Source: a virus (lineage: Duplodnaviria > Caudoviricetes). Taken from it: a stretch of DNA of 61,089 bases. A program made the position numbers and the translations under genes. The DNA lies in the IMG/VR virus record IMGVR_UViG_3300025108_000045, positions 1-61,089 of that record. One strand, written 5' to 3'. Of this stretch, positions 1 through 61,089 are shown in pieces; position 1 is the stretch's first letter; every line of letters begins with the position of its first letter. Under the pieces are notes generated by a model. That model had not been told where the DNA came from. It saw nothing but the letters and a program-made list of their open reading frames with translations, and ran no database searches.

Positions 1-317
1 CCCGCTGGACCTGCTGGACCCGCTGGCCCTGTTGCTCCTGCTGGCCCTGTTGCTCCTGCTGGACCTGTTGCTCCTGCTGGACCTGTCGCTCCTGCCGCGC
101 CATCGCTTCCGTCTGCTCCGTCTGCACCTGCCGCTCCTGCTGGCCCTGCTGGTCCTGCCGCGCCGGTAGCACCATCAGCACCATCAGCGCCATCAGCGCC
201 ATCAGCGCCTGCCGCGCCAGTAGCACCCGCTGGTCCTGCCGGTCCTGTCGCACCTGCCGGTCCTGCTGGACCTGCCGCGCCAGTAGCACCCGCTGGTCCT
301 GCCGGTCCTGTCGCACC
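1..317 (-). repeat. Gly-X-Y collagen repeat (about 35 triplets) with a perfect 48-bp duplication
   Basis: [12 protein letters not shown] triplets; identical 48-mers at 208-255 and 271-318. Confidence 0.95.
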
Positions 318-1583
318 TCCGGGGTAGTTGCATCGAACCCACACGCTTCCTTCGTAAATCAGTGTAGCGCGTTCTGTTGTAGCGACGGTTGCGTTCAATC
401 CTGCGGGTGATGTTTGATTATCAAAGACAATAGAACCCGTACCGTGGTTGCATATTTCAATGATGTGACCTTCGGGAAACTTGTAGTTCGCACTCCCGTC
501 TCTTTCGGGGTTGAGTGTAATAGTCACACCGCTATTCGGTGAGAGCATGAAGAATGAATCACCGTCAGCCGTCACTACCCATGTACCGTTTGTTGTTAGC
601 GCGGTGCTGGTTGCATCGACACCCATGCCTTGTAAGCGCACAGCGTAGTGTCCCGTCTGTTCGTTGTTGCGACCTGCGAAGTAAAATGAGTCAGCCGCGT
701 GTCCTCCACCACGGTCTAAACCGCGCGATGGTCCTTGACCGTATCCAGCGTCGCTTGAGGATGGTGGCGATTGAGCGAACGCACCATAGCGAGGATGGCT
801 CACCCAATGCACATTCACAGTGTCAGTGACAGCAAGTTCTCCGTTTTCGTTGTGGACTGCGTTAAGATGCGCAATGGTGTTGATACCTTCTGCACCACCG
901 TCAACAATTTCACCGCTTGTGATTGTTCCAACAGAAAGAGGGACGCGGTAATCTGCCGAGCCTTCGATGAAGATGCGCTTGTCGTTGATTTCTGTGATGT
1001 TGAGATTGTTGCTACCGCCGCCGCTGGCTACATATTCCACACGGATGTGAGCAAGCACGACAGTCTTCATGTTATCTTGAGTAGCACCTGTGTTGTAATC
1101 AATGAGATACTGGTTAGACGCGGATGGATAAAGACCCGTGGTTGAATCGACTGGACTACCACCTTCGTAGTACACTTTGTTGTTGCCTCCGCTCGGTGCA
1201 ATATACACTGTGTAAACCGCTTCCTCATTGGCAGAGAGTGACAGCGCACCGCTACCGTGTGAACCGTTGTTGAGGTCAAGTGTGACGGTATTACCCACAC
1301 CCGAACCAAACTCATAGAGCGCACCATCAAGGACGACGAAGCCTCCGCTTACGGTGAGTGTGCTTGACGATGCACGCACTATGGAACCGGGCTGGTTACC
1401 GCTATTTGTTTCGTTGCGCGTGGAGCCGTAGGCTCCGTCTTGGTATCGCAGAATCCCGTTGCCCTGTGCGCCTTGAATCAAATTGGTCAAAGTCGTGGGT
1501 GACAATGAGTCACCATCTCTCAAGCCGTCTTCACCGAGCGTGTTCTGCGCGGCTGTGTGTCCTGCTATGTTATCTGTCGCCAT
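1..1583 (-). CDS. Collagen-like tail fibre protein, 3' end cut by window edge (more than 527 aa)
   Basis: Not in the ORF track because there is no stop in the window. Manual translation from ATG 1583 ([25 protein letters not shown]...) is open to base 1 and ends in Gly-X-Y repeats. Start overlaps the upstream TAA; GGAGGT SD. Confidence 0.85.
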
Positions 1584-1930
1584 TATGATACCTCCAATAT
1601 GAATGAGAAGCGCACTTCGTTCTGCGCATTTTTAGTGAATGAGTTAATGTCTGCGCGGTACACAGGAATGAACTCGCCTGTGGTAGCGTCTTTGTATTGA
1701 ATGTAAACTTCTTGAATCGGCTTGCTGAACACATACGAAGAGTTGAATGAGCCTTCAACGAGCAGGCTGGTGTCGTCAATGATTTGCACGCGCGGCACTA
1801 CTCTTGCAAGTGTTCGCGCACCACCATCGTCGGAGGTTGCGACCGTTCCGTCGCTTCCAATGTGCAACTCGTTGACAAGCGTAGCGAGGTGTTCAACCAA
1901 GCGTCTCTTTACGGCGTTGAGCATTGGCAT
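1583..1930 (-). CDS. Small beta-rich tail-tip/fibre-attachment protein (115 aa)
   Basis: Translationally coupled on both sides; lies between baseplate and fibre genes. Function inferred from position. Confidence 0.55.
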
Positions 1931-2523
1931 TATTGTTCCTCCAATAAATTACCATCTTCGTCAAAGAACTGACTCATGTATTTCCTATGGTCTAAATCGG
2001 GGTTCTCGCCATGAAAGTTCAAAACAGGTACTTCTGTATCACCATGTCCCATTTGCCTCAATGCTTCCATGCGATGTCCTCCTTCCTGATGCCCTATCGC
2101 GGGCATTCCCAAAACTTGCCCGTCTTTGATACCGTCTATGATGCTTTGAATATGCGCGGTTCCTAAATCCGGCCAACGATATTCTTTGCCGTCAATCGTT
2201 CTTGGGTTTGTGTCATACCCGTTTTCTGCTAAACGGTCAAAGTATTGATTGGGTGTCATATTTTTCACACGCGCTACATTACGACTTTTATCCCAATCTC
2301 TTTCTCCTGTTTCGGGGTTAGTGCCATACGCTTCTGTGCCTAAAGAGTGACCTATCATTCCTTTTGGGTGATTGTTATACGCGTCTATTACTTGTTGGTC
2401 TGCGCCGTATTCGGGAAAGCCGAATGCGTGTTCATTATGCTGATAAGCCATTTGAACACCGGGAACATTTGTATCAACAACAGGCATTTTAAGAAACAAC
2501 CAAGCCCTCTGCATCGGGTTCAT
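1930..2523 (-). CDS. Leader-bearing (MNPMQRAWLFLK) protein with a ParB/Srx-like domain (197 aa)
   Basis: ATG 2523 overlaps the upstream TGA. C-terminal QEGGHRMEALRQMG...VPVL resembles the ParB N-terminal GxxRxxA motif. Confidence 0.6.
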   Translation of the reverse strand: MNPMQRAWLFLKMPVVDTNVPGVQMAYQHNEHAFGFPEYGADQQVIDAYNNHPKGMIGHSLGTEAYGTNPETGERDWDKSRNVARVKNMTPNQYFDRLAENGYDTNPRTIDGKEYRWPDLGTAHIQSIIDGIKDGQVLGMPAIGHQEGGHRMEALRQMGHGDTEVPVLNFHGENPDLDHRKYMSQFFDEDGNLLEEQ

Positions 2524-4193
2524 CAAATCTTCCTCCTAATCTTTTTGCCCTTGACCGTTCTCATCTCATGCGCGCGAGGTCGGAGCATACGAATCTCCCC
2601 GATAGGTGAGGGTATTGCGGCCCCGCTTACCAAAGTTGCGCCTGTGAAGGTGGTGGCTGTTCTCCCACTGTACGAGACAAATGACTGATTGTCGAGGATG
2701 AGGTGGCCGCTATCAGCAAAACCGTCTGTGCTGGTGACAGTGATTGTTCCGCCACTGTGCGTGCCGTTGATGCGCGGTGTAATTCCAAAGCCAAGTGCAG
2801 ACCTTCCACCCCCGTATCCAACGCTACGGTGCGCCAATAAGACACCTCCGTGAATGTCGGGGGAAGTATTGATGCCGCTTGTTCTTGTTCGCGCCAGTGT
2901 TGTGATAACAGGTCTTACGCTTAGCGCCCCTTTGACCCTCAGTTGCGAACCGCCGACACCGCTCTTGTTGATTTTGACAATTTGAAAAGTTCTGTCAACT
3001 TCATCATCTTCTGCCTCAACATCGCCGCTGTCGCCGAATCCTGTCAATACAGATTCAAGCCCCGCTTCATAAGAAATCATTTGAAAGTCCGATTCTCCTG
3101 TCGAAGAATGGTTCACCTCAATCAAGGCTTGCCGCACACTACCGACCGGAGAGTCGTATTCAACAATGTCACCGGGTTCTAAATCCCAAGAGAGTGTGTG
3201 TCTTTTTGATACGAGGCCACCCTGCGCTTTTCTGTTCAAACGGAGTGCTTGGTTTGCTGACTTGCGCGCCGCAGTTTCATTGTTAGCGGTTGGGTCAAAG
3301 GTTGTCATTTGTTTAATTGAGCCGTGCTTCTTTTGCAACTCAGCATCATCGACTTGCACGCTAATTACATCATTGACTGCAATACCCTTGCCTCTTACAA
3401 TCACTCTGTTTGCAACATCAACTACGGGGTCGATGCTCGTCTCGCCTACACCGCGCTGAATTCCCAAGGTTCTGTCTTTGACTTGGAATACTTTAGGAGC
3501 ATAAAGGAAGTTCCCAAACCTATCGTAGTAAATAACGAAATGGTCATGTCGAGCGACAGAACGGATGGCGCTTGGAAGAACAAGTGAATTGAAGTTCTTA
3601 GCCACAAAGAGTGCGCTTGTCCCTTTCGTTGCAACACTGTTCAACCCGTGTAACGCTTTAGTGAATAATTTCTCAACCAAATCTGTACTGCGCAGTCCTA
3701 CGCTAACTGCTTGACCAGCATGCACATGGCGCGTTCTCCCCATTTGCAATTCTGCCAAACTGCGCCCCTTCATATTGTTGAGAGCAATTCGCGCTCCCTT
3801 GTCGGAGACGCTGATGTTATCAGTTCTCAACCGTAATGATGTGTCCGTGGAATCGTACAGTAGCATCGGTCGCTTGGATGTAGGAGAAAGGCGCTCGCCG
3901 TCAAAGAAAGGGGCGTCTTCGTGAGTGGTGTGTGCTAAACGCACGCCTGCGGATTCTTCGCTGAAACGGTATCGGCGAGGGTGACTGCTTTGGAAGTCCG
4001 CTTGGTTAGGTTTGTCCACTTGAGAAGTCAAGCCATTGTTCTGCGCGGGCTTGTAAATGACATGGTGAACTGCATTGTCAACAAATGTAGGTTCCTCCGC
4101 CACTGAACCTACATGTTCGTGAATAGCATCCGACCGTCCATTGCTTGGAGCGGCGTAAGATGTGTTGCTCGGAGAAGGCACTGTGTAGGTCAT
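2523..4193 (-). CDS. Baseplate hub/tail-tip protein (556 aa)
   Basis: Follows the giant tail protein. IYYDRFGNFLY...VANRVIVRG...LEPGDIV pattern is typical of hub/Tal-like proteins. Confidence 0.65.
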   Translation of the reverse strand: MTYTVPSPSNTSYAAPSNGRSDAIHEHVGSVAEEPTFVDNAVHHVIYKPAQNNGLTSQVDKPNQADFQSSHPRRYRFSEESAGVRLAHTTHEDAPFFDGERLSPTSKRPMLLYDSTDTSLRLRTDNISVSDKGARIALNNMKGRSLAELQMGRTRHVHAGQAVSVGLRSTDLVEKLFTKALHGLNSVATKGTSALFVAKNFNSLVLPSAIRSVARHDHFVIYYDRFGNFLYAPKVFQVKDRTLGIQRGVGETSIDPVVDVANRVIVRGKGIAVNDVISVQVDDAELQKKHGSIKQMTTFDPTANNETAARKSANQALRLNRKAQGGLVSKRHTLSWDLEPGDIVEYDSPVGSVRQALIEVNHSSTGESDFQMISYEAGLESVLTGFGDSGDVEAEDDEVDRTFQIVKINKSGVGGSQLRVKGALSVRPVITTLARTRTSGINTSPDIHGGVLLAHRSVGYGGGRSALGFGITPRINGTHSGGTITVTSTDGFADSGHLILDNQSFVSYSGRTATTFTGATLVSGAAIPSPIGEIRMLRPRAHEMRTVKGKKIRRKI

Positions 4194-7100
4194 AGCGTCG
4201 CCTCCTTGTCGGTTCTGTCACTTTCGTTAGCATGGTCGCCTGTATTCAAATCATCACCCGCATACAACTGTTGAGTGTAGCGCGGCTGAACATTGTAATC
4301 AAGTCGAATGAAAGAATCTTGTTCATCTTGCACAGACTGCCTTCGGCTTGCGTCGCCTCGGAAGTGTTGCAAAGTATTACTTGATACAATCATTCGCGCA
4401 ACAGACTGTGTTGCTGTCGATTTGAAGTCACTTGCGCCGCTACCTGCAATCTTAGGCCCTGTACTTACAGGTGCGCTGGTTGATGCTGATAGATTGAATA
4501 AATACACAGGCGCGTATGGAGGGTTGTTTGGAGCAGGGTTGCTACCACGCATGTAGGTCGAAGCCGCATCAGCGGCGCGTGCGTTAGGGGCATCATAAAG
4601 GAACACACCGTAACGACCTGCGGCAGTTGCCGACAATACATGCGTTCTCTTATCACGGAACAATTCAATGTGTTTGTTATCAAGCACGCGTACAGGACGA
4701 ACGAGGAACTTGATAGTCTCATCTTTAGCGTTTGTTTTGTAAGATTTTGAATCATGGTTGCTGGTTTGATATGGGTTGGTGCTCGCACCGCTCGCTGAAC
4801 CCCAAAGATAATCGTCAATTGGTTCTCCTTCGGAACTCAATTCTAAGATGAATGTTCCGCCCATAACTGGAACTCCGTGCGTTGTCCCAAATCTCAAAAC
4901 CTGCTTGGTTGAAGCAAAGTCAAGTGTATGTAAATTGAGATTATCAAGCGCGCGGTTGGCTGTACTAACGCCGCCTGTTAGAATAAAGCGCTGACCAACC
5001 TGTCTGTCTGTGTGTAAACTGTGCGCTTCTGTGCTTGCAATTGCATAAGCCGGACCCATCTCACCATCATTCTCACCAACTGTCATCGTATCCAAACCAA
5101 TACGCGGTTTTGATTTTGCAATTGGTTCTTGCATGAAAGTGAAGTTTGAATGCTCAACATTGTTTCCTATGTTGGCTTCTCGCTTCAACAAACCATCCGA
5201 ACCCGCCAATTCCAAGCGAGCGCTGATTCCTCTCGGCATTTCATGAGATTCTAAATCCACATTTGAAGGACGAATCAAGCCGTTTGTGAACGGTGGTTCG
5301 CTGGTATGGTGCGAAAGAACCAACCCAAACGGTTGCATATCTTCGGATACATCTTGAAGAATGTCTTCATTGAAGTATGTCGGGTAACGAACACCGCGCC
5401 CGTCACCGCGGTCACCAACTCTCTTGGCTGTGGCAGGGTCAAAGAATCGCTCCGAGGCTACTGATGCGCGTAATGCTGTATCGCTGAACATAGTCTCAGC
5501 GGACTTGGTTCGGTCAGTAGCGCGGTATGCATCTTCCGGGTCCCATGACGGGCGAATACCAAACCCGCGCACAGGGAACCTGCGAACATCTTCGCCTGTG
5601 GTATTACCCCACCAGTCAATCATGTAGTGTGCTTGAGCAAGCGCGAGATTAACTCGTTGGTCAACAACATCTGTTCCTGCTTTCAAACCCGCAGGTGTGT
5701 CGGAGTGGAAGCGGCGGATGGCAGTGGATGGGTTGCGAATGTTTCGTACCGCACATCCGAATCCTTTGGTCATGCGCCGTCCATCACTGTACTGAACCTG
5801 TTGACCTTTGAGGTTTGTTCCAACAAGCGCGGATGCGTTAGTTTGTCGTTCGATGACGCCAACATAAGACGGTTTGACATTTGTTGTTGGTGTCGTCGTA
5901 TTGGAAGCGCTTTGAGTCGTTGTTGTCATTGTTGCACCGTCGTTGCTAACGAACGGCCCTTCTGCTTGGTAGTGATAATTAGTGTAGGGGTCGCGCAGTG
6001 CTTGATTTGCTTTGATAGCCCAACGAGGACGATTGTATGGTTGCCTTACTGATACGCGGTAGCCCCATCCAGCGTTGCGGTTAGTCGATGCTGAGTTGAT
6101 TGAGTCGGTCATGGTTTCAACATTAGCGTCAGTCACGACGAGTCCTTTAGCGTCAGTCACTTGCTTGATGTTCGGGTCGTCCCATTTGTTACGCCATCCA
6201 ACCATTGCTGTACCGTAAAGACTCAACGAACTCATTTGCGCACCAAACCTATGACCGCCCGACCAAAATGCTCCAAGTTGATACTTGCGCGATTTACCGT
6301 CTGTACCTGCTTGATGTGGATAATTAGCATCGGGGTACGCGTCTGTTAAATCGTCGCCGGGGCCTTCCCATGTTTTCATTCGGAACTTGAAAGGACCATC
6401 ACTCATGGCGTATGTGAACTCATGGTAGTGAACCGTTTCAAAATGCTCCGGTGCATGGTTGTAGGCTTTCTTGTCAACAGCCGCGTCTTCTTTGTTAGTA
6501 CGGCTGTCGGAGAACCATGTCATTGGGCGACCAAGATTGTAGTGCCACATACAAAGATACGCGTCGGGGAGATGCATTGAGTTGGTATCGCGCGTCCCCG
6601 ACAACAGTTGCGGCAGGTTGCGTGTAGCAATACTCTTGGTTGAATCGTTGTAATACGCGCTGGCATTGAAGTTATTGTAGGGTGAAGTTAAGCGAACGGT
6701 CGCGCCTTGAACAGCCGCGGCCCAAAAGCCACTTGTCACAGGAGCCACTCCGTTGAAAACAACTGGACCTGTTGCCCCTGTTTGACTGATGTAGCCGCGG
6801 TCAGTGTAAGTCGCTGTTTGTTCAACGCCGTCTGCGTCAACGATAAGCAAGTGGTGGTTGTAATAGTCGCTACCGACTAACGGGAAGAGCGTGTTGTTCT
6901 GCACATACAACTTACCTGTACCGCTAATTGAATGTTCGATTGTCGCAACAGGTGTGAGTGAAGTGAGGTATTCAGTGTAAACATCAAGGTAGTGCGACGG
7001 GTAGCCGAGCATCGTGGTCTGTGTCCCCACTGCTCCGAGGGTTGAGCGACAGAAGTGATAGTAGTCGTCGGGTTGATACTGCTCTATTCGCTTCCATTTG

Positions 7101-10100
7101 TTTGTCGCAAATATCGTTGAAGAGTCAAGCGCGGCGCTCCACCATGGCACAGTCACTGTATTTCCGGGTGTGGCACGGTGGAACATGTTGGGATGGTATG
7201 GTAGGCTACGGCGGGTGAACGCTCCCGATGATGTAGCATTGACACCGAATGGGTTTGCAAGACCAAGAATAGGAGTGTTCGCGAACTGTTCGCGAGTGGA
7301 AGCATCATGGTCAAGAATCAGTTCATTGACAAATATCTCACATCCGCGCGTATCAGCCATAGTAGCCTCGGAAAGAATGAGGTCAAACTGCACACCATTC
7401 CATTGAAGCGCAACAACCGTAGCCACCAGTTGGTCAGTCAATGAGCGCTTGGTTGAGTTTGCTCCACTTGGGTCTTCGGGTGCATCGGTGTTAGCATACT
7501 CAGTGTTCTCATTGTTCCCCATAAACTGCTTGCTGAACAGGTTAGGTTGAATGACAATTTGATACGCGCCTACCTCAGCAGGGTCGGGGAAGTTCCATGA
7601 TGTATTGTAATTGCTTCCGCTTTCGAGTTGTATTCGATGTCCACCCGCTTTGTTGCAAACAGCGCTGTCGTCAGCCATTCCATAACCATCGAAGCGCAAC
7701 TTAGTTTCTGTCAACAATGTGAAGCCGTCACCATGAATATCGCTTGGTGGCTGAGGTGATGTTGGACCCGAAAACCAAAGCAGAGGATTGTGAACAGCCT
7801 TGCTTGAATCAGCATCAGTTGCTCCAAAACAAGCGCGAGCGTTTGCATTTAATTTTTGATACAGTGGGTGAGCAAGATGACCGGGGAGCATAGCCATAGT
7901 GGGGGCAACATAATGATGACCCATGCGGGGTAGCGGCATTGGAGTGAGTTTGTTAGCCGCGCGAACAAGAGTTGCAGGGCTTACTCCTGCCGGAAGATTA
8001 GCCCAATCAGTGTGGGGCTTGTCGGGACTGTTCCCACTTACTTCTGCATGGTCACGCAGTCTGCGAGCGGCAAACTGTCGCGTCGAGCCAGCAGGGATAT
8101 AGAAAGATGGTTTGATGCCATCGTCCTCCTTGGCCGTAAAGTCGGGCGCGAAGACAACCTGTTGGAATTGTTTACCACTTACTTCTTTGAACGAAGCGAT
8201 TGTGCCGTTGACTGAAAGGAAGTAGCGTCCGTCGGGTGTAGGGTCTTGCTTCCAAATGTCAGCGGTGATGGTTTCTTTTGCGGTAATTGTATCTGTTCCA
8301 ACCACATCAACCGTGAGACGGTTGAGTGTCATAGCGTTGTTGATGATGCTCAACGGTTCGCGTTCAGTGTAGGTGTACCCCATCTTGGTGATGTGGAAAT
8401 ACAACGCGCGGTCGTGAGGTTCGTAGGCTGTTTCGAGGATGTTCTGTGATTGAAGACTGTTGTTACTGTCGGGGAAGTTGTTAGGGTTTTGATTGATGTG
8501 TTCGTACCCTTCTTGCTCCCAACGAGGCGCGGTGTTAGGTCGAGCAGACTCCGACTCAAATGAACTCAATACTTCTGCGGTGGGTTGACTTGGGTGTTGC
8601 AACCCTCCGCTACCAAGTGTTTCGTTTTGATAAGCCTGCAACCTATCGAAACCAGCGCGTACAAGGATATTCCCCGGTATCTCATCGTGGTTTGGTAAGC
8701 GTATTTTCATGTTTGGCGATACACCGGAGCCTGCCAAAGCAGGAGCAAGACCTTCATTTTCGCGGTCATGCACCAGTTCATAGTCGCGTATCACTACACC
8801 AAGAGGTGAGCCGCCCTCAAGCGTATGCTCTTGGCCTGTATCATCGACAACGACAGTGCTGACAAACTGCATCTCTTCGTTGGGTATGCTAAGAGCGTTA
8901 CGCACTTCGTAAGGGTATTGTTCAGCGAGTGAAGGGTGAGCCAGTTCTTGTGCTTGGATAATAGGAAACATGCCAGCGTTAGTTGTTTCAAACGAGAAGC
9001 GAACATTGCCGTAAATTGTTTCACCGAACTTAACATAAGAGTCACCAACCTTGTGGACAGCCCATGGTATGCTACCAAGACCGCGTGCATTTTGAGCAGG
9101 TAGCGTAAGGTTGCCGCCACTCATTCGCTTCCATACGACATGCTCAACAAAGAAGTTGCGAGCCGCGCTACGGTCTTTCCAGTGTGAGTAAATATCATCG
9201 CGATGAGTTTCGTAAACCTCGTACCCTTTCATCTCAACCTTGGCTGTTTCCGAATCGAAAAGAGGGTCGTTGGGGTAATACTTATTGTTTGGGTTCTCTT
9301 CTTTGTCAAAGAACAAGTCGCCTGTTGGGAACAAACAAGTCTCGGCCTGTGTGAGTTCGGAAGATGTTGCAGGACTGCTTGTCCAAAGAGGGGATGCGTC
9401 AGTCGGGCGTGTAATTGTTGTATCATACATGGCTTCGATATGAGGCCCTGCATTCGACTCTGCGCTGAATCGGTCGTTGTTGAATCGGTCATTGTGGTAG
9501 GACGCAACCGTGCCTCCTTGAGTTCCACCCCATTTGAGTTGAAGCATGTCGCCACAGGCTTTCTGTCCGTTGCGCGAAGCCTTAGCGATAATTGGTAAGT
9601 CACCCTCATAGGAGACTACGATGAAATGGCGCTGATGCAATCCAGTCGAGTCGTGAAGATTGTTTTTTGGAACCCAAATATACTGAGCGTTCTCTTCCTC
9701 ACCTGCACCAGTTGCTGGTCGCAAAATCCATTCCATGGATGCAGGTTGATGACATGCCATGCCGGAGCCGTATGGGTTGAATCCAAGCATAGGATGCCAT
9801 GCTCCTAACCCTGCCGCTACCTTATCACTGATGTTGAGACTGTTGAAGTATGAATAGCGCTCGCCATGCCAACCGACTGCGCCAACTGCGCGCGTGCGGT
9901 CAATAGCGTCAGTCACGCCACTGAAATGAACTTGTGTGGATGCGTAATGGTCGAAAGGTCCGTTAGACATTTGACCGGAACTTGTTGCCCCTGTTGCGCG
10001 AGTTCCGTCAACTGCGTTTTGGAATCCATTATCCCATCGCAAATTACCTGCCTTTGACCAAACGAAAACTTTGTGACCTGCTCCTTCAACACTGGACACA

Positions 10101-13100
10101 TCACCTGTTCCGCTAAGCGCAGGCTCTTCCAATCGGTTTTGTCCGTTTCGGAAGTTCGCACCAAGAACAAATGTTCCTTGAGCAACATCGTAGTGCGAGT
10201 AGTAGCCGTAGTAAGACTTTGTACCATTGCTGACGCGTATCCAACCGTTCTCCGGTAGCGTCATCGGGAGCGCCGTTGATACTGAAACAAGACCGCCGCT
10301 GGCGGCGTCAGTGTAAGTTCCGAGGTTACCAACATCAATCCATCCGTATTTGTCTTGGCGTTGCGCGTCTTGGAACGATGGTAAGAAAGAGCCGCCGAGT
10401 GCTTTGAGATTAGCGCGACCGGGGAATGTGTTAATTGCGGCGGCGACGACTGCTCCTAACTCTTCACTGTTTTGACAGCGCGTAGCATCAATCAAGAATA
10501 CATCTTCGGGTACTGGCGCGCTTAAATTATCATCGTAATCAATCAATACTTGCGAGCCAACTCGGAACATCGTTGCATTCAGTCCAAGTCTGTCGATGTA
10601 TTGCACTGTGGAATTTACAGAATTGACCAGTGTCGCAGTGATAGGATGCGGAGCATTCTTCCGCACGCTGTTGTCAAACCAAGAACCGCCTGCCGTGTAT
10701 CCACCATCAAGGTGGAAAGCAAGTTTGTTTATGCTAAAGTTACTGATAGCAGAAGCAAATCTTGCAGTCGCTCGATAGTGAGAGAATGGATGAGCGTATT
10801 CGTTTGCAGCGCTTTGACCAGTGGCGTTCGGTCCAAAGAAGTGACTGCTAACATAGCGCGCTTGTGTTGACAAAGTTTGGTTGAATGCACTGTTTGGTGA
10901 ACCATAAGATGGTTCCCAATGACGGAATGTTTCGTAAGGGAATACATTGTTCGCGCCGTAAGCATCTGTCGGCGGTAAAAACTGATTTGAAGCGCCGTTA
11001 AGCGTACCATTGCTCAACTCATTTGGTAGGAAATAACCAGCCTCGTTGCCTTGGTCGAATGTTGTTCCTGTGGCTCCGTCAAGTGAGCAGTATTTTTTCC
11101 ATGCGGCTATCCATTTTGCCGAAGGTTCGACCGACTGTGTTATACTTCCTATCTCCCCGCTCCAATGTTTAGGTACTGATTGGCCGGGGCCGAACACCAT
11201 GTAAGCCACACTGTTTTCGGAATCATCATAGCGTGCATAAGGGTGAGCAAATCGAAGCACGACGGGTACAGGTTGAGCGACTTTGACACTATCGTAGGTT
11301 GTGCCGGGGATAGGGTGAGTGTCTCTGTTCCCGTCAATGTCGGGATTGAGTATAGCATCAGCGTTGGCAAATGGAGGCGAAGCCTCACCCCTGTGTTGAT
11401 TAACAAGCGCCGAAGCAGGGAACATTGCAAACATAGCCGCAGTGTCAAGGAGCGCAAAGGCTCCCATCTTCTCACCAATGTCTTGCAATCCAGCGCTACC
11501 CGTAGGACCCTTCGCATACGGGTGTTTGTTGTGACTGCTGTAATCAACACGCGACCCGTCGTTGATGTCCATGACTACGCCGCTAAAGCCACCGCCGAAG
11601 TAAAGAGGCACATTATGGTCAACGCTGTCATGCGCTCCACGGAAATACAATAGCGGGTTGCCTTTACGATTCGCGCTAAGACGCATCCCTTGAATGTCGT
11701 TGACGAACTTGAAGCGTTGCATCAGTTGACCTGTGCTACCTAACAAAGTTCGGAAATCACCCTTGCCTTCGTTATTATGCCAGCCAATCATTTGATTAGC
11801 CGCTACTATGGCTTCCCCGCCACCTCTCTCTATGGGGCTAAACGCCGCGCAATAGATGTAGGAGTCTTCTGTCAAGTCCATACGCTTGAACGGTGACCAA
11901 GACCCATCAATCGCGCCGCCAAACTCATTGTGAACATCGCGATTAAGATTGTTACCACTGGCATCCACATGTTGCAACTGCCATGCGTATTGGCGACCAA
12001 GTACAGCAAAGTTGTGAGGGTCGCGTAACTCAAGTTGATAGGTGTCTTTTTCACCCGAAGGTAGGCTTCCCGACTGAGTGTCAAGTTGGAAAGTATGAGA
12101 CTCAAGAGCCGGTGTAATGTGGTCACCATCAAAGCGTGTAAATTTGTCACCTTGCAAGTGCTTCTTCCATTCAGCGGTAGGCACTGCATTGTTGGTTTGG
12201 TCAACAAGGATGGGTGTGGCTGTGTTAGCGTTGTAGCCTCGGTAGCGTGTTGATATTGTCAATAGCGTGCTTGGTAAATACCCACAGTCTAACATTTGTG
12301 AATTGAGTTGACTTGCTCCCAACCCGCCAAAAGTACCACCAGTACCGTGCGTTGCGCTGACTACGCTTGTTTCTTTACTACTTGCGTTGATGCCCCAATC
12401 TTTGGAGAGGGAAACGCTGAATAGAGAGCGAAGAGGTATGATTTGTTTGTTGCGATTAAAGGTTGTAATTTTAATTGCGGTGCGCGCGCTATCGCCCATA
12501 ACCTCGCCGTAAGTACGACCATCGGGTGCGCGCAAATGTGAACAGTCAAAGAACTGATTGTCCTCGTTCGGGTCAACTGTGAAAGCATAAGCGGTCGCCG
12601 CGGCAATCAATTCATCAGTAACAATAGTTGTTTGATTGAGATGTGGGCTGATAATGACAGGCGCGTTGTTATCGTCGTAGGCTGTTGGTCCTCGGTTTAC
12701 TTGAGCGCTGAAATACTGAGCGTGTATGTCATCCGCATCAACCCCGGCAAGACCTGCAAAACTGTGAGGGCCAGCCCGACCGTTATGGGTTCGCGAAGAA
12801 TAAGAAAAGACTACACCAACTTCACCATACGCTGAGGTTGAAGAAGGGATAGCCAACCAAATTAAGCCGCTGTCGGGAAAACCCATCCAACCGAGAACAT
12901 CGTCAACATCGGGAGAATGATGCCATATTCCGCTATTGTAGTACCCGTAACCGCTCGCGGCGTTAATTTCAAGAGTATTGTTGCTCATTAAATTTTTCAT
13001 TGTTACAGCGTAACCAGCGTTAGGCGTGTGAACACCGCGCCATTTGTTACCTCTCCACTCTTTCTCGCTTCCTGCTGAGTAAAAGAAAGGTGTGCCATCG

Positions 13101-16100
13101 GAACCTTTACCCCACATGTGAGAGCCAATAGTGAATCCACCCGACGCAACATCGCGGTCATCAAAGTTGATGAGCGTTTCTTCATCAATAGTGCTTGGCA
13201 TCATTGAGTTTTTGTTAGAGAATGATTCACCCGCGCGTCTGTAAATGTATCGAAGTATGTGTGACTTGCCGCGATGGTCAACCATTTTCATACCATAGAG
13301 AGGTTGTGTGCCTGTCACATCTTTTCCTGTTTCAGCAGAAGGTGCGTAAGTGTTGTAAAACTTGTAGTATGTGTCTGCGGGTGCAAGATTTTGACCATAG
13401 ATGGTGACAAATCGACCATCCCCCTTTCCGTCTTCACCAAAGCCCCATAGACCAGCATCGGGAGCAAAACCGGGAACGCCTGCGGCTACGATACCACCGA
13501 AGTTAATGCGTGCTTTAGCGCGTGTGCCTATCTGCAAACCTTCTCGTATTGTGAATTTTTGACCACCGTTTTCAAATGACTCCATAGCGCCACTGTTTGA
13601 CGAACGACCAGTAGTAGCCCCCGTGTTTGGAGTTTCAAATCCTTCTGCGGTGTTGAAATTAGCGTCGTATCCGAGGTGCAAATTTGTGATGAAATCATCA
13701 CCAGCCTCGTCCAATGCGACATATTCGCGAAGAGTGGTGATTGGGGCGAACGGTTTGCCGTTCTTATCAATCGGCATAGGCGCAGGGTGCATGTTTTCAC
13801 CTGCTATTTCGGGAGGTGAACAGAAGAAGTTGCGGAAACGACCACCGTGACCGATAAGGAATTGTGGTTTGTATTCAGCCTGTGACTTACTGTTGTCCAA
13901 CCAAGCGCAAAAGTTGCGCCCTGTTGCTCCGGGGACAGTGCTGTGTATCACTATGCTGTACCCTTCATTGCCGTTAGCATCTTCAACAACACGACCAATA
14001 TGCGCGCGAAGATAACCCATGTGAGAACCGCGGTCAAAAGAAGTGAAAGCACTGCTCATCCAAAACGGAGCAGGGTCGTGTGTCGAACCTGTCACTGCAA
14101 AATCAGCGTGCTGATGAATTGCAGTAGCGTCGGTTGGCTCTTGAGTTTCAGTTCCGGCTACTGACACTGCTCGCCTGTTAATATCGAATCGCTCACCTTC
14201 ACCAGCGTATTGGTCGGAGGGTCGTCGCTGACTGCTTCTGCCATTTAACGCACCGCCTTGATTGATGAGACGAACAACTTCGCGTGCCGCGGCCTCTATG
14301 TCTGTGACACCTTCTCGCAATCCAACCTCACCCATGTCAATGCTCAAACGGCGAACGAAGTCCATTTCGGTCCAGTGGGGAAGTTCCTTCAAGCGCGCAT
14401 CGCTCACAATGTTAGCAATGCTTCTCTTGCCCTTCAAACAAAGGAATGCTGAAATGACGCGCGTGCCTTCCGGTGAATCGAAGAAAGTCGCGCTAAACTC
14501 ATAATGACCTGCGGTGTCATCGACAATTGCTTCGGATGTATCGTGGTCTATCGTTTCAGCATGTCGCTGTTGAGCGCTGGTAATGCTTACTGTTGACTCG
14601 GAGACGCGCCCTTGACCAAACTGAGCAGATTCGCTACCGAAGGATATGGTGTGGTCTGTGCCGCGTGTCTTTCTTACAAAGTGAGTGGACGCTACACCGG
14701 ATGTTGCCATGTAAGCGTTGTCCATCAGCCACCACATTTTGTGAACATAGGCTCCTTCGACATATTGAGATTTGCCTTCATCTTTAATGAGATTGTAAGC
14801 GACGCTGTTGATTGTTTGAGCGTCTGTGCTTGATGTTGTTGCCTTATCCTTTCGTTGTGTCTTGAACCCTGCCGCCACATCAAGACCTTCAATGGCTGGT
14901 GTAGCGGCGCTTGTTTGAACTTGCATGTGTAAATCGTGGAATGCGATGAACTCACGGTCATGTTCAACATCATAAAGAAGAACGCGCGCATTTGTTTCAG
15001 TTGTTAGGTAAGGGTCGAGGTATGCTACAACAGGAGCAGAAGTGCTGTGTCCAAGTTCGGACCAATTGAGTTCGATGGTTTTGTTCACATGTTGAACAAA
15101 GTTACGAGCAGTCTCAATGCAAGTGTCGCCAATAAGGAAGTTTTCAAGAGGAAGAGTATCGCGCGCTTCAACTCCCAATGCACCTTTGCCGCCATTGAAT
15201 CCGCTCCACACTTCGTACTCATTTAACACTCCGCGCGATTTACAAAACATTCCTTCAATCGCGTGAGGATTTGTATAATGCATGTTCATCCACACACTGT
15301 CACCGTAACGCAATCCACCCGCACAGTATGGATTGTTCCAAGTAGCGTTCGCGATTGCATCCTCTTGCTTGAGAGGTAAAGTCGTTCCATTGATTGCATA
15401 AACACCGATGACAGTGATAACATCATCAGCCGCAAGATTAGGCGCACCGCTGTCGAGGACAGGGTGTGCAACGGTTGTCAACTCATTGACAGCGCTGGTT
15501 GAGTTGTAAATGATTTGATATTTACGCCCTGTGGCTTCGTTGATTCCCGCGAATGCGTAATTCGTCGGCAAATGCCCCTTGGGTAAATCTCCCTCAAAAT
15601 AGAAGGTTTGTCCTATTTTCAGTGCAATCAACTTCAACTTCGCGCCTTTTGATTTTATGCGACCAAGATGCGGGTTAGCGAGCGGACCGGCTTTGAACTC
15701 GACTGCGCTAACATACTGACGCAAACCATAGTCAAGATTGCCGCCTTGGGTCATTACGCTCCCGCGGTCGTAGTAAAATGGTCGTCGGTATTCTTGGGCG
15801 GAAGAAGCGTAGTTATCGTCACCAGTCATTGGGAAATTGTTTCCGTCAGCAACGGCTCCAACAGTGATTTGGGAACCGACTTCTAAACTTGAGAAGAAAT
15901 CTTCACTTGCGTGACCTTCTGTGTGGCTGAGAGTGAGAGTACCTGTGCCACTCCCTTCGTAGTAGGCCCACTCACCGTTGCCCAAAACAACTCTGCGAGT
16001 TCGACCAACGCTTGCCCCGCGAACTAATCCAGCGGCATTGAAATTCGATTCGGGTATGTGAGTAAAGCCGCTCATGATTTGCAATGCGGTTGAACTTCCT

Positions 16101-19100
16101 CGCCTTTCGTATCTGCGAACAGTAGCGCGAATAGGCAACTTGTTGGTGATGCGATACTGATACTGACCGAAAGCCTCGTAATCATTGGCAGGGTATGACC
16201 CTGCTCGACGGCCAACAGGTGAAGGGTTCCATGTATGCGCAGTCATAGTCGCATCAAGATGCAATTTCATGCTGTTATCGGGACCGGGGAATATGCCTGC
16301 ATCTCTGTCTTCAAAAAATTGTTGAGGGAATAATGGAATTTCAACAAGCGCGCGAGTGCTTGCGTATTGTGTTCCAAGTTGATAGTCATGTTGAACAGAG
16401 CCGATGGATTGAAAGAGACGGTCGTTGACTGTTGTTCCATCAGCGCAAATAGATGATGAGTTGAAGAGAGGGTCGAGAGATATGATGCTCCCAATCCCCA
16501 CTCCGCTCTTAGTGACCCAATCACTAAAACTCGATGCACCTCTTCCGTTAGGCAGTGTGCCACCGTCAGTCAACTGAAAGGTAATTCCTGTTCGGCTTGT
16601 GTATTCAGCGCTTGCCCCGTTCTCTAAATAAATGCGACCAGCGGCAGGGAAGCCGTATGTCCCCCACGCTTGCATATTCGCTGATAAATTATTGAGAGGG
16701 TTTACATCAATTTGAAAACTTCCTGTGTGAATGCCATTGACTTGTGTGCTCATATCATGACGAGTGTTCCAACCAATACGAGATAGTGTGGCAGGGTCCC
16801 ATGAGGGTTTTGTATTGACTGCGCCTTGACCTGCTCCACCAAGGGTTACTGAAACAACAGGCGCGCCGGGTTGTATTTCTTTGACAATGTGTGAGTTAGG
16901 ACTACCATCGCCGCTGTAAGACACTGTTTGGTCCGACACATCATCCATCAAGCCTTTTGCTTGCATGATGAGACTGCGACCGCCGGATGTATCTTTTACT
17001 TGCATTGAAGATAAACGACAGACTGATTGTATGAACTCAACTATGATGCGAGTAGGGTCGTTTGAATCAAGAGCGCTTGGAGTAACTCTTGACAATTGCA
17101 TAGTGCGCTCGCGCTTGCTTGGTTGAACAATGAGTATGTTGTTGCTACCAATTTTGTCATTGTCGATAATGTCAAACATTTCAAACGCGCCACCCTTCTG
17201 TGACGCGAATTGTTTAGCCTCTTGATAGCGAGCAGGGGCTTTACCAACAGGAGGGTCGCTTGCTCCGCGCTTCCTTGGTTGCAAATGCAACTTGTGGTAC
17301 GCAGAAGGGTGTCGCGTTGCCCCGACCCCTTGAGGTGGTTTGGAGGGTTCGTCTCCTGTGTTGCGCGGAGAATAATTTGAAGGGATGAGTGATTCATCCA
17401 AGTCCTCTTCAAATTCTATTCCACCTGTGTTATCTCCAACTAAGTAATGAGGTAAGAGCGCTATGTTACCATCCCCCACATCTTTGGGGTTGAGGAAGAT
17501 AACGCCGCCTGCGGAATGAATTGTTGCACCAGCGCTTACTGCATCCGCAATGTGAGCGGCTACGCGTTTACCATTCAGCAAACATCCTGCGTCGGGTACT
17601 GTTTTTGTAACAAGCAAAGAAGGGTTACTAAGCCCCATCTTTCCGCCTGTAAGGTCGATTGCATCATAGTGAATTTCAACATACCCTGCTGTCAATCCCG
17701 ACACCTCAAGGATTGCTATTCGCGCTTCTGTTTCGGGCGTGAGGTGATTTTTGTATGAAACATCGTCGGTTGAAGAAACATCAATGCCTCCACCTTTGAG
17801 TAGGAAGGGGCGAACATCATCCACTGAGATAGCGATGACACCATCGCGATGAGCGTCAATTGCCGCCAAGCCATTCCTTACTATTCCATTTGTATTAGCA
17901 CTGATAATAATTTGAGAAATGCGAGAATTGATAGCAGTGTGGCTAATTTCAATCTTGCTGTTGATTGGTAGTTGTTCTTTCAAACCAAGATAACTACCCG
18001 CGAAGGTAACTATCACATCGTCTGCTATACCATCAATGGTTCGCGTCACATCTTGAGTGTGTGTCGGAGGTAGCATTCTCAAGTAAGAGTGTCCTTCTCG
18101 CTGAGTGAACTTGTGTCGTCCCGTGTGTCCTGCTTTGAAACGCTCATCCAGCGACCATGAGGCTGGTGAGAAATTGTTTCCTGTGGCAATGTTGCGCGAA
18201 AACATAAAGCCGTGAAAACCATTACCGCTTTCGTCAATGACCATCGCGCCTGTTCGGTCAATGGCTTGACTACCTGTGCCTATGGTTTGGTATGGTTTGC
18301 CCGATATGCCGTCGATGAGCAGGTCGGAACGGACAAGCACCATGGTTGAGTCGTTTGCAAAGTTGTTAGAAGAATCAAATGCAGTTCGCGGATGAAGAAC
18401 ACCGCGAGAGCCAGTGTCGGGTGACAAGCCAAAATCGAGATGAATGCTGTCAATTGTTACAGTACCGTTGATATTGATTTGCTTAAGACGAACTCTCTCC
18501 GGCGGAGATGCGTTAGGAATGCCTGTGAGGGTGTCTGTACCTGTCGGGTTGATGATGAGGTTGAAAGGAGTGTGAGCGACGCTGATGACCTGCGCTCCGC
18601 TACTGTGAGCGGCGTTTGCTACTCGATAGTTACCAAGACTCTCAAGCGTGTAGTTTGCCAATAACGCATCGGACTTGCCGCTCACTGTTTCGTAAAGCGT
18701 TTGACAGGCTGTTGCTCCTATGGTGATGGTAGTGTCGCCTGCTGACACGGCTGATGTGATAGCGAACTCATCATCATCCACTTCAACAGGCTCTTCAAAG
18801 CGCCATAGACCGATAGTGTTCGTTGAACGAAGACATGGTTGTGCGCGCGTAGCAATTTCACTAACACCACGCTTCCAATGCACTGATTCAATGTAACCTC
18901 GGTATTCACCACCTTCACCGCCAATGAACAAATCTTGGTCGTTAAAGTTGCATGTGTGTTTCTTGTTGGTTCGCTCGGAAGCCATCAATTCACCATTGAC
19001 ATAGAGTTTGATTTGACGACCGTTGAATTCGCCCATGATGTGATAAAGTTCGCGCTGACCGATGTTGTACCCTACATTGTTTGAAACAAATGAACCTGCC

Positions 19101-19471
19101 GCGTTTGGGTAGTTGTTAGCCGTCTGTGCAATCAGCGAAACACCATTGCTGAATGTAACTGAGAATGATGCTTTGGCTGGCGCATCGACTGAACCCATGC
19201 GCAGTTCAAATAAACTCTCTTTGCTCGCGATGACACCGCCACAGTCGGGCGACACCCATGCTTCAACTGTGAACTGCTCGAATGATTGGTTTTTCACTTG
19301 ACCTAACCGATGGCTATCACCCTCTTGCAGTACAGGTGCAGAAGAGCGCGCTTCATTGCCTTCGAGGATACGCTTATGCCCTGTTTGTGTAAAATCACCT
19401 TGAGGACAAACGACGCTATCGCTCACACCGTTGAAGAAGAGCGCGTGACTTGTTTGTCCAATAACAGCCAT
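4190..19471 (-). CDS. Giant virion tail protein with N-terminal LamG/concanavalin A-like domain (5093 aa)
   Basis: Uninterrupted 15.3-kb ORF; likely start MAVIGQ at 19471, just after the upstream stop. LamG motifs ALFFNG, FTVEAWV, KLYVNG, LFIGG, YRGYIE, GLWRFEE. Confidence 0.85.
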   Translation of the reverse strand: MAVIGQTSHALFFNGVSDSVVCPQGDFTQTGHKRILEGNEARSSAPVLQEGDSHRLGQVKNQSFEQFTVEAWVSPDCGGVIASKESLFELRMGSVDAPAKASFSVTFSNGVSLIAQTANNYPNAAGSFVSNNVGYNIGQRELYHIMGEFNGRQIKLYVNGELMASERTNKKHTCNFNDQDLFIGGEGGEYRGYIESVHWKRGVSEIATRAQPCLRSTNTIGLWRFEEPVEVDDDEFAITSAVSAGDTTITIGATACQTLYETVSGKSDALLANYTLESLGNYRVANAAHSSGAQVISVAHTPFNLIINPTGTDTLTGIPNASPPERVRLKQININGTVTIDSIHLDFGLSPDTGSRGVLHPRTAFDSSNNFANDSTMVLVRSDLLIDGISGKPYQTIGTGSQAIDRTGAMVIDESGNGFHGFMFSRNIATGNNFSPASWSLDERFKAGHTGRHKFTQREGHSYLRMLPPTHTQDVTRTIDGIADDVIVTFAGSYLGLKEQLPINSKIEISHTAINSRISQIIISANTNGIVRNGLAAIDAHRDGVIAISVDDVRPFLLKGGGIDVSSTDDVSYKNHLTPETEARIAILEVSGLTAGYVEIHYDAIDLTGGKMGLSNPSLLVTKTVPDAGCLLNGKRVAAHIADAVSAGATIHSAGGVIFLNPKDVGDGNIALLPHYLVGDNTGGIEFEEDLDESLIPSNYSPRNTGDEPSKPPQGVGATRHPSAYHKLHLQPRKRGASDPPVGKAPARYQEAKQFASQKGGAFEMFDIIDNDKIGSNNILIVQPSKRERTMQLSRVTPSALDSNDPTRIIVEFIQSVCRLSSMQVKDTSGGRSLIMQAKGLMDDVSDQTVSYSGDGSPNSHIVKEIQPGAPVVSVTLGGAGQGAVNTKPSWDPATLSRIGWNTRHDMSTQVNGIHTGSFQIDVNPLNNLSANMQAWGTYGFPAAGRIYLENGASAEYTSRTGITFQLTDGGTLPNGRGASSFSDWVTKSGVGIGSIISLDPLFNSSSICADGTTVNDRLFQSIGSVQHDYQLGTQYASTRALVEIPLFPQQFFEDRDAGIFPGPDNSMKLHLDATMTAHTWNPSPVGRRAGSYPANDYEAFGQYQYRITNKLPIRATVRRYERRGSSTALQIMSGFTHIPESNFNAAGLVRGASVGRTRRVVLGNGEWAYYEGSGTGTLTLSHTEGHASEDFFSSLEVGSQITVGAVADGNNFPMTGDDNYASSAQEYRRPFYYDRGSVMTQGGNLDYGLRQYVSAVEFKAGPLANPHLGRIKSKGAKLKLIALKIGQTFYFEGDLPKGHLPTNYAFAGINEATGRKYQIIYNSTSAVNELTTVAHPVLDSGAPNLAADDVITVIGVYAINGTTLPLKQEDAIANATWNNPYCAGGLRYGDSVWMNMHYTNPHAIEGMFCKSRGVLNEYEVWSGFNGGKGALGVEARDTLPLENFLIGDTCIETARNFVQHVNKTIELNWSELGHSTSAPVVAYLDPYLTTETNARVLLYDVEHDREFIAFHDLHMQVQTSAATPAIEGLDVAAGFKTQRKDKATTSSTDAQTINSVAYNLIKDEGKSQYVEGAYVHKMWWLMDNAYMATSGVASTHFVRKTRGTDHTISFGSESAQFGQGRVSESTVSITSAQQRHAETIDHDTSEAIVDDTAGHYEFSATFFDSPEGTRVISAFLCLKGKRSIANIVSDARLKELPHWTEMDFVRRLSIDMGEVGLREGVTDIEAAAREVVRLINQGGALNGRSSQRRPSDQYAGEGERFDINRRAVSVAGTETQEPTDATAIHQHADFAVTGSTHDPAPFWMSSAFTSFDRGSHMGYLRAHIGRVVEDANGNEGYSIVIHSTVPGATGRNFCAWLDNSKSQAEYKPQFLIGHGGRFRNFFCSPPEIAGENMHPAPMPIDKNGKPFAPITTLREYVALDEAGDDFITNLHLGYDANFNTAEGFETPNTGATTGRSSNSGAMESFENGGQKFTIREGLQIGTRAKARINFGGIVAAGVPGFAPDAGLWGFGEDGKGDGRFVTIYGQNLAPADTYYKFYNTYAPSAETGKDVTGTQPLYGMKMVDHRGKSHILRYIYRRAGESFSNKNSMMPSTIDEETLINFDDRDVASGGFTIGSHMWGKGSDGTPFFYSAGSEKEWRGNKWRGVHTPNAGYAVTMKNLMSNNTLEINAASGYGYYNSGIWHHSPDVDDVLGWMGFPDSGLIWLAIPSSTSAYGEVGVVFSYSSRTHNGRAGPHSFAGLAGVDADDIHAQYFSAQVNRGPTAYDDNNAPVIISPHLNQTTIVTDELIAAATAYAFTVDPNEDNQFFDCSHLRAPDGRTYGEVMGDSARTAIKITTFNRNKQIIPLRSLFSVSLSKDWGINASSKETSVVSATHGTGGTFGGLGASQLNSQMLDCGYLPSTLLTISTRYRGYNANTATPILVDQTNNAVPTAEWKKHLQGDKFTRFDGDHITPALESHTFQLDTQSGSLPSGEKDTYQLELRDPHNFAVLGRQYAWQLQHVDASGNNLNRDVHNEFGGAIDGSWSPFKRMDLTEDSYIYCAAFSPIERGGGEAIVAANQMIGWHNNEGKGDFRTLLGSTGQLMQRFKFVNDIQGMRLSANRKGNPLLYFRGAHDSVDHNVPLYFGGGFSGVVMDINDGSRVDYSSHNKHPYAKGPTGSAGLQDIGEKMGAFALLDTAAMFAMFPASALVNQHRGEASPPFANADAILNPDIDGNRDTHPIPGTTYDSVKVAQPVPVVLRFAHPYARYDDSENSVAYMVFGPGQSVPKHWSGEIGSITQSVEPSAKWIAAWKKYCSLDGATGTTFDQGNEAGYFLPNELSNGTLNGASNQFLPPTDAYGANNVFPYETFRHWEPSYGSPNSAFNQTLSTQARYVSSHFFGPNATGQSAANEYAHPFSHYRATARFASAISNFSINKLAFHLDGGYTAGGSWFDNSVRKNAPHPITATLVNSVNSTVQYIDRLGLNATMFRVGSQVLIDYDDNLSAPVPEDVFLIDATRCQNSEELGAVVAAAINTFPGRANLKALGGSFLPSFQDAQRQDKYGWIDVGNLGTYTDAASGGLVSVSTALPMTLPENGWIRVSNGTKSYYGYYSHYDVAQGTFVLGANFRNGQNRLEEPALSGTGDVSSVEGAGHKVFVWSKAGNLRWDNGFQNAVDGTRATGATSSGQMSNGPFDHYASTQVHFSGVTDAIDRTRAVGAVGWHGERYSYFNSLNISDKVAAGLGAWHPMLGFNPYGSGMACHQPASMEWILRPATGAGEEENAQYIWVPKNNLHDSTGLHQRHFIVVSYEGDLPIIAKASRNGQKACGDMLQLKWGGTQGGTVASYHNDRFNNDRFSAESNAGPHIEAMYDTTITRPTDASPLWTSSPATSSELTQAETCLFPTGDLFFDKEENPNNKYYPNDPLFDSETAKVEMKGYEVYETHRDDIYSHWKDRSAARNFFVEHVVWKRMSGGNLTLPAQNARGLGSIPWAVHKVGDSYVKFGETIYGNVRFSFETTNAGMFPIIQAQELAHPSLAEQYPYEVRNALSIPNEEMQFVSTVVVDDTGQEHTLEGGSPLGVVIRDYELVHDRENEGLAPALAGSGVSPNMKIRLPNHDEIPGNILVRAGFDRLQAYQNETLGSGGLQHPSQPTAEVLSSFESESARPNTAPRWEQEGYEHINQNPNNFPDSNNSLQSQNILETAYEPHDRALYFHITKMGYTYTEREPLSIINNAMTLNRLTVDVVGTDTITAKETITADIWKQDPTPDGRYFLSVNGTIASFKEVSGKQFQQVVFAPDFTAKEDDGIKPSFYIPAGSTRQFAARRLRDHAEVSGNSPDKPHTDWANLPAGVSPATLVRAANKLTPMPLPRMGHHYVAPTMAMLPGHLAHPLYQKLNANARACFGATDADSSKAVHNPLLWFSGPTSPQPPSDIHGDGFTLLTETKLRFDGYGMADDSAVCNKAGGHRIQLESGSNYNTSWNFPDPAEVGAYQIVIQPNLFSKQFMGNNENTEYANTDAPEDPSGANSTKRSLTDQLVATVVALQWNGVQFDLILSEATMADTRGCEIFVNELILDHDASTREQFANTPILGLANPFGVNATSSGAFTRRSLPYHPNMFHRATPGNTVTVPWWSAALDSSTIFATNKWKRIEQYQPDDYYHFCRSTLGAVGTQTTMLGYPSHYLDVYTEYLTSLTPVATIEHSISGTGKLYVQNNTLFPLVGSDYYNHHLLIVDADGVEQTATYTDRGYISQTGATGPVVFNGVAPVTSGFWAAAVQGATVRLTSPYNNFNASAYYNDSTKSIATRNLPQLLSGTRDTNSMHLPDAYLCMWHYNLGRPMTWFSDSRTNKEDAAVDKKAYNHAPEHFETVHYHEFTYAMSDGPFKFRMKTWEGPGDDLTDAYPDANYPHQAGTDGKSRKYQLGAFWSGGHRFGAQMSSLSLYGTAMVGWRNKWDDPNIKQVTDAKGLVVTDANVETMTDSINSASTNRNAGWGYRVSVRQPYNRPRWAIKANQALRDPYTNYHYQAEGPFVSNDGATMTTTTQSASNTTTPTTNVKPSYVGVIERQTNASALVGTNLKGQQVQYSDGRRMTKGFGCAVRNIRNPSTAIRRFHSDTPAGLKAGTDVVDQRVNLALAQAHYMIDWWGNTTGEDVRRFPVRGFGIRPSWDPEDAYRATDRTKSAETMFSDTALRASVASERFFDPATAKRVGDRGDGRGVRYPTYFNEDILQDVSEDMQPFGLVLSHHTSEPPFTNGLIRPSNVDLESHEMPRGISARLELAGSDGLLKREANIGNNVEHSNFTFMQEPIAKSKPRIGLDTMTVGENDGEMGPAYAIASTEAHSLHTDRQVGQRFILTGGVSTANRALDNLNLHTLDFASTKQVLRFGTTHGVPVMGGTFILELSSEGEPIDDYLWGSASGASTNPYQTSNHDSKSYKTNAKDETIKFLVRPVRVLDNKHIELFRDKRTHVLSATAAGRYGVFLYDAPNARAADAASTYMRGSNPAPNNPPYAPVYLFNLSASTSAPVSTGPKIAGSGASDFKSTATQSVARMIVSSNTLQHFRGDASRRQSVQDEQDSFIRLDYNVQPRYTQQLYAGDDLNTGDHANESDRTDKEATL

Positions 19472-19472
19472 G

Positions 19473-20645
19473 TCAAGTCCCCACAATGAAATCAATTGGT
19501 TGGAAGGTAATGTCGCCTTCGTAAATGTTCTCACCAGCGTTATAATTCATCGACATGGAAACGACTGTGCCGGATATGCCAGTCCTGTCATCAGTAGGGT
19601 CAAAAAGAGTTGATACGCTGAGATTGTTTGCTTCCGAATCTTCTTCATCAGCCCTGCTCAATCCGTTGACGATTCTAAAATTACGCTCCACATAATCACC
19701 GTCGCTTGAAGATGAAGTGATGATTGAGTTGTAAGGCAGTTGCATACCGATGATGTAGTCATTACTCTGCCCCGCGACTAAACTGAAATCTTTGTCAACA
19801 ACAAGCGCTCCTGCTTTCAGCAGACTACCGGAAGTTCCGGCAAGATTTGCATTGCCTACATACGCAATGAGGTCCTGTAATTTATCGCCCGCGCTCTTGC
19901 ATGACATGTCTTTGCCACCTCCGAATGTTTCAAAGAAAGGGGTGTTCCCTGCGAAAGTTGTGCTAAACGAAGGTGTTTCATTGTTACTCGCGAACCCTTT
20001 TTCTTTTGCTGTGAATGTAATTTTACAGTTGGTTGCCAAGTTTTTACCCACACCTAAAGTAATAGTGAAAGCATCGGTGAAGTTCGTACCACCATCTGTC
20101 GTTAATTGGTCAGTCGTTGAGGGAGTGAGAGTGTTATCTTCAAGTGCAGTCTTGATAGCCCCCGCTAACGACGCACCTGTGGTGATACCTTGTATGCCGA
20201 CAGTGATTGTTTGAGGATTGTTTGACCTTGTGTTAGAAGAAGAGCCGCTATCGAATACAACGCGAACAGGCTTACGGGTAGTGTTTTGCCCTGTGTAAGC
20301 CGTTTCAATTTCAAAATACAAACCGTCCAAATCAGCGTTAGTGACACCCCCCGTATCACCGCTCATCATAATCGGATGCGAACCACCGCTATTATCTTTC
20401 AGCGCGCTGAAATCAATGGAAGCCACTGCCGCAGTTTTTTGAAATGTGGAAGCGGCGCAGTTATCATCGGACAGAACGATAGTAAGTCGATAATCAGCGC
20501 TCACCATGTTCATGTCAGCCGCGTAGCGCGTACCTATCACTGGAACACTGAGAACTGGAACACTGCGCGTGATGTTCATACTGTAATTAGTCACATCAAG
20601 CACGATGACCTCACCGTCGTTACGAATCAAACGAACCTTCGTCAT
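19473..20645 (-). CDS. Distal tail (Dit-like) protein (390 aa)
   Basis: Immediately follows the tape measure gene (ATGA overlap); beta-rich termini with an inserted domain. Inferred from position. Confidence 0.55.
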   Translation of the reverse strand: MTKVRLIRNDGEVIVLDVTNYSMNITRSVPVLSVPVIGTRYAADMNMVSADYRLTIVLSDDNCAASTFQKTAAVASIDFSALKDNSGGSHPIMMSGDTGGVTNADLDGLYFEIETAYTGQNTTRKPVRVVFDSGSSSNTRSNNPQTITVGIQGITTGASLAGAIKTALEDNTLTPSTTDQLTTDGGTNFTDAFTITLGVGKNLATNCKITFTAKEKGFASNNETPSFSTTFAGNTPFFETFGGGKDMSCKSAGDKLQDLIAYVGNANLAGTSGSLLKAGALVVDKDFSLVAGQSNDYIIGMQLPYNSIITSSSSDGDYVERNFRIVNGLSRADEEDSEANNLSVSTLFDPTDDRTGISGTVVSMSMNYNAGENIYEGDITFQPIDFIVGT

Positions 20646-22354
20646 ACAGCAGACCTCCTGTTTCCATAGGAACGACCGCCACGACCCATCTCAGCGCGAA
20701 TAAGGTCGCCAATTTCGCGAGCCAATTGCTTCTTGTCGGTCCTATCAGTCACACCTCCGACATTGATGTTGATAGTTGTACCACTGCCGCCTCCCAAACC
20801 AATACCGTCGGGGTTGTTGCGCTTGCTGAGAGGCACGACTGCTTCGGGTCCATCCTCGCCAATCATCGCGAGCGTCGGACTGTTGACGATACCACCCTTC
20901 GCGAGTTGAGGGATTTGCGGTAGCGAGAAATTCTTACCCCCGATAAGTGGGACATTATCGGGTATCTTAAAATCAAAACCTTTCGCGAAATCATTGTAAA
21001 TATCAACCACAGCGTTGAATGCATCTTTGAAACCGCTGACCAATCCGTCTTTGATGGTGGTTGGTATGCTCAAGAACCACTCCTTGAGCGCATCTCCACC
21101 GTCAAATAAAGCGGTCCAAAACCCTGTGACCACATTAACCAAAGCCGTCCAAAGACCATTGACAATGCCGAGAACAACTCCTACAATGAGGGCTAAAGCA
21201 GTCCCTATTCCTCCGGCAAGCAAAGCCAAGCCAGCAAGCGCGCCATAGAATATCAAGCCAGCCAATCCAAATAACCAATCCTTCGCTGTGGTAAGCAGTG
21301 CCATTATTTCATCCCAATAGCGAATTACAGACGCGACGACGAAAATGATAGCCGCGATGATAGCCGCAGGGACAGCCGCAACCCCGACGAGGAAAAGTCC
21401 CAAACCAATAAGAATGGCACTACCGATACCAAGCAGTATGGCTTTGAATCCATTAGCCGAACCTGTCAAGTAGGCAATCATACCACCAGCGCCAACCATG
21501 ATGAGAGCGAAGCCCCCTAAGACAGCCATGAGTGTGCGACCCACCACGGCCTGTAAAAGAAGTGAAGCAGTGCTACCCCAACCAAAGAAGCCCACCATCA
21601 AAGCGAAGAACCCTGTGAAGACACCAGCCGCTACGAGTGTAGCCGCCGCTACACTGTCAGTCTCGTTCTTCACTAATTGATACACACCAACGGCGGCAAA
21701 TACAGCCCCTATGGTCAAAGCCAAAGGAGCATTGAAGATAGCGAAAGCAACCGCTGTTGCAAGAACGGAAACCGCGAGAATATCAAACAAGGCCGTTAAA
21801 CCATCATCACCTTCGCCTGCGATAACGAGCACCAACCCTTGCATCGCATCATGCAATGGACCCATGTTTTCAGTGAGGGTCAGTACAACACTGTTCGACC
21901 CGTCGAATGCAATTGATAATGCGGCTAACGCGAAGCCTACAATGAGGAATATGCTTACCAGTGAAAATATGCGCGTCACTAAACGAGTGAATCTGTTATT
22001 CGCGGTATTGAGAATCGCATTGTTTGCTTTCGCGACACCGCCAAAGAACAACATACCAACCGTCAACTTCTGTAAAGCAGTCAAATCTTTGTAGCGGTGT
22101 TCTCTTTCTTCTTGGCTCATCGCCGCGGAGTTTGCAACAAACTTGGTGACATTACCCACCGCTTTAGCCATCCCCGCAAGGCTACGAACCATTCCTGTGA
22201 TTGGGTTTTTCGCGAACGCGGTTTTGATTTTGAGTTGTTGCTTTTCAAGCACACCCATTTTCTTCGACACATTGAGGTTGATGATACCAAGTTGCTCTAA
22301 TTGTTGAACAAGTTTTTCAATCTCATCAGCAACACCATCAATCTCATTCGCCAT
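20642..22354 (-). CDS. Tail tape measure protein (570 aa)
   Basis: Follows the chaperone pair; helical and hydrophobic; C-terminal LAKGGIVNSPTLAMIGEDGPEAVVPL motif typical of tape measure proteins. Confidence 0.85.
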   Translation of the reverse strand: MANEIDGVADEIEKLVQQLEQLGIINLNVSKKMGVLEKQQLKIKTAFAKNPITGMVRSLAGMAKAVGNVTKFVANSAAMSQEEREHRYKDLTALQKLTVGMLFFGGVAKANNAILNTANNRFTRLVTRIFSLVSIFLIVGFALAALSIAFDGSNSVVLTLTENMGPLHDAMQGLVLVIAGEGDDGLTALFDILAVSVLATAVAFAIFNAPLALTIGAVFAAVGVYQLVKNETDSVAAATLVAAGVFTGFFALMVGFFGWGSTASLLLQAVVGRTLMAVLGGFALIMVGAGGMIAYLTGSANGFKAILLGIGSAILIGLGLFLVGVAAVPAAIIAAIIFVVASVIRYWDEIMALLTTAKDWLFGLAGLIFYGALAGLALLAGGIGTALALIVGVVLGIVNGLWTALVNVVTGFWTALFDGGDALKEWFLSIPTTIKDGLVSGFKDAFNAVVDIYNDFAKGFDFKIPDNVPLIGGKNFSLPQIPQLAKGGIVNSPTLAMIGEDGPEAVVPLSKRNNPDGIGLGGGSGTTININVGGVTDRTDKKQLAREIGDLIRAEMGRGGRSYGNRRSAV

Positions 22355-22358
22355 TTTT

Positions 22359-22628
22359 TCACCATCCTTCGCTAAACGGCATCGGGCCGTGAGTTGAGCC
22401 TACGCGCGTCTTGTTCTTTGCACCATCGGTCGCCTTCTTCATCTCTTCGGCTTTCAAGCGTTCAGCGGCTACTCCCCACGCGAAAGATTTCTCGAAAGCG
22501 CTAATCGGCATATTCCACACATCAACCATACTCAACCCATAATGTTTCGCGACGAAGTACGCCGCTGAGTCAAAAGCCATGTCAGCGTCGGGGGTCGGTT
22601 TGCTCATGAAGTCGTAAACTTCACTCAC
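22359..22628 (-). CDS. Tail assembly chaperone, -1 frame extension (lambda gpT-like)
   Basis: Lies in the -1 frame of the upstream chaperone and is open from the slippery site (F-S-G-W-G-E-R-V-S-E-V-Y...). Confidence 0.75.
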   Translation of the reverse strand: MSEVYDFMSKPTPDADMAFDSAAYFVAKHYGLSMVDVWNMPISAFEKSFAWGVAAERLKAEEMKKATDGAKNKTRVGSTHGPMPFSEGW

Positions 22629-22987
22629 TCGTTCGCCCCACCCGCTAAAGGGTTCGCCATCAAGTCTTGAGGTTGAGGTAGCAGTGAAGTTATTTGTTGC
22701 GCAACAAAGGGTTTGAGCGCAGTCATTTGAGGAATGGTCAATCGTGGTTCAGTCTTCTCGATGCCGTTAATCAACATGTATTTCCAATAATTCGCGAGGT
22801 CAATATCCACACTACCATTGGTGGTGATGGTGACGAAAGTTTTGATTGCTTCTTGAAGTTGCATGAAGGATAACTCCTTCACCCATACTCTCATAACAAC
22901 ATCTTCGTCGTCTTCGCTCACTCTTATTTCATGCTCCACCGCTTGGTTACTCACCAAGAGGCTCATCGGGTCTGCTATTTTCGGCAT
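22625..22987 (-). CDS. Tail assembly chaperone (lambda gpG-like, 120 aa)
   Basis: Between tail tube and tape measure genes; ends at the slippery site; likely start MPKIAD. Confidence 0.75.
   Translation of the reverse strand: MPKIADPMSLLVSNQAVEHEIRVSEDDEDVVMRVWVKELSFMQLQEAIKTFVTITTNGSVDIDLANYWKYMLINGIEKTEPRLTIPQMTALKPFVAQQITSLLPQPQDLMANPLAGGANE
22646..22652 (-). other. Programmed -1 ribosomal frameshift slippery heptamer C CCT TTA
   Basis: X XXY YYZ in the correct phase near the chaperone 3' end; downstream hairpin TGAAGT-ttacg-ACTTCA (22607-22623). Confidence 0.75.
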
Positions 22988-23351
22988 CGTTCTCACTTAC
23001 TCCATCATCGCCTGCCGCGGCTTCTTCCGAAGGAACGGCTTCATCCACTTCAACTGCCTCATCCGAGGGGGCGTCCGCTTCAATTAGGCGAGCAATGAGT
23101 TCCGCCTTTGTACCAGTGACAGGAAGAGTGCGCGCTCGTAGGAGCGCTTTCAATTCTTCCACAGTCATAGATTCGTATGTTGGTTCCGCAACTTCAACAG
23201 GCTGTTCTTCTGTTTGTTGCTCTTCGGGGAATGGGTTGCCGTCAGTGAGCGCGGCATCGGGGTTGAATACTTCTTCAACAACTTGGGGTTCTTCAACAAC
23301 ACCGCGAAGGCGTAGTGGTCGTTCGTCGCCTGTGTGCATACTCTTCATCAT
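22947..23351 (-). CDS. Acidic SAP-domain protein (about 134 aa)
   Basis: YESMTVEELKALLRARTLPVTGTKAELIARL matches the SAP consensus; start overlaps the upstream TGA. Confidence 0.8.
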   Translation of the reverse strand: MMKSMHTGDERPLRLRGVVEEPQVVEEVFNPDAALTDGNPFPEEQQTEEQPVEVAEPTYESMTVEELKALLRARTLPVTGTKAELIARLIEADAPSDEAVEVDEAVPSEEAAAGDDGVSENDAENSRPDEPLGE

Positions 23352-23491
23352 CAGCACCCCATCTTTTCGCAGGTTGAGCCTTTTGATTTGCACTTAGGAC
23401 AGGTCTTGCAACCACGGCAACCTTTGCAGTCATCGCCTTTGCACATACTTTCTTTCAGTAGCGTTCCCCAACTTTCTCTCATCGGATTCAT
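23351..23491 (-). CDS. Leader-bearing Cys-rich microprotein (46 aa; absent from ORF track)
   Basis: Manual translation MNPMRESWGTLLKESMCKGDDCKGCRGCKTCPKCKSKGSTCEKMGC; GAGGTGA SD; fills the gap exactly. Confidence 0.8.
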   Translation of the reverse strand: MNPMRESWGTLLKESMCKGDDCKGCRGCKTCPKCKSKGSTCEKMGC

Positions 23492-23501
23492 CTTGTTCAC
23501 C

Positions 23502-25424
23502 TCACATGTGCAGGAAAGCATCGCGCGAGATTACGCGCACATGCTTTGGCATAATTTTCAATTCACTCTTGATAACGCCCTTATCTTCGGGGATAGGAAG
23601 CGGAGCCGACTCAATGATGTAGTCGTCAATAACGATAGTAATTTCTTCGCGGTTAGCACCAGCACCAGCCTTGGTCAGCGTGAGTGTGATTGGCTCAGTG
23701 AACGAGTGAGTCCTGTTTGTTCGGAACTCATGCCAAATGAGAGGGTCGCTTGCGATGATGGTCATGCTGAGACTGTATTCCATCTTCTTCTCAATCATGA
23801 GGTTAGCGTTGCGCGAACCACCGAATGGGATTTGTTCAAGGGAATCACCAGCGGTGTTGCGGGTTTCCGCTTGACCGTTCCCTCGAATGGTGTAAATTGC
23901 TTCTGTGTTGTTGTTGCCTTCAAGAGAGAAGTTAGTGACTTGCGCGATGTTGGTTCCGAATGAACTGATTTGACCATTGTAAAAGAAGTATGGCTTCTCA
24001 GTGTTTGGAGCGATACCAGCCTTCTTGCGGTTGACTGTGGAGTTAGCAGTGTTCTCAAACATACGGTGCGCGGTGTATCTGTCACCTTTGCTGGTATCTT
24101 CAAGACGACCTGTATCGGTGTAGCAGTAAAGCGCGTCGAAGTTGATTGATAATTTTACTTCTGCATCAGCATCAGCCGCGAGCGAGAAGTCCTTGACTTT
24201 GCATCCTTTCCATACGCGCGTAAGTTGCTTGCTGTCGTTAGCGGAGCCGGGCGCGGCTTCGTTAGCAAGAGCGTCAGTTGCGTTGCCGTTGAACGAGCCA
24301 ACATTGTGTGTTCGGATGCTGGATTCAATAGCGAATGAAGGAATCGTAGCGCCGGAGAATAGAAGTCGTGATTGGCGGTTGGTGATTGTTCCGAAAGATG
24401 CGGCAGTGGTGACAAAATCCGGTGAGCCTGTTGTTGTCGGGTCAGTGTAAGATACGCGCTTTAGTGAGTATCCCGTGTGACTGAAATGCAACGGCTCTTC
24501 AAGATGCAAGCGTAGTGTCGTTGTATCAATGTAAAGCACTTGACGAATTTCGTTCCTTTCGGCGTGTTGCAAATCGGTAGCCGTGGACCCATCACCCCAT
24601 TTAGCCCCTGTTGGCTGAACAAGGTCGGATGGGAAATTGGTGGCTGTACCGTCCTTGATAATGATGTATTCACCAGCCGAGAGGTTTGAGAGTGTGCCTG
24701 TGTATTCAACATAAGTGTCACCAGCGGCTATGTCCTCGAATGATGTTGCAGTGGGGTCACCGGAGATAACTGCCGTAGGTTCGTCAATAATTTCGCGACC
24801 AAGTGCGTAATACAACCAGCGCGCGCTGTTCATCATTGTCTCAAGAGAGCCACCCGTGTTCTCGAATCGTTGTGGTTCTTGGATGACCACATCACGACCG
24901 ACGCCTACTACATGAGCGCGTCGCACTTCCACTTTGGTTTCCGGTAGCGCAACGGTTGCGGCAAGACCAACGAATTGGTCCGTAAGGACAGACTCGTCGG
25001 ACGAATCGGCATTTGCATTGTAGGTGCTTCCTACATCAATAGTCGGTGTGCCTACGGTATCAATGATGAGTTCGTCACCGGATAATGATGTAGTGCTTGT
25101 GGATTTCATAGGAGGCGAAACGGTGAGTGAATCGCCACTGTTTGCGACAATTGTGTAAACATGGCCTTTGGTAGCATTGTCGTCAGCGGTGAAAGCACCA
25201 CTACCGATAACGCGAAGTTGCGAACCGACAAGCATACCCGCAGGGTATCGCAGAAGTGAACCGCTTGAGAAGAAACCTTCCGTCGCGCCTGTGAAGAGGA
25301 TGCCAGTGCCAGCGGCATTCGTCGCGAAACGAAGACCACCGAAGCCATCAAACGCCAGTGCGAGTCCACATTCTTTACCGAATGTCACTTCGGATAGGTC
25401 GCCTTTATACACTGTTGATGCCAT
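23502..25424 (-). CDS. Major tail tube protein (640 aa) with inserted domains
   Basis: Follows the terminator gene and precedes the chaperones; tube-like segments (RVWKGCKVKDFSL, VTNFSLEGNNN, IESAPLPIP). Confidence 0.75.
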   Translation of the reverse strand: MASTVYKGDLSEVTFGKECGLALAFDGFGGLRFATNAAGTGILFTGATEGFFSSGSLLRYPAGMLVGSQLRVIGSGAFTADDNATKGHVYTIVANSGDSLTVSPPMKSTSTTSLSGDELIIDTVGTPTIDVGSTYNANADSSDESVLTDQFVGLAATVALPETKVEVRRAHVVGVGRDVVIQEPQRFENTGGSLETMMNSARWLYYALGREIIDEPTAVISGDPTATSFEDIAAGDTYVEYTGTLSNLSAGEYIIIKDGTATNFPSDLVQPTGAKWGDGSTATDLQHAERNEIRQVLYIDTTTLRLHLEEPLHFSHTGYSLKRVSYTDPTTTGSPDFVTTAASFGTITNRQSRLLFSGATIPSFAIESSIRTHNVGSFNGNATDALANEAAPGSANDSKQLTRVWKGCKVKDFSLAADADAEVKLSINFDALYCYTDTGRLEDTSKGDRYTAHRMFENTANSTVNRKKAGIAPNTEKPYFFYNGQISSFGTNIAQVTNFSLEGNNNTEAIYTIRGNGQAETRNTAGDSLEQIPFGGSRNANLMIEKKMEYSLSMTIIASDPLIWHEFRTNRTHSFTEPITLTLTKAGAGANREEITIVIDDYIIESAPLPIPEDKGVIKSELKIMPKHVRVISRDAFLHM

Positions 25425-25444
25425 ATTATCTGCTCCGCCTTGGT

Positions 25445-25885
25445 TTACGCGATGAGTTCGCTAAAGATAACGATTTCGACTTGGAAGGTCATCCTGTGTA
25501 GCCTCTTCGTCCGGTCCGAAAGGTCAGTCCGTAATTTATAGAGTAATCGGTCAAAATTAGCCCCATCGCCCTTTCTTTTGCTATGGATGATGCGCCGAAC
25601 TTCATCTTCGATTTTCATGAGGTGCGGTCGTCCATTCATGGTGCGCGCATCGACTGTTACATTGATTCGCGTGTGAACGAAATCATAGAACACTTCGGGC
25701 TGTTCTTCCGCGTGCATGGTTTCGTAAAGAAGGATTGCGTCTTTGTTGGTAAGGTCGAGACGCTTCCCGCGTCCCGCTTCGACTGTGGTAATGTCTTCAA
25801 CGATAGGTGTTCGCTGATTCGTGTTACCACGATTCCACCCTGTGGTGAGAATGTCTTTCATAAGTTCGATTGATTCAAGCGCCAT
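25445..25885 (-). CDS. Tail terminator/completion protein (146 aa)
   Basis: Size, alpha/beta pattern and position directly upstream of the tail tube gene. Confidence 0.6.
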   Translation of the reverse strand: MALESIELMKDILTTGWNRGNTNQRTPIVEDITTVEAGRGKRLDLTNKDAILLYETMHAEEQPEVFYDFVHTRINVTVDARTMNGRPHLMKIEDEVRRIIHSKRKGDGANFDRLLYKLRTDLSDRTKRLHRMTFQVEIVIFSELIA

Positions 25886-26159
25886 TCAACCAACTCCCGA
25901 TATGTGACTGAGCGCGTGCTTGCTTCTTCGCTTTGCTGATGATGGCTTGGTAGTCGGGGTCGTTTTCTTTCATAACTTCACCGTTCTCCTTGATGATTTC
26001 CCCTTTGCTGTTGACAGCCGCGCCATAGTCAAGAGCGCACGCATCAAGGAAGATGCGCCCCTTGTCAGTAAAGATGGTATTCTCGCGCGCTTGAGCGATG
26101 GTTTCACTCAAGGCTTTAGCGAGTCCCTTCTTGATGGCTTCTTGCATACTATCACTCAT
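25875..26159 (-). CDS. Hypothetical neck-region protein (about 94 aa)
   Basis: Coupled ORF; likely start MSDSMQ. Confidence 0.55.
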   Translation of the reverse strand: MSDSMQEAIKKGLAKALSETIAQARENTIFTDKGRIFLDACALDYGAAVNSKGEIIKENGEVMKENDPDYQAIISKAKKQARAQSHIGSWLNGA

Positions 26160-26484
26160 CTTCGGGTCGCGGTGTTCGTTGAATTGATTGTTTTGGCTCA
26201 CTGTGGTAATCGGGGTTGTCCTTCATTTGTTCGCTTGTGTGTTTTTTAGCATCCCTTCTTACCTGTTGTAGCATTTGTTGTTGGTTTGCCTGTTCAAACG
26301 CTTCTGCTATGCGAGAAACGCCATGCTCGCGGTCGCCATCACCTTCAAATCCATGTCCGTAAGGGTCCATTTCTTGTGAAAAGTTGTGATAATTCATCAC
26401 CGAGGGATGAACAGCATTTCCTTCGCTATCAAGCATTCTTGGGTTGCCTTTCAAAAATATCCATGCTTCTTTCATTGGGTTCAT
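26152..26484 (-). CDS. Leader-bearing (MNPMKEAWIFLK) hypothetical protein (110 aa)
   Basis: In-operon ORF carrying the shared leader. Confidence 0.7.
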   Translation of the reverse strand: MNPMKEAWIFLKGNPRMLDSEGNAVHPSVMNYHNFSQEMDPYGHGFEGDGDREHGVSRIAEAFEQANQQQMLQQVRRDAKKHTSEQMKDNPDYHSEPKQSIQRTPRPEDE

Positions 26485-26488
26485 AGTA

Positions 26489-28069
26489 TCACAACACCGT
26501 CATTATCTCTGTGTAGCGCGGTAGCGTCTCCGCAACCTGCGCTTTGAATAATTGATACTTGCTACCCAAGTCCACATTCTGTGTTCCTTCGGGCAGTAGC
26601 ACGCTTCTGTCATCGGACAGAATCAAATCCATCGCAACCAACTTAGTACAAATATCTTCAATCGCCTTCTCGACATATCTCTCGCCGTACACATAGGATG
26701 CTTTGACGGCATTCCATGAGAAGTAAGGGTATGAGTTGTTGAAGTAAATGACGCCCAACTCGTAGTCAGCCCACCAATCGCGAAGACGAGCCTCGTCACC
26801 TGTGCTTGTTCCAACATAGTCAATCTTGAATTGCTTCTGTTTGAGGATAGCGCCAGCCGTTGCCGCCGCGGTAATGTCTCCAACAAGGTCGGTGACGCCG
26901 TTGAGCGTATTACCTGTGATGCTGGTGTAATACCCGTATGCCGCACCGATGTTGATAATGCCGAACGGTACGAGGGTTGTAATGTCGTTGAGAGTGATGG
27001 TTGTCGCTGTGGATGCGCTGACAGTTGTCTCAAGGTCAGTCGCGCCAGTGAAAGTGACGCCGGGTGATGTGCAAGCGTAAGTCGCGTTTTGTCCTGCTGA
27101 GCCGCGTCGCATAGAGGTGATTTTCAATTGAGCCGCTCCGTAGTCCGAGTTAGCGGAAGCCATGAACTCATGATGAACGCTGGCTGAAACAGTACCGTCA
27201 CTTTCTGTTATGTCTTCAAAGAGGAAAGAGGGAGTGAATGGTGTAGCGGCTTTTCCTTTGCGCGCATTCATGTTGATGAGGTCAGCCAACTGTTGTGCAG
27301 TGCTTACATTATCGAATTGCGCGCGGAACTTGGAACTTCCGTCACCTGCTTGTAATGTCGCGACACCGCCGCCGCCGGGACATAGGAATACTTTGTCAGT
27401 ATCAGCGGTGATTTGAGTGTAGTCGTGAATCTTGAGTCGAATTTCAGCCGCCGCTATTTCACGATAATCGTTGCCTTGCCATATTTCAAGACGAAGAATC
27501 TGTTGCGCGTTACGGAACATGAGAGGAACAGAACCCACATAATCAGTGTAGTAGCGACGACGATATGGTTTGTAGGTATCGAAATTGATGTACTCGGCAG
27601 TTTGCAACATGGGTCGCCATGCGTTGTTTGTAAGGTTGTCAATCTTATCTTGAGTTCGCAGAATGAGCGTCTCGACCTGTGCCTTGGTGATGCCCTTTCT
27701 CTTGCCGTTAGTGAAAGATTGGAGGTTTTGCACTTCTGCATTGTCAGCCGTAGTGTAATCGCCGGTCAAAGCGTCTGTAAAAGATAAGCGCACATTGCCG
27801 GAAGCGCGAGCAATGCTTGTGATAGTTCGCTCTTCACCCATCTCGGAATCACTGGCAATCTCAATTTTGTCACCTACTTCAAATCCAACCAATCGGTAGT
27901 CTGCGGGGGTTATGTCAACATGCGTCGAGCCGTCTTCTGCGGCCAAGTAAACAGGGTCGGGGAATGGTATTTGTAAAATGTCTGCAACTTTCTGTGCTGA
28001 TGTGTAGTAAAGTCTGTCGGGGAATAGAGGTCGTCCTTCGCGCTCACCTGTTTCAAACACAGTAGGCAT
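26489..28069 (-). CDS. Head-tail adaptor (gp6/gp15-like) with inserted beta domains (526 aa)
   Basis: YYTSAQKVADIL, LILRTQDKIDNLT and C-terminal SYVYG...AIEDICTKLVA fit the adaptor pattern; downstream of the capsid gene. Confidence 0.7.
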   Translation of the reverse strand: MPTVFETGEREGRPLFPDRLYYTSAQKVADILQIPFPDPVYLAAEDGSTHVDITPADYRLVGFEVGDKIEIASDSEMGEERTITSIARASGNVRLSFTDALTGDYTTADNAEVQNLQSFTNGKRKGITKAQVETLILRTQDKIDNLTNNAWRPMLQTAEYINFDTYKPYRRRYYTDYVGSVPLMFRNAQQILRLEIWQGNDYREIAAAEIRLKIHDYTQITADTDKVFLCPGGGGVATLQAGDGSSKFRAQFDNVSTAQQLADLINMNARKGKAATPFTPSFLFEDITESDGTVSASVHHEFMASANSDYGAAQLKITSMRRGSAGQNATYACTSPGVTFTGATDLETTVSASTATTITLNDITTLVPFGIINIGAAYGYYTSITGNTLNGVTDLVGDITAAATAGAILKQKQFKIDYVGTSTGDEARLRDWWADYELGVIYFNNSYPYFSWNAVKASYVYGERYVEKAIEDICTKLVAMDLILSDDRSVLLPEGTQNVDLGSKYQLFKAQVAETLPRYTEIMTVL

Positions 28070-28440
28070 CAGTCATCCCTCTCTCGCAAAGCCTCAAGTC
28101 GTCGTATAATTTTCTTAGGTATGCCCTTTTTTGGGTAGTGTCCATGCTTTTCATAAAACGCTTGAATCGCTTCTCTCGCAGGACCAACCTGTCGCCCCTC
28201 TTTCAACATGGCGCGTATGCGCTGTGCTTCATCCACTTTTGCTTGTTTCATGTCTATTTGATGCTGATACGATTGAGTCTGTGGCGTTTGTTGTGGAGCG
28301 GTGTTTTGGGCTTGTTGAGACACTTGTTGCTGTTGCCGTTGCATTTCGCGCATCTGTTGCGCCGCTTCGGGGAAACCTGCGGCCTCCATCTCTTCGGGCG
28401 TCATCTTGAGTAAGAGCCAAGCCTTTTCAAAAGGGTTCAT
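28069..28440 (-). CDS. Leader-bearing (MNPFEKAWLLLK) Gln-rich protein (123 aa)
   Basis: GAGGTGA SD; ATG overlaps the upstream TGA. Confidence 0.75.
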   Translation of the reverse strand: MNPFEKAWLLLKMTPEEMEAAGFPEAAQQMREMQRQQQQVSQQAQNTAPQQTPQTQSYQHQIDMKQAKVDEAQRIRAMLKEGRQVGPAREAIQAFYEKHGHYPKKGIPKKIIRRLEALRERDD

Positions 28441-28706
28441 CAAATCACCTCTTCGGTCTTGCCAAGGTTGTAGTCCATTGGTTTCTTACAAGCGCCGCAT
28501 CGTTCAAGGTAGCAGAAGTGTAGCATGCCACAGAAGCGGCAACGCGTACCTGCGCCAATGTTGACAATATCGCGAATGTTGCGTGTCTTCATGTTTTGGC
28601 GTTTCATAACACCCTTCAATTTGTCACGCGCATCGGTCTTCACCATGGACTCTTCGGCCTTACGCCAGCCTTGTTTTTCGAGGCGTTTCAGTTCATTCAA
28701 GTCCAT
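28440..28706 (-). CDS. Zinc-ribbon protein (88 aa)
   Basis: CRFCG...CGAC; AGGTGA SD before MDLNELK. Confidence 0.75.
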   Translation of the reverse strand: MDLNELKRLEKQGWRKAEESMVKTDARDKLKGVMKRQNMKTRNIRDIVNIGAGTRCRFCGMLHFCYLERCGACKKPMDYNLGKTEEVI

Positions 28707-28717
28707 GTCGCTCACCT

Positions 28718-28891
28718 TCAAGCGGTGACTACTACGACATAGAGGTTTCCTTGCATAAGGTACGAAGTCACACCTTCAATGGTTTTACCACTGGTGTAAT
28801 CATCGAGTACCTTTTGCACTCCGCCTGTCACTGTTGCGCCTGTTTCGCACGACTGTTCGGGAGTGAACTCAAACACTTTCGTATCCGACAA
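28718..28891 (-). CDS. Small hypothetical virion protein (57 aa; absent from ORF track)
   Basis: TTG start after GAGGTGA; MSDTKVFEFTPEQSCETGATVTGGVQKVLDDYTSGKTIEGVTSYLMQGNLYVVVVTA; fills the gap. Confidence 0.7.
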   Translation of the reverse strand: MSDTKVFEFTPEQSCETGATVTGGVQKVLDDYTSGKTIEGVTSYLMQGNLYVVVVTA

Positions 28892-28902
28892 GGTGAATCA
28901 CC

Positions 28903-29157
28903 TCATCGCTTACCGACTGCGAACAATTTGCCACCCAATGCTGTGCCGGGGTCGCCGTGAGTCACGGTGGTTCCAGTAATTACAATCGTTTCTTGAGGCA
29001 CGCCTGCGCCACCCCCGTTAGGGTTGACCATAGCCATGAGGATTTCACTCATGTAGTCGCTAAGGTCTGTGCTTGTGTCGCCGTCCTCGACAGTGCCTGT
29101 AATCACAATTAGATTGCCCATTGCTTGTGGTCGTGTATCTGCTGTAAATGCCATCAT
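28903..29157 (-). CDS. Small beta-rich protein, candidate capsid decoration protein (84 aa)
   Basis: Two genes after the capsid gene; Gly/Thr-rich beta pattern. Confidence 0.5.
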   Translation of the reverse strand: MMAFTADTRPQAMGNLIVITGTVEDGDTSTDLSDYMSEILMAMVNPNGGGAGVPQETIVITGTTVTHGDPGTALGGKLFAVGKR

Positions 29158-29519
29158 TCATCATCTCCTGTTGTTGTTTGTGCTTCTTCCGCCTCGTTAT
29201 TAGTATCTTCGGCAGGAGCAAGCGATTCGCTTGCCTTCGCGAGTAGCGTCTTCTTTGTGCTTGTAGCGCGATAAGAAATTGCTTTCTCGTCAAGCCAAGC
29301 CATAATGTCGCCCTTTGACCAAGTGTTATCCGGTGAGCCACCCTTGAGAGCCGCCTCTTCGTAACCTTCGACTACAAAGTCCTTGCCGACGAAGATTTTA
29401 TCCTTGTTGGACTCAATCCATTCTGCTGAGACTTCTCGCGCTTCCCCCCAAGTCCACCAACCAAGACGACCCATGTTCGCACCTGTGCGAAGTCGCCCTT
29501 TGTAGGTAATTGTAGGCAA
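29154..29519 (-). CDS. HeH/LEM-like helix-extension-helix protein (121 aa)
   Basis: TTG start after GAGGTG; WSKGDIMAWLDEKAISYRATSTKKTLLAKA motif; directly after the capsid gene. Confidence 0.65.
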   Translation of the reverse strand: MPTITYKGRLRTGANMGRLGWWTWGEAREVSAEWIESNKDKIFVGKDFVVEGYEEAALKGGSPDNTWSKGDIMAWLDEKAISYRATSTKKTLLAKASESLAPAEDTNNEAEEAQTTTGDDE

Positions 29520-29529
29520 AAGAAACACC

Positions 29530-30687
29530 TCACTGCAAGTCACGGATGGAACCGCTCGCGCCAAAGAAAGAGCACCACATTTCGCCCATCGTTCGGTAAA
29601 GTCCTTCTTGACCGAGACGGTTGATTGCGAATGGGTCGCCTGTTTCGATACCGCTTTCAAAGTATTGAGTCGGGATTGCTGTTTGGAACCACATGTAATC
29701 AGTGTCAAGGTAGTACATTCTTGAGAGAGTACCAGCGCCATCAGTAGGCATATCCTTGGTTGGAATCATTGGAACACCGTTGTAAGTAGCAACAATAAAT
29801 CCTGCTTCCATACCCGGAACACCCTTCACACCGTTGTATGTAGGAGTAACGCGCTTGCTGTCCATAAATCGCTGTTGCGATTGGAGCAATTGTTGAACGC
29901 GCATCAAAGTGTCGTAGCCAGTAAGCATGACCTTTGGATTTCCACCACGGGTCCAAAGTTGTTGGAACAATCCGTCAAGTTGGTTGAGGGATAGATTGCG
30001 GTTGGTTGCGGCGGTTGAATTATCGCCTCCAACATCAACCTCAGCGGAATGCCAAGCCTCGCTACCGTCGCGAGTGATGGAGTAAATGTCGTGGTCGCTC
30101 ATAGCGCTCACCGAAGTCTGCGTGACACTCTGCACAGCAGGGTCGGATGTAAGACGGTCGAGAGATTCGAGGTTGTTACCAGCAGGAGTGTCAACATCAA
30201 CAAGAAGCATCTTGTTAATCATTTCAGCGTGATGCTTACCCATCTCTTCCTTGAGGACTTGACGAGCATCGCCAAGACCATCGTCCTTGTCGGACAAGAA
30301 CATTGCAACTTCCGATAGGTCGAAGGTGTGAGCAATCGTCTTTGGCTTGGTCGAAATGTTCTCGAATGTTGGCTTCTTGGTGTCCGGTAGTGTTCCGTTC
30401 TCGGCGATACCACCAGTCACGCCACTTTCAGCGCGAGCGGTAAGAATACGCCATCCACTGCGCTCCCATGGCTTCTTAGGAAGAATCGAGAAGGCGTTGA
30501 ACTCTTGGTTCAATTGTGACCAAACCTTTCGTCCGTAAATTGCTTGGTAAGTTCCTGCGGTGGTGGACAACAAAGGCGCGTCTGCCTTGAGAATGTCACC
30601 TGCTCCGTAGGTGTAGCCGGTTTGAGAAGCGCCACCGTAGTAGTATCGCTCCATGTCTTGAACTGTTCGTACATAATTTCTTGCCAT
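29530..30687 (-). CDS. Major capsid protein, HK97 fold (385 aa)
   Basis: Follows the protease (TGATG overlap); segments AFSILPKKPW, KPKTIAH, YNGVPMIP, YYLDTDY, LYRTMGEM resemble halovirus/magrovirus-type capsid proteins. Confidence 0.9.
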   Translation of the reverse strand: MARNYVRTVQDMERYYYGGASQTGYTYGAGDILKADAPLLSTTAGTYQAIYGRKVWSQLNQEFNAFSILPKKPWERSGWRILTARAESGVTGGIAENGTLPDTKKPTFENISTKPKTIAHTFDLSEVAMFLSDKDDGLGDARQVLKEEMGKHHAEMINKMLLVDVDTPAGNNLESLDRLTSDPAVQSVTQTSVSAMSDHDIYSITRDGSEAWHSAEVDVGGDNSTAATNRNLSLNQLDGLFQQLWTRGGNPKVMLTGYDTLMRVQQLLQSQQRFMDSKRVTPTYNGVKGVPGMEAGFIVATYNGVPMIPTKDMPTDGAGTLSRMYYLDTDYMWFQTAIPTQYFESGIETGDPFAINRLGQEGLYRTMGEMWCSFFGASGSIRDLQ

Positions 30688-32084
30688 CAGTAATCGCCTC
30701 CTGTCAACGCTTTGCTGGCAAGTCGGTGAACATCGTTCCACGACAAATCGGCCATCTCAGCGGTGTTAGGAATGGTAACGGTTGCGGTGCTTGCTGACTT
30801 TGCAATCATCGAGCCGCCGGTTGAGGAAACATTGTCGATGCGCTCATTGAGAGCAAGGACAGCCTTTTGCAATTCAACCAAAGGTGCGCGGGAATCAAAT
30901 TGAGACTTCGCGATTGCGTCAGCCTCAGCCTTTTGTTCCTTAAGGAATCGGTCTGTAAAGTGACTGTTCAAGTCAGCCTTGAAGTTCTGCTCAGTAGCCG
31001 CGGCCTTGAAGACCTCGTAAGCAGATTCGATTTCGGATTGGGAAACATTGCCGGGAGCAAGGTACTGGCTCTTGATAACAGTCTTGTTGCCGGTTGGTGC
31101 GGAACCAAAGTTCTGCTGTGGTCGCTTGCCGGAGTCGTCTTCGCCAGCGCCCTCAAGAGAACCTTGTCCTCGCATGTCAAAAGACGATTCGCCCGGTCCG
31201 TATCCCTTGTTGAAGTGGTCGCGTGCGGCGCGTGCATCGTAGCCTGCGCTCTTCACGGTGGACTCAAGCCAAACCAAGTAGTCACTCGTAATCATATCAT
31301 TTCCTTTGCTCATTTTTTCATCATCCTCTTTGTCTTTCTCGTCATCATCGGAGTATGCCATGCTTTCTTCCTCTTCGTCGTCTTCGTCGTCTTCGTCGTC
31401 GTCTCCGAACATAGGCGGCTTTGGCTTGTCTTTTTTAGGCTTCATCAAATCTTCGATGCCCTTGTTCTTTTCTTCCTTGTCTTCTTCCTTATCGTCTAAT
31501 TTCTTAGAAAGACGCTCAAGGACGCTTTGCAGTTCTGTCATCGTATTGGTCATATTCTCACCTGTATCCTCCTTAAGAATACGAAATTGCGCTTCGGGGT
31601 TAATACCCTTCTCGCAAATCGTCACTTCGTGGAGTTCCATGCGCCGAATTTCGCGGTAGTCACCGCGGGTTTGGTCGCTCTTGTTGACGCGCTCAAATGC
31701 TTGACCACCGATAGAGAACGAGCGCAGGTTCCCTTTGCGGATTTCGGAAGCCACTTCGCGTGCCTTCTCAATGTCACCACGGAGTTTGATAACAACAAAC
31801 ATGCCCGTGTCATCCACTTCCGACTTCCATAGTCGTCCGTTGGAATCAGTGTAGGAAGGAATGACCGTTCCTACTTGAATGTTAGAGTGTGCGAGTTGCA
31901 CATTGCGGAACCCTTCTGCTTTCATGAAGCCTCCGAAGGCATCTTTTAGGGCGGCGCGAGTGATTAAATCACCCTGCTTGTCAACCATTTCAACAGATGC
32001 ATAGCCTGCAACAACCAAGTCGTCCCCCATACCCTTCAAGATGATGGGTTCGGAAACCGAGGATGGAGCCGCAAGGATAGCCAT
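30687..32084 (-). CDS. Prohead protease fused to an acidic scaffold domain (465 aa)
   Basis: VAGYASVEMVDKQGD, catalytic-like His (QLAHS) and Ser (RSFSIGG), ELHEVTIC...INPEA; acidic helical C-terminal half. Likely start MAILAA. Confidence 0.9.
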   Translation of the reverse strand: MAILAAPSSVSEPIILKGMGDDLVVAGYASVEMVDKQGDLITRAALKDAFGGFMKAEGFRNVQLAHSNIQVGTVIPSYTDSNGRLWKSEVDDTGMFVVIKLRGDIEKAREVASEIRKGNLRSFSIGGQAFERVNKSDQTRGDYREIRRMELHEVTICEKGINPEAQFRILKEDTGENMTNTMTELQSVLERLSKKLDDKEEDKEEKNKGIEDLMKPKKDKPKPPMFGDDDEDDEDDEEEESMAYSDDDEKDKEDDEKMSKGNDMITSDYLVWLESTVKSAGYDARAARDHFNKGYGPGESSFDMRGQGSLEGAGEDDSGKRPQQNFGSAPTGNKTVIKSQYLAPGNVSQSEIESAYEVFKAAATEQNFKADLNSHFTDRFLKEQKAEADAIAKSQFDSRAPLVELQKAVLALNERIDNVSSTGGSMIAKSASTATVTIPNTAEMADLSWNDVHRLASKALTGGDY

Positions 32085-32108
32085 TGACTTCGCGATTTTC
32101 ATTCATGG

Positions 32109-32116
32109 TATATGAA
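32109..32116 (-). promoter_or_regulatory. Putative TATA box (TTCATATA) for the protease-capsid operon
   Basis: Begins 32 nt upstream of an ATG with no SD. Confidence 0.5.
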
Positions 32117-32123
32117 TGGAACC

Positions 32124-35100
32124 CTACCTTAGAGCGATGACACCATCATCTTCAAGAACTGCTTCTTCACCCTCACTGCTTAGCAGTCTCTTGGTTTTCT
32201 TTGAAGTAGCAGGCTTCTCGTCACTTTCTTCGCGAGCCGCAGGGTCGAAGTCGGGGAGCGTATTGTCATTGATGTTTTGAGTAGGCCCGCGCGGGTGTTC
32301 ATCGGGTGTTGCATAACCAATACCCAATCCTTGCACACCTGTGCTGGTGATTTTTTCTTTGGACAAATGTTCTAATCCGCGCTCCATCAATTCAAGTCCA
32401 CGCTTGATAATCTCTTCTTCCTCGTCAAGAACCTTTTTTGGTTTCTTCACATGTCCAGCAGGTTTTTCGGGATTCACTTCATCGTATTCGGGTTCACCCT
32501 CTTCTTCCTTGAGTAAAAGAGCGGCTTGATACTCCCAATACACCTGTTGGTCTTCGGCTAAACGAACGAGATATTCGTTACCCCATGTAGTGGTTTGAGG
32601 TTCAACAAACCAAAGACCTTCTTCTTCGCGCGTTTTACAAATAACATCATCGTCAAAAGCAGGGAAGTTGATTATGATTTTACCTTTCTTGAGCGCTACG
32701 CGCTGAGCGACATGTTGCTCACCTGTGAGAATTGTAAGGGTTTCAACGCTGTCGGATGCGAGAGGTTCGTTGTCCGTAATCTTCGCGGCGCGTATGCGAT
32801 AAACAGGGTGTTCTCCTTTCGACGCACTCACTCCTGTGCAACGAACTGTTGCAAAATCCCCCGCCTTCAAACCACGCGGTCCTTTCGCGTTACCTACCAT
32901 CATGTAATGCTCACCTTCGTACTCCTGCGCGCGCTTACCATAATGTTCGGGATGCATGAGGGGTCCTACTCCAACAGTGTAATTCTTGCCGGTGCGTGAA
33001 AGTATGATAACATCAACCATCTTTTCTTTGCTAAGCAACACCCATTTAGGATGACGAGGTTCACCCTTCATGTAAGTCGCGTTCGCATCGCGGAGAAGAA
33101 TGTCAATGTTCTGCTCACCTCGCAGTCCTTCAATAGCGGTCTGCAATCCTTCCTCATCGCTACGCTTGGTGTTGATAGGTTCGGGCATCTTGATGTGTTC
33201 ACTGGATTCGTATTGAGCGCGAAGATGACGGATGCGGTCCTTAGCAGGCATGTTGTGAGTATCTTCATCCGCCGTCTTTAGCAAATCAATGACTGTCATG
33301 ATGCCGTCATGAAGAATCGCGTGGACTACAAAGTCCTTCTCATACACTTTGTCTTTTTCTTGCACAATTGCTTCATCCAGTTCAACTTCACCGTTAGCAC
33401 CGTATGCAGTCATCTTCTTTCCTTTTTTTGTCACGATGACATGTTCTCCTTGAGGATAAAGCGTGATGACCCAATCGCCTGTAAATCCGCGCAAATGTTG
33501 CATGTCTTCTAAACTGAAAATACGATGCATGAATTTGACCGGAGGTGGACGACCTTCGTCTTTGAAAATGAGTGAGTCGTCTATGAGAACATCGGAAGAA
33601 GCCAGTTTGGGGTCCGTGAGGTCATTCGCGCTTGCCGCTTGATTTTGAAAAGTGGTCTGTTGCCCCATGGAATTGTCCATACCGTATGTGTGAGGTTGAA
33701 GGAGTGGATTAACATCAAGCAACGCGTCTCGCGATACTGGCAGTTGCACGCGCTGATTGTTCGGTGAGCAATTGGGTGAAACCTCATTTGATTGAAAAAT
33801 GAAGTTACCTTGACGAAGCGAGTCTTTGTTGATGGTGTGTGGTACATGCACGGAACGACCGTGGCTCTTCATGTATTCTCTGCTCGTCAGTACAGGCACA
33901 AGTTTAGCGTTATCGAAAGAATCCCCGCCAAAATTCAATTGAGTTTTTGGTTTGAGAACGCTCATACCACCCCTCTCCACAGTATCATCACCAAGAGCGT
34001 GAGCCAACAATCGCATCTTATTGTAGCGCGTGGTTAAGTCCTTTTTACTACCTTGCGGGAAAACTTTCTTCTCCATAGGACCCGTGGTCATTCGGACACC
34101 GTGTCCCAAAATGTCTCTGTTGCTACCACCCGCGGTATGCTCAAACATGTGATTCATCACCTCAGTGATGGCGTTGAACTCATCATTCATCGACATTGTG
34201 TCTCCGTTGTATGACACTGAGTTCCCGCCATGTAAGAAATTTTCATCATCATCTTCTTCTCTAAATGCATTGTGTAAACCACCTTGGGCGTGAAGAATCA
34301 TCTTGCGACCCGTACCGGATAGCAACAACCTATGCGCGTCTTTAGGATTCTTGATTAAATCAAGGTGGCTATCAACATACCTACGCCCCTTTCGCCCCTT
34401 ATTCGTCACTGCCGAAGGTGCTTCCTTCGCGACTGGTTTTTCAAGACGGTTGTGAGTGTAATAGCGCGCCATGAAAGCATCCTCGAAAGAGATGTTTTGC
34501 TTCTTCGCGGCTTCGCTGATTTCTTTAATAACATCGTTAAAGACGCTCAGTGATGCTTTGTCTGTCCCGTGCTTAGCGTAAACATGAGATGCTACTTCAT
34601 GCCCTTTGACATGTTCGGGGAAGAAGTCCGAGAGATTGCGATACTCCCCTCGCTTACCATAAGTTGGTCTTTCAACCTTCAATTGGTTGATACGCTTCAA
34701 TGTCTCTTTGTCAATGTATTGACTCATGCTACCGAAACTACCGGCTCCATGCGCCGTGATACCGTGAGTCGGAGGCTTATCTTCTTGTTCGTTTGAATAG
34801 CACAACTTTTCACGCTGTGTTGGTGTAAGATTTATCGCGATGTATTCAGCGATATGCATTCCATAAGCAGTTGCATTCCACGCGTCGTTGTTGTCCTTGT
34901 CACTCATACCTTCTTTACCGAAGATGCCGGGGAAGTGATGCTCATAGGCTGGCTTGACAATGCTGTTAAAAATTTCTTTGGTCACATCATGCGTCTGTCG
35001 CGCTATCTGTGAATGGTCTTGGATTGGCTTCGTCGCGTCTCCTTCGCTGATGTGAGGTTGTAAATCATTGATTTTACCGTAAAGCAAGTCGCGTTTTGCA

Positions 35101-37964
35101 TCATCATTCTCGTATGCAATTTGATGAACGAGTTCACTTTTGTGCGCTAAAGCGAGAGTGGATGTGTCGGGGGCTATCACATATTCTTGACCGTGTTGGT
35201 CAAATCCAAAAGGCGTGACATTTCCTTCTTCGTTTAGATAATCTTTCAATCGCTTGTCCAATTTTGACGCTTTAGAGGTCTTCGGCTTGATTCCCTCGTT
35301 AGCCATGATTTCTCGCTTGACTTGTTTGGTAGTAAGAGCACCATGAACGAGAGATTCGGGTGCGTAAAATTCACCTCTCTTTATCGCGTCAATGTATTTT
35401 TGATATTCTTCAACTGTGTAAAACGAAGAAGTTTGAGTCCCTTGGGTATCGACTGCGCCAGCCAACTCACGATGAATTTGGTGAGCGCTTCGTCCTTGAT
35501 TTGTCGGGTCGCTTCGTCGCGAAGAACGATAAACACCGCTCTTCCATTGGGACAATGATTCATCGTCTCGCAAATCAATTGGTTCGTGGAAGCCAAAAAG
35601 ACCTATGGGGATTTTGAGTGTGTGTTCGGGCTTGGTCTTATCATAATCAAGACGCTTAATTTTATCGCCTCTCAAGTGTTCACTGTCAAATAATTTTTCA
35701 TGCCCCTTATTGTGTGCATTAGCGCGCAACAGTTGAATTTCGGACAATGGGTGATTTGATACTAAATCATGCGATTGATGCAAGCCATCCATCCCTAAAA
35801 TGTGTGTTATGTCGAGGGGGTCGGCCATGTAATGCGATTCCGCTCCGATGAACGGTGCGAGCGTGTCACTTGATGGTACGCGCGGACGAGGCATGTCTTT
35901 AGTGAAGGCTTCCATATCCCTGTCGGGGACCAGCGCGCGACTTGCCGCGGCTGGATTCTTAACATCTTGCATGTCAACAAACACTTCTTTGTTGTTCTTG
36001 AACTCGGATTCCATCTCAAGAACCTCACCTTCAGTGTACCCGTTCTTCTTTGCAATTGATTTTAACCGAGCGAGATTCTGTTCATCAAGGGCTTCATCGC
36101 CAACCATTTTGAATGAGTCGCGCAACTTTTCCTTTTTGCGACCCTTCTTTGGTCCTTCTTGAGTCCCTTCTTTCCTATCGGGGAAGTCTTGGCGGAAGGA
36201 GGGGACGATGAGACGCTCCTGTTCACCCTCTTGACCTCTCAAAGTATCAAACCAAACACCCGGCATTGCCTTATCGCGCAAGTATCCAAAATCATCAAAT
36301 TCTTCGTTTTGATTTCCGTGAGCGCCCATGGATTCTGTCATTATCCCTAACACAGTCTCTTCATCCTTCGCGTCCTTCGGGTCACTCCAATCTTCGGGAT
36401 AATTGCGAGTGTAATGAAGGTCATTCATAGACTCCATCATCAAATCCATCTTACCTTGAATCGCCACGGCTTCACCTGCTTTTTGAGCAAAGTCGTTGAG
36501 AAGTTCTTCACCAGCACTGCCGTTGAAAAATCCATCATCGAGCAGTGTTTTGAAATCGGGTATTTCGTCAGTCATTTCAATATATTCTGTACCAAAAAGT
36601 TCGTCAACGATACGATGAGGGTAAGCACCTTGGCCCGTTATATCCAAACCTTGCTCCGCCGCGTACTCATTAACCAGTTCGGAGAAATCTAAACTTTGTA
36701 GCAAACTATCTTGGAAGCCTTCAATGTCTTTCAAGCGCCGACCTTTCTTGATATTGTCAGCCATTTGGCTTGCGTACTCTTTTGGGGATTGCTCAAGTTT
36801 TCGTCTTAGGTCACTGTCCATCCTGTAACGATTAGGAGCCATGTGAGAACTACCCGTTTTCAATGCTCCACCAGCATAAGAATGGCGCAATGCAGTGTTG
36901 AAGACGCGACCGTGAAGCGCCATGTAAGAGCCGACCTCAGTGTTGCCGTTTGTTATGCGATTCAGTTCTTTTTGGCTTTTAGCCCCTGTCAACTTCCAAT
37001 GAGTAATGTCGCGTATCATATCATTCGGTAGCATGTAAACGCCATCGCGGTATGCGTCAATTCCAATGCGTTCGCGTGAAGGGTACACCCAACGCCCATC
37101 TTCGGTTTTGATAGCCTTGTTTTCTGCTACAACTTTACTCAAAATTTTACCAGCATCGTTCTTAGGTTTCCCGCTCTCATCGAACCCCTGTCTCATGATA
37201 TAATCGCGAGGTAACCCTTCATTCTCCCACTGTTTGGCCCAAACGAAAAACTCTTTCAAATGATTTTTCTGTTGAGGAAATTTGTTTTCATAATCCTTTT
37301 TGAAATCTTGAAAACCTATGTCAAACATCTTCTCAATGTTGAAATTGTTGCCGCTCCAAGCGCCAAGCAGGTTGTCTTTCTTCAAAGTAGGATGCAACTT
37401 CTTCGCGGCCTTTATCATCGCCTTGTTGAAATCGCTTGCTCTTCCGCGCGAAAACATCTTCCTCATCAATTGATGAAGGATTGGTATGCTTTCATAAGAC
37501 ACATCGTTGCCATAATTTGGAAACAAACCCATAGCGTGAATTGGATGGTGTGGTGTGTCAATAATTTCATGGTGTTCGTTATTCGGACGCGTTTCGTGCC
37601 TCCACGCTGTTGCATCGCGGACCATCTCATCTATGGCGTTCAAATTGCCTTCTTCAATCGCCTTCTCCAATTGCTCCTTTGTGAACAAACGAACGGCTGT
37701 ATGTTGAGGATGAGGGGCAGGTTCATGACTTGTGGAGCGCGCTCGAATGGTTTTTGACTCTTCAAAGGCTGTTGGTTTAATCATCGTTGCGAGATACTCG
37801 TTTGCTTCTTTACGAAGTGGAGCATAGGTGATGCCGTGGTTGAATAGGTTCTGTGCGCTAAAGAGAACATCCGCCGCTTCGTTGCGAGCGTCAGCGCCTT
37901 TGACTAAAGCATCATAAAAGTCGTTGATGACTCTCGCGTGATATTGTGAAGCGTTTTCCCGCAC
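32124..37964 (-). CDS. 1946-aa head-associated protein with a C-terminal degenerate ATP-dependent DNA ligase-like domain
   Basis: GTG start after GAGGTGA. Region 32508-33560 follows ligase motif order (WVITLYPQGEH, FVVHAIL, IDLL, DILLRD...YMKG...KWVLL, then an OB fold). Confidence 0.75.
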   Translation of the reverse strand: MRENASQYHARVINDFYDALVKGADARNEAADVLFSAQNLFNHGITYAPLRKEANEYLATMIKPTAFEESKTIRARSTSHEPAPHPQHTAVRLFTKEQLEKAIEEGNLNAIDEMVRDATAWRHETRPNNEHHEIIDTPHHPIHAMGLFPNYGNDVSYESIPILHQLMRKMFSRGRASDFNKAMIKAAKKLHPTLKKDNLLGAWSGNNFNIEKMFDIGFQDFKKDYENKFPQQKNHLKEFFVWAKQWENEGLPRDYIMRQGFDESGKPKNDAGKILSKVVAENKAIKTEDGRWVYPSRERIGIDAYRDGVYMLPNDMIRDITHWKLTGAKSQKELNRITNGNTEVGSYMALHGRVFNTALRHSYAGGALKTGSSHMAPNRYRMDSDLRRKLEQSPKEYASQMADNIKKGRRLKDIEGFQDSLLQSLDFSELVNEYAAEQGLDITGQGAYPHRIVDELFGTEYIEMTDEIPDFKTLLDDGFFNGSAGEELLNDFAQKAGEAVAIQGKMDLMMESMNDLHYTRNYPEDWSDPKDAKDEETVLGIMTESMGAHGNQNEEFDDFGYLRDKAMPGVWFDTLRGQEGEQERLIVPSFRQDFPDRKEGTQEGPKKGRKKEKLRDSFKMVGDEALDEQNLARLKSIAKKNGYTEGEVLEMESEFKNNKEVFVDMQDVKNPAAASRALVPDRDMEAFTKDMPRPRVPSSDTLAPFIGAESHYMADPLDITHILGMDGLHQSHDLVSNHPLSEIQLLRANAHNKGHEKLFDSEHLRGDKIKRLDYDKTKPEHTLKIPIGLFGFHEPIDLRDDESLSQWKSGVYRSSRRSDPTNQGRSAHQIHRELAGAVDTQGTQTSSFYTVEEYQKYIDAIKRGEFYAPESLVHGALTTKQVKREIMANEGIKPKTSKASKLDKRLKDYLNEEGNVTPFGFDQHGQEYVIAPDTSTLALAHKSELVHQIAYENDDAKRDLLYGKINDLQPHISEGDATKPIQDHSQIARQTHDVTKEIFNSIVKPAYEHHFPGIFGKEGMSDKDNNDAWNATAYGMHIAEYIAINLTPTQREKLCYSNEQEDKPPTHGITAHGAGSFGSMSQYIDKETLKRINQLKVERPTYGKRGEYRNLSDFFPEHVKGHEVASHVYAKHGTDKASLSVFNDVIKEISEAAKKQNISFEDAFMARYYTHNRLEKPVAKEAPSAVTNKGRKGRRYVDSHLDLIKNPKDAHRLLLSGTGRKMILHAQGGLHNAFREEDDDENFLHGGNSVSYNGDTMSMNDEFNAITEVMNHMFEHTAGGSNRDILGHGVRMTTGPMEKKVFPQGSKKDLTTRYNKMRLLAHALGDDTVERGGMSVLKPKTQLNFGGDSFDNAKLVPVLTSREYMKSHGRSVHVPHTINKDSLRQGNFIFQSNEVSPNCSPNNQRVQLPVSRDALLDVNPLLQPHTYGMDNSMGQQTTFQNQAASANDLTDPKLASSDVLIDDSLIFKDEGRPPPVKFMHRIFSLEDMQHLRGFTGDWVITLYPQGEHVIVTKKGKKMTAYGANGEVELDEAIVQEKDKVYEKDFVVHAILHDGIMTVIDLLKTADEDTHNMPAKDRIRHLRAQYESSEHIKMPEPINTKRSDEEGLQTAIEGLRGEQNIDILLRDANATYMKGEPRHPKWVLLSKEKMVDVIILSRTGKNYTVGVGPLMHPEHYGKRAQEYEGEHYMMVGNAKGPRGLKAGDFATVRCTGVSASKGEHPVYRIRAAKITDNEPLASDSVETLTILTGEQHVAQRVALKKGKIIINFPAFDDDVICKTREEEGLWFVEPQTTTWGNEYLVRLAEDQQVYWEYQAALLLKEEEGEPEYDEVNPEKPAGHVKKPKKVLDEEEEIIKRGLELMERGLEHLSKEKITSTGVQGLGIGYATPDEHPRGPTQNINDNTLPDFDPAAREESDEKPATSKKTKRLLSSEGEEAVLEDDGVIALR

Positions 37965-37973
37965 ACGCTCACC

Positions 37974-38321
37974 TCAAAGATAATCGGTGAGGTTGTATGC
38001 TCCTGTTGGGTGTCCTTCGCCGCCAGCCTTGTTTTCATGTGCTTCCAAAGCATTCTCATGAGGGTTCGCGTTTTTGAACTTGACCTCTTCTTTCTTAGGA
38101 GCGGTCTTCTTTTTGTCTTCAACCTTAATCATTCTTTGATTGGTATCGTAATAGCCAGTCTTGACTGGTTCAACGCCAGTTACTTCGCTGAATAAATCAG
38201 CGTGTTCCGAACCAAAATCCTTGGTTTCTTTGTCAACTTTAGCAATCAATTCATTTGCTTTTTGAATTGCTTCATCAACATCGGGCGCAAACTTACCTGC
38301 TTCAACTTTCATTGGCTTCAT
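37974..38321 (-). CDS. Hypothetical head-region protein (115 aa)
   Basis: Coupled ORF with GGAGG SD. Confidence 0.7.
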   Translation of the reverse strand: MKPMKVEAGKFAPDVDEAIQKANELIAKVDKETKDFGSEHADLFSEVTGVEPVKTGYYDTNQRMIKVEDKKKTAPKKEEVKFKNANPHENALEAHENKAGGEGHPTGAYNLTDYL

Positions 38322-38662
38322 TGGTCAATCCTCCTTCCTTCTGCTTCTGCGGCTGTATTAGCCATCGCGTGAATTTGACTCCAATCCATATCATGCCATT
38401 CTTCATTTGATGCTGGCATGTTCATGCCTGCATCGTCAATAGCATTAGCGGCTTTGGAAATAACATCTTCGCGGTCACCACGGAGTGGGTCGCCCCACAC
38501 ATCTTCGTTAGCAGGAGTATTTGCTCGGACAAACCCTGCGCGCTTGAGTAGTCTCATTGGAGAATCCATACTCTTGCGCATGGATACAATCTCAGCATCC
38601 ATAGATTCCATTTTGCTGATGAGCGCTTTCATCAACACCATAGCATCGGTGTCGTCGCTCAT
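38318..38662 (-). CDS. Scaffold-like protein sharing the scaffold C-terminal motif (114 aa)
   Basis: N-terminal coiled coil; C-terminal PASNEEWHDMDWSQIHAMA resembles PNTAEMADLSWNDVHRLA of the protease-scaffold. Confidence 0.6.
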   Translation of the reverse strand: MSDDTDAMVLMKALISKMESMDAEIVSMRKSMDSPMRLLKRAGFVRANTPANEDVWGDPLRGDREDVISKAANAIDDAGMNMPASNEEWHDMDWSQIHAMANTAAEAEGRRIDQ

Positions 38663-38664
38663 CT

Positions 38665-39003
38665 TCACACCTGTCCTTGCTTCTTGAAGATTCCACCAAC
38701 GCGGTCGGGACCAATGTATCCCATCGGTCGGCTACCCTTAGCGATAACACCCTGTGTGCTATTGAATTGCATCACAGGCGCTCCGCCAGCGTATCGGTCA
38801 TTTACACCAAGAATGCGGTCACCGCCATTCTCGGACTTGTAAATTTGAGTCACATCGTCAGCGAGGAAGTCGCTGGTTGTTTGAATACTGCGTAAGAATT
38901 GTTCGGCTGAAACAAGGTCGTTATTGGCAAGCGCGACTTTGAACTCCGACAGTGCGGATTCGAGTTTTCGTACCATTGGGTCCATCTTTGTAAGGAGGCT
39001 CAT
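38665..39003 (-). CDS. Hypothetical head-region protein (112 aa)
   Basis: First gene after the portal, with its own TATA-like box. Confidence 0.7.
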   Translation of the reverse strand: MSLLTKMDPMVRKLESALSEFKVALANNDLVSAEQFLRSIQTTSDFLADDVTQIYKSENGGDRILGVNDRYAGGAPVMQFNSTQGVIAKGSRPMGYIGPDRVGGIFKKQGQV

Positions 39004-39027
39004 GGCTCCGACGAAGACGCATCACCA

Positions 39028-39035
39028 CTTTAACC
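39028..39035 (-). promoter_or_regulatory. Putative TATA-like box (GGTTAAAG)
   Basis: The TT lies 30 nt upstream of ATG 39003. Confidence 0.45.
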
Positions 39036-40867
39036 TATTGGAAACCGCTTTCTTTTTCTTTCGCGGTAGGGTCAGTCGCCGATTGAATACTGTCAAGCGC
39101 TTGTTCGATTGGAGTCTTCTTCCCGCCTCTTTGATTTTTCTTGGAGGAAGGAGCACCCGATTGGTGTGTTTCGGAACTGATAGGAGCGGGGCCATTATCG
39201 CGTTGTCCTGTCCCTTCACCAAGTCCGATAGCCTTCTCCATCATCATGATTTGCCCCGGTCCTCCGGGCGGAGGCCCTCCACCGCCCGGCGGAAGCCCAC
39301 CTCCGGGCGGCATCATTGGACCCCCACCCTGTGGAGGTATGCCGCCCCCCGGCGGCATAGGTGGAGGCATTCCACCACCCGGCGGCATTCCGCCCGGCGG
39401 CATTCCGCCCGCGCCAGCCTGTTGTTGTTGTGCGGCTTCTTGCGGGTCGGGTTTCTTGTAAGTGAATCGTATGTCGCGTCCAGCATCTTCTGTGAGTTCG
39501 GGTTGGAAACCAAGCCCTTGCATACGCTGTGCGATGTTGACTTCTTGCTCATCGCGACGGAGGCGTGTGATTTCATCTTCTTCTTCGTTCGGATAAAGTG
39601 TCAAACACCAGTCACTAACACCCATTTGCTCAAGCAAACGAGGGAAGAGTTCGCGGGAGTACAATTTTTGTCCCGATTCAACAGCGCGATTGGTGACGAG
39701 TATTTGCATACCCTCGTTGTTTAATCCGCCGGATTTACCAGTATCCATCATGAATACATTGGATACACCGTAAAATGCGGCAATGCGCATTCGTATTTCA
39801 TCGCGGATTTGAGAATACTGCATCTCATCAAGACTGTCCATGAAGCGAACGAACTCAACCTTACCACGACCCGAAGCGGACTCGACGCCAACCTTTGGAA
39901 TGTAGTGAGGGTCACGCTCCATTTTCTCTTCTGCTCCTTTCCAAAAAGCCGCAGTTGATTGAATGTTATCTGTTGTAATCGCAAGAATACCTCGCGGAAT
40001 ACGCCTCTTTTGATATGCGAGGTAAATGTAATTGTCCATCGCAGTGAGGCTCATTGCTTGACGCCACATACTCGCGACCGGAGAACGACCGTACAATTTA
40101 GACGGATTGAATTTAGATGTATGCAACACCTCTCCTTCAAGGTAATACTGTGTTTTACCACTACCTGCGGTGTTGATGTAGTGAATGTCTTGTAGTGGTA
40201 AAGAGCATATTTCACATTTTTTGTGGTCGCCGTTGTGAGAGTAGGTCTTGTCGCGATGCACAGGGCATAGTAAGTATCGACCCCCGCGCTTACCTGCTTT
40301 ATCGGCAACAATACGCATGAATGTAGGGTCACCGCGAATCAACTCCTTGATTCGGAAAAATTCAATTTTACCACTGTCAGCGTCAATGAAGTATTCCTTG
40401 ATGAGAATTAGGAACGCGTCATCAACAATATCCAAATCCCACTCAACCTCTTTCATGACTTCAATGAAAGACTGGTCCATACTGTTGCGTTGTTTCATCA
40501 ACCATCGCGGGTAAAGAATTTGGTCAGCATCGGGGCTGTCAAATTCTTCATTCCCACAAATGCGACATTCTGTCACCGTGTCATGTTGATATTCCTCTTC
40601 GCAGTTCTTACATTTCTTATGGTATTTCTTCTCCCAATAATAACCGCGGCGGAAAATCTCTTGGCACAGTGTGTTGATGGTTGTTCGGAGAATGATGGAT
40701 TCTTGCACAGTCGCGTAAAGCGCAGGTATTGAGACACCTTGGACAAGAACAGGCTCTTGAATACCCGTCTTCCACAAAGGCATCTGCGGTTCGGGGGTCG
40801 AGCGTCGGTTGAAGGGTTTGGTTATTGAAGACAGGAAACGCCCTACTACACCTTGTTTGTCTGCCAT
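39035..40867 (-). CDS. Portal protein (610 aa) with Zn-binding insertions and a Gly/Pro/Met-rich tail
   Basis: DLDIVDDAFL, LYGRSPV, RIPRGIL, IAAFYGVSNVF portal-like motifs; between terminase and protease genes. Confidence 0.9.
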   Translation of the reverse strand: MADKQGVVGRFLSSITKPFNRRSTPEPQMPLWKTGIQEPVLVQGVSIPALYATVQESIILRTTINTLCQEIFRRGYYWEKKYHKKCKNCEEEYQHDTVTECRICGNEEFDSPDADQILYPRWLMKQRNSMDQSFIEVMKEVEWDLDIVDDAFLILIKEYFIDADSGKIEFFRIKELIRGDPTFMRIVADKAGKRGGRYLLCPVHRDKTYSHNGDHKKCEICSLPLQDIHYINTAGSGKTQYYLEGEVLHTSKFNPSKLYGRSPVASMWRQAMSLTAMDNYIYLAYQKRRIPRGILAITTDNIQSTAAFWKGAEEKMERDPHYIPKVGVESASGRGKVEFVRFMDSLDEMQYSQIRDEIRMRIAAFYGVSNVFMMDTGKSGGLNNEGMQILVTNRAVESGQKLYSRELFPRLLEQMGVSDWCLTLYPNEEEDEITRLRRDEQEVNIAQRMQGLGFQPELTEDAGRDIRFTYKKPDPQEAAQQQQAGAGGMPPGGMPPGGGMPPPMPPGGGIPPQGGGPMMPPGGGLPPGGGGPPPGGPGQIMMMEKAIGLGEGTGQRDNGPAPISSETHQSGAPSSKKNQRGGKKTPIEQALDSIQSATDPTAKEKESGFQ

Positions 40868-42267
40868 TAAATCATCTCCACAAGTCGGTCAGCGTCGTCA
40901 AGGAGACGAAGGGTTTCACCGTCCCGACTAAACATCGCACGAACTCCCACCTCATCAATGTTCCACTCTTTCAAGAGTTCCTCGCGCTTATCGGGAACAT
41001 CCTTCCAATTCAACCACTTTACAATGCGATACAACTCATCGCGGCGAGATTTCATAATGTCGGTTTTACGACCGCGCAAATCAAGCAACTCAATCACTGC
41101 ACCAGCCTGTCCCTTCTTCATCCGCAAGTGTTGGGTGATGCCTTTCATCAATTTACGCAAATCTTTCTCACTGTAAAATTGCAGTCGATGTTGAGTCCGT
41201 CGGCTGTTCTTATGAATTTTCAAATCGGTTTGCAGTACGCCACAACCAAGCGCTTTGTGTAAATTCTCACAATGCATCTTACCTCGCTCACCCGTAGCGA
41301 TAAAGCCAGCGCGGGGTTCCATCCTCTTCGTAATAGTGATGTAGCCGTCAGCATCAAGAAAACCAGCGGCATAAGCCCACACATCTTTGAAAATAACTGT
41401 CTCATCGCGCACGATTCCCCAAGATGCACCAATCTTCTCAATATCATACTCAACGCCGTGCATTTTGAGAATCATGCTCAACCGATTAGGAGAAAGATTT
41501 CTCGCTTTCTCAATGCTTGCGCATAATTCGTTTGAAGAAAGCGGCCCGCGCTCTTCAAGAATCAAGTGTGCTTTGGTTAATACGATTGCATCAGTTTTTT
41601 TGATGTTGTCAACAGAATGTAAAGAACTTCTCCATTCCTTCTTTGCATCTTTTTTGAGTTGCTGAGCCTGTTTCCATATTGCTCTTTGCTCATCATTGAA
41701 ATTTCCATCAATGAGCAACAATTTAGTTATGGCATCGTTTGCCTTCTCCCACTGTACGCACGCGCGCCGAAGAGAATACTCTCGCGAACTACCGTGTTTT
41801 CTCAACGCTTGCAAATCTCGTTCATTTATGCCTAAGTTGCGAACAGTATTCTCATGCTTACCAATCCAATCAATTGATTGTAGCGTAGCCTCGACCTCTT
41901 GTTTCTTTGCAATTCGGATAGCGTCGATAGCGTGGTCGATAGCGTCACGCATATCTTTATTTTGACGGCGAGCCATTCTCAAGTCTTTGACTAAATCACC
42001 AGCCCCACGACCAAACATAGATTGGAACCATCCACCGTCGGGAAGTGACTGCTTTAGTTGTTGGTTAATCATCCCTCGCATCTTTTTCTCTTCCTCAGCC
42101 TCTTCGATTTGATTCGGACGCGCAGGTGTAGGGTTAGCGTTCGCTTCCCCTTCCCCTTGAGAAGTGGGTGCGGGAGCGTCTCCGAAGGAGGGACCGCGTA
42201 TGTTTGTTTTAAGAAGCGGGTGATTGCTCAACATGTCTTGGATGGCGGTCAAATCAATTGCACTCAT
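40867..42267 (-). CDS. Helical + winged-helix + LAGLIDADG endonuclease-domain protein (466 aa)
   Basis: AYAAGFLDADGYI motif near residue 300; wHTH-like GPLSSNEL...SPNRLSMILK; GAGGTGA SD; coupled to the portal gene. Confidence 0.8.
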   Translation of the reverse strand: MSAIDLTAIQDMLSNHPLLKTNIRGPSFGDAPAPTSQGEGEANANPTPARPNQIEEAEEEKKMRGMINQQLKQSLPDGGWFQSMFGRGAGDLVKDLRMARRQNKDMRDAIDHAIDAIRIAKKQEVEATLQSIDWIGKHENTVRNLGINERDLQALRKHGSSREYSLRRACVQWEKANDAITKLLLIDGNFNDEQRAIWKQAQQLKKDAKKEWRSSLHSVDNIKKTDAIVLTKAHLILEERGPLSSNELCASIEKARNLSPNRLSMILKMHGVEYDIEKIGASWGIVRDETVIFKDVWAYAAGFLDADGYITITKRMEPRAGFIATGERGKMHCENLHKALGCGVLQTDLKIHKNSRRTQHRLQFYSEKDLRKLMKGITQHLRMKKGQAGAVIELLDLRGRKTDIMKSRRDELYRIVKWLNWKDVPDKREELLKEWNIDEVGVRAMFSRDGETLRLLDDADRLVEMI

Positions 42268-42391
42268 GACGCATCACCTCACCGCTCCCGTCCATGGCTA
42301 AGGGATTACCGTTTTTAAGCCAACAGTCTTTACAAAATCCAAAAGGATAAATTACGGGGCTGTGATAACACTCCCCGCAATAAGTTGACAT
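42254..42391 (-). CDS. Zinc-finger microprotein (45 aa; absent from ORF track)
   Basis: MSTYCGECYHSPVIYPFGFCKDCWLKNGNPLAMDGSGEVMRHECN; start overlaps the upstream TAA; two CxxC. Confidence 0.7.
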   Translation of the reverse strand: MSTYCGECYHSPVIYPFGFCKDCWLKNGNPLAMDGSGEVMRHECN

Positions 42392-43068
42392 TAACAGTTC
42401 CACCTTTTCAGCGACGCGCCTTTAGGAGTGAGTTTACCACCCTTGCTTGTTGCACCTTTCATTCCACTCATCCGCGCACAAAAAGACTTACGCCTCTTAG
42501 CCTTCTTTGAGCCGGGTTTGAGTTTGCTTGGTTTGGTTGTTACAGGAGGTTTGAGATTCGCACCGCTCTTACGCTTGGCGGCGGCACGACCTTTGGCGTT
42601 CAATCCACCCTTCTTGCTATGCTTGTTTGGATTGTAGCCGTGGAAAGGTTTGCTCTTTTTCTTGGCTTTGAGAAGAGCGGATGAAATGTCCATTGGTGAA
42701 CAGCAATTGCAGAATGAAACTTCTTTTGCAATTACCCTACTATCCATTGTTGCTAATTCTTCTGCTGTTATTGGTTCGTGCATTATGTATTCGTAGTTCA
42801 TCTTAACCACCGTGGGCTTACCACCCACTCCTTGTTTTTTGCTACGCTTGCGTTTTGTCGCCGCGCGCTTTTGACCCGACGACATAGAGCCGCTGGTCTT
42901 AGGAGTTTTACTTGTTACTTTGACAGAAGGGCGACACTTAGGGTAGCCCTTAGAAGATTTACTGGCTTTGCTTCGACCACACGGAGGATGCTTACCATCC
43001 TTACCTGTGCGCGAAACATCCACCCACTTCTCCTTGAACCAACGGTTCAAGTTCTTTTCAATTGTCAT
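42391..43068 (-). CDS. Highly basic two-domain protein (225 aa), candidate DNA-condensing core protein
   Basis: K/R-rich domains WFKEKWVDV...CGRS...YPKCRP and GGLNAKGR...RRKSFCARM...WNC, joined by a linker ending PMDISSALLK. Confidence 0.7.
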   Translation of the reverse strand: MTIEKNLNRWFKEKWVDVSRTGKDGKHPPCGRSKASKSSKGYPKCRPSVKVTSKTPKTSGSMSSGQKRAATKRKRSKKQGVGGKPTVVKMNYEYIMHEPITAEELATMDSRVIAKEVSFCNCCSPMDISSALLKAKKKSKPFHGYNPNKHSKKGGLNAKGRAAAKRKSGANLKPPVTTKPSKLKPGSKKAKRRKSFCARMSGMKGATSKGGKLTPKGASLKRWNC

Positions 43069-43229
43069 ACCACTCGCACCATTTTTTTCATGGTAGTCTT
43101 TTGCTTATCCATCAAAGCATAGCAAGGACATTTAGGAGACTTTGCAGAACAATCGTTACCTTCAATCATACAGACGCAGGGGGTCTTTTTCGTGCCACCG
43201 CAACAGCATTTATCTTTTTTGAGTTTCAT
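43065..43229 (-). CDS. Cys-rich metallothionein-like microprotein (54 aa; absent from ORF track)
   Basis: MKLKKDKCCCGGTKKTPCVCMIEGNDCSAKSPKCPCYALMDKQKTTMKKMVRVV; ATGA overlaps at both ends. Confidence 0.75.
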   Translation of the reverse strand: MKLKKDKCCCGGTKKTPCVCMIEGNDCSAKSPKCPCYALMDKQKTTMKKMVRVV

Positions 43230-43423
43230 TTCTTTTTGCCTCCTTTCTTCTTCTTGCCTTTGAATTTACCTTGGCAGTATTGAACGGCCCACCCATTTGC
43301 ATACGCGCTTGGATAAACTTTGAACTTACGCTTCGCCGCGGCTTTACCAGCGGGACACAACTTTTTCTCAAGGTATCCAAACGCGGCATTCCCTGCAAAA
43401 CAAAATTGGCAATCACAAGTCAT
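43226..43423 (-). CDS. Small basic protein (65 aa)
   Basis: CDCQFC, then AAFGYLEK, then KLCPAGKAAAKRKFKVYPSAYANGWAVQYC. Confidence 0.7.
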   Translation of the reverse strand: MTCDCQFCFAGNAAFGYLEKKLCPAGKAAAKRKFKVYPSAYANGWAVQYCQGKFKGKKKKGGKKK

Positions 43424-43452
43424 TCAAAAACCCCATTCATCAAAAGGAAAAA

Positions 43453-44853
43453 TCAATCCAACAGCCCCATCATTATATCATCCAAGTCCACGATTCGTTC
43501 GCGGAACTCTGTGGTAGCCCAATGAGCCAAAGCAAGAGCGATGGCGAAGTCATCGTGTCGTCCGATGCTGTCGAGTCGTCCTTTCTTACTCATACCGAAC
43601 ATCAGCAATTCTTTCTCAAGTTCAGCCATCAGCGAGCGAGAACGGTCGTCACCCCACGGCAGTCGCATCTGTTCGTTCTCGAATCGCAATACCAAACCCA
43701 TGAGAAGCGACTCACGGCGTTGGCGCGTGGAAATGAATGTTTTGATAGGAAGGTCTGTGTCTGCGCGCAACTCAGTTGCGAAGACCCGCTGGAAGTTGTT
43801 CGCCTCTAATTCAATCACATCGGGATTGAACTTCGCGTTAATTCTTTGAATTTCCATAATCTGTGTTCGGAAATCCATGTTCTTACGGCGCACTGCATGA
43901 ACCAATTCAAGCAGTTCGGGGTTGGTTGATGGGCGACGAAGAACTACCATTACAGTAAAGTCAGCGGCCCTATCGGAAGAGATAGCAGGGTCCCAACCGA
44001 CAAAGTATTGGTCGTCGGGGTCACCGACTTCGCGGTCAATAATTTTGAGTGTAGTGTCTTTGGCGAGTTGAAGAACGGTCGAAGGGAACAGACTGCTCAC
44101 ATCGTCCATAGGTTCGCAAAGATATTCTCGCGCAAACGCAATCGCAGGCATGTCAGCCCTGCGCGCATCCAATGCTTCTAAGTCCCATCGTTCGGGCCAA
44201 AGGGCTATTCCTTTTGCGTTGATTGCCGGATATGTTTCAACAAGATACCCGTCGCGACTCTCAAGTTCAGTGTAAAGGTCAGTCGGAGTAAACGGTGTGC
44301 CGACAATCATCAGTTTGGATGTGTGGTGAAGTGTAGGTACAAGAACTTCGTAAAACCAAGAAGCCACTCTCATTAGTTCAGTATCTGTTGTACCCCACAG
44401 AATGTCGTCACAGAGGATGAGGTCGGGGTGGATACCACGGATAGCGCCTCCGACAGACTTCGCGCTGATGTTTGAGCCATTGCTAAAACCGAAGAAAGTC
44501 TTTGACCAACTGTCAGCCTTCTTCATCTTAGCGAGAAAGGGTATGCCATCAATAAGGTCATTGAGTGTGCGCATGTGGTGGATGGACTGATGAAGACTGT
44601 GTGAAATCAAGACAGCCTTCGTCTTAGGGTTGAATGCTGTTTTCCAAAGCATGTAGCCGAGGAACAGTGTTGATTTGCCGTGGTCACGCGCCGCTTTGAC
44701 GCAATAGCGCTTGTGTGATTCAAGATTGTTGAACCATTGATTGTGATGCGTTGAAAGTTGAAACCCAAGAATCTCTTCAAAGAAAAACTTGAAGTCACGC
44801 TTCGCGACTTCAAAGTCGATTTCTTCTATTGCTTCAAGGGATAACGATTCCAC
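43453..44853 (-). CDS. terL: Terminase large subunit (466 aa)
   Basis: Walker A AARDHGKS, Walker B LILCDD, coupling motif VGTP, nuclease motifs VGWDPA..DFT and HDDFAIALALA. Confidence 0.95.
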   Translation of the reverse strand: MESLSLEAIEEIDFEVAKRDFKFFFEEILGFQLSTHHNQWFNNLESHKRYCVKAARDHGKSTLFLGYMLWKTAFNPKTKAVLISHSLHQSIHHMRTLNDLIDGIPFLAKMKKADSWSKTFFGFSNGSNISAKSVGGAIRGIHPDLILCDDILWGTTDTELMRVASWFYEVLVPTLHHTSKLMIVGTPFTPTDLYTELESRDGYLVETYPAINAKGIALWPERWDLEALDARRADMPAIAFAREYLCEPMDDVSSLFPSTVLQLAKDTTLKIIDREVGDPDDQYFVGWDPAISSDRAADFTVMVVLRRPSTNPELLELVHAVRRKNMDFRTQIMEIQRINAKFNPDVIELEANNFQRVFATELRADTDLPIKTFISTRQRRESLLMGLVLRFENEQMRLPWGDDRSRSLMAELEKELLMFGMSKKGRLDSIGRHDDFAIALALAHWATTEFRERIVDLDDIMMGLLD

Positions 44854-44859
44854 ACACCA

Positions 44860-46551
44860 TCACCTAATCGCTAATTGCTTCATCAAAAGATTCCATCCGC
44901 GCGTATCAATGCTGTCTGCTGATAGTGTCAATGGTGCTGAAATAGCCGGCGCTGGCACATCTTCTTCTTCAAACTCGTCGTTGCCTTGCGTCGCTTCTTC
45001 AACCATCTCTTTCGCTTTAGGATTACCCTGTTTTGCAGACTGTGCTACTTGTTCAGCCTGTGCAGGTGTCAAACCATGGTATTCGGCAACTGCCGCCGCT
45101 ATTTGCTGAGAAAAACCTCGGTTCCCAAAATTCTTAGCATTCGCTTCATAAGATTCGGGCTTGTTCCGCGCACCTTCAAGAAGTCTATTGTAACCCGTCC
45201 TTCGCGAACTGCCCGGTCGGAAAATCTTCTCGGATTGCGTTCTTGCAAATTCTTCAGCAGGGTCAGCGACGGGTTGAGGCGCGCCTGCTTCGGGTGCAGG
45301 CATTTCAGTGGATGGGGTTGGCACATCTTCTTCTTCATACACAGGGGCTGGCACATCTTCTTCTTCATACGGCTTCGGGCTTTGGTCACTGAGCGCTGAT
45401 TCAACAGGCCCTTCTTCCATAGCATCCTTCGCCGCTTCTCCCGCCGCCGCCGACGCAGGGTCAATCGTTCGCGAACTTTCCCTTCGCTTATTGCCCAACT
45501 CTCGGATTTTGTTACGAAGACCACCTAAACCAGCGTTAGGTCCGGCCTCATCAATGTCTGCTTGCAACTTCTTTTTTGCTTCTTCATTCGCATCAAAGTC
45601 AGTTTGATATTGATTCATTTGCTCATCGCGAAGAGATTGGTGTCCGGCTTGCGATGCGCGTTGCTTTTGTCGTTGAAGTTCTCCTGCCCGTCCGGTTTGT
45701 AATTGGTCTAATTGGTTTTGGTCGCCGCGTCGCTTGATGGTTCTTGCCATAACGCCGTCACCAACGCGCTTGCCTGTCGCATCTTTTTCACCTAAGAGAG
45801 CATCCATACCATGGCGAGCAGTATCACCTACGCCTTGCATGAAGTTACCCATTCGTTGCCTAATGCCGGGGAATTTTCGGGCCATGAAATCGCGTGCTTT
45901 ACCAGCACCAGCGGCCATTCCGCGACCTGCCCCTCTCATGGCTTGACCAGTTTTTTCTTTTGCACTACCATACGCTCTGCCCATAGCGGGTGCGGCGGTG
46001 TTCTGTGCGAAGTCCTTTGCTCCAGCATACGCTCGACCCATTGCTGGTCCAGCGGTGTTCTGTGCGAAGTCCTTTGTCGCATTTGCACCAGCGGCAATAC
46101 CCCTACCTGCCATTTGTGCGCCGCCCATGATGGCGCGGCCTGTGTTCGCCGCGGCATGTCCAGCGGCGGCTCCGTAAAGACCAGCCTGCATAGCATTCCT
46201 TGCATTGGGGTCTTGTTGATAATTATCAAGTCCCTGCATGGTTTGTTGAGTTTTGTATTGTCGTCGTGCTTGATGAGGGGATTGTACGGCAGTACCAGCA
46301 TAGGGTTGTGCCGCGCGGAAATCTTGAGTGACCCCGTATGGCACTTGCTTGCGGATAATGTCGGGATGAGAGTTGTCGCGTTCTGCGACAGCCTTGATGA
46401 GAGGTTCCCAAGTATTGTCTTGAGTATCAAACATAACATAGTTCATATCGGAGATGTTGCCGCCTTTCGCGAAAATAAATTCCATAGTTCCAGCATCTCT
46501 GCCGTGCTCAATCATACTGCTATTCCATTCTATTTCCCATGTTTCAACCAT
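44860..46551 (-). CDS. Ala/Gly/Gln-rich putative internal virion protein (563 aa)
   Basis: Likely start MVETWE; amphipathic 19-aa repeats, three EEEDVP repeats, several hydrophobic-x-K motifs. Confidence 0.6.
   Translation of the reverse strand: MVETWEIEWNSSMIEHGRDAGTMEFIFAKGGNISDMNYVMFDTQDNTWEPLIKAVAERDNSHPDIIRKQVPYGVTQDFRAAQPYAGTAVQSPHQARRQYKTQQTMQGLDNYQQDPNARNAMQAGLYGAAAGHAAANTGRAIMGGAQMAGRGIAAGANATKDFAQNTAGPAMGRAYAGAKDFAQNTAAPAMGRAYGSAKEKTGQAMRGAGRGMAAGAGKARDFMARKFPGIRQRMGNFMQGVGDTARHGMDALLGEKDATGKRVGDGVMARTIKRRGDQNQLDQLQTGRAGELQRQKQRASQAGHQSLRDEQMNQYQTDFDANEEAKKKLQADIDEAGPNAGLGGLRNKIRELGNKRRESSRTIDPASAAAGEAAKDAMEEGPVESALSDQSPKPYEEEDVPAPVYEEEDVPTPSTEMPAPEAGAPQPVADPAEEFARTQSEKIFRPGSSRRTGYNRLLEGARNKPESYEANAKNFGNRGFSQQIAAAVAEYHGLTPAQAEQVAQSAKQGNPKAKEMVEEATQGNDEFEEEDVPAPAISAPLTLSADSIDTRGWNLLMKQLAIR
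45319..45370. repeat. 30-bp-period direct repeat (YEEEDVP) with a third copy at 44951-44971
   Basis: TGGCACATCTTCTTCTTCATAC at 45319 and 45349. Confidence 0.9.
45962..46076. repeat. 57-bp-period tandem repeat encoding KDFAQNTAxPAMGRAY
   Basis: CATACGCTC at 45969 and 46026; shared GCGGTGTTCTGTGCGAAGTCCTTTG. Confidence 0.9.
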
Positions 46552-48292
46552 TGACTGCACCACCGCAAGACTTCTTGATAGCGCGAACCACATCATGCGT
46601 CGTGTTAAAAGATTTCGCTAAAACCTCCCAATCACCAAGCGACATGGCTATCGCGCGAACATCAATACTTGACATGCCAACTTGTTGACTTAGTTTATTC
46701 ATGTCATAGGAATCCATAGGGTCGTATTTTGTCAACAAAGAGCCGCCTGCTTCGTGTAATTGCACGCGCTCCATGATGGTCGCGATAATACCCATCGGGT
46801 CATCATCGGATAGTTGAATATCATTGGGATTAAAACCGGAAAACCCTGTCGCACCACCAAACCCTGCGTAGGGGTCGCCCTCAAGCGGCTTTTGTGTGTT
46901 CCCATCGGGCAGTGTTGTAATCGGGTCTTGAGGTGGAAGCACATCATTTGCGCCTTCTTGCACAGCACCTGCCGAACCACTGCTTAGATGAGAGGGGAAC
47001 GAGTCGTGAAGATGGTCGTAGTTGTTGTTGACTTTACCTCGCATTTCATGCATACCGTCGGCTTCGCCAAGAGCCTCAAAATCAATCTGTCTTGCCTCTT
47101 GAGATGCAATCTCAATGTAGTTCTGCATGACTGATGGTGGAGGGGCTGAGCGAGATGTGTAAGCCGCGGGTTCTATTCCAAGTTCCTCCGCAGTCTTCAA
47201 CATAGCCATAATTTCAATAGCGGCTTTGTTGCGACCTCTGTCCCCTCCGCGAATCTTTGGAGCAAAATGGCCTCGATGTTTAGCAACTTCGTGTTTAATA
47301 TCGGGATTGTCGAAATCAATAGCCCCTCTCAAATTCGCCATAACGGTCTGCAAACCCGTCGGTGAACCATCTTTACCGCGACCAAAAAGCAACTGGTTGA
47401 TTGGCGCGCGAGCCATGGCTCTTGCAGTAGGTTGGTCAAATCCTTGGTCTTGTAAAGAATTCATCACTTCGGTGGACATACCGCCTGCGGTGCTTGGGGA
47501 GAATAAATCGGGGAGTCGTTGAGACAAGATAGCAACGATAGACATTGGCGATATTTGACCATAAGCGGCAGTCTGCGCATGGTCGTCTGCGTAGTGTGAA
47601 GGAAACACTGTATTGTCTTTAGCGGTAGGGTCCTTTTCATTTGAGTTGTAGCGGCGTGTAACACCACCTGTAATTTGCTGAGGTTCAATCACATTCTGCT
47701 TAGCGCCTAACTGACTGTCAATACCTCGACTTTTAATCTCATCAAGGAACTCTTTGTGAGTGTGAAATGCCGCTGACTCAAGATGAACACCAAGCGTCGG
47801 GTGTGCTTTGTTGTTCGCGTGATTGTTGATGAGTCGCCCTTCTTCGTCACGCGTTTGTCGATTCGCTGTCGGAACACGACGAGATTGATGCGCCCCGTAG
47901 TGGTTATTTTCGTATTCGGGGTGTAAAGAACCATCTTCATCAAACGGAATGGGGACAGTGTGAAAGTCATCATTATTGTCGCGCTTGATTTTGTTGAACC
48001 TCATCGCCGCTTTGTTGAAAATATCTTTCGCTTTTCTCAACGCTTTCTCTTCTGTCGTATGTCCCCCTTTGACTAATTCATTAGCGAGGAAATGCGCGGC
48101 TTGTTCTTTAGGAAATCGAGAGCGAACATCGGGTGGAATTTCATCAAACGGTTTACCAGTTATGGAATTGATGTAAAAGTGCGACATTTTGTCGTGCGGT
48201 GAATGCTTTGGAGGGAAGGACATTGGGTGCATAACACCATCCTTATCCATGTAGTAAACACCCTTCCCCTTGAGGATGATTTCACCTCTCAC
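46544..48292 (-). CDS. Hypothetical putative internal virion protein (582 aa)
   Basis: GTG start overlapping the upstream TGA; begins MRGEIILK; no family recognised. Confidence 0.65.
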   Translation of the reverse strand: MRGEIILKGKGVYYMDKDGVMHPMSFPPKHSPHDKMSHFYINSITGKPFDEIPPDVRSRFPKEQAAHFLANELVKGGHTTEEKALRKAKDIFNKAAMRFNKIKRDNNDDFHTVPIPFDEDGSLHPEYENNHYGAHQSRRVPTANRQTRDEEGRLINNHANNKAHPTLGVHLESAAFHTHKEFLDEIKSRGIDSQLGAKQNVIEPQQITGGVTRRYNSNEKDPTAKDNTVFPSHYADDHAQTAAYGQISPMSIVAILSQRLPDLFSPSTAGGMSTEVMNSLQDQGFDQPTARAMARAPINQLLFGRGKDGSPTGLQTVMANLRGAIDFDNPDIKHEVAKHRGHFAPKIRGGDRGRNKAAIEIMAMLKTAEELGIEPAAYTSRSAPPPSVMQNYIEIASQEARQIDFEALGEADGMHEMRGKVNNNYDHLHDSFPSHLSSGSAGAVQEGANDVLPPQDPITTLPDGNTQKPLEGDPYAGFGGATGFSGFNPNDIQLSDDDPMGIIATIMERVQLHEAGGSLLTKYDPMDSYDMNKLSQQVGMSSIDVRAIAMSLGDWEVLAKSFNTTHDVVRAIKKSCGGAVNG

Positions 48293-49548
48293 GCAATACC
48301 ACCTCTGCTGACATACAAGTCATACGGGTGCGCTCCCCAACGAGTAGGGTCGTCGTCGGGGTCTGTTTCCGTAGCACCTGTTGGATTGGATGTGTTCCCG
48401 CCCGAAGCGTTAGGTGTTGCGCCACTGTCCGCGCCTCCTGCCCCGTCCGCTTTGCGCATCAGTTGACGCAATAGAATGTTGAGTTTGTCAATCAAGTGAC
48501 GATATTCAATCTTATCACGCGCGGATATTCCTTTCTGTGCTTTCAAGAAGTCAATTGAGGCAAGAATGGAATCGGATGAACCAACACCACCGCCCGCCAT
48601 AGCAGAAGCACGACCGCCCGCAAGAGAAGTCTCTTCACTCATGTGCGCACCCATAGGTGTTTTCGCGGTGCGCGGTTGACGCATGGCTTTCGTGTGCGGC
48701 TTAGAACGACCACGACCACGCGGACCGCGAGTCACCCTTGATTGAGTTGTCATAGTAGGTGTTGGTGGAGTTATGTCTTGAGTGGGTTGATTTTGGCGAA
48801 TTTGTTGACGCATGGCTTCATTTTCGCGTTGTCTTGGGTCGGGGTAAGATTGCTTTGCGCGAGAACGACCTGTGGATGTTGTCAAAAAACGAGGCGCAGT
48901 TCTTTGCCGGTATGTATAACCGGGACTCATCATGTACCCTGCGCGCGCAGAAGCCATGCTTGTCATAGAACCGGGGTTTCTTACATTCCCTGCTTTGAGT
49001 GGAGCGCCACTGCCCTTTCTTCGCCGCTTACGCTTTTGTGATTCAAGAGTAATGTTCTTCCGCGATTTTCGCTTTTTACCAGTTTTAGCCCGGTCGCGAG
49101 CGCGCACAGTATCAATAGTCGTCGTCTTTTGCGGCTTGTCGCTATCGTAGGACGGCTTCTCGCGCCTTTTACGAATCATCTCAAAAGCATCATCAATGTA
49201 GTCGGTGGAGAGCATGATGTTTGCCCCAAGACCACTTGCTTTGGGATTCGCACCATCAATGGCCTCGTTTTGCCCCACTTGTCCAGCCATTTGTCCAACT
49301 TCGGCCTGTTGCTTCATATCGCTGTCTTCTTCATCATCAATACTCTTTTGCGGTATCTTGATTTTCATGTGTTGAAGACCTTGCATCATTTCAGCACGCT
49401 TTTCTTGCTTTTCGCGTTTTTTCGCTTCGTGGAGAGCGCGCTCTTCGGAATCTTCACGACCGACGCTGGAATCATCTTCCAAATTCTCAGCACTTTGGCG
49501 AGGGTTGAATCGAAGACCTTTGGTGCTACCTTGAAGACCACCAGCCAT
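48289..49548 (-). CDS. Low-complexity protein with an Arg/Lys-rich central block (419 aa)
   Basis: GGAGGTGA SD before ATG 49548; the basic block is bounded by DDAFEMIRK and ASIDFLK. Confidence 0.65.
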   Translation of the reverse strand: MAGGLQGSTKGLRFNPRQSAENLEDDSSVGREDSEERALHEAKKREKQEKRAEMMQGLQHMKIKIPQKSIDDEEDSDMKQQAEVGQMAGQVGQNEAIDGANPKASGLGANIMLSTDYIDDAFEMIRKRREKPSYDSDKPQKTTTIDTVRARDRAKTGKKRKSRKNITLESQKRKRRRKGSGAPLKAGNVRNPGSMTSMASARAGYMMSPGYTYRQRTAPRFLTTSTGRSRAKQSYPDPRQRENEAMRQQIRQNQPTQDITPPTPTMTTQSRVTRGPRGRGRSKPHTKAMRQPRTAKTPMGAHMSEETSLAGGRASAMAGGGVGSSDSILASIDFLKAQKGISARDKIEYRHLIDKLNILLRQLMRKADGAGGADSGATPNASGGNTSNPTGATETDPDDDPTRWGAHPYDLYVSRGGIA

Positions 49549-49549
49549 A

Positions 49550-50215
49550 TCATTCACCTCCCATCAACTTGCCGCGAAGACGCGCCCATACTTCGGGAGA
49601 CTCTTTCGCTAATTCAACTTTGAGGATGTTAATCGTTTGAGCAGTCATGTGCTCATTTGTTGTACCAGCCGCGCGTTCTTGTACGCGCATTATGTCTTTC
49701 ACCGTCTCACGCACCTCTTTGTGTAACGAAACAATGTTGCGCACATATTGAGGGTCGTTACGGTCTGCATCATCAAGGAAGTGACCAAGTTCGCCGTTGA
49801 GTCGCGATAAATTATTACGGATGCTTTGCATTTCTTGTCCCGATTCGACAATGATGAGTTCAGCCGCCCCCTTTTGCACAATGGGTTTGAGGTGATGTTT
49901 GATGTGGTGATAAACGCTCGATTCGGGTATTTGAATGTCCAAAGCAATTTCATCAGCGGTCATCGCGCCATTGAAATAAGCCTCTTCAAGATTTTCTCGT
50001 TTAGAAGAAGTGCAAAATCCACATTCGCTATTACTTGCCATGTGATAATCACCCATGTGATTTCGGAAATGCCGGTCTGCTGTACCTTCGCGCCAATCCA
50101 TGTCTTTATCCAAATCCTTGGCGATAACTAACCCGCCTTTCATCATCTCTTCTAATGAGTCGCGACCTTCGTCTTGGCAGAACTTGCAAGAACTACGAGT
50201 TACACGCTCCGCCAT
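49550..50215 (-). CDS. Probable terminase small subunit: tandem CxxC-HTH-HxxxH domains plus coiled coil (221 aa)
   Basis: Start MAERVT after a TATA-like box; CKFC...HFRNH and CGFC...HIKHH repeats; helical C-terminus; first gene of the terL operon. Confidence 0.55.
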   Translation of the reverse strand: MAERVTRSSCKFCQDEGRDSLEEMMKGGLVIAKDLDKDMDWREGTADRHFRNHMGDYHMASNSECGFCTSSKRENLEEAYFNGAMTADEIALDIQIPESSVYHHIKHHLKPIVQKGAAELIIVESGQEMQSIRNNLSRLNGELGHFLDDADRNDPQYVRNIVSLHKEVRETVKDIMRVQERAAGTTNEHMTAQTINILKVELAKESPEVWARLRGKLMGGE

Positions 50216-50238
50216 GACAAAGACCAAGTATCGGTCCG

Positions 50239-50247
50239 CGTTAAGCA
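50239..50247. promoter_or_regulatory. Putative bidirectional TATA-like element (CGTTAAGC)
   Basis: TTAA core about 29 nt from ATG 50215 (minus strand) and about 33 nt from an in-frame GTG at 50274 (plus strand). Confidence 0.45.
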
Positions 50248-50252
50248 TTTCT

Positions 50253-50591
50253 ATGAGAAAGCGACTCAACCGTGTGCCTAAAATTGGCGGCGTGCCGATG
50301 ACAAGAGCCACGGCAAAGAGTCTTTCACATGCGGCTAAAGATGTTTTGACAGGACAAAAAGCAACTCTCAAAGAAAGAGAAGAAAGGTTGTGGATTTGCT
50401 CATCATGCCCCGAACGACAACAAAATAGGTGCGGATTATGCGGTTGCTTTTTGAAAGGCAAAAGTATGCTCAAAAACAGCAAATGCCCTATCGGTAAATG
50501 GTCAACCTTGTTGAGAGAGGCGGCGGTAAACGATGCCAGTCGCGCTGAAACAAACGAAGAGCGCGCCAATAATCCAACTCAAGTCACTTGA
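50253..50591 (+). CDS. Cys-rich zinc-binding protein, the only plus-strand gene recognised (start ATG 50253 or GTG 50274)
   Basis: RLWICSSC...RCGLCGCFLKGK...KCPIGKW, a pattern I associate with a small phage family (DUF6171-like, from memory). Confidence 0.75.
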   Translation: MRKRLNRVPKIGGVPMTRATAKSLSHAAKDVLTGQKATLKEREERLWICSSCPERQQNRCGLCGCFLKGKSMLKNSKCPIGKWSTLLREAAVNDASRAETNEERANNPTQVT

Positions 50592-50735
50592 ACTCATTTT
50601 TGGGCCGGAAAAGACCAAAATAAGAAAACAACCAAGCGTCAATGCGATAAGTTGCACCATAATCATGTCAACGACGACTGATTTTCGCAAGTTCGTCATG
50701 TCGCTCAATGCGCCATAAATACTCGTCATGTCCAT
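50502..50735 (-). CDS. Small two-TM membrane protein (77 aa)
   Basis: Hydrophobic segments IMVQLIALTLGCFLILVF and LSWIIGALFVCFSATGIVY; last gene of the GTPase operon. Confidence 0.7.
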   Translation of the reverse strand: MDMTSIYGALSDMTNLRKSVVVDMIMVQLIALTLGCFLILVFSGPKMSSSDLSWIIGALFVCFSATGIVYRRLSQQG

Positions 50736-50736
50736 C

Positions 50737-51333
50737 TCATCGTCCCCCTGTCAAAGCAGAGCGCAGGAAAGAGCCGCCTGTTGAAGCAACTGTTTGCATC
50801 ATGCCGGGGTCGGCTAATGCAGTGTTCAACATGCCTTGCATAGAACTTTGATTCGCGATTGCAATCATTTGTTGGAATTGCATGTTCATTTGTTGAACAT
50901 TGTTTGATGCGGCATTGAGCATTTGAGTTTGAGCCATCGTCACACTGTCGGGAGTAGGCATACCTTCAATGCCGCTGAAATCAAACGAAAAACCATCGTC
51001 ACTTTCCTTGATTTTTACTTTTGAAAGCATTTGGTGCATCGAAACGGCAACAATGTTACTCGTCAACGCGATGAGCATGTTCATATTAGCACCGTTGTTA
51101 TCCGACAGCCACTTGTCAATCATCGGATTGCTGGTAATCATCATTGAAAGAATATCCATTTCAGTAGGCGGCGGAGGGGGCGCGTATGGGTTTTGATAAC
51201 CTTGTTGCGCGTAATTTGCACCCATTTGGGGCATTTGCCCCGGCACTTGTTGCTGTCCGTTGGCGAGTCCAAGATTAAGCGCACCATTCATTGGTTGCGC
51301 GGGCTGATTGTTGTTGTTGTTCCACCACGCCAT
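50737..51333 (-). CDS. Gln/Asn/Met-rich low-complexity protein (198 aa)
   Basis: GAGGTGG SD; MAWWNNNNN start, PPPPP and amphipathic helices. Confidence 0.75.
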   Translation of the reverse strand: MAWWNNNNNQPAQPMNGALNLGLANGQQQVPGQMPQMGANYAQQGYQNPYAPPPPPTEMDILSMMITSNPMIDKWLSDNNGANMNMLIALTSNIVAVSMHQMLSKVKIKESDDGFSFDFSGIEGMPTPDSVTMAQTQMLNAASNNVQQMNMQFQQMIAIANQSSMQGMLNTALADPGMMQTVASTGGSFLRSALTGGR

Positions 51334-51342
51334 GATACCACC

Positions 51343-52227
51343 TCAAGCGCTACCCTCATTTTGTTGTTGCGGTAGCGGCATAGGCATGCTTTGTTGTTGC
51401 ATTTGATGCATTGCGAGAGCATCTTGTAGCATTCGCGTGTTATTCCCTGCTTGGAATTGTCGCATATCAAAGACAATCATCACTAAATCATTCATACCTG
51501 TCGCGGTATTAGTGAAATGCGTCACTGGAATGTTGTCTTGCTTCAACATCGCGAAAAATTGCTCATATTTTGCAAGTATCGGAGGGGTGTTGTCTTTCTT
51601 TTTGATACTGCTGACTGGTACAGCCACTACTGAAACACCCTTCTTTAGTTTCGCCTTGAGCGTCCCTCCACTCGCTTCTTGCTCAGCCTCTTCTTCCTTC
51701 TCCCACTTGCAGAGCAAATGGTACAGGTGAAGGTGTTCGGGGCAGTAAGTTCCTCGTAATTTACGCCCACTTGTGACATTTTCGCGCGCTACAAAGGCTT
51801 CTGCTTCTCCTGTGACCGGATTTTTGAAGTAAATGTCCCATAATGACTGTCCTGTCTCTTCGTCAATGATTTGTTCGTAAATGTTACCCGCCATGCGCAA
51901 AAGATGCTCCACATCGCAACCATCAATGACACATCGCATGGTGTTGGTGTTGTATCGGTACTTTCCACCAAATAACCACCTTCTTGGGGACAAAATAGAC
52001 CTTTTTGTGCCTTTCAACAAGCGATACGCTTGCTTAATGTCCTTTCTTCGCGCCTTTTTGGGGTTAGGATGTTGCGAAGGATAGAAATTTACCTGCGGAA
52101 CTTCAATGTGAGTGCTTGCTTCACTCATCGCGGACTGTGCAGAAGCCTGTTGTTGCATCTGTGCAAGGCTCATTTGGGTCTGTGCGGCAAGGCGTAATAG
52201 GTCATTTTGGGGTGTATTTCCGAGCAT
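51343..52227 (-). CDS. Protein with Gln-rich ends and a putative Zn-binding core (294 aa)
   Basis: Likely start MLGNTP; CVIDGC...YCPEH; directly downstream of the GTPase. Confidence 0.7.
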   Translation of the reverse strand: MLGNTPQNDLLRLAAQTQMSLAQMQQQASAQSAMSEASTHIEVPQVNFYPSQHPNPKKARRKDIKQAYRLLKGTKRSILSPRRWLFGGKYRYNTNTMRCVIDGCDVEHLLRMAGNIYEQIIDEETGQSLWDIYFKNPVTGEAEAFVARENVTSGRKLRGTYCPEHLHLYHLLCKWEKEEEAEQEASGGTLKAKLKKGVSVVAVPVSSIKKKDNTPPILAKYEQFFAMLKQDNIPVTHFTNTATGMNDLVMIVFDMRQFQAGNNTRMLQDALAMHQMQQQSMPMPLPQQQNEGSA

Positions 52228-52231
52228 TTTG

Positions 52232-52954
52232 TCACCAACTGAGCATTTCAATCATCGTTTTTTCGACATTCCAGCCGATTTTAGTCGCCATCATGCTGAC
52301 GCGACATGGAATACCTGCTTTTTGTAGTCTTCGCATGGCCGGACGATGCACATCGAACACTTTATGCTCGCGTAATCGGTTAGATTGCCATAATATGTTC
52401 GCATTTTCATCCCACCACTCGTCTGCTTTGTTCGCGACCAGCCAAATTTGCTTAGGAGTGTACCTTTTTCCTCTAATTCGAGTCTTCAAAGAGCGGTATT
52501 TCCATCTTTTTTCAATTAAAGCATCAACAAGGAACTCAAAACCACCAATCGCGTCAATAACTTTCGCCCCTTGGCCTCCTAAGACGCGCGTATCGGTCAT
52601 GAATACAACAATTTCCACTTGTCTGTCCACCATATCGTCAATCCATAGGTTCCAAAAGCGTTGTTGTCCTCCAATATCGGAAGAATGAACCACTCTCTTC
52701 TCTCCTTTCCAGCGAAGACGCTTTCGCGTAGCCTGCGGAAGAACATATCCTCCGCCAATGAGCCTTTTTGCATGCATGGTGCGCTCTTCAATGTCATCCA
52801 TCTCGCCCGGAGTGCGCATAAATTGGTCGAGAGTCGTCTTTCCGACTTGCGTTGGACCGTAAACACCTATTCTGCGCGGCTTTAGGTAGTTATACAGTTC
52901 ACGACCGTACACAACCGCGCCCATAAGCGCGCTACCAGCCATTGTTGCAACCAT
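52232..52954 (-). CDS. Ras-superfamily small GTPase, Arf/Arl-like (240 aa)
   Basis: G1 GPTQVGKTT, G2 EERT, G3 DIGGQQRFWNLW, strand VVFMTD, G4 NKAD, G5-like MATKIGWNV; N-terminal hydrophobic/amphipathic helix. ATG overlaps the upstream TAA. Confidence 0.9.
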   Translation of the reverse strand: MVATMAGSALMGAVVYGRELYNYLKPRRIGVYGPTQVGKTTLDQFMRTPGEMDDIEERTMHAKRLIGGGYVLPQATRKRLRWKGEKRVVHSSDIGGQQRFWNLWIDDMVDRQVEIVVFMTDTRVLGGQGAKVIDAIGGFEFLVDALIEKRWKYRSLKTRIRGKRYTPKQIWLVANKADEWWDENANILWQSNRLREHKVFDVHRPAMRRLQKAGIPCRVSMMATKIGWNVEKTMIEMLSW

Positions 52955-53190
52955 TATGTCACCCAACCGCGAACTTTATTGTAAACCCACTCAACAGTGT
53001 TCTCCCAAATGCTCACATCAGCATGCAATTCAAAAAAAGACACACTCAAAGCAGTCACAAACCCTGTTATCACGCACAACACCAGCGCCTTTCCCTTTTC
53101 ATAATAAGTGTCAAGCGTGTTTTGAGTGTGCAAAGCGCGAAGTGTTGCCTCGGTAGCATCATCTCCGGGTGTTTTGAACAACCATCCCAT
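52954..53190 (-). CDS. Single-TM membrane protein with a C-terminal amphipathic helix (78 aa)
   Basis: MGWLFK start; TM ALVLCVITGFVTALSVSFF; IWENTVEWVYNKVRGWV. Confidence 0.75.
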   Translation of the reverse strand: MGWLFKTPGDDATEATLRALHTQNTLDTYYEKGKALVLCVITGFVTALSVSFFELHADVSIWENTVEWVYNKVRGWVT

Positions 53191-53194
53191 TGAT

Positions 53195-53707
53195 TCACTT
53201 CCTTTTCTTAGCGTATGTACCATCGGGGTTCCTGCGACCTGTTTGGTTACCCAGTTTCATGGGCTTTTTGGTGTCTGCTTTGTGGGCAGGCACATCACCT
53301 TCTTCCATCAACTTGATGTAATCTTGAACTTCGGGGTCTTCTTCCAATTTTTGCATTTGTTGCGAAAAAACGGCTTCCTGTTTCTTGATTTCCATTTCCA
53401 TTTGACGCTGAGCGAATTTCATTTGTTGCGCTTGCATGGTTCGACTCATGTTTTTCTGCATGTTTGCAATAACTGCGCGCTGGTCCATGCCATCTTGTGC
53501 CAACATTTTGTAAATGAAGTAAGCCATTCCCTGCAAAGTGAACGCACCCATGGTGTAGGTAATCGCGTTCGTATAAGTATCGGGCGATGTAAGCCATAAT
53601 TCAGCATCGAAGACAGCAATCGCGCATCCGACGAGGATGCTTACGAATGATATGAGTCCCAATACGCGTAATTCGTCTGTGTTTGAAGAGTTAGGGCTTG
53701 GTTGCAT
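53195..53707 (-). CDS. Two-TM protein with a C-terminal coiled coil (170 aa)
   Basis: AGGAGG SD; TMs VLGLISFVSILVGCAIAVF and AITYTMGAFTLQGMAYFIY; Q/M/K/E heptad-rich tail. Confidence 0.8.
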   Translation of the reverse strand: MQPSPNSSNTDELRVLGLISFVSILVGCAIAVFDAELWLTSPDTYTNAITYTMGAFTLQGMAYFIYKMLAQDGMDQRAVIANMQKNMSRTMQAQQMKFAQRQMEMEIKKQEAVFSQQMQKLEEDPEVQDYIKLMEEGDVPAHKADTKKPMKLGNQTGRRNPDGTYAKKRK

Positions 53708-53741
53708 GGGGTTGCCTCCTTGTTGAGCGACAACGCGTGCG

Positions 53742-53750
53742 CTACATAAG
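53742..53750 (-). promoter_or_regulatory. Putative TATA-like box (CTTATGTAG) of the GTPase operon
   Basis: About 42 nt upstream of ATG 53707, followed by an SD-containing leader. Confidence 0.4.
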
Positions 53751-53766
53751 CGTATTCATTCACCCT

Positions 53767-53845
53767 ATTCTCAGTATTATACTATTATTGTTACAATAAT
53801 ACAAACTAATTATTCTTATTAGAACGAAATGAGATTATCGAGAAT
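53767..53845. promoter_or_regulatory. AT-rich spacer with nested inverted repeats
   Basis: TATTATTGT-t-ACAATAATA (53783-53801), AGTAT-t-ATACT (53773-53783), CTAAT..ATTAG (53806-53822), outer ATTCTC..GAGAAT. Confidence 0.7.
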
Positions 53846-53847
53846 CC

Positions 53848-56800
53848 TCAATCATCTTCCGGCATTTGTCGGAACCGATTTTGCGGCAATTGCGGTGGCT
53901 TGAACGCGAACGGAGGCAATTCACCCGCTTGGCCGGGTTCTGCCGCCTTGTCATCGTATGGCTGACGGATGGTCATCGGAAGCGGTTGTTGAACTGGCCC
54001 CTCACCTGCTTGCGGGTAGCGTTGCGCGAACTGTTGGGCTTGAGAACCGAGTCTTGTTCTTGCATCACTGGTACTGCCTGTCGCACCCTGCTGAGGTGCT
54101 GTCCCACTTGGTTGCGTTTGCATTTGCTCTCCTTGCGGTCCAACCGTCGCCTGTTGACCGATTGGTCGCGAAGAAGGACTCATTGGGACTGTTCCTCGCT
54201 GTGTCGCAGGGCCTTGCAATCTCTCACCAAACTGCTGTTCACCATAAGCAACTGCGTCGTAGGTTTCCAAATCCTCATAGTCGCCAAAAGTAATTGTAGG
54301 GTGGAACATTGTCGCTTTCGCGTTTATCCCTTCTATTTGCTCGATGAGTTCTGCTGAAACTTCGCCGTTTTCTAAGTCTTTTCTCAATTCACTCGCGTTT
54401 CCATAGCCATTCTCACCCATGAGGTCAGTCATAGCCTGCATTCGCATCCAATTCGGGTAGTGGCGGAATAGAGCCATTTCTTCCATTTGCGCGACAATCT
54501 TTTCATCTCTTGCTTTAGATTCATCAGTCACTGAGGATTGAGCGGCAACACTGTCTTGGTAAAGTTGGTCAATTTCTAATGGCAACTTTTGCGCACTACT
54601 CTTGGATACTTTAGAATTTTTCAATACATCGTTTTTGAAATCCAAACCACTGGTTAAACCGCCACCGAAATCTTTCTTCGTGTTTTTCAAATCAATAGAA
54701 CGCTCCATGTCTTCTTCATCATCATAGCCAAACATACGCGCCGCTTCGTTGTAAGCAAATGTTTGCAAATCGCCTCGCATTTGCACTGTCTCAAAGAAGT
54801 TCTCGACACTTAGGCGCGTATCAGCACTGTTGCCATTTGCTTTCATCGCGTCAACAACTTTCTTGTGGAAGTTGGGGTGTGAAATATCATCATAGGATTC
54901 TAAGAACTTCTTCAGCATTGAGAGCCTTGCGAATTCAACATACATTGGCTTCACAATTTGATTGACTGCTCGCTTGTGACCAGCATCAAGCCCCTTACGC
55001 GGTCCACCTCTCGGAGAATCCCCTTCTTCTTTTTCAAGTGACAAGTAATCTTTGATGCTTGAATAAGATATTCCTTCTGCGGATAATTTGTCGAGTAAAG
55101 ACTGGTCCCAACGGATTTCACCGTCTTCCATTTCAAGGTTCTCTTGGTCGCGAACATCATCGGGAGCATTGAACTCATCGTAAAGTTGACTTAGCGCAGG
55201 GTTTGACATTTCACTCAACTTTTGTTTGACAAGAGGTTTCTTCATTTGACCGACAATTTCCTTTGTCTTCTCCGCCTTTTCTTCGTCAAAATTCGATGTG
55301 TGCAGGTAGCGATTAAGTGCATCCATCATTGGTTTTGAATGCTTGAACATGTCTCTCAAATCTTTGAGACTCAAATGAGGCTCCGCCTTGCTATTTGGCG
55401 CGAATATGCCTTCATCGTTTTCAGCGTCAGTCAACCAACGACCGTGATTGTAAACAAGCGACTCATGAGACATCCCCGACTCCGACTGCACCTTATCATC
55501 ATCAAGCGAAAACAGTTTTTTGTTAGCCTTTCCCTTTTCGTTGTATTTCTTTGGGTAATCTTTGACCATCAAATTGTGCAATTTAGCGCACGCTGTTTGC
55601 ACAGTGTGATTGCGTTGACCGTGCGACCCTGCGATGTTAGGGTGGTTTTGAATTACACTCAAGAGATTATTGACCTTCTCTTCGCTTGCTCCGTTATTGA
55701 TAGCCTTAGCCGCCATCCCTTCTGCGCGCTTTAATATCTCATTGTTATGGTGCGCGTCTCGCAAACCTTTCAGTTTTTCTTGCGATTCGGAGATTACACC
55801 CATAGCATCATCTATGGGATTCACTTTCGCGTCGCTTATTTCGGGCGCTTTGCTCCGTTCACTGAATGCGTTAGAATAATAGTATCCACTCTCGTTAAAA
55901 TCCTTCTCAGTCATCTTAATCTTGGCTTTCTTAGCGTAACGCTCTTTGTTCAACGCTTGAATGGTTTTCAATTTAGTGAGAGGTAATGCTAACCCCCTTT
56001 CGACCGCATCGCGATGCATTTTCGCAGTGAAATTATTGCGTCCTGTTTTACCAACACCTTCTTCATCAAGCCGTTGTTGAATCATAGCGTTAAGACCATT
56101 TTCATCGTAATGTTCTCCGTAGTGAGGGCTGTGCTTGTGTCCATGGAAAACTTCACCTGTTTCTTCATCGACATAACCCCCGAAGTATTCGTCCACTTGG
56201 TCGGGGTCAAGATAACCGCTACCGTGACAATGCGCGCACATACCATCCGAACATCTTCCTCCCTCGGCGTCGGGGTGTTCTTGGTCGCATTCGGGGCAAG
56301 CAACTCCGGGGAACTCATGCCCTCGCATGTCCGAATGATGGCTATCAAAATCACCGTGATTCGTGGCGCGCAGATTCTTATGGATGTAATCCTGCATCTT
56401 CGGGCCGTTAGGGTTAGCACCAGCCAAAGCAGGGTTGTGTGCTTGAATGAATGAAATCGCATCATCCATAGTGACCTTTCCACTACCTCCGCAAAGGCCA
56501 CATCCTGTCGCACTGTTCATCACCCAATTTTCTTGCTTCCCTTCCGTATCATAAGCCTCGCGCTGTAACAATTCTCGGACTTGATGTTCTCTCATCTTAC
56601 CACTTGGGGGTATTTCTTCTTGAGGTATTTCCTCTTCTTGTGTACCAAGCACATCGTCTATGAGTTCTTTGTTCCAATCCGCATTATCTTCATTATGGAA
56701 AGCATCGTTCGCGAGTGTCAATTGTTTTTTGGTTAATTTACGACCATGTTGTTTGAGGCTCAACGCTTGTAGCGTTTCAGCGTCAGTCAATCCATACAAA

Positions 56801-59800
56801 AGTCGATTGTTTTGCTGGTGGGTCAATCCTGTTCCAACGCTTTGTCCGATAGCGCCCGTCATGTATTCATCGGGACGATACATGAAACTTCGATGTTCGT
56901 CTCCGTAGCCGTCAGCCAAGAATACATCGGGAATAGGAAGGCCGTCTTTGGATGTGTAAAGTTGCGTCGTTAGCGCACTGAGTTTATTCCTCAAGTGTTG
57001 GTCATCTTTCTTACCAAGAAGCGGCGCTAAGAGGTGACCGATTTTGAGGAACGCGCCGAAGGCTTGTTCTGTACGATGATTGTCGTAATCCACATCTTTC
57101 GCTAAGCGATTAGCAGTCTTATCATGCGAACCCGCCCTGCTTTTGATAGTTTTGAGGAATTCCGGTAAATTCTCAATCTCACCATTGAGCGCCTTTTTCT
57201 CAGCCGCGCTTCTCATTTCAAACGATATTAGTTTGTTGCTATGGTTGGGTTCGGTGATTTGCATTCCACTGTCTTCATGGAAATCATCATCATTGGCTAC
57301 TGGAACATCTTGTGTGAGTGGAACCTCAAGTTTCAGTGCGTAATTTTGGTCATCGTATTTTGGTGGTCTAATATCAACAACAGCATTCTCTTGCCCACCA
57401 ATGTTGATTTTCATGCCGTTTGAAACAACGCCATGTAAGTGGAAATCTTTCGCGCTCACCTCAACATAATCTCGACCAGCCACACCGCGATTAGCAAGCC
57501 GCATCTTCTTTTCTTTAATTTGGTTCATGCTTGCAAGAATATCTTGCTTAGCAAGTTCGCGCATTTCTTTCAAGCGCGCTTTCAATTTCGCATGCCCTTC
57601 GGGGTTTGACTTTTTACTCAAGTCACCGTTCTCCATACGCTGGCCGTATTCTTCTTTGAAACTCTTTTGATAATCTTCCCATTCGTCAATTGATGGTTGA
57701 ATGTGTTGCAAAAAGGAATTGTAGCGTCGCGCTTTGCTTTCGGCCCTTTTCGCGGCGTTTGCTTCTCCGAACATAGAGGCAATGAACTTTCGTCGCTCTT
57801 TTCTGCTCCTATCATTCCCTTTCCTATCCATCTTTGTCAGCGATTTGAGATTGATGCGCTTCCCTTCGGGCGTCGTCAACGCTCCACTCTTTATGTCTTG
57901 AAGAATATCAAAGGCTTCCACAACTCCACTAAATTGCGCGGCGGTCAAGTTTCTAATACGCGACTCTTCTCTTTGCGCGTCGTTTTGGAAAGCAGACGCG
58001 TGAATTAACCCCAATGCCTGTCTTTCATGAGGTGTTCTGCGTGCCGCCCCCCGCTTACCTCGCGGACGGTCGCGCATATCAAGACCAAACTCATGTCCGA
58101 TTGCTTCGGCTCGGTCATGATGCGGTGAAGAAGGATGAACGATGGCTTTCTCGATTTGCTTTTTCAAATACTTTTTCAGTTCGCCTCCGCGACGGTCAAT
58201 GCCCTTTGTGTCTATCACACCATCGTCGGTTTGAAGAGGTGACCCGTCTCGCTGAGTCAACCCATATCTGCGCAACATTTGTCCAATGTACTCATCATCA
58301 TCATCGGCGAAGATGTATTTCGCGATAGTAAGAAGAGAAATCTCATCATCATTACCCATCAGTGGAATGCTACGACTTCTTGAATCATCATCATCCCACC
58401 TGTAATCCAATTCGGGCATGTAAATTCGCGAAAGAGCATAAGGTGAAACACCACGGGGGCGGTATGGGTGGTGTCCTTGTGCCTCTTCCTTGGTTTCATT
58501 AGCGAAGTGCTTAATGTCACACGCTTTGCACGCCTCTTTCTCAATTTTGTTTTCCACACGCTCTTCCGGTGACATTTGATAGTGCTCTCGGAATTGCTGT
58601 TTTTGCTCCTTGACCTCTTGATGCCGAGCAAGACCCTTGGCGCGAGCATCATTCGAGCGCTTCCAAGCATACAGGGTTCTCAAAACGGCCCCCTTGGATA
58701 CATCGCCACCGAATTTACCAAGAAGTTTCATGAAACCGTTTCTGTATCCTTGTACGGAGAATCCGCTCTTCGCGTACTCCATTCCCATTTCGGCAATATC
58801 AATAGGGTCGATTCCTATTTCCGAAACAGTCTTGCGCAAATCAAGCAAGTCGTGGTTTAGTTTGTTCAAGTATCCGGGCTTCAAACCTGTTTCCAATACG
58901 CGTTCGTATCGCGATTTATCTTTATCATTGAATCGCCCCAACTCAGCGTAAGGGTCATCGGAATGAAGTATTGTGTGAAGATGGTCCATGTCATCTGCAT
59001 GAAGCGCAAGTTTCTCCACTTCGCCTCGGTCCATGCCGAGTTTTTCCAAATGGTTATTGAATTGCATCATGTGCCTACCCGAACCTACGAGCAAGTCCAT
59101 GAAAATTCGCGATTTCTCTTCAATTTCACCAGCCGACAAATCACGGTATGGGTGTCCTTCGGGGAAATCGGAGCCATCGGGTATTTCACTGAAATATGTA
59201 GGGTTGTATGCCCTTCCACTCACATCATTCAAAATTTGATTGTAGTGAACTTGATATTCATCATTCGTCATGTCGCCGAAGAGAACCATGTTCTCTAAGT
59301 CCTTGAGGCGATAATCCGATTTGATTTTCTGCTCTCCTTGACGGTCGCTTGAGATAAAACGACGCGCGCGTGCTTGGTCTTGAGGTGTGTCTAATTTAAT
59401 ATCACTGAGTTGAGTACCTACGGTTTTCTCACCGCCTTTCTCAGCAATCTGTGTACCGCTTGCTGTTAAGTCAGCCGTCTCCTGTCTGCTCACTCCTTCG
59501 GCTTCATTGATTGTTCGGAAGATACCAGTTTCACTCAACGCCCTTTGCAGTGCAGGATGCAATCCGGTCATATCTTCAACCTCTATATCACCATCCGCAA
59601 TCTCCAACCTCCTTTTCTTTGATGTTGGGTTGTTAGGGTCTTTTATGAAAGGCTCAGCGTATCTTTCGTCAGCGTTAGGTTGCGTTATGCTTCGACCGAC
59701 ATTCTTCGCGGCTCGATGGAAAGCGTGAGTAACGAAATCGGGTCCTTGTCCAGCAATCGCTTCGCGTCCAAATCTGCCACCACGCCCTGCGCTTCCAATT

Positions 59801-60762
59801 GCGCGCTCTTGTAAGAAAATTCTCATGAAGTTGTTCACATCTTCTTGCACCAGTGGTACTGCATCTTTCTCACTGACTCCTTCTTGTTGCGCTTTATTGG
59901 TTATCAAGTTGCGCCATTTTGCTACATCGGATGAAGCAACCTTTGACTCTTCCAAATCCATGGTTTTGAAATCAACTTGCGGCAAGACTTTTTCATAAAG
60001 TTTACGCGCGGCCTCCATTCTCCCTTCATCAGTGGTGTATCTTCCGTCAGCGGTCAATTCACTCAACGCTTTTCGCCCTTGAGCCGACGCCTCATCCATC
60101 TGTTGTTGAAAGTAATCGGGCATAGTGCCGCCACGCGACGGTACAACACGAACAGCACGCGGGGAGACTTGGATGTCTTCCATGTCTCTCAAAGTCGATG
60201 TGCTAATCGGGTGTTTACTCTTGTTTTTCAAGTGGTTCAGCACGCCCTTCTGTTGCTGTTCGCGCTTTCGTCCACTTGCATCAATGCCTTCGCGCATCCA
60301 TTTGCCTATTTGGTTCGGGACGCGATTCTTTTTCATGAAATCTTCAAGCGAACCATGGTCCTCTTCGTCCATTTGTTTGCGGAACCCTAATTCTTCACCG
60401 AAGTGCTTAATCATACCATCAAGAGCAGTCAGTACGGGCTGTGTGAGCATAGGGAGAGCCATGATGCTCGGTGTGGTGATGTTGCCCTCTTCGTCTTTGA
60501 TGGCCTTGTATCGCGCATCATCGTCCAAATCAAACAACTCAGCGAACATGTGATTATTCGCGTAAATTATGTCACTGTAAAGCGCGTCATAGTCAATCTC
60601 ATCATCCTTCATGGGCGGATTTTTCATGAGGTTCTGTAAGTAGGGCCTCAAAGCAACCTGCCCGTCGAAAATGGCACGCTCTTTTTCGTTCATTTGAGCG
60701 TAGTTTTTATTGGTTTTGCGAGGCGCTTCGTCAGCCTTAACGATGCGGATGAAGCGACCCAT
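53848..60762 (-). CDS. Giant charged helical protein (2304 aa) with DnaJ-type Zn-finger motifs; putative internal virion protein
   Basis: Likely start MGRFIRIVK 30 nt after a TATA-like box; CGLCGGSG...CPEC...CAHCHGSG at 56215-56502; Q/P-rich C-terminus. Confidence 0.7.
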   Translation of the reverse strand: MGRFIRIVKADEAPRKTNKNYAQMNEKERAIFDGQVALRPYLQNLMKNPPMKDDEIDYDALYSDIIYANNHMFAELFDLDDDARYKAIKDEEGNITTPSIMALPMLTQPVLTALDGMIKHFGEELGFRKQMDEEDHGSLEDFMKKNRVPNQIGKWMREGIDASGRKREQQQKGVLNHLKNKSKHPISTSTLRDMEDIQVSPRAVRVVPSRGGTMPDYFQQQMDEASAQGRKALSELTADGRYTTDEGRMEAARKLYEKVLPQVDFKTMDLEESKVASSDVAKWRNLITNKAQQEGVSEKDAVPLVQEDVNNFMRIFLQERAIGSAGRGGRFGREAIAGQGPDFVTHAFHRAAKNVGRSITQPNADERYAEPFIKDPNNPTSKKRRLEIADGDIEVEDMTGLHPALQRALSETGIFRTINEAEGVSRQETADLTASGTQIAEKGGEKTVGTQLSDIKLDTPQDQARARRFISSDRQGEQKIKSDYRLKDLENMVLFGDMTNDEYQVHYNQILNDVSGRAYNPTYFSEIPDGSDFPEGHPYRDLSAGEIEEKSRIFMDLLVGSGRHMMQFNNHLEKLGMDRGEVEKLALHADDMDHLHTILHSDDPYAELGRFNDKDKSRYERVLETGLKPGYLNKLNHDLLDLRKTVSEIGIDPIDIAEMGMEYAKSGFSVQGYRNGFMKLLGKFGGDVSKGAVLRTLYAWKRSNDARAKGLARHQEVKEQKQQFREHYQMSPEERVENKIEKEACKACDIKHFANETKEEAQGHHPYRPRGVSPYALSRIYMPELDYRWDDDDSRSRSIPLMGNDDEISLLTIAKYIFADDDDEYIGQMLRRYGLTQRDGSPLQTDDGVIDTKGIDRRGGELKKYLKKQIEKAIVHPSSPHHDRAEAIGHEFGLDMRDRPRGKRGAARRTPHERQALGLIHASAFQNDAQREESRIRNLTAAQFSGVVEAFDILQDIKSGALTTPEGKRINLKSLTKMDRKGNDRSRKERRKFIASMFGEANAAKRAESKARRYNSFLQHIQPSIDEWEDYQKSFKEEYGQRMENGDLSKKSNPEGHAKLKARLKEMRELAKQDILASMNQIKEKKMRLANRGVAGRDYVEVSAKDFHLHGVVSNGMKINIGGQENAVVDIRPPKYDDQNYALKLEVPLTQDVPVANDDDFHEDSGMQITEPNHSNKLISFEMRSAAEKKALNGEIENLPEFLKTIKSRAGSHDKTANRLAKDVDYDNHRTEQAFGAFLKIGHLLAPLLGKKDDQHLRNKLSALTTQLYTSKDGLPIPDVFLADGYGDEHRSFMYRPDEYMTGAIGQSVGTGLTHQQNNRLLYGLTDAETLQALSLKQHGRKLTKKQLTLANDAFHNEDNADWNKELIDDVLGTQEEEIPQEEIPPSGKMREHQVRELLQREAYDTEGKQENWVMNSATGCGLCGGSGKVTMDDAISFIQAHNPALAGANPNGPKMQDYIHKNLRATNHGDFDSHHSDMRGHEFPGVACPECDQEHPDAEGGRCSDGMCAHCHGSGYLDPDQVDEYFGGYVDEETGEVFHGHKHSPHYGEHYDENGLNAMIQQRLDEEGVGKTGRNNFTAKMHRDAVERGLALPLTKLKTIQALNKERYAKKAKIKMTEKDFNESGYYYSNAFSERSKAPEISDAKVNPIDDAMGVISESQEKLKGLRDAHHNNEILKRAEGMAAKAINNGASEEKVNNLLSVIQNHPNIAGSHGQRNHTVQTACAKLHNLMVKDYPKKYNEKGKANKKLFSLDDDKVQSESGMSHESLVYNHGRWLTDAENDEGIFAPNSKAEPHLSLKDLRDMFKHSKPMMDALNRYLHTSNFDEEKAEKTKEIVGQMKKPLVKQKLSEMSNPALSQLYDEFNAPDDVRDQENLEMEDGEIRWDQSLLDKLSAEGISYSSIKDYLSLEKEEGDSPRGGPRKGLDAGHKRAVNQIVKPMYVEFARLSMLKKFLESYDDISHPNFHKKVVDAMKANGNSADTRLSVENFFETVQMRGDLQTFAYNEAARMFGYDDEEDMERSIDLKNTKKDFGGGLTSGLDFKNDVLKNSKVSKSSAQKLPLEIDQLYQDSVAAQSSVTDESKARDEKIVAQMEEMALFRHYPNWMRMQAMTDLMGENGYGNASELRKDLENGEVSAELIEQIEGINAKATMFHPTITFGDYEDLETYDAVAYGEQQFGERLQGPATQRGTVPMSPSSRPIGQQATVGPQGEQMQTQPSGTAPQQGATGSTSDARTRLGSQAQQFAQRYPQAGEGPVQQPLPMTIRQPYDDKAAEPGQAGELPPFAFKPPQLPQNRFRQMPEDD

Positions 60763-60786
60763 GATGAAGCGCACGACGAGCCTACC

Positions 60787-60794
60787 CTTGAAGG
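60787..60794 (-). promoter_or_regulatory. Putative TATA-like box (CCTTCAAG)
   Basis: The TT lies 30 nt upstream of leaderless ATG 60762, matching the spacing of the other boxes. Confidence 0.4.
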
Positions 60795-60819
60795 TAGCGG
60801 TTGGTGGGAATTTTAGCAT

Positions 60820-61089
60820 ATTTTTTTTAGGAATGCGCGCAGTTAGTTTTTACACCCCCCACGAAAAAAATGTCTGTATTCCGCATGCGGTTAAGCAGGG
60901 CAAATTGCCCTGCGCGAGACGCGAGTCCGGCTAACGCGAGGGGGTATTTGCCCGCGAAGCGCGAGGGCCACGCAGTGACGCGCGCAGGTTGCATCAGCGC
61001 TAAGGCATTGCATCGCGATAAGCAACCACGCGATGCTCGCGCGGGTTGTCGTCCCGCGAAGCCCGATTCATCATCGCGCTCCTCCAACC
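60820..61089. other. Non-coding region with A/T tracts, palindromes and clustered CGCG
   Basis: T8 and A7 tracts; CCGCATGCGG (60881-60890); GCAGGGCAA-a-TTGCCCTGC (60895-60913); CCCGCGAAGC twice; about a dozen CGCG in about 170 bp. Confidence 0.65.

Follow-up and report, generated by a model that had tools for sequence, protein, structure and literature searches.

The window analysed here is a stretch of 61,089 nucleotides (IMG/VR record IMGVR_UViG_3300025108_000045) in which four genes, all on the minus strand and starting at 2523, 23491, 26484 and 28440, share a 5′ tag that encodes about 12 residues. Judging from its genes, the window comes from a magrovirus-like archaeal tailed virus, of which it covers the structural arm and not the replication arm. 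The tagged genes and the backbone genes around them are as follows.

1930..2523, minus strand: tagged gene 1, 197 aa; leader MNPMQRAWLFLK, encoded at 2488-2523, then a body that starts MPVVDT
23351..23491, minus strand: tagged gene 2, 46 aa, in slot C; 13-residue leader variant MNPMRESWGTLLK, then a Cys/Lys-rich mini-domain
23502..25424, minus strand: tail tube protein, 640 aa (Phage_tube_2, 3.6e-8; 59 relatives), which precedes slot C
26152..26484, minus strand: tagged gene 3, 110 aa, in slot B; leader MNPMKEAWIFLK, then GNP
26489..28069, minus strand: backbone protein, 526 aa (phrog_17057, unknown function), which separates slots A and B
28069..28440, minus strand: tagged gene 4, 123 aa, in slot A; leader MNPFEKAWLLLK
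29530..30687, minus strand: major capsid protein, HK97-like (SU10_MCP, Phage_capsid; phrog_24667, 1.4e-58)
30687..32102, minus strand: prohead protease, 471 aa (Peptidase_S78, 1.1e-9; head maturation protease in PHROGs)
39035..40867, minus strand: portal protein (phrog_18178, 1.4e-75), a putative docking partner of the tag
42391..43068, minus strand: DUF5872 + DUF6321 protein, 225 aa (Pfam, 42 bits and 57 bits)

The leaders and the genes that carry them

The translations of the four ORFs match exactly the leaders quoted in the earlier note, and their consensus is MNP[MF]xx[AS]Wx(2-3)LK. A six-frame scan of the window with the pattern NP.{3,4}W.{2,4}LK and two looser ones found these four copies, each directly after an ATG, and no further copy with either the strict or the looser patterns. 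After the Lys the bodies are unrelated, as the earlier note had held: they fall into four separate blastp clusters (E 1e-3), and the Cys-rich and Gln-rich ones can be recognized in the sequences. The synonymous differences that had been pointed out between the leaders (AAC/AAT, CCG/CCA/CCT, AAA/AAG) are present in the window. Over 98 related leaders, third codon positions have an entropy of 1.5-1.9 bits while first and second positions are fixed, and Pro is encoded by 4 codons, Ala by 3 and Leu11 by 6. Because the third positions are free and the amino acids fixed, selection acts on the protein, which bears out the claim of conservation at that level. The DNA 8-mer ATGAAYCC, for its part, occurs 4 times in the window against 4.08 expected, which is not significant, so that the significance of the tag lies in the peptide and not in the DNA.

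These numbers bear on a reading in which the motif has no function as protein and is a DNA or RNA element (a recombination site or a translation-initiation region) or reflects common descent of the 5′ ends. The behaviour of the tagged genes as exchangeable cassettes in fixed slots would suit such an element, as would the presence of GATTTGATGAACCC around the start of two of the window copies. However, the near-saturation of synonymous positions over fixed amino acids largely refutes it, internal and C-terminal copies exist, and the motif persists in alternative start contexts (TTG or GTG starts; MTA, MSA and MEA variants), so that we give this reading hardly any credence.

Slots A and B flank the 526-aa gene, with a zinc-finger gene beyond slot A and the neck genes beyond slot B, and slot C lies between the tail tube gene and a SAP-domain gene. 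Tagged gene 1 comes after the gene of a 556-aa tail protein, whose stop its start overlaps by 1 nt; tagged genes are tightly coupled in operons with structural genes, with overlaps of 1 nt or gaps of 4-10 nt. This gene order agrees with the single insertion of tagged genes among neck and tail genes that had been described. The three slots are hypervariable in an otherwise conserved head-neck-tail backbone and hold 0-3 genes each, being at times empty, and nearly all of their genes carry the tag or a degenerate form of it. The 526-aa backbone protein is conserved in 56 of the 56 loci that reach that far, and the capsid protein has a mean column identity of 87% among 14 relatives. Since the slots vary and are sometimes empty, the tagged genes are better seen as accessory cargo than as core parts.

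Tagged gene 1 has 68 homologues; a leader variant and the junction LLK-MPVVDT are kept in all 33 aligned members, and QEGGHRMEA is invariant across the aligned family. An AF2 model (pLDDT 83.7), in which residues 3-11 are helical, and fold comparison suggest a body with a ParB/Srx-like fold and a QEGGHRMEALRQMGHGDT box. Of the top 9 VIA-align matches we take 8 to be ParB/Srx-fold proteins, namely Osa (Z 6.2), sulfiredoxin (4.4), PadC (4.1), a serine kinase (3.7), ParB-N (3.5), Atu1540 (3.3), KorB (3.2) and SbnI (3.1), all below the Z of about 8 from which the tool counts a match as reliable. Foldseek with the model returned nothing at E ≤1e-3 (top match sulfiredoxin, E 0.3), and Pfam gave no match to the body. 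The label "ParB-like" that this body had been given has weak-to-moderate support from these fold comparisons.

Tagged gene 2, which has GAGGTGA upstream of its ATG, belongs to a cluster (cluster 2) whose 14 members in the loci examined share one pattern of Cys residues. The body of tagged gene 3 is acidic and of low complexity (pI 5.3; cluster 1, 16 members), and that of tagged gene 4 is Gln-rich with a basic C-terminus (pI 9.3; cluster 0, 22 members). In four loci (L005, L021, L032 and L056) the latter body follows another module in an in-frame fusion that keeps the motif at the junction. A fifth copy of the tag, degenerate and internal, is found in the DUF5872/DUF6321 protein at about 42667-42696 (S-PMDISSALLK-AKKK; leader HMM score 1.9), where it sits precisely between the two domains. 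Canonical copies occupy this junction in relatives (L076, L122 and G003 100098-99304), and in L103 MNPMDEAWAVLK and DUF6321 form a stand-alone gene.

With respect to the identity of the virus, the capsid protein shares 32.9-34.5% identity with its counterparts in haloviruses HCTV-1, HCTV-5 and HVTV-1, and 77% with that of a complete relative (G001) that encodes a thermosome subunit, PolB, an RFC-like ATPase, SNF2 and ERCC4. The features that mark magroviruses, which are viruses of Poseidoniales (Marine Group II archaea), were found as a halovirus-like head module in the window and an archaeal-type replication module with a chaperonin in G001. The capsid identity of about 33% to haloviruses agrees with a published account of magroviruses, in which thermosome and SNF2 are features of group A (PMC5434244).

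Distribution and position of the tag among relatives

The strict pattern recovered 110 unique tagged proteins with bodies in 41 clusters, and a looser N-terminal census recovered 216 unique tagged bodies in 105 clusters; the leader is modular, as had been proposed. It is present in 24 of the 29 loci that extend 6 kb or more downstream of the capsid gene and in all four near-complete records, with 5-10 copies per near-complete genome, and it is absent from halovirus HVTV-1. In 130 oriented loci, 144 copies lie on the coding strand versus 3 on the opposite strand, and within 10 kb downstream of the capsid gene the numbers are 74 versus 1. Forward and reverse copies number 0/10 in G001, 0/5 in G002 and 0/9 in G003 (a control pattern gave 1 match in total), and all replication genes of G001 lie on the strand opposite to the tagged genes. 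The earlier note had named absence from relatives and an equal frequency in non-virion genes as outcomes that would speak against it; neither was found, the second being contradicted by the 0 forward versus 24 reverse copies in these three near-complete genomes. The tag therefore exists, is selected at the protein level, and is modular, restricted to the late strand and family-wide. It seems not to have been described before, as a literature search found no description of the motif.

In 596 Gb of cellular genomes, 13 matches were found, only 1 of them at the start of a substantial ORF, so that the tag is effectively absent there. Two of the cellular matches, L155 and L156 (NPIEKAWSKLK), are internal to longer ORFs, with 129 codons between them and the upstream stop. 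The IS630/Tc1-mariner transposase motif is NPIExxWxxLK; a DDE transposase of this kind was rejected as an identity for the tagged proteins because the DDE Pfam family is absent from the four window proteins and 103 relatives. In signal peptides, which are strictly N-terminal, a charged N-region is followed by a hydrophobic core of about 7-20 residues. A Sec, Tat or class III (prepilin-type) signal peptide was rejected because the tag has at most three consecutive hydrophobic residues, is 12 residues long and is also internal; polar, Pro-rich sequence follows it. PCNA motifs, namely the PIP box (Qxx[LIM]xx[FY][FY]) and APIM ([KR][FYW][LIVA][LIVA][KR]), were rejected as well: residue 7, before the Trp, is Ala in 88 and Ser in 10 of 98 leaders, there is no conserved Gln, and the replication strand has no copies.

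As to position, 116 of the 144 copies (about 80%) are N-terminal versus 23 internal, and a few are C-terminal. About one sixth of the copies lie between modules of fused, beads-on-a-string proteins, with three motifs in P0009 and in G001 2972-4705, two each in P0017 and P0032, and motifs likewise at the junctions in L056, L076 and L122. In these proteins every module has its own copy directly upstream, and the body starts right after the Lys. At C-termini, L018 ends in FNIAWDNLKELHW and an L122 ORF in PMDLSFRLLKGEW, with 3-5 residues remaining after the Lys. Arrays of at least 12 tagged genes occur in relatives, and many of the tagged genes sit in arrays a long way upstream of the head genes. 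The claim that the leader is strictly N-terminal and close to neck and tail genes consequently holds for the four window genes and fails for the internal and C-terminal copies and distant arrays of relatives. Because the motif occurs between modules and at C-termini, we read it from its positions as a portable docking or processing module and not as a strictly N-terminal leader.

The junction itself is constrained: of 107 bodies, 99 have A, G, E, N, Q, M or S directly behind the Lys, and none has L, I, V, F, W, P, H or C there. If the motif were purely a recognition and cleavage element for the protease, that is, a polyprotein separator whose N-terminal copies are leftovers of gene fission, then one motif per junction in the fused proteins and a constant junction after Lys with a restricted next residue would be expected; the P1 residue in HK97 is also Lys. 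Against this, about 80% of the copies (116 of 144) stand at the N-termini of stand-alone genes, where trimming 12 residues would achieve nothing by itself, and 11 conserved residues far exceed the needs of a cleavage site. Only 3-5 residues would be freed by a cut at the C-terminal copies, so cleavage is not the whole function of the tag, and a separator pure and simple is improbable.

Helix properties and possible destinations

The core of the motif is hydrophobic-x-x-[A/S]-W-x-[L/V/I]-L-K, usually preceded by an N-cap and Pro. The tag is predicted to be helical, with M4, A7, W8 and L11 on one face of the predicted helix, and this hydrophobic i, i+4, i+7 face is flanked by helix breakers. Such faces between helix breakers are typical of docking motifs, and we take this one to resemble the F-x-x-x-W-x-x-L motif of p53. 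The hydrophobic moment is 0.37-0.46, compared with a median of 0.24 and a 95th percentile of 0.47 for shuffles.

An amphipathic helix with Trp and Lys could also bind membranes and bring late proteins to that of the host, where they might serve in egress or superinfection exclusion, for instance. In favor of this, a cellular match (L150, a 276-aa ORF) has a similar N-terminus, which in turn presumably resembles the membrane-binding N-terminal helix of PspA/IM30 proteins. However, the helix is only about 10 residues long, its moment is modest and stays below the 95th percentile of shuffles, several copies lie inside soluble, highly charged multi-module proteins, and the four window proteins lack a hydrophobic stretch of the signal-peptide type. 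Membrane targeting is therefore very unlikely.

The explanation we prefer, with a chance that falls just short of even, makes the motif a short amphipathic helix for docking, by which accessory late proteins would be directed to the virion and which the S78 protease probably cleaves off after the Lys. The portable helix would dock the body downstream of it onto one conserved virion-assembly component, which could be the capsid interior, a protease or scaffold protein, or the portal; the capsid protein is a candidate docking surface. A large, fast-turning set of accessory late proteins would in this way be loaded into the particle, the protease would cut the tag off and separate fused cargo modules, and the host might then receive the cargo. 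Removal of the tag by the S78 protease is suggested by the sharp junction that follows the invariant Lys, and the gene product of 30687-32102 is the candidate enzyme. Its S78 domain, extending to about residue 177, is followed by an extremely acidic linker and a conserved C-terminal domain, and NPEAQFRILK177 followed by EDTG is invariant across 19 homologues. That the domain ends in an invariant F-R-I-L-K before an acidic linker counts in favor of the explanation. FRILK resembles the tag, and this resemblance may mean nothing; FRILK aligns with the canonical end of S78 domains, which in HK97 gp4 reads IAAMK.

Several observations count against a virion address. A tag before every fused module would be redundant if one suffices for targeting, many tagged genes lie in arrays remote from the head genes, and leaders of 7-8 residues (MSWILILK, MSFIGVLK) are too short for a docking helix. 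Internal proteins of T4 are basic, whereas the tagged bodies are mostly acidic (acidic 59 of 107, basic 35 of 107). In addition, Pfam placed 1 of 103 tagged bodies above the cut-off, a DUF, and found no effector-like enzymes, so that the word "effectors" in the earlier note was an assumption. Its proposal of a capsid-targeting tag on interchangeable cargo agrees with the protein-level conservation, modularity, late-strand restriction and nearby S78 protease, and gives way on the strictly N-terminal position.

Some of the same evidence would suit a short linear helical motif that binds a common partner other than the capsid, with no packaging involved. Candidates are a neck or tail component, a giant virion protein, a virus-encoded chaperonin or a host protein, and the tagged proteins would be decorations, assembly helpers or host-manipulating factors gathered at one place. 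The docking-motif-like face, the use of the motif at N-terminal, internal and C-terminal positions, slots among neck and tail genes and not head genes, and the thermosome subunit encoded in relatives are in line with this. On the other hand, copies are strictly late-strand, with a strong N-terminal bias and a sharp junction after the Lys, the motif is effectively missing from the cellular genomes scanned, the giant proteins have no internal repeats usable as multiple docking sites, and neither the PIP box nor APIM fits. We regard such a partner as rather unlikely.

Returning to the virion address, a broader version of it is possible and somewhat doubtful: one universal helical tag would load a hypervariable magrovirus arsenal into the virion, part of it produced as polyproteins that are cut up by the protease, for delivery with the DNA. 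That arsenal may comprise 5-15 proteins per genome out of more than 100 families. Magroviruses are uncultured and, according to a published account, dominant in the archaeal virome of the surface ocean (PMC5434244). Most of their genes are without annotation, and a single tag that marks 5-10 or more genes per genome in over 100 unrelated families sorts a large share of them into one functional class, with a common destination such as the virus particle as the most likely role. The tag is also a handle for experiments without a cultured host. If cargo loading is true, the payload of proteins in archaeal tailed viruses is comparable to that of T4 or jumbo phages, and the tag would be both the first capsid-targeting signal from an archaeal virus and the one with the most diverse cargo so far. 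It would also be a compact means of packaging chosen proteins into shells of the HK97 type. If instead another partner is bound, the tag points to a hitherto unknown player with a central part in late infection.

Comparison with known systems

In T4, according to a published account (PMC5694885), capsid-targeting sequences are propeptides of 10-20 residues at the N-terminus, which bring internal as well as foreign proteins into the prohead core and which gp21 then cuts off. Like the tag (12-13 residues), those of IPI-III and Alt are short N-terminal peptides common to unrelated proteins, the propeptides of phiKZ/SPN3US-type jumbo phages being longer, and T4 and the virus of the window are both tailed viruses that encode a prohead protease. 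The two peptides have no sequence similarity. T4 gp21 cuts after Glu, whereas Lys marks the junction here and the protease belongs to the S78 (HK97) family. Unlike the T4 sequences, the tag is also internal, repeated in fused proteins and C-terminal, and the tagged genes are far more numerous (5-10 or more per genome, more than 100 body clusters). The host here is an archaeon, with packaging and cleavage as proposed steps.

Encapsulin peptides are mostly C-terminal, are bound in extended form and have a different consensus. The virus of the window resembles encapsulins in having a terminal peptide on diverse bodies together with an HK97-fold shell protein; encapsulins differ in having no protease, DNA or tail and usually one or few cargo types per system. 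In published descriptions of encapsulins, a short terminal peptide selects diverse cargo into the HK97-fold shell, which also takes up foreign proteins that have been fused to the peptide (PMC11866011, 10.1101/2021.03.18.436031).

In HK97, which also encodes an S78 protease, the capsid protein sequence contains Lys103-Ser104. We take this to be the maturation cleavage site, and it resembles the Lys and small residue at the tag junction. In HK97 the protease acts on the capsid protein's own delta domain, whereas the capsid protein here, in the window sequence and the alignment of relatives, is without a long N-terminal extension. We know of no accessory cargo with a common tag in HK97-like phages, nor did a literature search yield any. 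The slot genes are also comparable to phage morons, one of which is annotated between the tail genes of HK97, in being small, variable and dispensable genes that occupy fixed positions between conserved genes of the head and tail. To our knowledge, morons are mutually unrelated and without a common peptide tag; the genes of the three slots differ from them in that nearly every one carries the tag or its degenerate form.

Gene content of the window and affiliation of the virus

The genes of the window were identified with Pfam and PHROGs. Every predicted gene of the 61,089-base window lies on the minus strand, and the genes needed below are as follows.

Predicted genes of the window (source of the identification in brackets)
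53848-60819 (-), 2323-aa ORF
43453-44853 (-), large terminase (Pfam/PHROGs)
39035-40867 (-), portal (Pfam/PHROGs)
37974-39003 (-), three small proteins
32124-37964 (-), 1946-aa protein between portal and protease
30687-32102 (-), S78 prohead protease with acidic linker and C-terminal domain (Pfam/PHROGs)
29530-30687 (-), HK97-like major capsid protein (Pfam/PHROGs)
28069-28440 (-), tagged gene 4, 123 aa
26489-28069 (-), conserved 526-aa protein
26152-26484 (-), tagged gene 3, 110 aa
25445-26201 (-), two neck-position genes
23502-25424 (-), tail tube protein, 640 aa (Pfam/PHROGs)
23351-23491 (-), tagged gene 2, 46 aa
22947-23393 (-), SAP-domain protein (Pfam, 52.7 bits)
20642-22354 (-), tape-measure protein
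4190-19534 (-), 5114-aa protein
minus strand, 556-aa tail protein
1930-2523 (-), tagged gene 1, 197 aa
3-1583 (-), collagen-triple-helix repeat protein, a collagen-like fibre (Pfam Collagen 8e-13 and tail-fibre PHROGs), cut by the window end

The capsid protein of the window shares 32.9-34.5% identity with its counterparts in the haloarchaeal siphoviruses HCTV-1, HCTV-5 and HVTV-1, and nothing closer was found among 50,697 phage records. The same capsid relationship to haloviruses is reported for magroviruses in PMC5434244, which also names the thermosome and SNF2 as group A features. A complete relative with terminal repeats (G001, 106,907 bases; capsid protein 77% and tube protein 58% identical) carries the same structural arm, confined to one strand, and encodes a thermosome subunit, PolB, an RFC-like ATPase, SNF2 and ERCC4 on the opposite strand. 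All this makes it very probable that the window represents the structural arm of a magrovirus resembling group A. The host is presumed, from the literature only, to be Poseidoniales.

Several further genes were observed in passing. The 1946- and 2323-aa ORFs have no Pfam or PHROG match; where the former lies, the halovirus HVTV-1 encodes a 1313-aa product annotated 'zeta toxin' and also carries a 'head assembly' gene. The 5114-aa ORF occupies the position expected for a tail hub or fibre, and the SAP-domain protein sits at the usual position of tail assembly chaperones. Just past the capsid gene, 29154-29500 (-) gives a weak match to Ish1, which has a helix-extension-helix fold. On the upstream side of the terminase, a block conserved between the window (49550-53707 (-)), G001 (56-60 kb) and the related record G003 (91-95 kb) encodes a P-loop NTPase-like protein (IGIYGP..GKT), small membrane proteins and an HTH protein. 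The capsid-gene matches of three related records (G003, G004, G005) contain 1-3 in-frame TGA codons each, possibly in the match flanks.

The tag in the window and in relatives

The earlier note had described four unrelated genes with a common N-terminal leader, differing by synonymous codons. The translations of the four ORFs match the quoted peptides exactly, the codon differences were confirmed, and the bodies, the protein parts after the tag's Lys, fall into four different blastp clusters. A six-frame scan of the window with NP.{3,4}W.{2,4}LK and two looser patterns gave only these four matches, each right behind an ATG. The tagged genes are closely coupled to the structural genes around them. 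A 1-base overlap with the preceding stop codon is seen for the starts at 2523 and 28440, and gaps of 4 and 10 bases precede those at 26484 and 23491. Pfam matched none of the four proteins, a tblastn search of the 50,697 phage records with protein P0001 gave no match, and protein P0004 had no usable ESM Atlas match. In genes 1 and 4 a Met comes immediately behind the tag (LLK-M-PVVDT, LLK-M-TPEEM), and the same holds for 25/33 proteins of the gene-1 family. It looks as though an older start codon had received a prefix of 12 codons; an untagged isoform starting at this Met is conceivable.

The consensus of the tag is M-N-P-[M/F/L/I]-[D/N/E/K]-x-[A/S]-W-x-[L/V/I/F]-L-K. Across the 98 leaders of twelve residues, entropy at the third codon position is 1.5-1.9 bits, while the first and second positions are almost fixed; Pro is encoded by CCA (37), CCG (35), CCT (17) and CCC (9), Ala by three codons and Leu11 by six. 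Conservation at the protein level, as proposed earlier, is thus upheld. The 8-mer ATGAAYCC alone occurs in the window at chance level (4 found versus 4.08 expected), which argues that the signal is a peptide and not DNA. An explanation at the DNA level, or one without function, is accordingly given hardly any credence.

Pro and Asn are dispensable, since family alignments and slot genes include MTA, MSA, MEA, MNA and MNT starts. Some leaders start directly at MDRAW, and truncated ones such as MSWILILK also occur. Directly behind the Lys, 99/107 bodies have A, G, E, N, Q, M or S, and none of the 107 has a bulky hydrophobic residue or Pro there; Pro is frequent two to four positions further on. 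In the AF2 prediction for gene 1, residues 3-11 are helical, with M4, A7, W8 and L11 on one face, and the tag has a hydrophobic moment of 0.37-0.46 (shuffle median 0.24, 95th percentile 0.47). The tag thus looks, in the model, like an N-capped amphipathic helix of two and a half turns flanked by flexible segments. That such a segment acts as a membrane helix is quite improbable. A shortened look-alike without the A-W pair, S-P-M-R-L-L-K-R-A, is found at residues 36-44 of a small protein whose gene, 38318-38668 (-), separates the portal gene from that of the 1946-aa protein; its G001 counterpart has H-P-D-S-L-L-K.

Relatives were collected as 56 loci through tube-protein relatives and as 82 IMG/VR stretches through the exact leader DNA pattern. 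Together with the window, these 138 loci hold 110 unique proteins that start M-x-P...W...[LIVM]K, with bodies in 41 clusters; a looser N-terminal census of 221 loci gave 216 unique bodies in 105 clusters. In 130 oriented loci, a Trp-requiring pattern matched 144 times on the coding strand (116 copies at N-termini, 23 internal, 1 on a short segment, 4 unclear) versus 3 times on the other. The W-or-F pattern is noisy, with 68 non-coding-strand versus 259 coding-strand contexts in oriented loci, and the internal counts of the looser census were therefore left unused. The 'motif' in the tape-measure proteins of L031 and L033, a Phe-for-Trp match within a hydrophobic stretch, was judged to be chance.

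Family-wide occurrence was also borne out: sequence reaches 6 kb or more past the capsid gene in 29 loci, and 24 of these carry one or more copies within 10 kb, a region that holds 74 copies versus 1 on the opposite strand. Among the five copy-less loci, L196 and L223 have variant leaders, L232 has a degenerate one only (its whole record bears about ten copies elsewhere) and L229 has empty slots; the fifth, L164, has only 6.7 kb downstream of the capsid gene and was left out of the closer look. Whole records of relatives showed forward/reverse copies of 0/10 (G001), 0/5 (G002) and 0/9 (G003), with one match in total for a control pattern, and all four further tag-bearing records examined encode a capsid protein 64-72% identical to that of the window. 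No copy was found in the 102,319 bases of HVTV-1. When 596 Gb of bacterial and archaeal genomes were scanned with the pattern, 13 sites matched, none in Poseidoniales: 7 lie in ORFs of 8-29 codons, 1 in a 64-codon ORF and 4 inside longer ORFs, and just 1 stands at the start of a substantial ORF. Two of the 13 (L155, L156) read NPIEKAWSKLK inside longer ORFs. The tag resembles NPIExxWxxLK, the conserved helix with the third catalytic residue of IS630/Tc1-mariner transposases; the likeness is probably a convergence of N-capped amphipathic helices.

Genomic slots, bodies and fused modules

Backbone genes come in the order protease, capsid, two genes, h84, h57 and a zinc-finger gene up to slot A; the 526-aa gene; slot B; two neck genes and the tube gene; slot C; then the SAP gene, two small genes, the tape measure, a distal tail gene and the giant gene. 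This order is kept in 56 loci, and each slot holds 0-3 tagged genes of variable identity and length. Nearly all slot ORFs missed by the strict pattern have a variant leader. In the window, slot A is filled by gene 4, slot B by gene 3 and slot C by gene 2; gene 1 lies behind the 556-aa tail protein. In the records G003 and G007, 9-12 or more tagged genes follow one another where the late strand has its upstream end, at a distance of 15-30 kb from the capsid gene.

The more than 100 unrelated tagged late proteins are dispensable and mostly disordered. Pfam matched 1/103 bodies above cut-off (DUF6321), and one further body has a sub-threshold GNAT match. Compared with structural proteins the bodies have more E, P, Q and R and fewer I, L, V, F and T; 59/107 are acidic and 35/107 basic, with a median length of 111 residues. 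Zinc-ribbon-like Cys clusters, a DnaJ-type CxxCxGxG repeat (below cut-off) and basic DUF6321 recur. The guess that bodies containing YHGT are ADP-ribosyltransferase-like lacked Pfam support and was dropped. Acidic C-terminal ends are enriched (27/87 versus 48/442); a second C-terminal signal was rejected as their cause, and the ends were ascribed, by inference, to stop codons that overlap the start of the following gene (ATGA type).

The body of gene 1 had been called ParB-like. Its AF2 model (pLDDT 83.7, pTM 0.78) gave nothing at E 1e-3 or better with Foldseek, but in an independent structure search eight chains within the top nine, at Z 3.1-6.2, are ParB/Srx-fold proteins, and a QEGGHRMEA box is invariant in the family. 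Together, these lend the label weak-to-moderate support.

The tag is not strictly an N-terminal leader, as the earlier note had it. The strict pattern, with its Pro, gave 139 distinct contexts; 107 are preceded by a Met, with an in-frame stop at most 38 codons upstream in 100 and a Shine-Dalgarno-like site at 87. Some of the remaining 32 have a TTG or GTG start, and about a dozen lie deep inside long ORFs. Locus L056 has a 485-aa ORF with two copies, and L020 has one N-terminal copy and one ahead of a Cys-rich mini-domain. In L076 and L122 the order is DUF5872, motif, body, motif, DUF6321-like, motif, and G001 2972-4705 encodes three modules, each preceded by GE-PMDLA(W/M)RLLK. Within the gene-1 family, protein P0009 reads motif, body, motif, ParB-like, motif, and in P0017 and P0032 the motif links a ParB-like body to other bodies. 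In 24/68 matches of this family a DUF5872 domain ending KPTIVK replaces the leader and abuts the same body start, MPIVDT. The DUF5872/DUF6321 protein of the window (42391-43068 (-)) has a decayed copy, PMDISSALLK, exactly between its domains. A few copies are C-terminal, as at the end of one protein of L018 (...FNIAWDNLKELHW) and of one ORF of L122 (...PMDLSFRLLKGEW). That the tag is purely a cleavage separator is unlikely. Two Cys-rich mini-ORFs, 43065-43229 (-) (54 aa) and 42254-42403 (-) (49 aa), adjoin the DUF5872/DUF6321 gene, and a relative of the former (L018:13349-13519) has the motif at its C-terminus.

Candidate function of the tag

Any explanation has to account for a helical tag conserved at the protein level, its strong though not absolute N-terminal bias, one copy per fused module, the sharp junction behind an invariant Lys with a small or polar residue next, more than 100 unrelated carriers, confinement to the virion strand, and absence from cellular genomes and a halovirus. 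Where the earlier note had proposed a capsid-targeting signal for injected cargo, we tentatively favour a virion-assembly address tag, since this covers most of these points: the tag would address late proteins to virion assembly, and the prohead protease would remove it. The C-terminal copies and truncated leaders show that it is not possible for docking and cutting both to be needed every time, and the far-upstream arrays and the acidic bias of the bodies keep our confidence short of even. Binding of the tag by another hub is a more doubtful reading; a giant protein as a cohesin-dockerin-type scaffold offering repeated docking sites was rejected, as self-BLAST found no internal repeats in the 1946-, 2323- and 5114-aa proteins.

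For removal by the protease, HK97 offers a comparison. Its capsid protein contains ...TFNK/SLGSD at the maturation cleavage site, so HK97-type proteases can cut after Lys. In the protease of the window, the S78 domain closes with NPEAQFRILK, which is invariant; EDTG comes next (residues 168-181 in all), ahead of a very acidic linker, and this stretch could be an autocleavage site. NPEAQFRILK also resembles the tag. Since HK97 gp4 has ANEQAGIAAMK at the same position, it was set down as an ordinary S78 domain end and kept as a weak hint only.

Full-text literature searches, and searches of the main texts of the magrovirus papers PMC5434244, PMC11706807 and PMC10160649, turned up no description of the motif. 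The proposed address and removal of the tag resemble the capsid-targeting sequences of T4, where 10-20 residues address proteins to the virion and are then removed (PMC5694885). The cargo-loading peptides of encapsulins follow an analogous addressing principle. A common terminal tag for the cargo of an HK97-type shell is already known; what is new is the sequence of this tag, its occurrence in a virus of archaea, how widely the cargo varies, the genomic arrangement in slots and arrays, and the placement of the tag between the modules of fused proteins.

Follow-up and report, generated by a model that had tools for sequence, protein, structure and literature searches.

The window analysed here, a 61-kb fragment of an uncultured marine, magrovirus-like archaeal tailed virus, encodes a prohead protease of the HK97 type (S78) fused to a scaffold. 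We infer that this protease, joined to its own scaffold, probably cuts after lysine at hydrophobic-x-Lys sites lying in flexible linkers (Table 1); the sites themselves are conserved, and every cleavage, together with the packaging of proteins that carry leaders, is predicted. Support comes from the membership of the protease in its family, the conservation of the sites, their predicted position in disordered segments or at fold borders, a Lys-specific excess of the motif and a site form like that of HK97. An initial annotation of the window had read such motifs as marks of domain boundaries across the head-module proteins, i.e. as a processing code by which a Lys-specific protease matures a large set of packaged polyproteins into separate domains. 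We find that the motif is no general marker of domain borders; most copies that fall in helices or inside the two giant proteins are unremarkable sequence.

The protease matches Pfam PF04586 (E 1.1e-9; 39.1 bits, cut-off 21) and the head maturation protease families of PHROG. With hhalign it aligns to residues 11-159 of HK97 gp4 (E 1.4e-4, probability 53%), AHS being paired with NHK and FSIGG with MSVGF. It probably begins at the Met at 32084, residue 7 being the start in most relatives, and numbers counted from Met7 are therefore given in brackets below. All 39 sequences compared have His66 and Ser124 (numbered from Met7); in HK97 gp4 we take the catalytic residues to be His65 and Ser114.

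The candidate cut sites of this protein, in which a slash marks the predicted cut, border its domains or lie in segments of low confidence in the AF2 model. Lys23 (K17), which stands directly ahead of the first strand in segment 1-20 (pLDDT below 50), is conserved at 0.85, or 0.97 within 2 columns, with a context of 0.55 (35 non-redundant relatives). Lys177 (K171) is invariant in 39 sequences; it is the final residue of a strand, a low-confidence segment follows it, and hhalign pairs it with AAMK159/S of HK97 gp4. Lys299 (K293), in a segment with pLDDT below 50, is also invariant in 39 sequences, and its site varies among relatives as V-N-K/G, V-E-K/G, V-S-K/A and L-E-K/A. Lys344 (K338) has a conservation of 0.91 in a context of 0.52 and falls in disordered segment 306-341, and its site is present twice, in variable linkers, in relatives L045 and L079. 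Lys435-Ser436 (K429-S430) is invariant in 39 sequences although its flanks are variable, and falls in disordered segment 421-433. Within the low-pLDDT segments of the protein, 5/8 motif lysines are conserved, compared with 1/12 other lysines.

The capsid protein matches PHROG 24667 (E 1e-58) and Pfam SU10_MCP, and is 33-35% identical to its counterparts in HVTV-1, HCTV-1 and HCTV-5 (tblastn); the starts of its relatives place its true start at the Met at 30690. Its site, GDILK/AD, is conserved and lies in a predicted disordered linker: [IL]LK/AD was found in 68/68 distinct aligned capsid sequences of the window lineage, and K-A-D is invariant even when the haloviruses are included (MSK/AD in HVTV-1, VSK/AD in HCTV-1). 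The more distant Methanofastidiosa virus vir519 has Asn where Lys34 stands. In HVTV-1, hydrophobic P3 residues accompany 7/13 lysines before the K/AD site and 1/11 after it. High conservation of the 34 N-terminal residues themselves means that they could belong to the mature protein. In the portal, whose relatives are all at least 60% identical, each of 22 distinct aligned rows has Lys545, and the G/P stretch around it varies.

Table 1. Genes, candidate cleavage sites and N-terminal leaders in the window
Feature	Position	Strand	Remark
Major capsid protein	29530..30690	-	HK97-fold family, related to Druskaviridae capsid proteins
Capsid Lys34 (GDILK/AD)	30589..30591	-	Predicted end of 34-residue propeptide
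Prohead protease-scaffold	30687..32102	-	S78/HK97-type N-terminal ~170 aa, acidic linker, helical scaffold-like C-terminal half
Protease Lys23 (PIILK/G)	32034..32036	-	Predicted end of N-terminal propeptide
Protease Lys177 (FRILK/ED)	31572..31574	-	Predicted cut, protease domain/linker-scaffold
Lys299 (F-N-K/G)	31206..31208	-	Conserved site absent from the list of the initial annotation
Lys344 (NKTVIK/S)	31071..31073	-	Predicted scaffold cut site
Lys435-Ser436 (MIAK/S)	30798..30800	-	Predicted cut; would free conserved C-terminal 36 residues
1946-aa protein, between portal and protease	32124..37964	-	Residues ~1470-1820, ATP-dependent DNA-ligase-like fold
Lys1468 (..DDSLIFK/DE)	33561..33563	-	Predicted cut directly ahead of ligase-like fold
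Lys1819 (ALLLK/E) and Lys1854 (EEIIK/R)	32403..32510	-	C-terminal side of ligase-like fold
Portal Lys545 (IMMMEK/A)	39233..39235	-	In Gly/Pro-rich C-terminal tail
20-residue N-terminal stretch ending PLLK/T, 466-aa protein upstream of portal	42208..42267	-	Lys 0.89 conserved, context 0.37
Leader (M)xxEIILK/GKG, 582-aa protein	48269..48292	-	Lys 0.97 conserved, context 0.44 (32 non-redundant relatives)
Leader MGWLFK/TP, 89-aa protein	53173..53190	-	Lys 0.94 conserved (18 non-redundant relatives); likely start, Met of MGW
Leader MGRFIRIVK/AD, 9 residues, 2323-aa protein	60736..60762	-	Kept in relatives
MNP..AW..LK leader copy 1, 124-aa protein	28405..28440	-	
MNP..AW..LK leader copy 2, 110-aa protein	26449..26484	-	
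MNP..W..LLK leader copy 3, 46-aa Cys-rich peptide (ORF 23354-23491)	23453..23491	-	HMM E 0.0026, six-frame window search
MNP..AW..LK leader copy 4, 198-aa protein	2488..2523	-	

We propose that, inside a new procapsid, the protease would cut behind the lysine of hydrophobic-x-Lys where a small or acidic residue comes next and the site lies in a flexible linker. In this way the capsid protein would lose its 34-residue propeptide, the protease would trim its own N-terminal 17-23 residues, and the protease domain would be parted from the scaffold half, which would be chopped into three or four pieces able to exit the head. The portal tail may also be trimmed, short N-terminal leaders would probably be removed from a set of other proteins, and the ligase-like module of the 1946-aa protein may be freed.

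The initial annotation cited T4 and phiKZ as precedents for such processing; HK97 itself is a closer one. A passage of PMC10275583 places the maturation cut of the HK97 capsid protein gp5 at K103/S104, which reads F-N-K/S in the HK97 record. Lysine sites are therefore the known specificity of the family, and the Lys-specific prohead protease of the annotation, an S78/HK97-family enzyme, was soundly inferred. Both viruses have a protease of the same family (MEROPS S78, Pfam PF04586), a capsid site in an unstructured stretch ahead of the capsid fold, and a matching site where the protease domain ends; AAMK/S, RFK/S, SIK/S and LTK/S are found in the C-terminal part of HK97 gp4. The sites also agree in form, which is all that was compared, i.e. 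hydrophobic P3, any P2, Lys at P1 and small P1' (F-N-K/S in HK97, I-L-K/A in the window, M-S-K/A or V-S-K/A in the haloviruses). However, the scaffold's fusion partner is the protease in the window virus and the capsid protein in HK97, and the propeptide has 34 residues rather than 103. The window virus also has an archaeal host, and on sequence evidence more of its proteins seem to carry sites and leaders. The haloarchaeal siphoviruses HVTV-1 and HCTV-1 (Druskaviridae) share with it the order portal, large protein, protease-scaffold fusion and capsid protein, the conserved capsid K/AD, and motif lysines behind the protease domain (e.g. VVSK/AD). In contrast to the window virus, their capsid proteins have an extra Lys-rich N-terminal extension of ~70 residues and the annotation of their large protein gives a zeta-toxin domain in place of a ligase-like fold.

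The initial annotation, whose observation was confirmed in part, required that the motif be shown to be enriched in head over tail proteins, and such an enrichment was seen. Relative to per-protein shuffles, [ILVMF][ILVMF]K was in excess in the head region (64 observed against 41.0 expected, z 3.7; 20 proteins, 10,177 aa) and showed no excess in the tail region (22 against 23.2; 18 proteins, 9,661 aa). The effect is Lys-specific: the shuffle controls HHR (39 against 35.8) and HHE (36 against 43.1) gave no excess. Three proteins are its main sources, namely the protease-scaffold (8 against 2.2), g40867 (8 against 2.8) and g53848 (16 against 9.4), and the 1946-aa protein has 11 copies against 8.9 expected. 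Among non-redundant relatives of the head proteins, 67/156 lysines with hydrophobic P3 were at least 85% conserved, compared with 73/327 other lysines; in the tail proteins the corresponding figures were 8/45 and 23/76. When a position matrix built from five conserved capsid and protease sites was run over the other head-region proteins, it gave 2 additional matches where 1.1 were expected, so the data do not establish a longer motif common to the sites; 40/63 islands, i.e. conserved lysines in variable context, do not have the motif.

Nineteen of the 20 strings cited in the initial annotation were present at the implied places among 40 minus-strand gene products, NAAFGYLEK being the one not found among those. 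We counted a site as holding when it was conserved and, if there was a model or variable flank to judge by, stood at a disordered segment or fold border. GDILK/AD, PIILK/G, FRILK/E, TVIK/S, MIAK/S, SLIFK/D, MRGEIILK/G, MGRFIRIVK/A and IMMMEK/A hold in this sense, as do the lysines closing IMLSTDYIDDAFEMIRK and ...GWNLLMK. Others fell away: RFLK/E (0.76) and AIAK/S (0.47) are poorly conserved and both lie within predicted helix, IDFLK/A is conserved at only 0.28, the position of ALLLK/E is Lys or Arg, and MSLLTK/M has a potential alternative start codon after it. TVIFK/D is invariant but uninformative, because the block around it is invariant too, and SPMDISSALLK had 3 non-redundant relatives only.

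The 1946-aa protein has no Pfam or PHROG match, and its ligase-like module matches archaeal DNA ligase 4eq5 in Foldseek (E 1.4e-13). Lys1468 (K88 in the model) reaches a conservation of at least 90% across 33 sequences; unalignable sequence and then a conserved D-x-L-T-D-x-x-L-L-x-K stretch lie ahead of it, and in the model it falls in segment 45-90 (pLDDT below 50), with the fold beginning at about residue 97. Beyond the fold, position 1819 (Arg in 5/18 sequences shown) stands at the end of helix 427-442 with a disordered stretch next in the model. About 30-50 residues after the fold ends, a helix modelled with low confidence contains K1854 (K474 in the model) and K1869, each with at least 90% conservation among the 33 sequences. 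K1563, within a strand, is not conserved. Residues 1-1380 contain seven hydrophobic-hydrophobic-Lys sites, of which K185 is moderately conserved (0.64) and the other six range from 0 to 0.36. When the 2323-aa protein was compared with a distant relative, 5/28 motif lysines and 13/73 other lysines were conserved, and only its 9-residue N-terminal leader was kept. In the giant proteins, conserved motifs for putative cleavage between domains are seen only around the ligase-like module; those in residues 1-1380 of the 1946-aa protein and inside the 2323-aa protein are not preferentially conserved. The claimed coincidence of motifs with domain linkers thus stands for the capsid, protease and scaffold sites and for the edges of the ligase-like module, but not for the internal sites of the giant proteins.

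At N-termini the motif is more frequent. It occurs within the first 30 residues of 13/37 window proteins against 4.3 expected, a count reached by 0/2000 shuffles in a post hoc test designed once the data had been seen; the Arg control showed no excess in the window proteins (4 against 3.9), and the excess was not significant in HVTV-1 (7/18 against 4.6) or HCTV-1 (6/18 against 4.2). The leader MGRFIRIVK/AD is kept as MGRLISIIK/AD in a relative otherwise 21% identical over aligned columns, and is also kept in an 80% identical relative. Four unrelated small proteins have in common an MNP..W..LK leader, whose codons differ synonymously between copies. Similarity among these proteins ends exactly behind the lysine (blastp beyond the leader, E at least 0.86), and in 162 related loci the leader matched 30 rows, all on the coding strand, with at least 6 different downstream sequences. 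Each MNP leader closes with a hydrophobic residue, Leu and Lys, after which comes G, M, E or A; the capsid and protease sites have this same loose form, and the protease motif is itself a prediction. This N-terminal excess and the common leader are new here.

A general processing code, in which the protease splits many packaged polyproteins (the 1946-aa, 2323-aa, 422-, 578-, 582-aa and LAGLIDADG-like proteins) into domains at hydrophobic-x-Lys, appears unlikely. It would account for the motif excess in the head half, for the conserved sites around the ligase-like module, for the eight sites of g40867 (2.8 expected; mean conservation 0.92), and for the conserved lysines closing IMLST..EMIRK (0.96) and ..GWNLLMK (0.94). 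The last of these is 5 residues from a C-terminus, however, and marks no domain border; its gene is directly upstream of the terminase, where nothing places the proteins in the head, and several upstream proteins are not known as head proteins. The trained matrix did not generalise, TVIFK/D says nothing, and the lack of preferential conservation at the internal sites of both giant proteins argues against a large set of polyproteins split in this way.

Composition offers another reading, to which we give a low probability: in Lys-rich helical head proteins, amphipathic helices might terminate in a hydrophobic pair plus lysine, nothing being cut except perhaps at the capsid site. Many sites do show a helical F/Y-x-x-hydrophobic-hydrophobic-K pattern (e.g. 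FNDVIK, FNSIVK, HLDLIK), several cited sites are within predicted helices, and a 5114-aa protein that differs in make-up takes up much of the tail half. Arg, which resembles Lys in helices, nevertheless showed no excess (39 against 35.8), the best-conserved sites are in predicted disordered segments and not in helices, the N-terminal excess is specific to Lys, and the motif is doubled in variable linkers of two relatives. The hydrophobic-x-Lys islands and the MNP leader could instead be recognised, for example by the capsid interior, portal or scaffold, and not cut. Short islands of conserved sequence amid disorder are typical of binding motifs, conservation of the first 34 capsid residues and of the leader extends beyond their last three residues, and the C-terminal ..GWNLLMK looks more like a docking tail. 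Docking is nonetheless quite improbable, as the sites match in form the HK97 cut site given in that passage of PMC10275583 and bracket the protease domain where HK97 gp4 has AAMK/S, and the similarity of leader-bearing proteins stops right behind the lysine.

Cleavage after lysine in flexible linkers remains our preferred reading, and the leaders may extend it. The four MNP..W..LK leaders are reminiscent of T4 capsid-targeting sequences. In T4 such sequences are borne by the internal proteins IPI-III and Alt, and the gp21 prohead protease cuts at (Leu/Ile)-x-Glu. As in T4, the capsid protein, the scaffold and the protease all carry copies of a single short motif, and a motif of the same loose form closes short N-terminal leaders of unrelated small proteins, whose packaging and removal in the window virus are hypothetical. 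The differences are that P1 is Lys in the window virus and Glu in T4, that the protease is of type S78 instead of S77, and that MNP..AW..LK does not resemble the T4 leader. A gp21-type (Leu/Ile)-x-Glu protease for the window virus was ruled out by the S78 match and by the count of hydrophobic-hydrophobic-Glu (36 against 43.1 expected). In the giant phages phiKZ and SPN3US the prohead protease reportedly processes many head and ejection proteins, and mass spectrometry located those cuts behind Glu; the idea of a head protease cutting large packaged proteins at a short motif is shared, whereas in the window virus only one module of one giant protein has conserved border sites.

The magrovirus-like archaeal viruses may have a lysine-specific, T4-like cargo system, which we put forward tentatively and as somewhat doubtful: the 12-residue MNP..AW..LK and other hydrophobic-hydrophobic-Lys leaders would send changing, unrelated small proteins into the procapsid, where the HK97-type protease would clip the leader. 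The cargo would comprise the Cys-rich 46-residue peptide and the N-termini of larger proteins. If this is true, the heads of abundant ocean viruses would bring protein cargo into Poseidoniales cells.

Hydrophobic-x-Lys motifs were proposed in the initial annotation to be a processing code, with the predicted cut (written here as a slash) after the Lys (P1) and a hydrophobic residue at P3. Nineteen of the 20 strings cited there are present, the remaining one (NAAFGYLEK) not being found among 40 gene products. When motif counts were compared with expectations from per-protein shuffles, the anticipated head-versus-tail difference was seen: hydrophobic-hydrophobic-Lys occurred 64 times in 20 head-region proteins (41.0 expected, z 3.7) and 22 times, i.e. 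without excess, in 18 tail-region proteins (23.2 expected). No excess was found when Lys was replaced by Arg (39 versus 35.8) or Glu (36 versus 43.1). The excess was unequally distributed, with 8 sites against 2.2 expected in the protease-scaffold protein, 8 against 2.8 in a 466-aa protein encoded upstream of the portal and 16 against 9.4 in a 2323-aa protein; a 1946-aa protein encoded between portal and protease had 11 against 8.9. A 5114-codon ORF, which follows the tape measure gene and a 390-aa gene, contains 4 sites against 8.7 expected, and neither its first 1500 nor its last 1614 residues match a PHROG family.

Conservation was assessed in 162 related loci, from which the relatives of 29 proteins were aligned after removal of sequences more than 90% alike. 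In the head proteins, 67 of 156 lysines with a hydrophobic P3 were at least 85% conserved, compared with 73 of 327 other lysines; the corresponding figures for the tail proteins were 8 of 45 and 23 of 76. By a Mann-Whitney test, conservation exceeded that of the local context significantly for the head proteins (p 0.0007) but not for the tail proteins (p 0.34), and 40 of 63 conserved lysines in a variable context were without the motif. A position matrix made from five conserved sites (P7-P3', threshold 6) and scanned over the other proteins gave matches that were not above chance, 2 in the head region (1.1 expected) and 0 in the tail region (0.8 expected); since it was trained on five sites with small pseudocounts, the matrix is probably over-fitted, and is therefore weak evidence in either direction.

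In an alignment of 39-49 protease-scaffold sequences, five motif lysines stand out against variable surroundings (see table), including K299, which is absent from the initial annotation. In an AlphaFold model of this protein (mean pLDDT 63) each of the five either falls in a segment of pLDDT <50 or is the residue that ends the protease domain; among the lysines of the low-pLDDT segments, conservation is seen for 5 of 8 with the motif and 1 of 12 without it. Two other proposed cuts in the scaffold did not hold up: RFLK/E and AIAK/S are within a helix (residues 349-395), with conservation of 0.76 and 0.47, respectively. When the protease domain was aligned with HK97 gp4 by hhalign, the catalytic-looking His and Ser aligned, and RILK171 (K177 of the table, counted here from the likely start Met7) was placed opposite AAMK159/S of gp4.

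Features of the window and conserved lysines of the protease-scaffold protein
Feature	Position	Strand	Source	Detail
Collagen-like tail fibre	3-1583	minus	Pfam/PHROG	
MNP..(A)W..LK leader	2488-2523	minus		
5114-codon ORF	4190-19534	minus		
Tape measure protein	20642-22354	minus	Pfam/PHROG	
46-codon ORF	23354-23491	minus		
MNP..(A)W..LK leader	23453-23491	minus		
MNP..(A)W..LK leader	26449-26484	minus		
MNP..(A)W..LK leader	28405-28440	minus		
Major capsid protein	29530-30741	minus	Pfam/PHROG	true start 30690
Prohead protease, HK97 type (PF04586)	30687-32102	minus	Pfam/PHROG	first ~170 residues of 471-aa protein
Ligase-like fold	32500-33560	minus		residues ~1470-1820 of 1946-aa protein
Portal	39035-40867	minus	Pfam/PHROG	
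466-aa protein	40867-42267	minus		
Large terminase	43453-44853	minus	Pfam/PHROG	
244-aa protein	52232-52966	minus		
PIILK/G	K23		protease-scaffold alignment	0.85 (0.97 within 2 columns)
FRILK/ED	K177		protease-scaffold alignment	invariant
F-N-K/G	K299		protease-scaffold alignment	invariant
NKTVIK/S	K344		protease-scaffold alignment	0.91; duplicated in two relatives
MIAK/S	K435		protease-scaffold alignment	K-S invariant

Among archaeal viruses of the surface ocean, magroviruses rank with the most abundant; to our knowledge none has been cultured, and their assembly can therefore be read from sequence only. The window record is an IMG/VR viral contig with an estimated completeness of 58%, whose genes are on the minus strand without exception; those marked Pfam/PHROG in the table were identified by such searches. 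Another gene encodes a 244-aa protein with a P-loop-like GPTQVGKTT near its N-terminus and no Pfam or PHROG family match. At least 600 relatives of the window capsid protein are present in IMG/VR, and it is 33-35% identical to the capsid proteins of the haloarchaeal siphoviruses HVTV-1, HCTV-1 and HCTV-5, and the genes for the portal, large protein, protease-scaffold fusion and capsid protein are in the same order in the window, HVTV-1 and HCTV-1. These capsid affinities fit the description of magroviruses, the viruses of marine group II archaea, in PMC5434244.

The HK97 capsid protein is cut at K103/S104, according to PMC10275583. In the HK97 record this site reads F-N-K/S, and the C-terminal part of gp4 contains four further hydrophobic-x-K/S sites; because of these sites, the predicted window motif is the form already known for the HK97 protease family. 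T4 and phiKZ, to which the motif was initially likened, are more distant precedents than HK97. In the capsid protein, [IL]-L-K/A-D is present in 68 of 68 distinct aligned sequences, and K-A-D is still invariant after addition of HVTV-1 (M-S-K/A-D) and HCTV-1 (V-S-K/A-D). A hydrophobic P3 precedes 7 of the 13 lysines before the K/AD site of the HVTV-1 capsid protein versus 1 of the 11 after it, as would be expected for a propeptide that gets chopped up. In the more distant Methanofastidiosa virus vir519, this position holds Asn (I-Q-N/A-D) rather than the Lys of the others (K/A-D). When the capsid alignment was compared with HK97 gp5 by hhalign to position Lys34 of the window protein relative to K103, no meaningful alignment resulted (probability 0.3%), the capsid profile had no match to solved structures below E 0.1, and no cleavage sites are given in the available portions of PMC4284463, PMC6471424, PMC5434244 and PMC8651126.

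Some further features of the related capsid genes were seen. Halovirus capsid proteins have an extra N-terminal extension of ~70 residues that is Lys-rich for a halophile protein; in HVTV-1 (capsid gene at 8803-10176 of locus L082) it contains two K/AD sites, LRK/AD and MSK/AD, and the window capsid protein begins at the position of the first halovirus K/AD site. The vir519 capsid gene (3414-4643 of locus L167) has upstream of it an 800-aa gene without an annotated protease.

The motif is also found at N-termini. In a test devised post hoc, after the data had been inspected, the motif fell within the first 30 residues in 13 of 37 proteins versus 4.3 expected, a number reached in 0 of 2000 shuffles (head 7 of 20 versus 2.5; tail 6 of 17 versus 1.9), and the controls were flat (Arg 4 versus 3.9; Glu 5 versus 4.5). 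Strongly conserved examples are MSDIILK/GKG, MGWLFK/TP and ..ILK/NTI; the Lys is not conserved at K22 of the 1946-aa protein or at K17 and K28 of the window gene products g22947 and g28440, and in HVTV-1 and HCTV-1 the N-terminal excess is not significant. A leader of 12-13 residues, MNP..(A)W..LK, starts four otherwise unrelated small proteins of the neck and tail region, which have nothing in common after the Lys, and its copies differ in synonymous codons. Across related loci it was found in 30 rows (3 of them weak secondary matches), always on the coding strand and before at least six different sequences. It looks like a putative capsid-targeting or pro-peptide tag. In one case the leader precedes a Cys-rich peptide with many CxxC pairs, the product of an unlisted ORF of 46 codons, and comparable Cys-rich peptides follow this leader in relatives.

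The proposal that the motif marks domain borders generally, in all proteins encoded between 29.5 and 60.8 kb, was not supported: most internal sites of the giant proteins are poorly conserved. For the C-terminal 566 residues of the 1946-aa protein, the model predicts a domain resembling ATP-dependent DNA ligases (residues ~97-442 of the model; Foldseek E 1.4e-13 to 4eq5). L-I-F-K/D-E, which comes after unalignable sequence and ends a conserved stretch just before this fold, has a Lys whose conservation across 33 sequences is at least 90%, and lies in a region predicted to be disordered. On the C-terminal side of the fold, the ALLLK/E position is Lys or Arg, and past it EEIIK/R and L-S-K/E are at least 90% conserved, yet in a low-confidence helix. 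K1563, a motif Lys within a strand of the fold, is not conserved, and in the first 1380 residues 6 of 7 motif sites score 0 to 0.36, with K185 at 0.64. The alignment of this domain has [ST]-G-D-W at the place of the ligase K-x-D-G nucleotidyl-lysine motif, and because of this replacement the domain may be inactive.

For the 2323-aa protein two relatives were found, one from a close locus and one, distant, in 2 of the 5 records searched, too few for statistics; its internal motif lysines are kept no better than others (5 of 28 versus 13 of 73), and its 9-residue leader, MGRFIRIVK/AD, is kept as MGRLISIIK/AD in a relative 21% identical over aligned columns. Three other cited sites do not support the general code: TVIFK/D is buried in an invariant block, ..GWNLLMK is five residues from the C-terminus of a protein encoded beside the terminase, and the Met right after the supposed leader MSLLTK may be the real start. 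The 466-aa protein, whose gene lies between those for the DUF6321 protein and portal, has the densest conserved motif lysines; its residues 297-401 have a PHROG match called HNH endonuclease, the region having previously been described as LAGLIDADG-like.

What stands of the original proposal, once the general border code is set aside, are the Lys sites conserved in the capsid protein, protease and scaffold. These form the real core of the finding, and their best interpretation is that the HK97 rule operates in an archaeal virus. Carrying the idea over to short N-terminal leaders is plausible, and of greatest interest here. As a practical caution, the short motif alone over-predicts, and likely sites are told apart from chance ones by conservation in a disordered context. 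The predicted cuts define mature termini of the capsid protein, protease and scaffold that can be tested; ordinary trypsin proteomics is blind to cuts after Lys because these resemble tryptic ends. A literature search found neither Lys motifs nor Lys-ended leaders described for archaeal viruses. Judged from sequence, the HK97 rule of hydrophobic-x-Lys with a small residue after it would extend into archaeal viruses, and the common Lys-ended leaders point to a possible packaged protein set; if true, this would be the first proposal of such a system in an archaeal virus.

Follow-up and report, generated by a model that had tools for sequence, protein, structure and literature searches.

A divergent small GTPase family with Arf-like features in a conserved gene module of marine magrovirus-like archaeal tailed viruses

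Introduction

The Arf family of small GTPases is set apart by two sequence marks, a glycine as the third residue of G3 (DxGG) and a Leu-Asp pair in G1 (G-L-D-x-x-GK[ST]) (PMC11914678, in excerpt), and by an amphipathic helix upstream of the G domain, which is regarded as a defining Arf feature (bioRxiv 10.1101/2024.02.28.582541). Reports of ArfRs are confined to Asgard archaea and Korarchaeia (Vargova et al., bioRxiv 10.1101/2024.02.28.582541), and a precedent for Arf-like GTPases on archaeal mobile DNA is provided by a mobile-element-like region of an Asgard genome (Atabeyarchaeia; PMC11529989, in excerpt). A further archaeal small GTPase is ArvA (OapA), which is Era/MMR_HSR1-like. It is encoded with ArvB and ArvC, its N-terminal helix resembles that of Arf, and it has been shown to drive the formation of vesicles (Mills 2024, PMC10927574, in excerpt). 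Virus-encoded members of the Ras superfamily are represented by the GTPases of giant viruses (mimivirus Rab, 5XC5, and the Arf and Rab proteins on GVMAG contigs), which are near-copies of the eukaryotic proteins.

The magroviruses form the order Magrovirales, whose hosts are Poseidoniales. They are marine viruses linked to MGII, with genomes of about 100 kb, a chaperonin gene and an HK97-type major capsid protein (MCP) that is about 33% identical to those of Druskaviridae haloviruses only; most of their genes are without an assigned function (Philosof 2017, PMC5434244, in excerpt). As excerpted, a review of archaeal virus egress distinguishes three modes, and a small GTPase appears there only as speculation (PMC10791045). 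In the main texts covered by our literature search on small GTPases of viruses, including archaeal viruses, we found no description of the family presented here, and the magrovirus and archaeal tailed virus papers searched do not use the word 'GTPase' in their main text. Here, we describe a small GTPase, its family and its gene neighborhood, starting from a 61,089-nucleotide stretch of viral DNA (IMG/VR record IMGVR_UViG_3300025108_000045), which we term the window.

Results and Discussion

A family of Ras-superfamily G domains with near-invariant motifs

A sequence-only reading of the window had singled out the open reading frame (ORF) of P0001 as an Arf-like GTPase, and both the ORF and all the strings quoted from it (G1, switch II, NKAD, the basic insertion and the N-terminal helix) are present (Table 1). 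P0001 is a real Ras-superfamily G domain: G1 (GxxxxGK[ST]), G3 (DxxG), G4 ([NT]KxD) and an SA-type G5 follow one another in this order on a Rossmann-like G-domain fold, which the AF2 model predicts with a pLDDT of 89.6 and a pTM of 0.86. A TTG at 52966, four codons upstream of the ATG, is an alternative start. Because 386 clusters (90% identity), among 648 candidates, match at E<=0.01, and the GTPase motifs are near-invariant in the alignment of 132 full-length relatives, this ORF is no chance feature.

Table 1. Features of the GTPase and its gene neighborhood in the window
Feature	Coordinates	Strand	Description
Small GTPase gene P0001	52232..52954	(-)	240 aa from ATG
N-terminal helix	52877..52954	(-)	residues 1-26: hydrophobic 1-17, then amphipathic basic part (ELYNYLKPRR)
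G1 / P-loop GPTQVGKT	52835..52858	(-)	residues 33-40
G3 / switch II DIGGQQRFWNLW	52643..52678	(-)	residues 93-104
Basic/aromatic insertion KRWKYRSLKTRIRGKRY	52460..52510	(-)	residues 149-165, between alpha-3 and beta-5
G4 NKAD	52421..52432	(-)	residues 175-178; then Trp-rich helical insert, residues 179-197
G5-like MATK	52280..52291	(-)	residues 222-225; consensus MAT/SAK-x-G-W-N-V
g170	53195..53707	(-)	membrane protein, strong predicted TM at residues 12-40; in 77/80 loci
g89	52954..53223	(-)	small protein, one predicted TM segment; in 79/80 loci
g302	51343..52227	(-)	adjacent downstream gene; 294 aa from ATG, 302 aa if TTG at 52251
g198	50737..51333	(-)	Q/N/M/P-rich low-complexity protein downstream of g302; in 64/80 loci
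g77	50502..50735	(-)	small protein, two predicted TM segments; in 80/80 loci

The family consensus of G1 is GPTMVGKT, and the P-loop residues G38 and K39 are kept in 131 of the 132 relatives. Two threonines are candidates for G2, T59 (128/132) and T76 (T or S in 126/132), which flank an insertion of about 17 residues. Switch II is conserved at D93 (128 relatives), G96 (129), W101 (124) and W104 (128), whereas at G95, the third residue of G3, 103 relatives have Gly, 24 have Ala and five have another residue. The position after DxGG, residue 97, is Gln in P0001 and is occupied across the 132 relatives by E (62), Q (48), D (11) or H (6). The earlier description of switch II as Arf-like with the catalytic Gln retained is thus right for P0001, with its DxGG...W pattern and its Gln, but does not extend to the family, in which this Gln is not a fixed feature; given Glu at position 97 in 62 of 132 members, intrinsic hydrolysis may be unusual or absent. 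In the G4 region, N175 and K176 are found in 130 relatives, D178 in 129, W180 in 123 and W181 in 117; the Trp-rich insert that follows G4 is family-specific. The P0319-type subfamily displays SAK at the G5 position.

Single-sequence searches recover little of this. With P0001 as query, Pfam gave no match at E<=1, NCBIfam returned only small_GTP (E 0.16), PHROGs returned only weak matches to unknown families, and a tblastn search of 50,697 phage records found nothing at E<=0.01. In the phmmer search of the PDB, the sole match was a weak one between the N-terminus and ATP synthase subunit e (E 0.26), which we attribute to chance or to convergence between short helices of membrane type. Among the 132 members, weak Pfam matches are spread over Arf (33 members, best E 0.0048), Roc (24) and MMR_HSR1 (13), and also EF-Tu and RagA.

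Two elements outside the G motifs are candidates for membrane contact. The N-terminal string ALMGAVVYGRELYNYLK (residues 9-25 of P0001) belongs to a segment proposed earlier to be a helix that is hydrophobic and then amphipathic, a description that agrees with hydropathy, with the helical moment and with the AF2 model, which has a helix at residues 2-24. On the Eisenberg scale, muH is 0.10-0.21 over residues 1-17, which are uniformly hydrophobic, and reaches up to 0.61 over residues ~14-26, the amphipathic part. The hydrophobic portion carries two near-invariant glycines, G7 (126/132) and G12 (123/132), and its maximum Kyte-Doolittle 19-residue mean of 1.31 does not reach the classical transmembrane (TM) score. 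The polybasic insertion was likewise correctly recognized: it has nine K/R and no D/E in 18 residues, and its basic/aromatic pattern is conserved, with Y153, R154, G162, Y165 and P167 each present in at least 122 of the 132 relatives.

A conserved module of membrane proteins, the GTPase and a Cys/His protein

The GTPase lies within a conserved module, newly recognized here, of membrane proteins, the GTPase itself and a Cys/His protein beside morphogenesis genes. In the window, this module is located between an ORF of 2323 aa and TerL, adjoining TerL, and its genes have overlapping or abutting start and stop codons; for instance, the stop of g89 overlaps the ATG of the GTPase by one base (TAATG). 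Each of g170, g89, the GTPase, g302, g77 and g339 is found in 77-80 of 80 close loci. The C-terminal half of g170 is charged and coiled. The g302 product, the Cys/His protein, has invariant Cys, Pro, Gly and Asp positions in the alignment (C..DGxD and GTYCPxH) and is without a Pfam, PDB-profile or Atlas match.

The most constant element is the pairing of the GTPase with g302, which adjoins it in 80/80 close loci and is kept with it in 8/8 distant loci. In a lineage with 32% identity, g302 was recovered by hhalign (prob 96.3, E 1.7e-9; controls 8.5 and 0.1), and the pair is present in every locus examined except 72/80 loci of the most distant lineage, where tblastn failed. In locus L351, where the module lies 2 kb downstream of the capsid gene, ORFs with hydrophobic stretches (judged by eye) occupy the same places as the membrane proteins of the window, and a Q-rich ORF of g198-like composition stands at the place of g198. 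Single-sequence hhalign detected no homology of these L351 TM proteins and the Q-rich protein to g170, g89 and g198. As the TM proteins of this second lineage are without detectable homology to g170 and g89, only the GTPase and g302 can be counted as firm members of the module.

Virus type, host and distribution

The window is a fragment of a magrovirus-like archaeal tailed virus of roughly 100 kb. This assignment rests on the MCP, which matches archaeal tailed viruses only (32.9-34.5% identity to HCTV-1, HCTV-5 and HVTV-1), and on the thermosome gene found in 3/3 complete relatives, whose genomes are 102.9, 118.2 and 103.3 kb long; the window and these relatives thus agree with the magroviruses in MCP, genome size, chaperonin and marine origin. 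The Pfam MCM model matched 0/3 complete relatives; such MCM proteins of magroviruses need profile-profile searches (Philosof 2017, PMC5434244, in excerpt). No tRNA was found in the window. The nearest correctly binned cellular thermosomes are those of Poseidoniaceae (42%), and the hosts are probably Poseidoniales and not Asgard archaea.

The GTPase forms a family of its own, found only in marine magrovirus-like archaeal tailed viruses. Among 401 Poseidoniales genomes, the gene is present in two, on contigs that also carry g302, and a further 16 matches are weak and cover only short stretches of the profile. No close cellular relative was found in these 401 genomes, nor among the 73 representatives that matched at E<=1e-3, all of which resemble family members or fragments of them in length and score. 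All 22 sequencing runs listed for the sequence are marine or seawater DNA metagenomes, with no RNA run among them. The most distant family members, P0165 and P0191, have no context in IMG/VR.

Affinities within the small GTPases

In its fold, its DxGG...W switch II and its helix before beta-1, the family is most like the Arf/Sar/SRbeta/ArfR branch. The best PDB hit of the family profile is the Asgard ArfR1 structure 8OUN (GerdArfR1, 8oun_A; E 1.6e-7 and 7.7e-8), followed by Arl8A (E 1.8e-4), and the N-terminal helix adds about 11 bits to the GerdArfR1 match (35.4 bits at full length versus 24.2 bits when N-truncated). The corresponding search with the P0319-type subfamily profile gave 0 hits at E<=0.1, a failure to replicate that is probably due to too little diversity (mean column identity 88%). 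Like the Asgard ArfRs (GerdArfR1, 8OUN/8OUM; HodArfR1, 8OUK), the viral protein has a helix directly before beta-1, which aligns with that of GerdArfR1, the switch II pattern DxGGQ..F/W.NLW, and no need for a myristoylation signal. Unlike them, it is about 60 residues longer, with three family-specific insertions, in switch I, after alpha-3 and after G4, has GPTQVGKT as its G1, starts with 17 residues that are hydrophobic rather than amphipathic, does not conserve Gln97, and belongs to a family that is viral and probably linked to Poseidoniales. With the eukaryotic Arf family (Arl8, Arl1, Arf1, Arf6, Sar1 and SRbeta), it shares DxGG in G3 and the switch II Trp but differs in lacking a PF00025 hit and the 'GLD' of G1, in having Ala or Ser instead of an aromatic residue before D93, and in a G5 (MAT/SAK-x-G-x-NV) that looks more Rab/Ras-like. 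Measured against the Arf switch II signature, DxGGQxxxRxxW, D93, G96 and W104 are conserved, whereas the position of the Arg (101) is Trp in 124/132. Sar1 has His after DxGG, as do some distant family members, and the viral N-terminus recalls the hydrophobic N-terminal anchor of SRbeta.

In structure comparisons, Arf family members take all of the top ten rows, as well as the top four places of an unbiased scan; the single predicted conformer resembles GTP forms, its best matches being GTP-bound Arf-family chains. A Foldseek search of the PDB had generic chains of Rab, Rho and Ras as its top 50; with these ranking first, it is not supportive of an Arf assignment on its own. Feature neighbors in the ESM Atlas outside the viral clusters include PF00025 in 17-67% of members. 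For P0001, PF00025 itself gave no hit at the curated Pfam threshold, and a search of the window with it gave 0 candidates. By hhalign, the family aligns with giant-virus Arf (L184) at prob 93 over 143 columns; however, with equal-sized sets the Rab/Ras median is 78.7 against 63.7 for Arf, over ~164 versus 88 columns, and the C-terminal half is aligned only with the Rab/Ras set. The Arf set scores 197 against the Rab set, and the two score only 64 and 86, respectively, against the viral family.

Competing explanations

The similarities to Arf would be explained if the family were a true Arf/ArfR/SRbeta member, with an interswitch toggle that exposes the N-helix on GTP binding, and hence a virus-borne branch of the lineage of eukaryotic trafficking GTPases. 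The GerdArfR1 match with its gain in bits from the N-helix, the structural ranking and the G3 Gly together with W104 point this way, as does a maximum-likelihood tree that joins the viral family to Arf (SH-aLRT 84) and has as its references 26 giant-virus Arf, 26 giant-virus Rab/Ras and 14 ArvA sequences. This grouping is lost once the switch II columns are left out, with virus plus ArvA taking its place at a support of 54, and constraining the virus to Rab gives a likelihood above that of the free quick tree (p-AU 0.74, not rejected). Further arguments against it are the G1 without Leu-Asp, the Trp for Arg in switch II, the weak Pfam matches that favor Arf little over Roc, the higher Rab/Ras profile scores over more columns, the Foldseek ranking and the restriction of ArfRs to Asgard archaea and Korarchaeia, given a likely Poseidoniales host. 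On these alignments and trees, the family cannot be placed robustly within the Arf/Sar/SRbeta/ArfR branch, and we consider true membership unlikely. The sequence-only reading identified a small GTPase whose switch II, helix and best PDB hit are indeed Arf-like, and the tree with giant-virus and ArvA references did recover an Arf grouping, but membership in the Arf family is unsupported and the grouping depends on switch II. The virus plus ArvA branch raises a different origin, from archaeal ArvA (OapA) or another Era-like GTPase, captured by the virus and fast-diverging, that would drive or hijack a vesicle-type deformation of the membrane. Beyond that branch, nanohaloarchaeal ArvA aligns by hhalign at prob 93.7 and E 1.8e-7 over 46 columns (N-helix, P-loop and the start of switch I), the hhalign global score is 69.0 for ArvA versus 50.9 for the Arf set, and in genome G008 the viral profile matches ArvA best, the ArvA gene there being part of an OapA-OapB-OapC operon. 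The two systems are also alike in that each has a small GTPase of the archaeal world, which bears an N-terminal helix, a constant partner gene downstream and neighbors rich in Cys (PMC10927574, in excerpt), and a functional analogy in GTPase-driven membrane deformation is plausible. Nevertheless, ArvA matches MMR_HSR1 (E 5.5e-15) and has DxPG in G3, whereas P0001 has DxGG and no such hit; hhalign relates neither g302 nor g339 to OapB (PF09846) or OapC (PF09845), the products of the two genes downstream of ArvA (prob <=1.1), the branch support is only 54, and in the 401 Poseidoniales genomes searched nothing ArvA-like turned up that is closely related to the viral family. A descent from ArvA or its Era-like kin appears to us quite improbable.

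The gene neighborhood could also be read without membranes, with the protein as an accessory NTPase of morphogenesis or packaging, or a nucleotide-bound scaffold that hardly hydrolyzes GTP, its basic insertion binding nucleic acid and its likeness to Arf reflecting merely the shared G fold. The position of the module next to TerL and, in L351, near the capsid gene is consistent with such a role, as are the frequent Glu at position 97, a basic/aromatic insertion whose ligand could be DNA or RNA just as well as lipid, an N-terminal segment below the TM threshold and the scatter of weak Pfam hits over several GTPase families. Yet predicted membrane proteins flank the GTPase gene, with hydrophobic-stretch ORFs likewise in L351, the hydrophobic, Gly-containing N-terminus is conserved, and none of the Pfam, PHROGs and PDB searches brought up anything resembling a known terminase small subunit, scaffold or packaging ATPase; we judge a packaging role to be quite unlikely.

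A proposed membrane-tethered switch

We favor, with moderate confidence, the reading of this very divergent small GTPase as a membrane-tethered GTP/GDP switch that engages the g302 product late in infection. [quoted passage not shown] One of these nucleotide states would engage the Cys/His protein encoded by g302, its translationally coupled neighbor, and this engagement would potentially be joined by the small membrane proteins coded just upstream and downstream. The module as a whole may act late, at the membrane, in the organization of virion assembly sites or in egress, the late timing being suggested only by its position beside the morphogenesis genes.

A bolder version, which we put forward as distinctly unlikely, would equip abundant marine archaeal viruses with a membrane switch of Arf/Sar type and a protein partner dedicated to it, a system that provides GTP-controlled remodeling of the archaeal membrane for assembly or release and stems from an ancient archaeal stock shared with ArfR and ArvA. 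If true, Arf-style control of membranes by N-helix and interswitch would exist outside the Asgard archaea and would have been moved by viruses. The known cases differ from this one in their setting: the Atabeyarchaeial GTPases cluster with Asgard and eukaryotic Arfs and lie on an Asgard chromosome (PMC11529989, in excerpt), whereas the present family is encoded by tailed viruses of marine Euryarchaeota-type hosts, and the close copies of eukaryotic proteins in giant viruses contrast with a family of archaeal tailed viruses that has no close cellular source.

The suggestion that the GTPase bears on the origin of eukaryotic trafficking GTPases is unsupported, the host being probably Poseidoniales rather than Asgard and the Arf grouping not robust; by itself, the family says nothing yet about eukaryogenesis. 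It does constitute a new lineage, highly divergent and Arf-like in structure, that merits addition to trees of the Ras superfamily, and a strongly conserved GTPase with a fixed partner among membrane proteins beside morphogenesis genes offers a concrete and testable entry point to the interplay of tailed archaeal viruses with the membranes of their hosts.

A divergent family of viral small GTPases

The GTPase of the window, a 240-residue protein (P0001) whose ORF has an alternative TTG start at 52966 that would add four codons, contains every string that the sequence-only reading had quoted from it. Its relatives fall into 386 clusters (90% identity) at E ≤ 0.01, out of 648 candidates; many of these clusters are labelled Tara Oceans, with contigs of up to about 100-117 kb. 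When 1.84 billion representatives were searched exhaustively with HMMER, 73 matched at E ≤ 1e-3; judged by length and score, these look like members of the family or fragments of them. In IMG/VR, relatives of P0001 are encoded in 151 of 153 candidate stretches and those of a second, 32%-identical GTPase subfamily in 375 of 382. The motifs G1, G3 and G4, like many further positions, are conserved in at least 90% of 132 full-length relatives, and this conservation, with the motifs kept, makes the observation of a GTPase real and far beyond chance. In two JGI records the automatic annotation reads 'GTPase SAR1 family protein'; P0001 as a single query matched no Pfam family at E ≤ 1. The word 'GTPase' is absent from the main texts, supplements aside, of three magrovirus papers (PMC5434244, PMC11706807, PMC10160649), the Aoguangviridae profile (PMC10768690) and Liu et al. 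2021 (PMC8651126).

The AlphaFold2 model of P0001, built on 18 relatives (mean pLDDT 89.6, pTM 0.86), predicts a classical G domain and, N-terminal to it, a helix (residues 2-24) that is first hydrophobic and then amphipathic. Compared with Arf-sized GTPases, the family displays three additions of its own (see table). In mitochondrial ATP synthase subunit e, the transmembrane N-terminus is similar to residues 8-28 of P0001 (window about 52871-52933), and the two share the string YNYLKPR (E 0.26); the likeness probably arose by chance or, for a Gly-containing membrane helix, by convergence.

Features of the GTPase and of its genomic neighborhood (residues in P0001 numbering, other positions in the window)
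Feature	Position	Strand	Description
GTPase ORF	52232-52954	minus	240 residues from ATG
G1, GPTQVGKT	residues 33-40		
DIGGQQRFWNLW	residues 93-104		
NKAD	residues 175-178		
KRWKYRSLKTRIRGKRY	residues 149-165		
ALMGAVVYGRELYNYLK	residues 9-25		
Addition 1			switch I segment of about 17 residues, flanked by conserved E-x-R-T-x-H and L-P-x-x-T-R-K-R
Addition 2			conserved basic/aromatic segment between alpha-3 and beta-5, on the surface
Addition 3			Trp-rich helical insert after NKAD
g170			membrane protein
g89			one TM
g302	51343-52227	minus	directly downstream of the GTPase
g198			Q/N/M-rich
g77			two TM
g339	49550-50569	minus	several CxxC pairs; weak HTH match (PF0610-like_N E 0.002, HTH_20 E 0.024)
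Three ORFs between g339 and TerL			422-582 aa
TerL	43453-44853		large terminase
Giant ORF	4190-19534	minus	5114 aa
Giant ORF	32124-37964	minus	1946 aa
Giant ORF	53848-60819	minus	2323 aa

Relationship to the Arf family

The sequence-only reading had assigned the protein Arf-family signatures, and part of that assignment holds. The DxGG form of G3, described as Arf-specific (PMC11914678), occurs in 103 of the 132 relatives, and the best match of the family profiles among all PDB sequences is GerdArfR1 (8oun_A; E 1.6e-7 and 7.7e-8), from the Asgard ArfR1 structures 8OUN and 8OUM of Vargova et al. (bioRxiv 10.1101/2024.02.28.582541), who report ArfRs from Asgard archaea and Korarchaeia only. Arl8A/B and Arl10 (about 2e-4) and the N-truncated GerdArfR1 chain (8oum, 2e-4) follow, with Rab33B (8e-4), IFT22 (1.5e-3), KRas (about 0.014-0.03) and Arf1 (0.03) lower still; the roughly 11 bits by which the full-length GerdArfR1 chain exceeds the truncated one indicate that the helix before beta-1 adds to the match. 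Apart from the viral clusters, the ESM-Atlas feature neighbors are clusters of bacterial proteins with PF00025 in 17-67% of their members. Against these signals, the viral G1 lacks the Leu-Asp at positions 2-3 given as Arf-specific in the same source (PMC11914678), and Trp replaces the Arg of DxGGQxxxR in 124 of the 132 relatives. The Gln after DxGG, read earlier as a retained catalytic residue, is present in P0001 but is not a family trait, position 97 being Glu in 62, Gln in 48, Asp in 11 and His in 6 of the 132. The Pfam Arf model found nothing over the window, and the top 50 Foldseek matches of the P0001 model are Rab, Rho, Ras and Rap chains. Scanned singly against Pfam, the 132 members gave weak matches to Arf (33), Roc (24), MMR_HSR1 (13), RagA (7) and Ras (6), with a best E-value of about 3e-4.

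For direct comparison, 34 Arf-type and 108 Rab/Ras-type reference ORFs were taken from giant-virus contigs by short motif scans, and ArvA references were gathered starting from the OapA-OapB-OapC operon in genome G008; these sets are composed without ArfR, ArfL, Rup, MglA, Roc, Sar1 and SRbeta. Giant-virus contigs in IMG/VR (L184:2585-3112 (-), L185-L345) encode many near-canonical Arf and Rab/Ras GTPases. In single-sequence hhalign against the viral profile, Arf-type sequences score higher than Rab/Ras (median 42.2, n=30, vs 36.0, n=92; Mann-Whitney p 0.0015, with non-independent sequences and fully overlapping ranges). The order is reversed in profile-profile comparison, with Rab/Ras at 85.8 (164 columns; 74.1-87.7, median 78.7, in eight subsamples of 26 sequences), Arf at 63.7 (88 columns) and ArvA at 59.7 (69 columns), while the Arf and Rab sets score 197 against each other, far above either against the viral family. 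A maximum-likelihood tree of 89 sequences places each of four groups on one side of a well-supported branch and joins virus and Arf (SH-aLRT 84). That grouping is lost when the switch II columns (residues 91-105) are removed, the virus then joining ArvA (support 54), and a tree constrained to virus+Rab has a log-likelihood 16.3 above the free quick tree (p-AU 0.74). We take these results together to mean that the Arf sequence signal lies largely in switch II. An Asgard genome is reported to carry Arf-type GTPases in a region resembling a mobile element (PMC11529989); nothing computed here supports the earlier proposal that the viral lineage bears on the origin of eukaryotic trafficking GTPases.

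A coupled partner gene and a morphogenesis-linked neighborhood

The GTPase lies in a minus-strand run comprising, in order, the 2323-aa ORF, g170, g89, the GTPase, g302, g198, g77, g339, three further ORFs and TerL. The stop codon of g89 overlaps the GTPase start codon (TAATG), and 4 nt separate the GTPase stop from the g302 start, or the two overlap if a TTG start of g302 is used. By tblastn across 80 related loci, the GTPase, g302, g77 and g339 are present in all 80, g89 in 79, g170 and TerL in 77 each and g198 in 64, though some misses may reflect contig ends. Of these eight proteins, only TerL is better conserved than the GTPase (median identity 88% vs 83%). At more distant loci (GTPase identity 30-56%), g302 is the next gene in 8 of 8. 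Certain Cys, Gly, Asp and Pro residues of its product are invariant (C..DGxD, GTYCPxH), and the protein resembles nothing known, with no match in Pfam, the PDB or the Atlas.

Among 80 loci of the 32%-identity subfamily, only 8 gave a tblastn match to g302. One locus of this subfamily (L351) has the same layout as the window, namely ORFs of 165 aa (hydrophobic) and 73 aa, then the GTPase, followed by an ORF of 226 aa and one rich in Q/M, and its 226-aa product is homologous to g302 (hhalign probability 96.3, E 1.7e-9; controls 8.5 and 0.1), with its GTYC[EP]xH motif recurring in 61 of 80 loci of the subfamily. The capsid gene of L351 lies 2 kb upstream of the GTPase module; between them is an ORF of 164 aa with a SAP domain at its C-terminus (L351:8487-8981 (+), E 4.4e-10). 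The g302 gene is a fixed and translationally coupled partner among membrane-protein neighbors, and the module adjoins morphogenesis genes in two diverged lineages.

Elsewhere in the window, g339 may be a DNA-binding protein, e.g., a small terminase or a regulator. The three giant ORFs share their strand with the structural genes; Pfam gave no match at E ≤ 0.001 for either the 1946-aa or the 2323-aa product, and the latter is weakly conserved (34 of 80 loci by tblastn, median identity 26%). Two ORFs between TerL and the portal gene (40867-42267 (-) and 42391-43068 (-)) encode a 466-aa protein with an HNH-endonuclease-like stretch (phrog_5046, E 6e-9) and a 225-aa protein with DUF5872 and DUF6321 domains.

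A magrovirus-like virus with Poseidoniales as its probable host

The window is a linear IMG/VR virus record with a CheckV completeness of 58% and also encodes a portal, a prohead protease, an HK97/SU10-type capsid protein and a tail tube. Against 50,697 phage records, the capsid protein matches 11, all archaeal tailed viruses, the best being the haloviruses HCTV-1, HCTV-5 and HVTV-1 (identity 32.9-34.5%). Magroviruses are described with the same capsid-match pattern, a chaperonin gene and a genome size of about 100 kb (Philosof et al. 2017, PMC5434244); three complete GTPase-carrying relatives measure 102.9, 118.2 and 103.3 kb, and all three encode a Cpn60/TCP1 protein, the one scanned being a thermosome (NCBIfam, E 4.7e-128). 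With suspected mis-binned contigs set aside, the nearest cellular relatives of the viral thermosome are those of Poseidoniaceae (42%), which are outscored by two 'Parvibaculum' contigs. A Parvibaculum-labelled MAG (G007; L084, L085, L164, L166) has two thermosome genes, with 66% and 49% identity to their viral counterpart, and encodes the viral GTPase twice, together with g302; a Yoonia MAG (L087) holds a Poseidoniaceae-like thermosome; these contigs look like mis-binned viral or archaeal DNA in bacterial MAGs. Searched with the family profile, 401 Poseidoniales genomes yielded two full-length GTPase copies, both adjoined by g302, the other 16 matches being short, weak profile pieces (E 7e-4 to 0.01), and the genomes searched held no close cellular homolog of the viral GTPase. 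We consider the virus magrovirus-like and its host probably Poseidoniales. Its G+C of 45-54% is well above the 31.5% of the Aoguangviridae exemplar (PMC10768690), and the lineage is therefore probably another magrovirus group.

The 61 kb window contains no tRNA gene according to ARAGORN. In many related contigs (L004-L036), the GTPase is about 8-9 kb from the contig end (8.1 kb in the window, end 61089), which suggests a common genome terminus or an assembly-breaking repeat just beyond the giant ORF; magrovirus genomes are described as linear and terminally redundant (Philosof 2017, PMC5434244).

Predicted function of the GTPase module

The closest functional analogy in archaea is ArvA, described as a GTPase with an Arf-like fold, an N-terminal helix and two operon partners that drives vesicle formation in Haloferax (PMC10927574). 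However, the partners of the viral GTPase are not homologous to those of ArvA, and the two GTPases resemble each other only around the N-helix and P-loop (46 columns, E 1.8e-7). The viral protein, whose conserved G domain has a predicted Arf-like fold, would be attached to the host membrane on the cytoplasmic side through the N-helix and basic patch and would switch between nucleotide states; as position 97 is often Glu, catalysis may need a partner residue or be slow. In the late phase, the GTPase would control or recruit g302 and the small membrane proteins, serving the organization of the assembly site or release. We regard the GTPases described here as a new and very divergent viral small-GTPase family, with a predicted Arf-like structure, insertions of its own and a dedicated partner.
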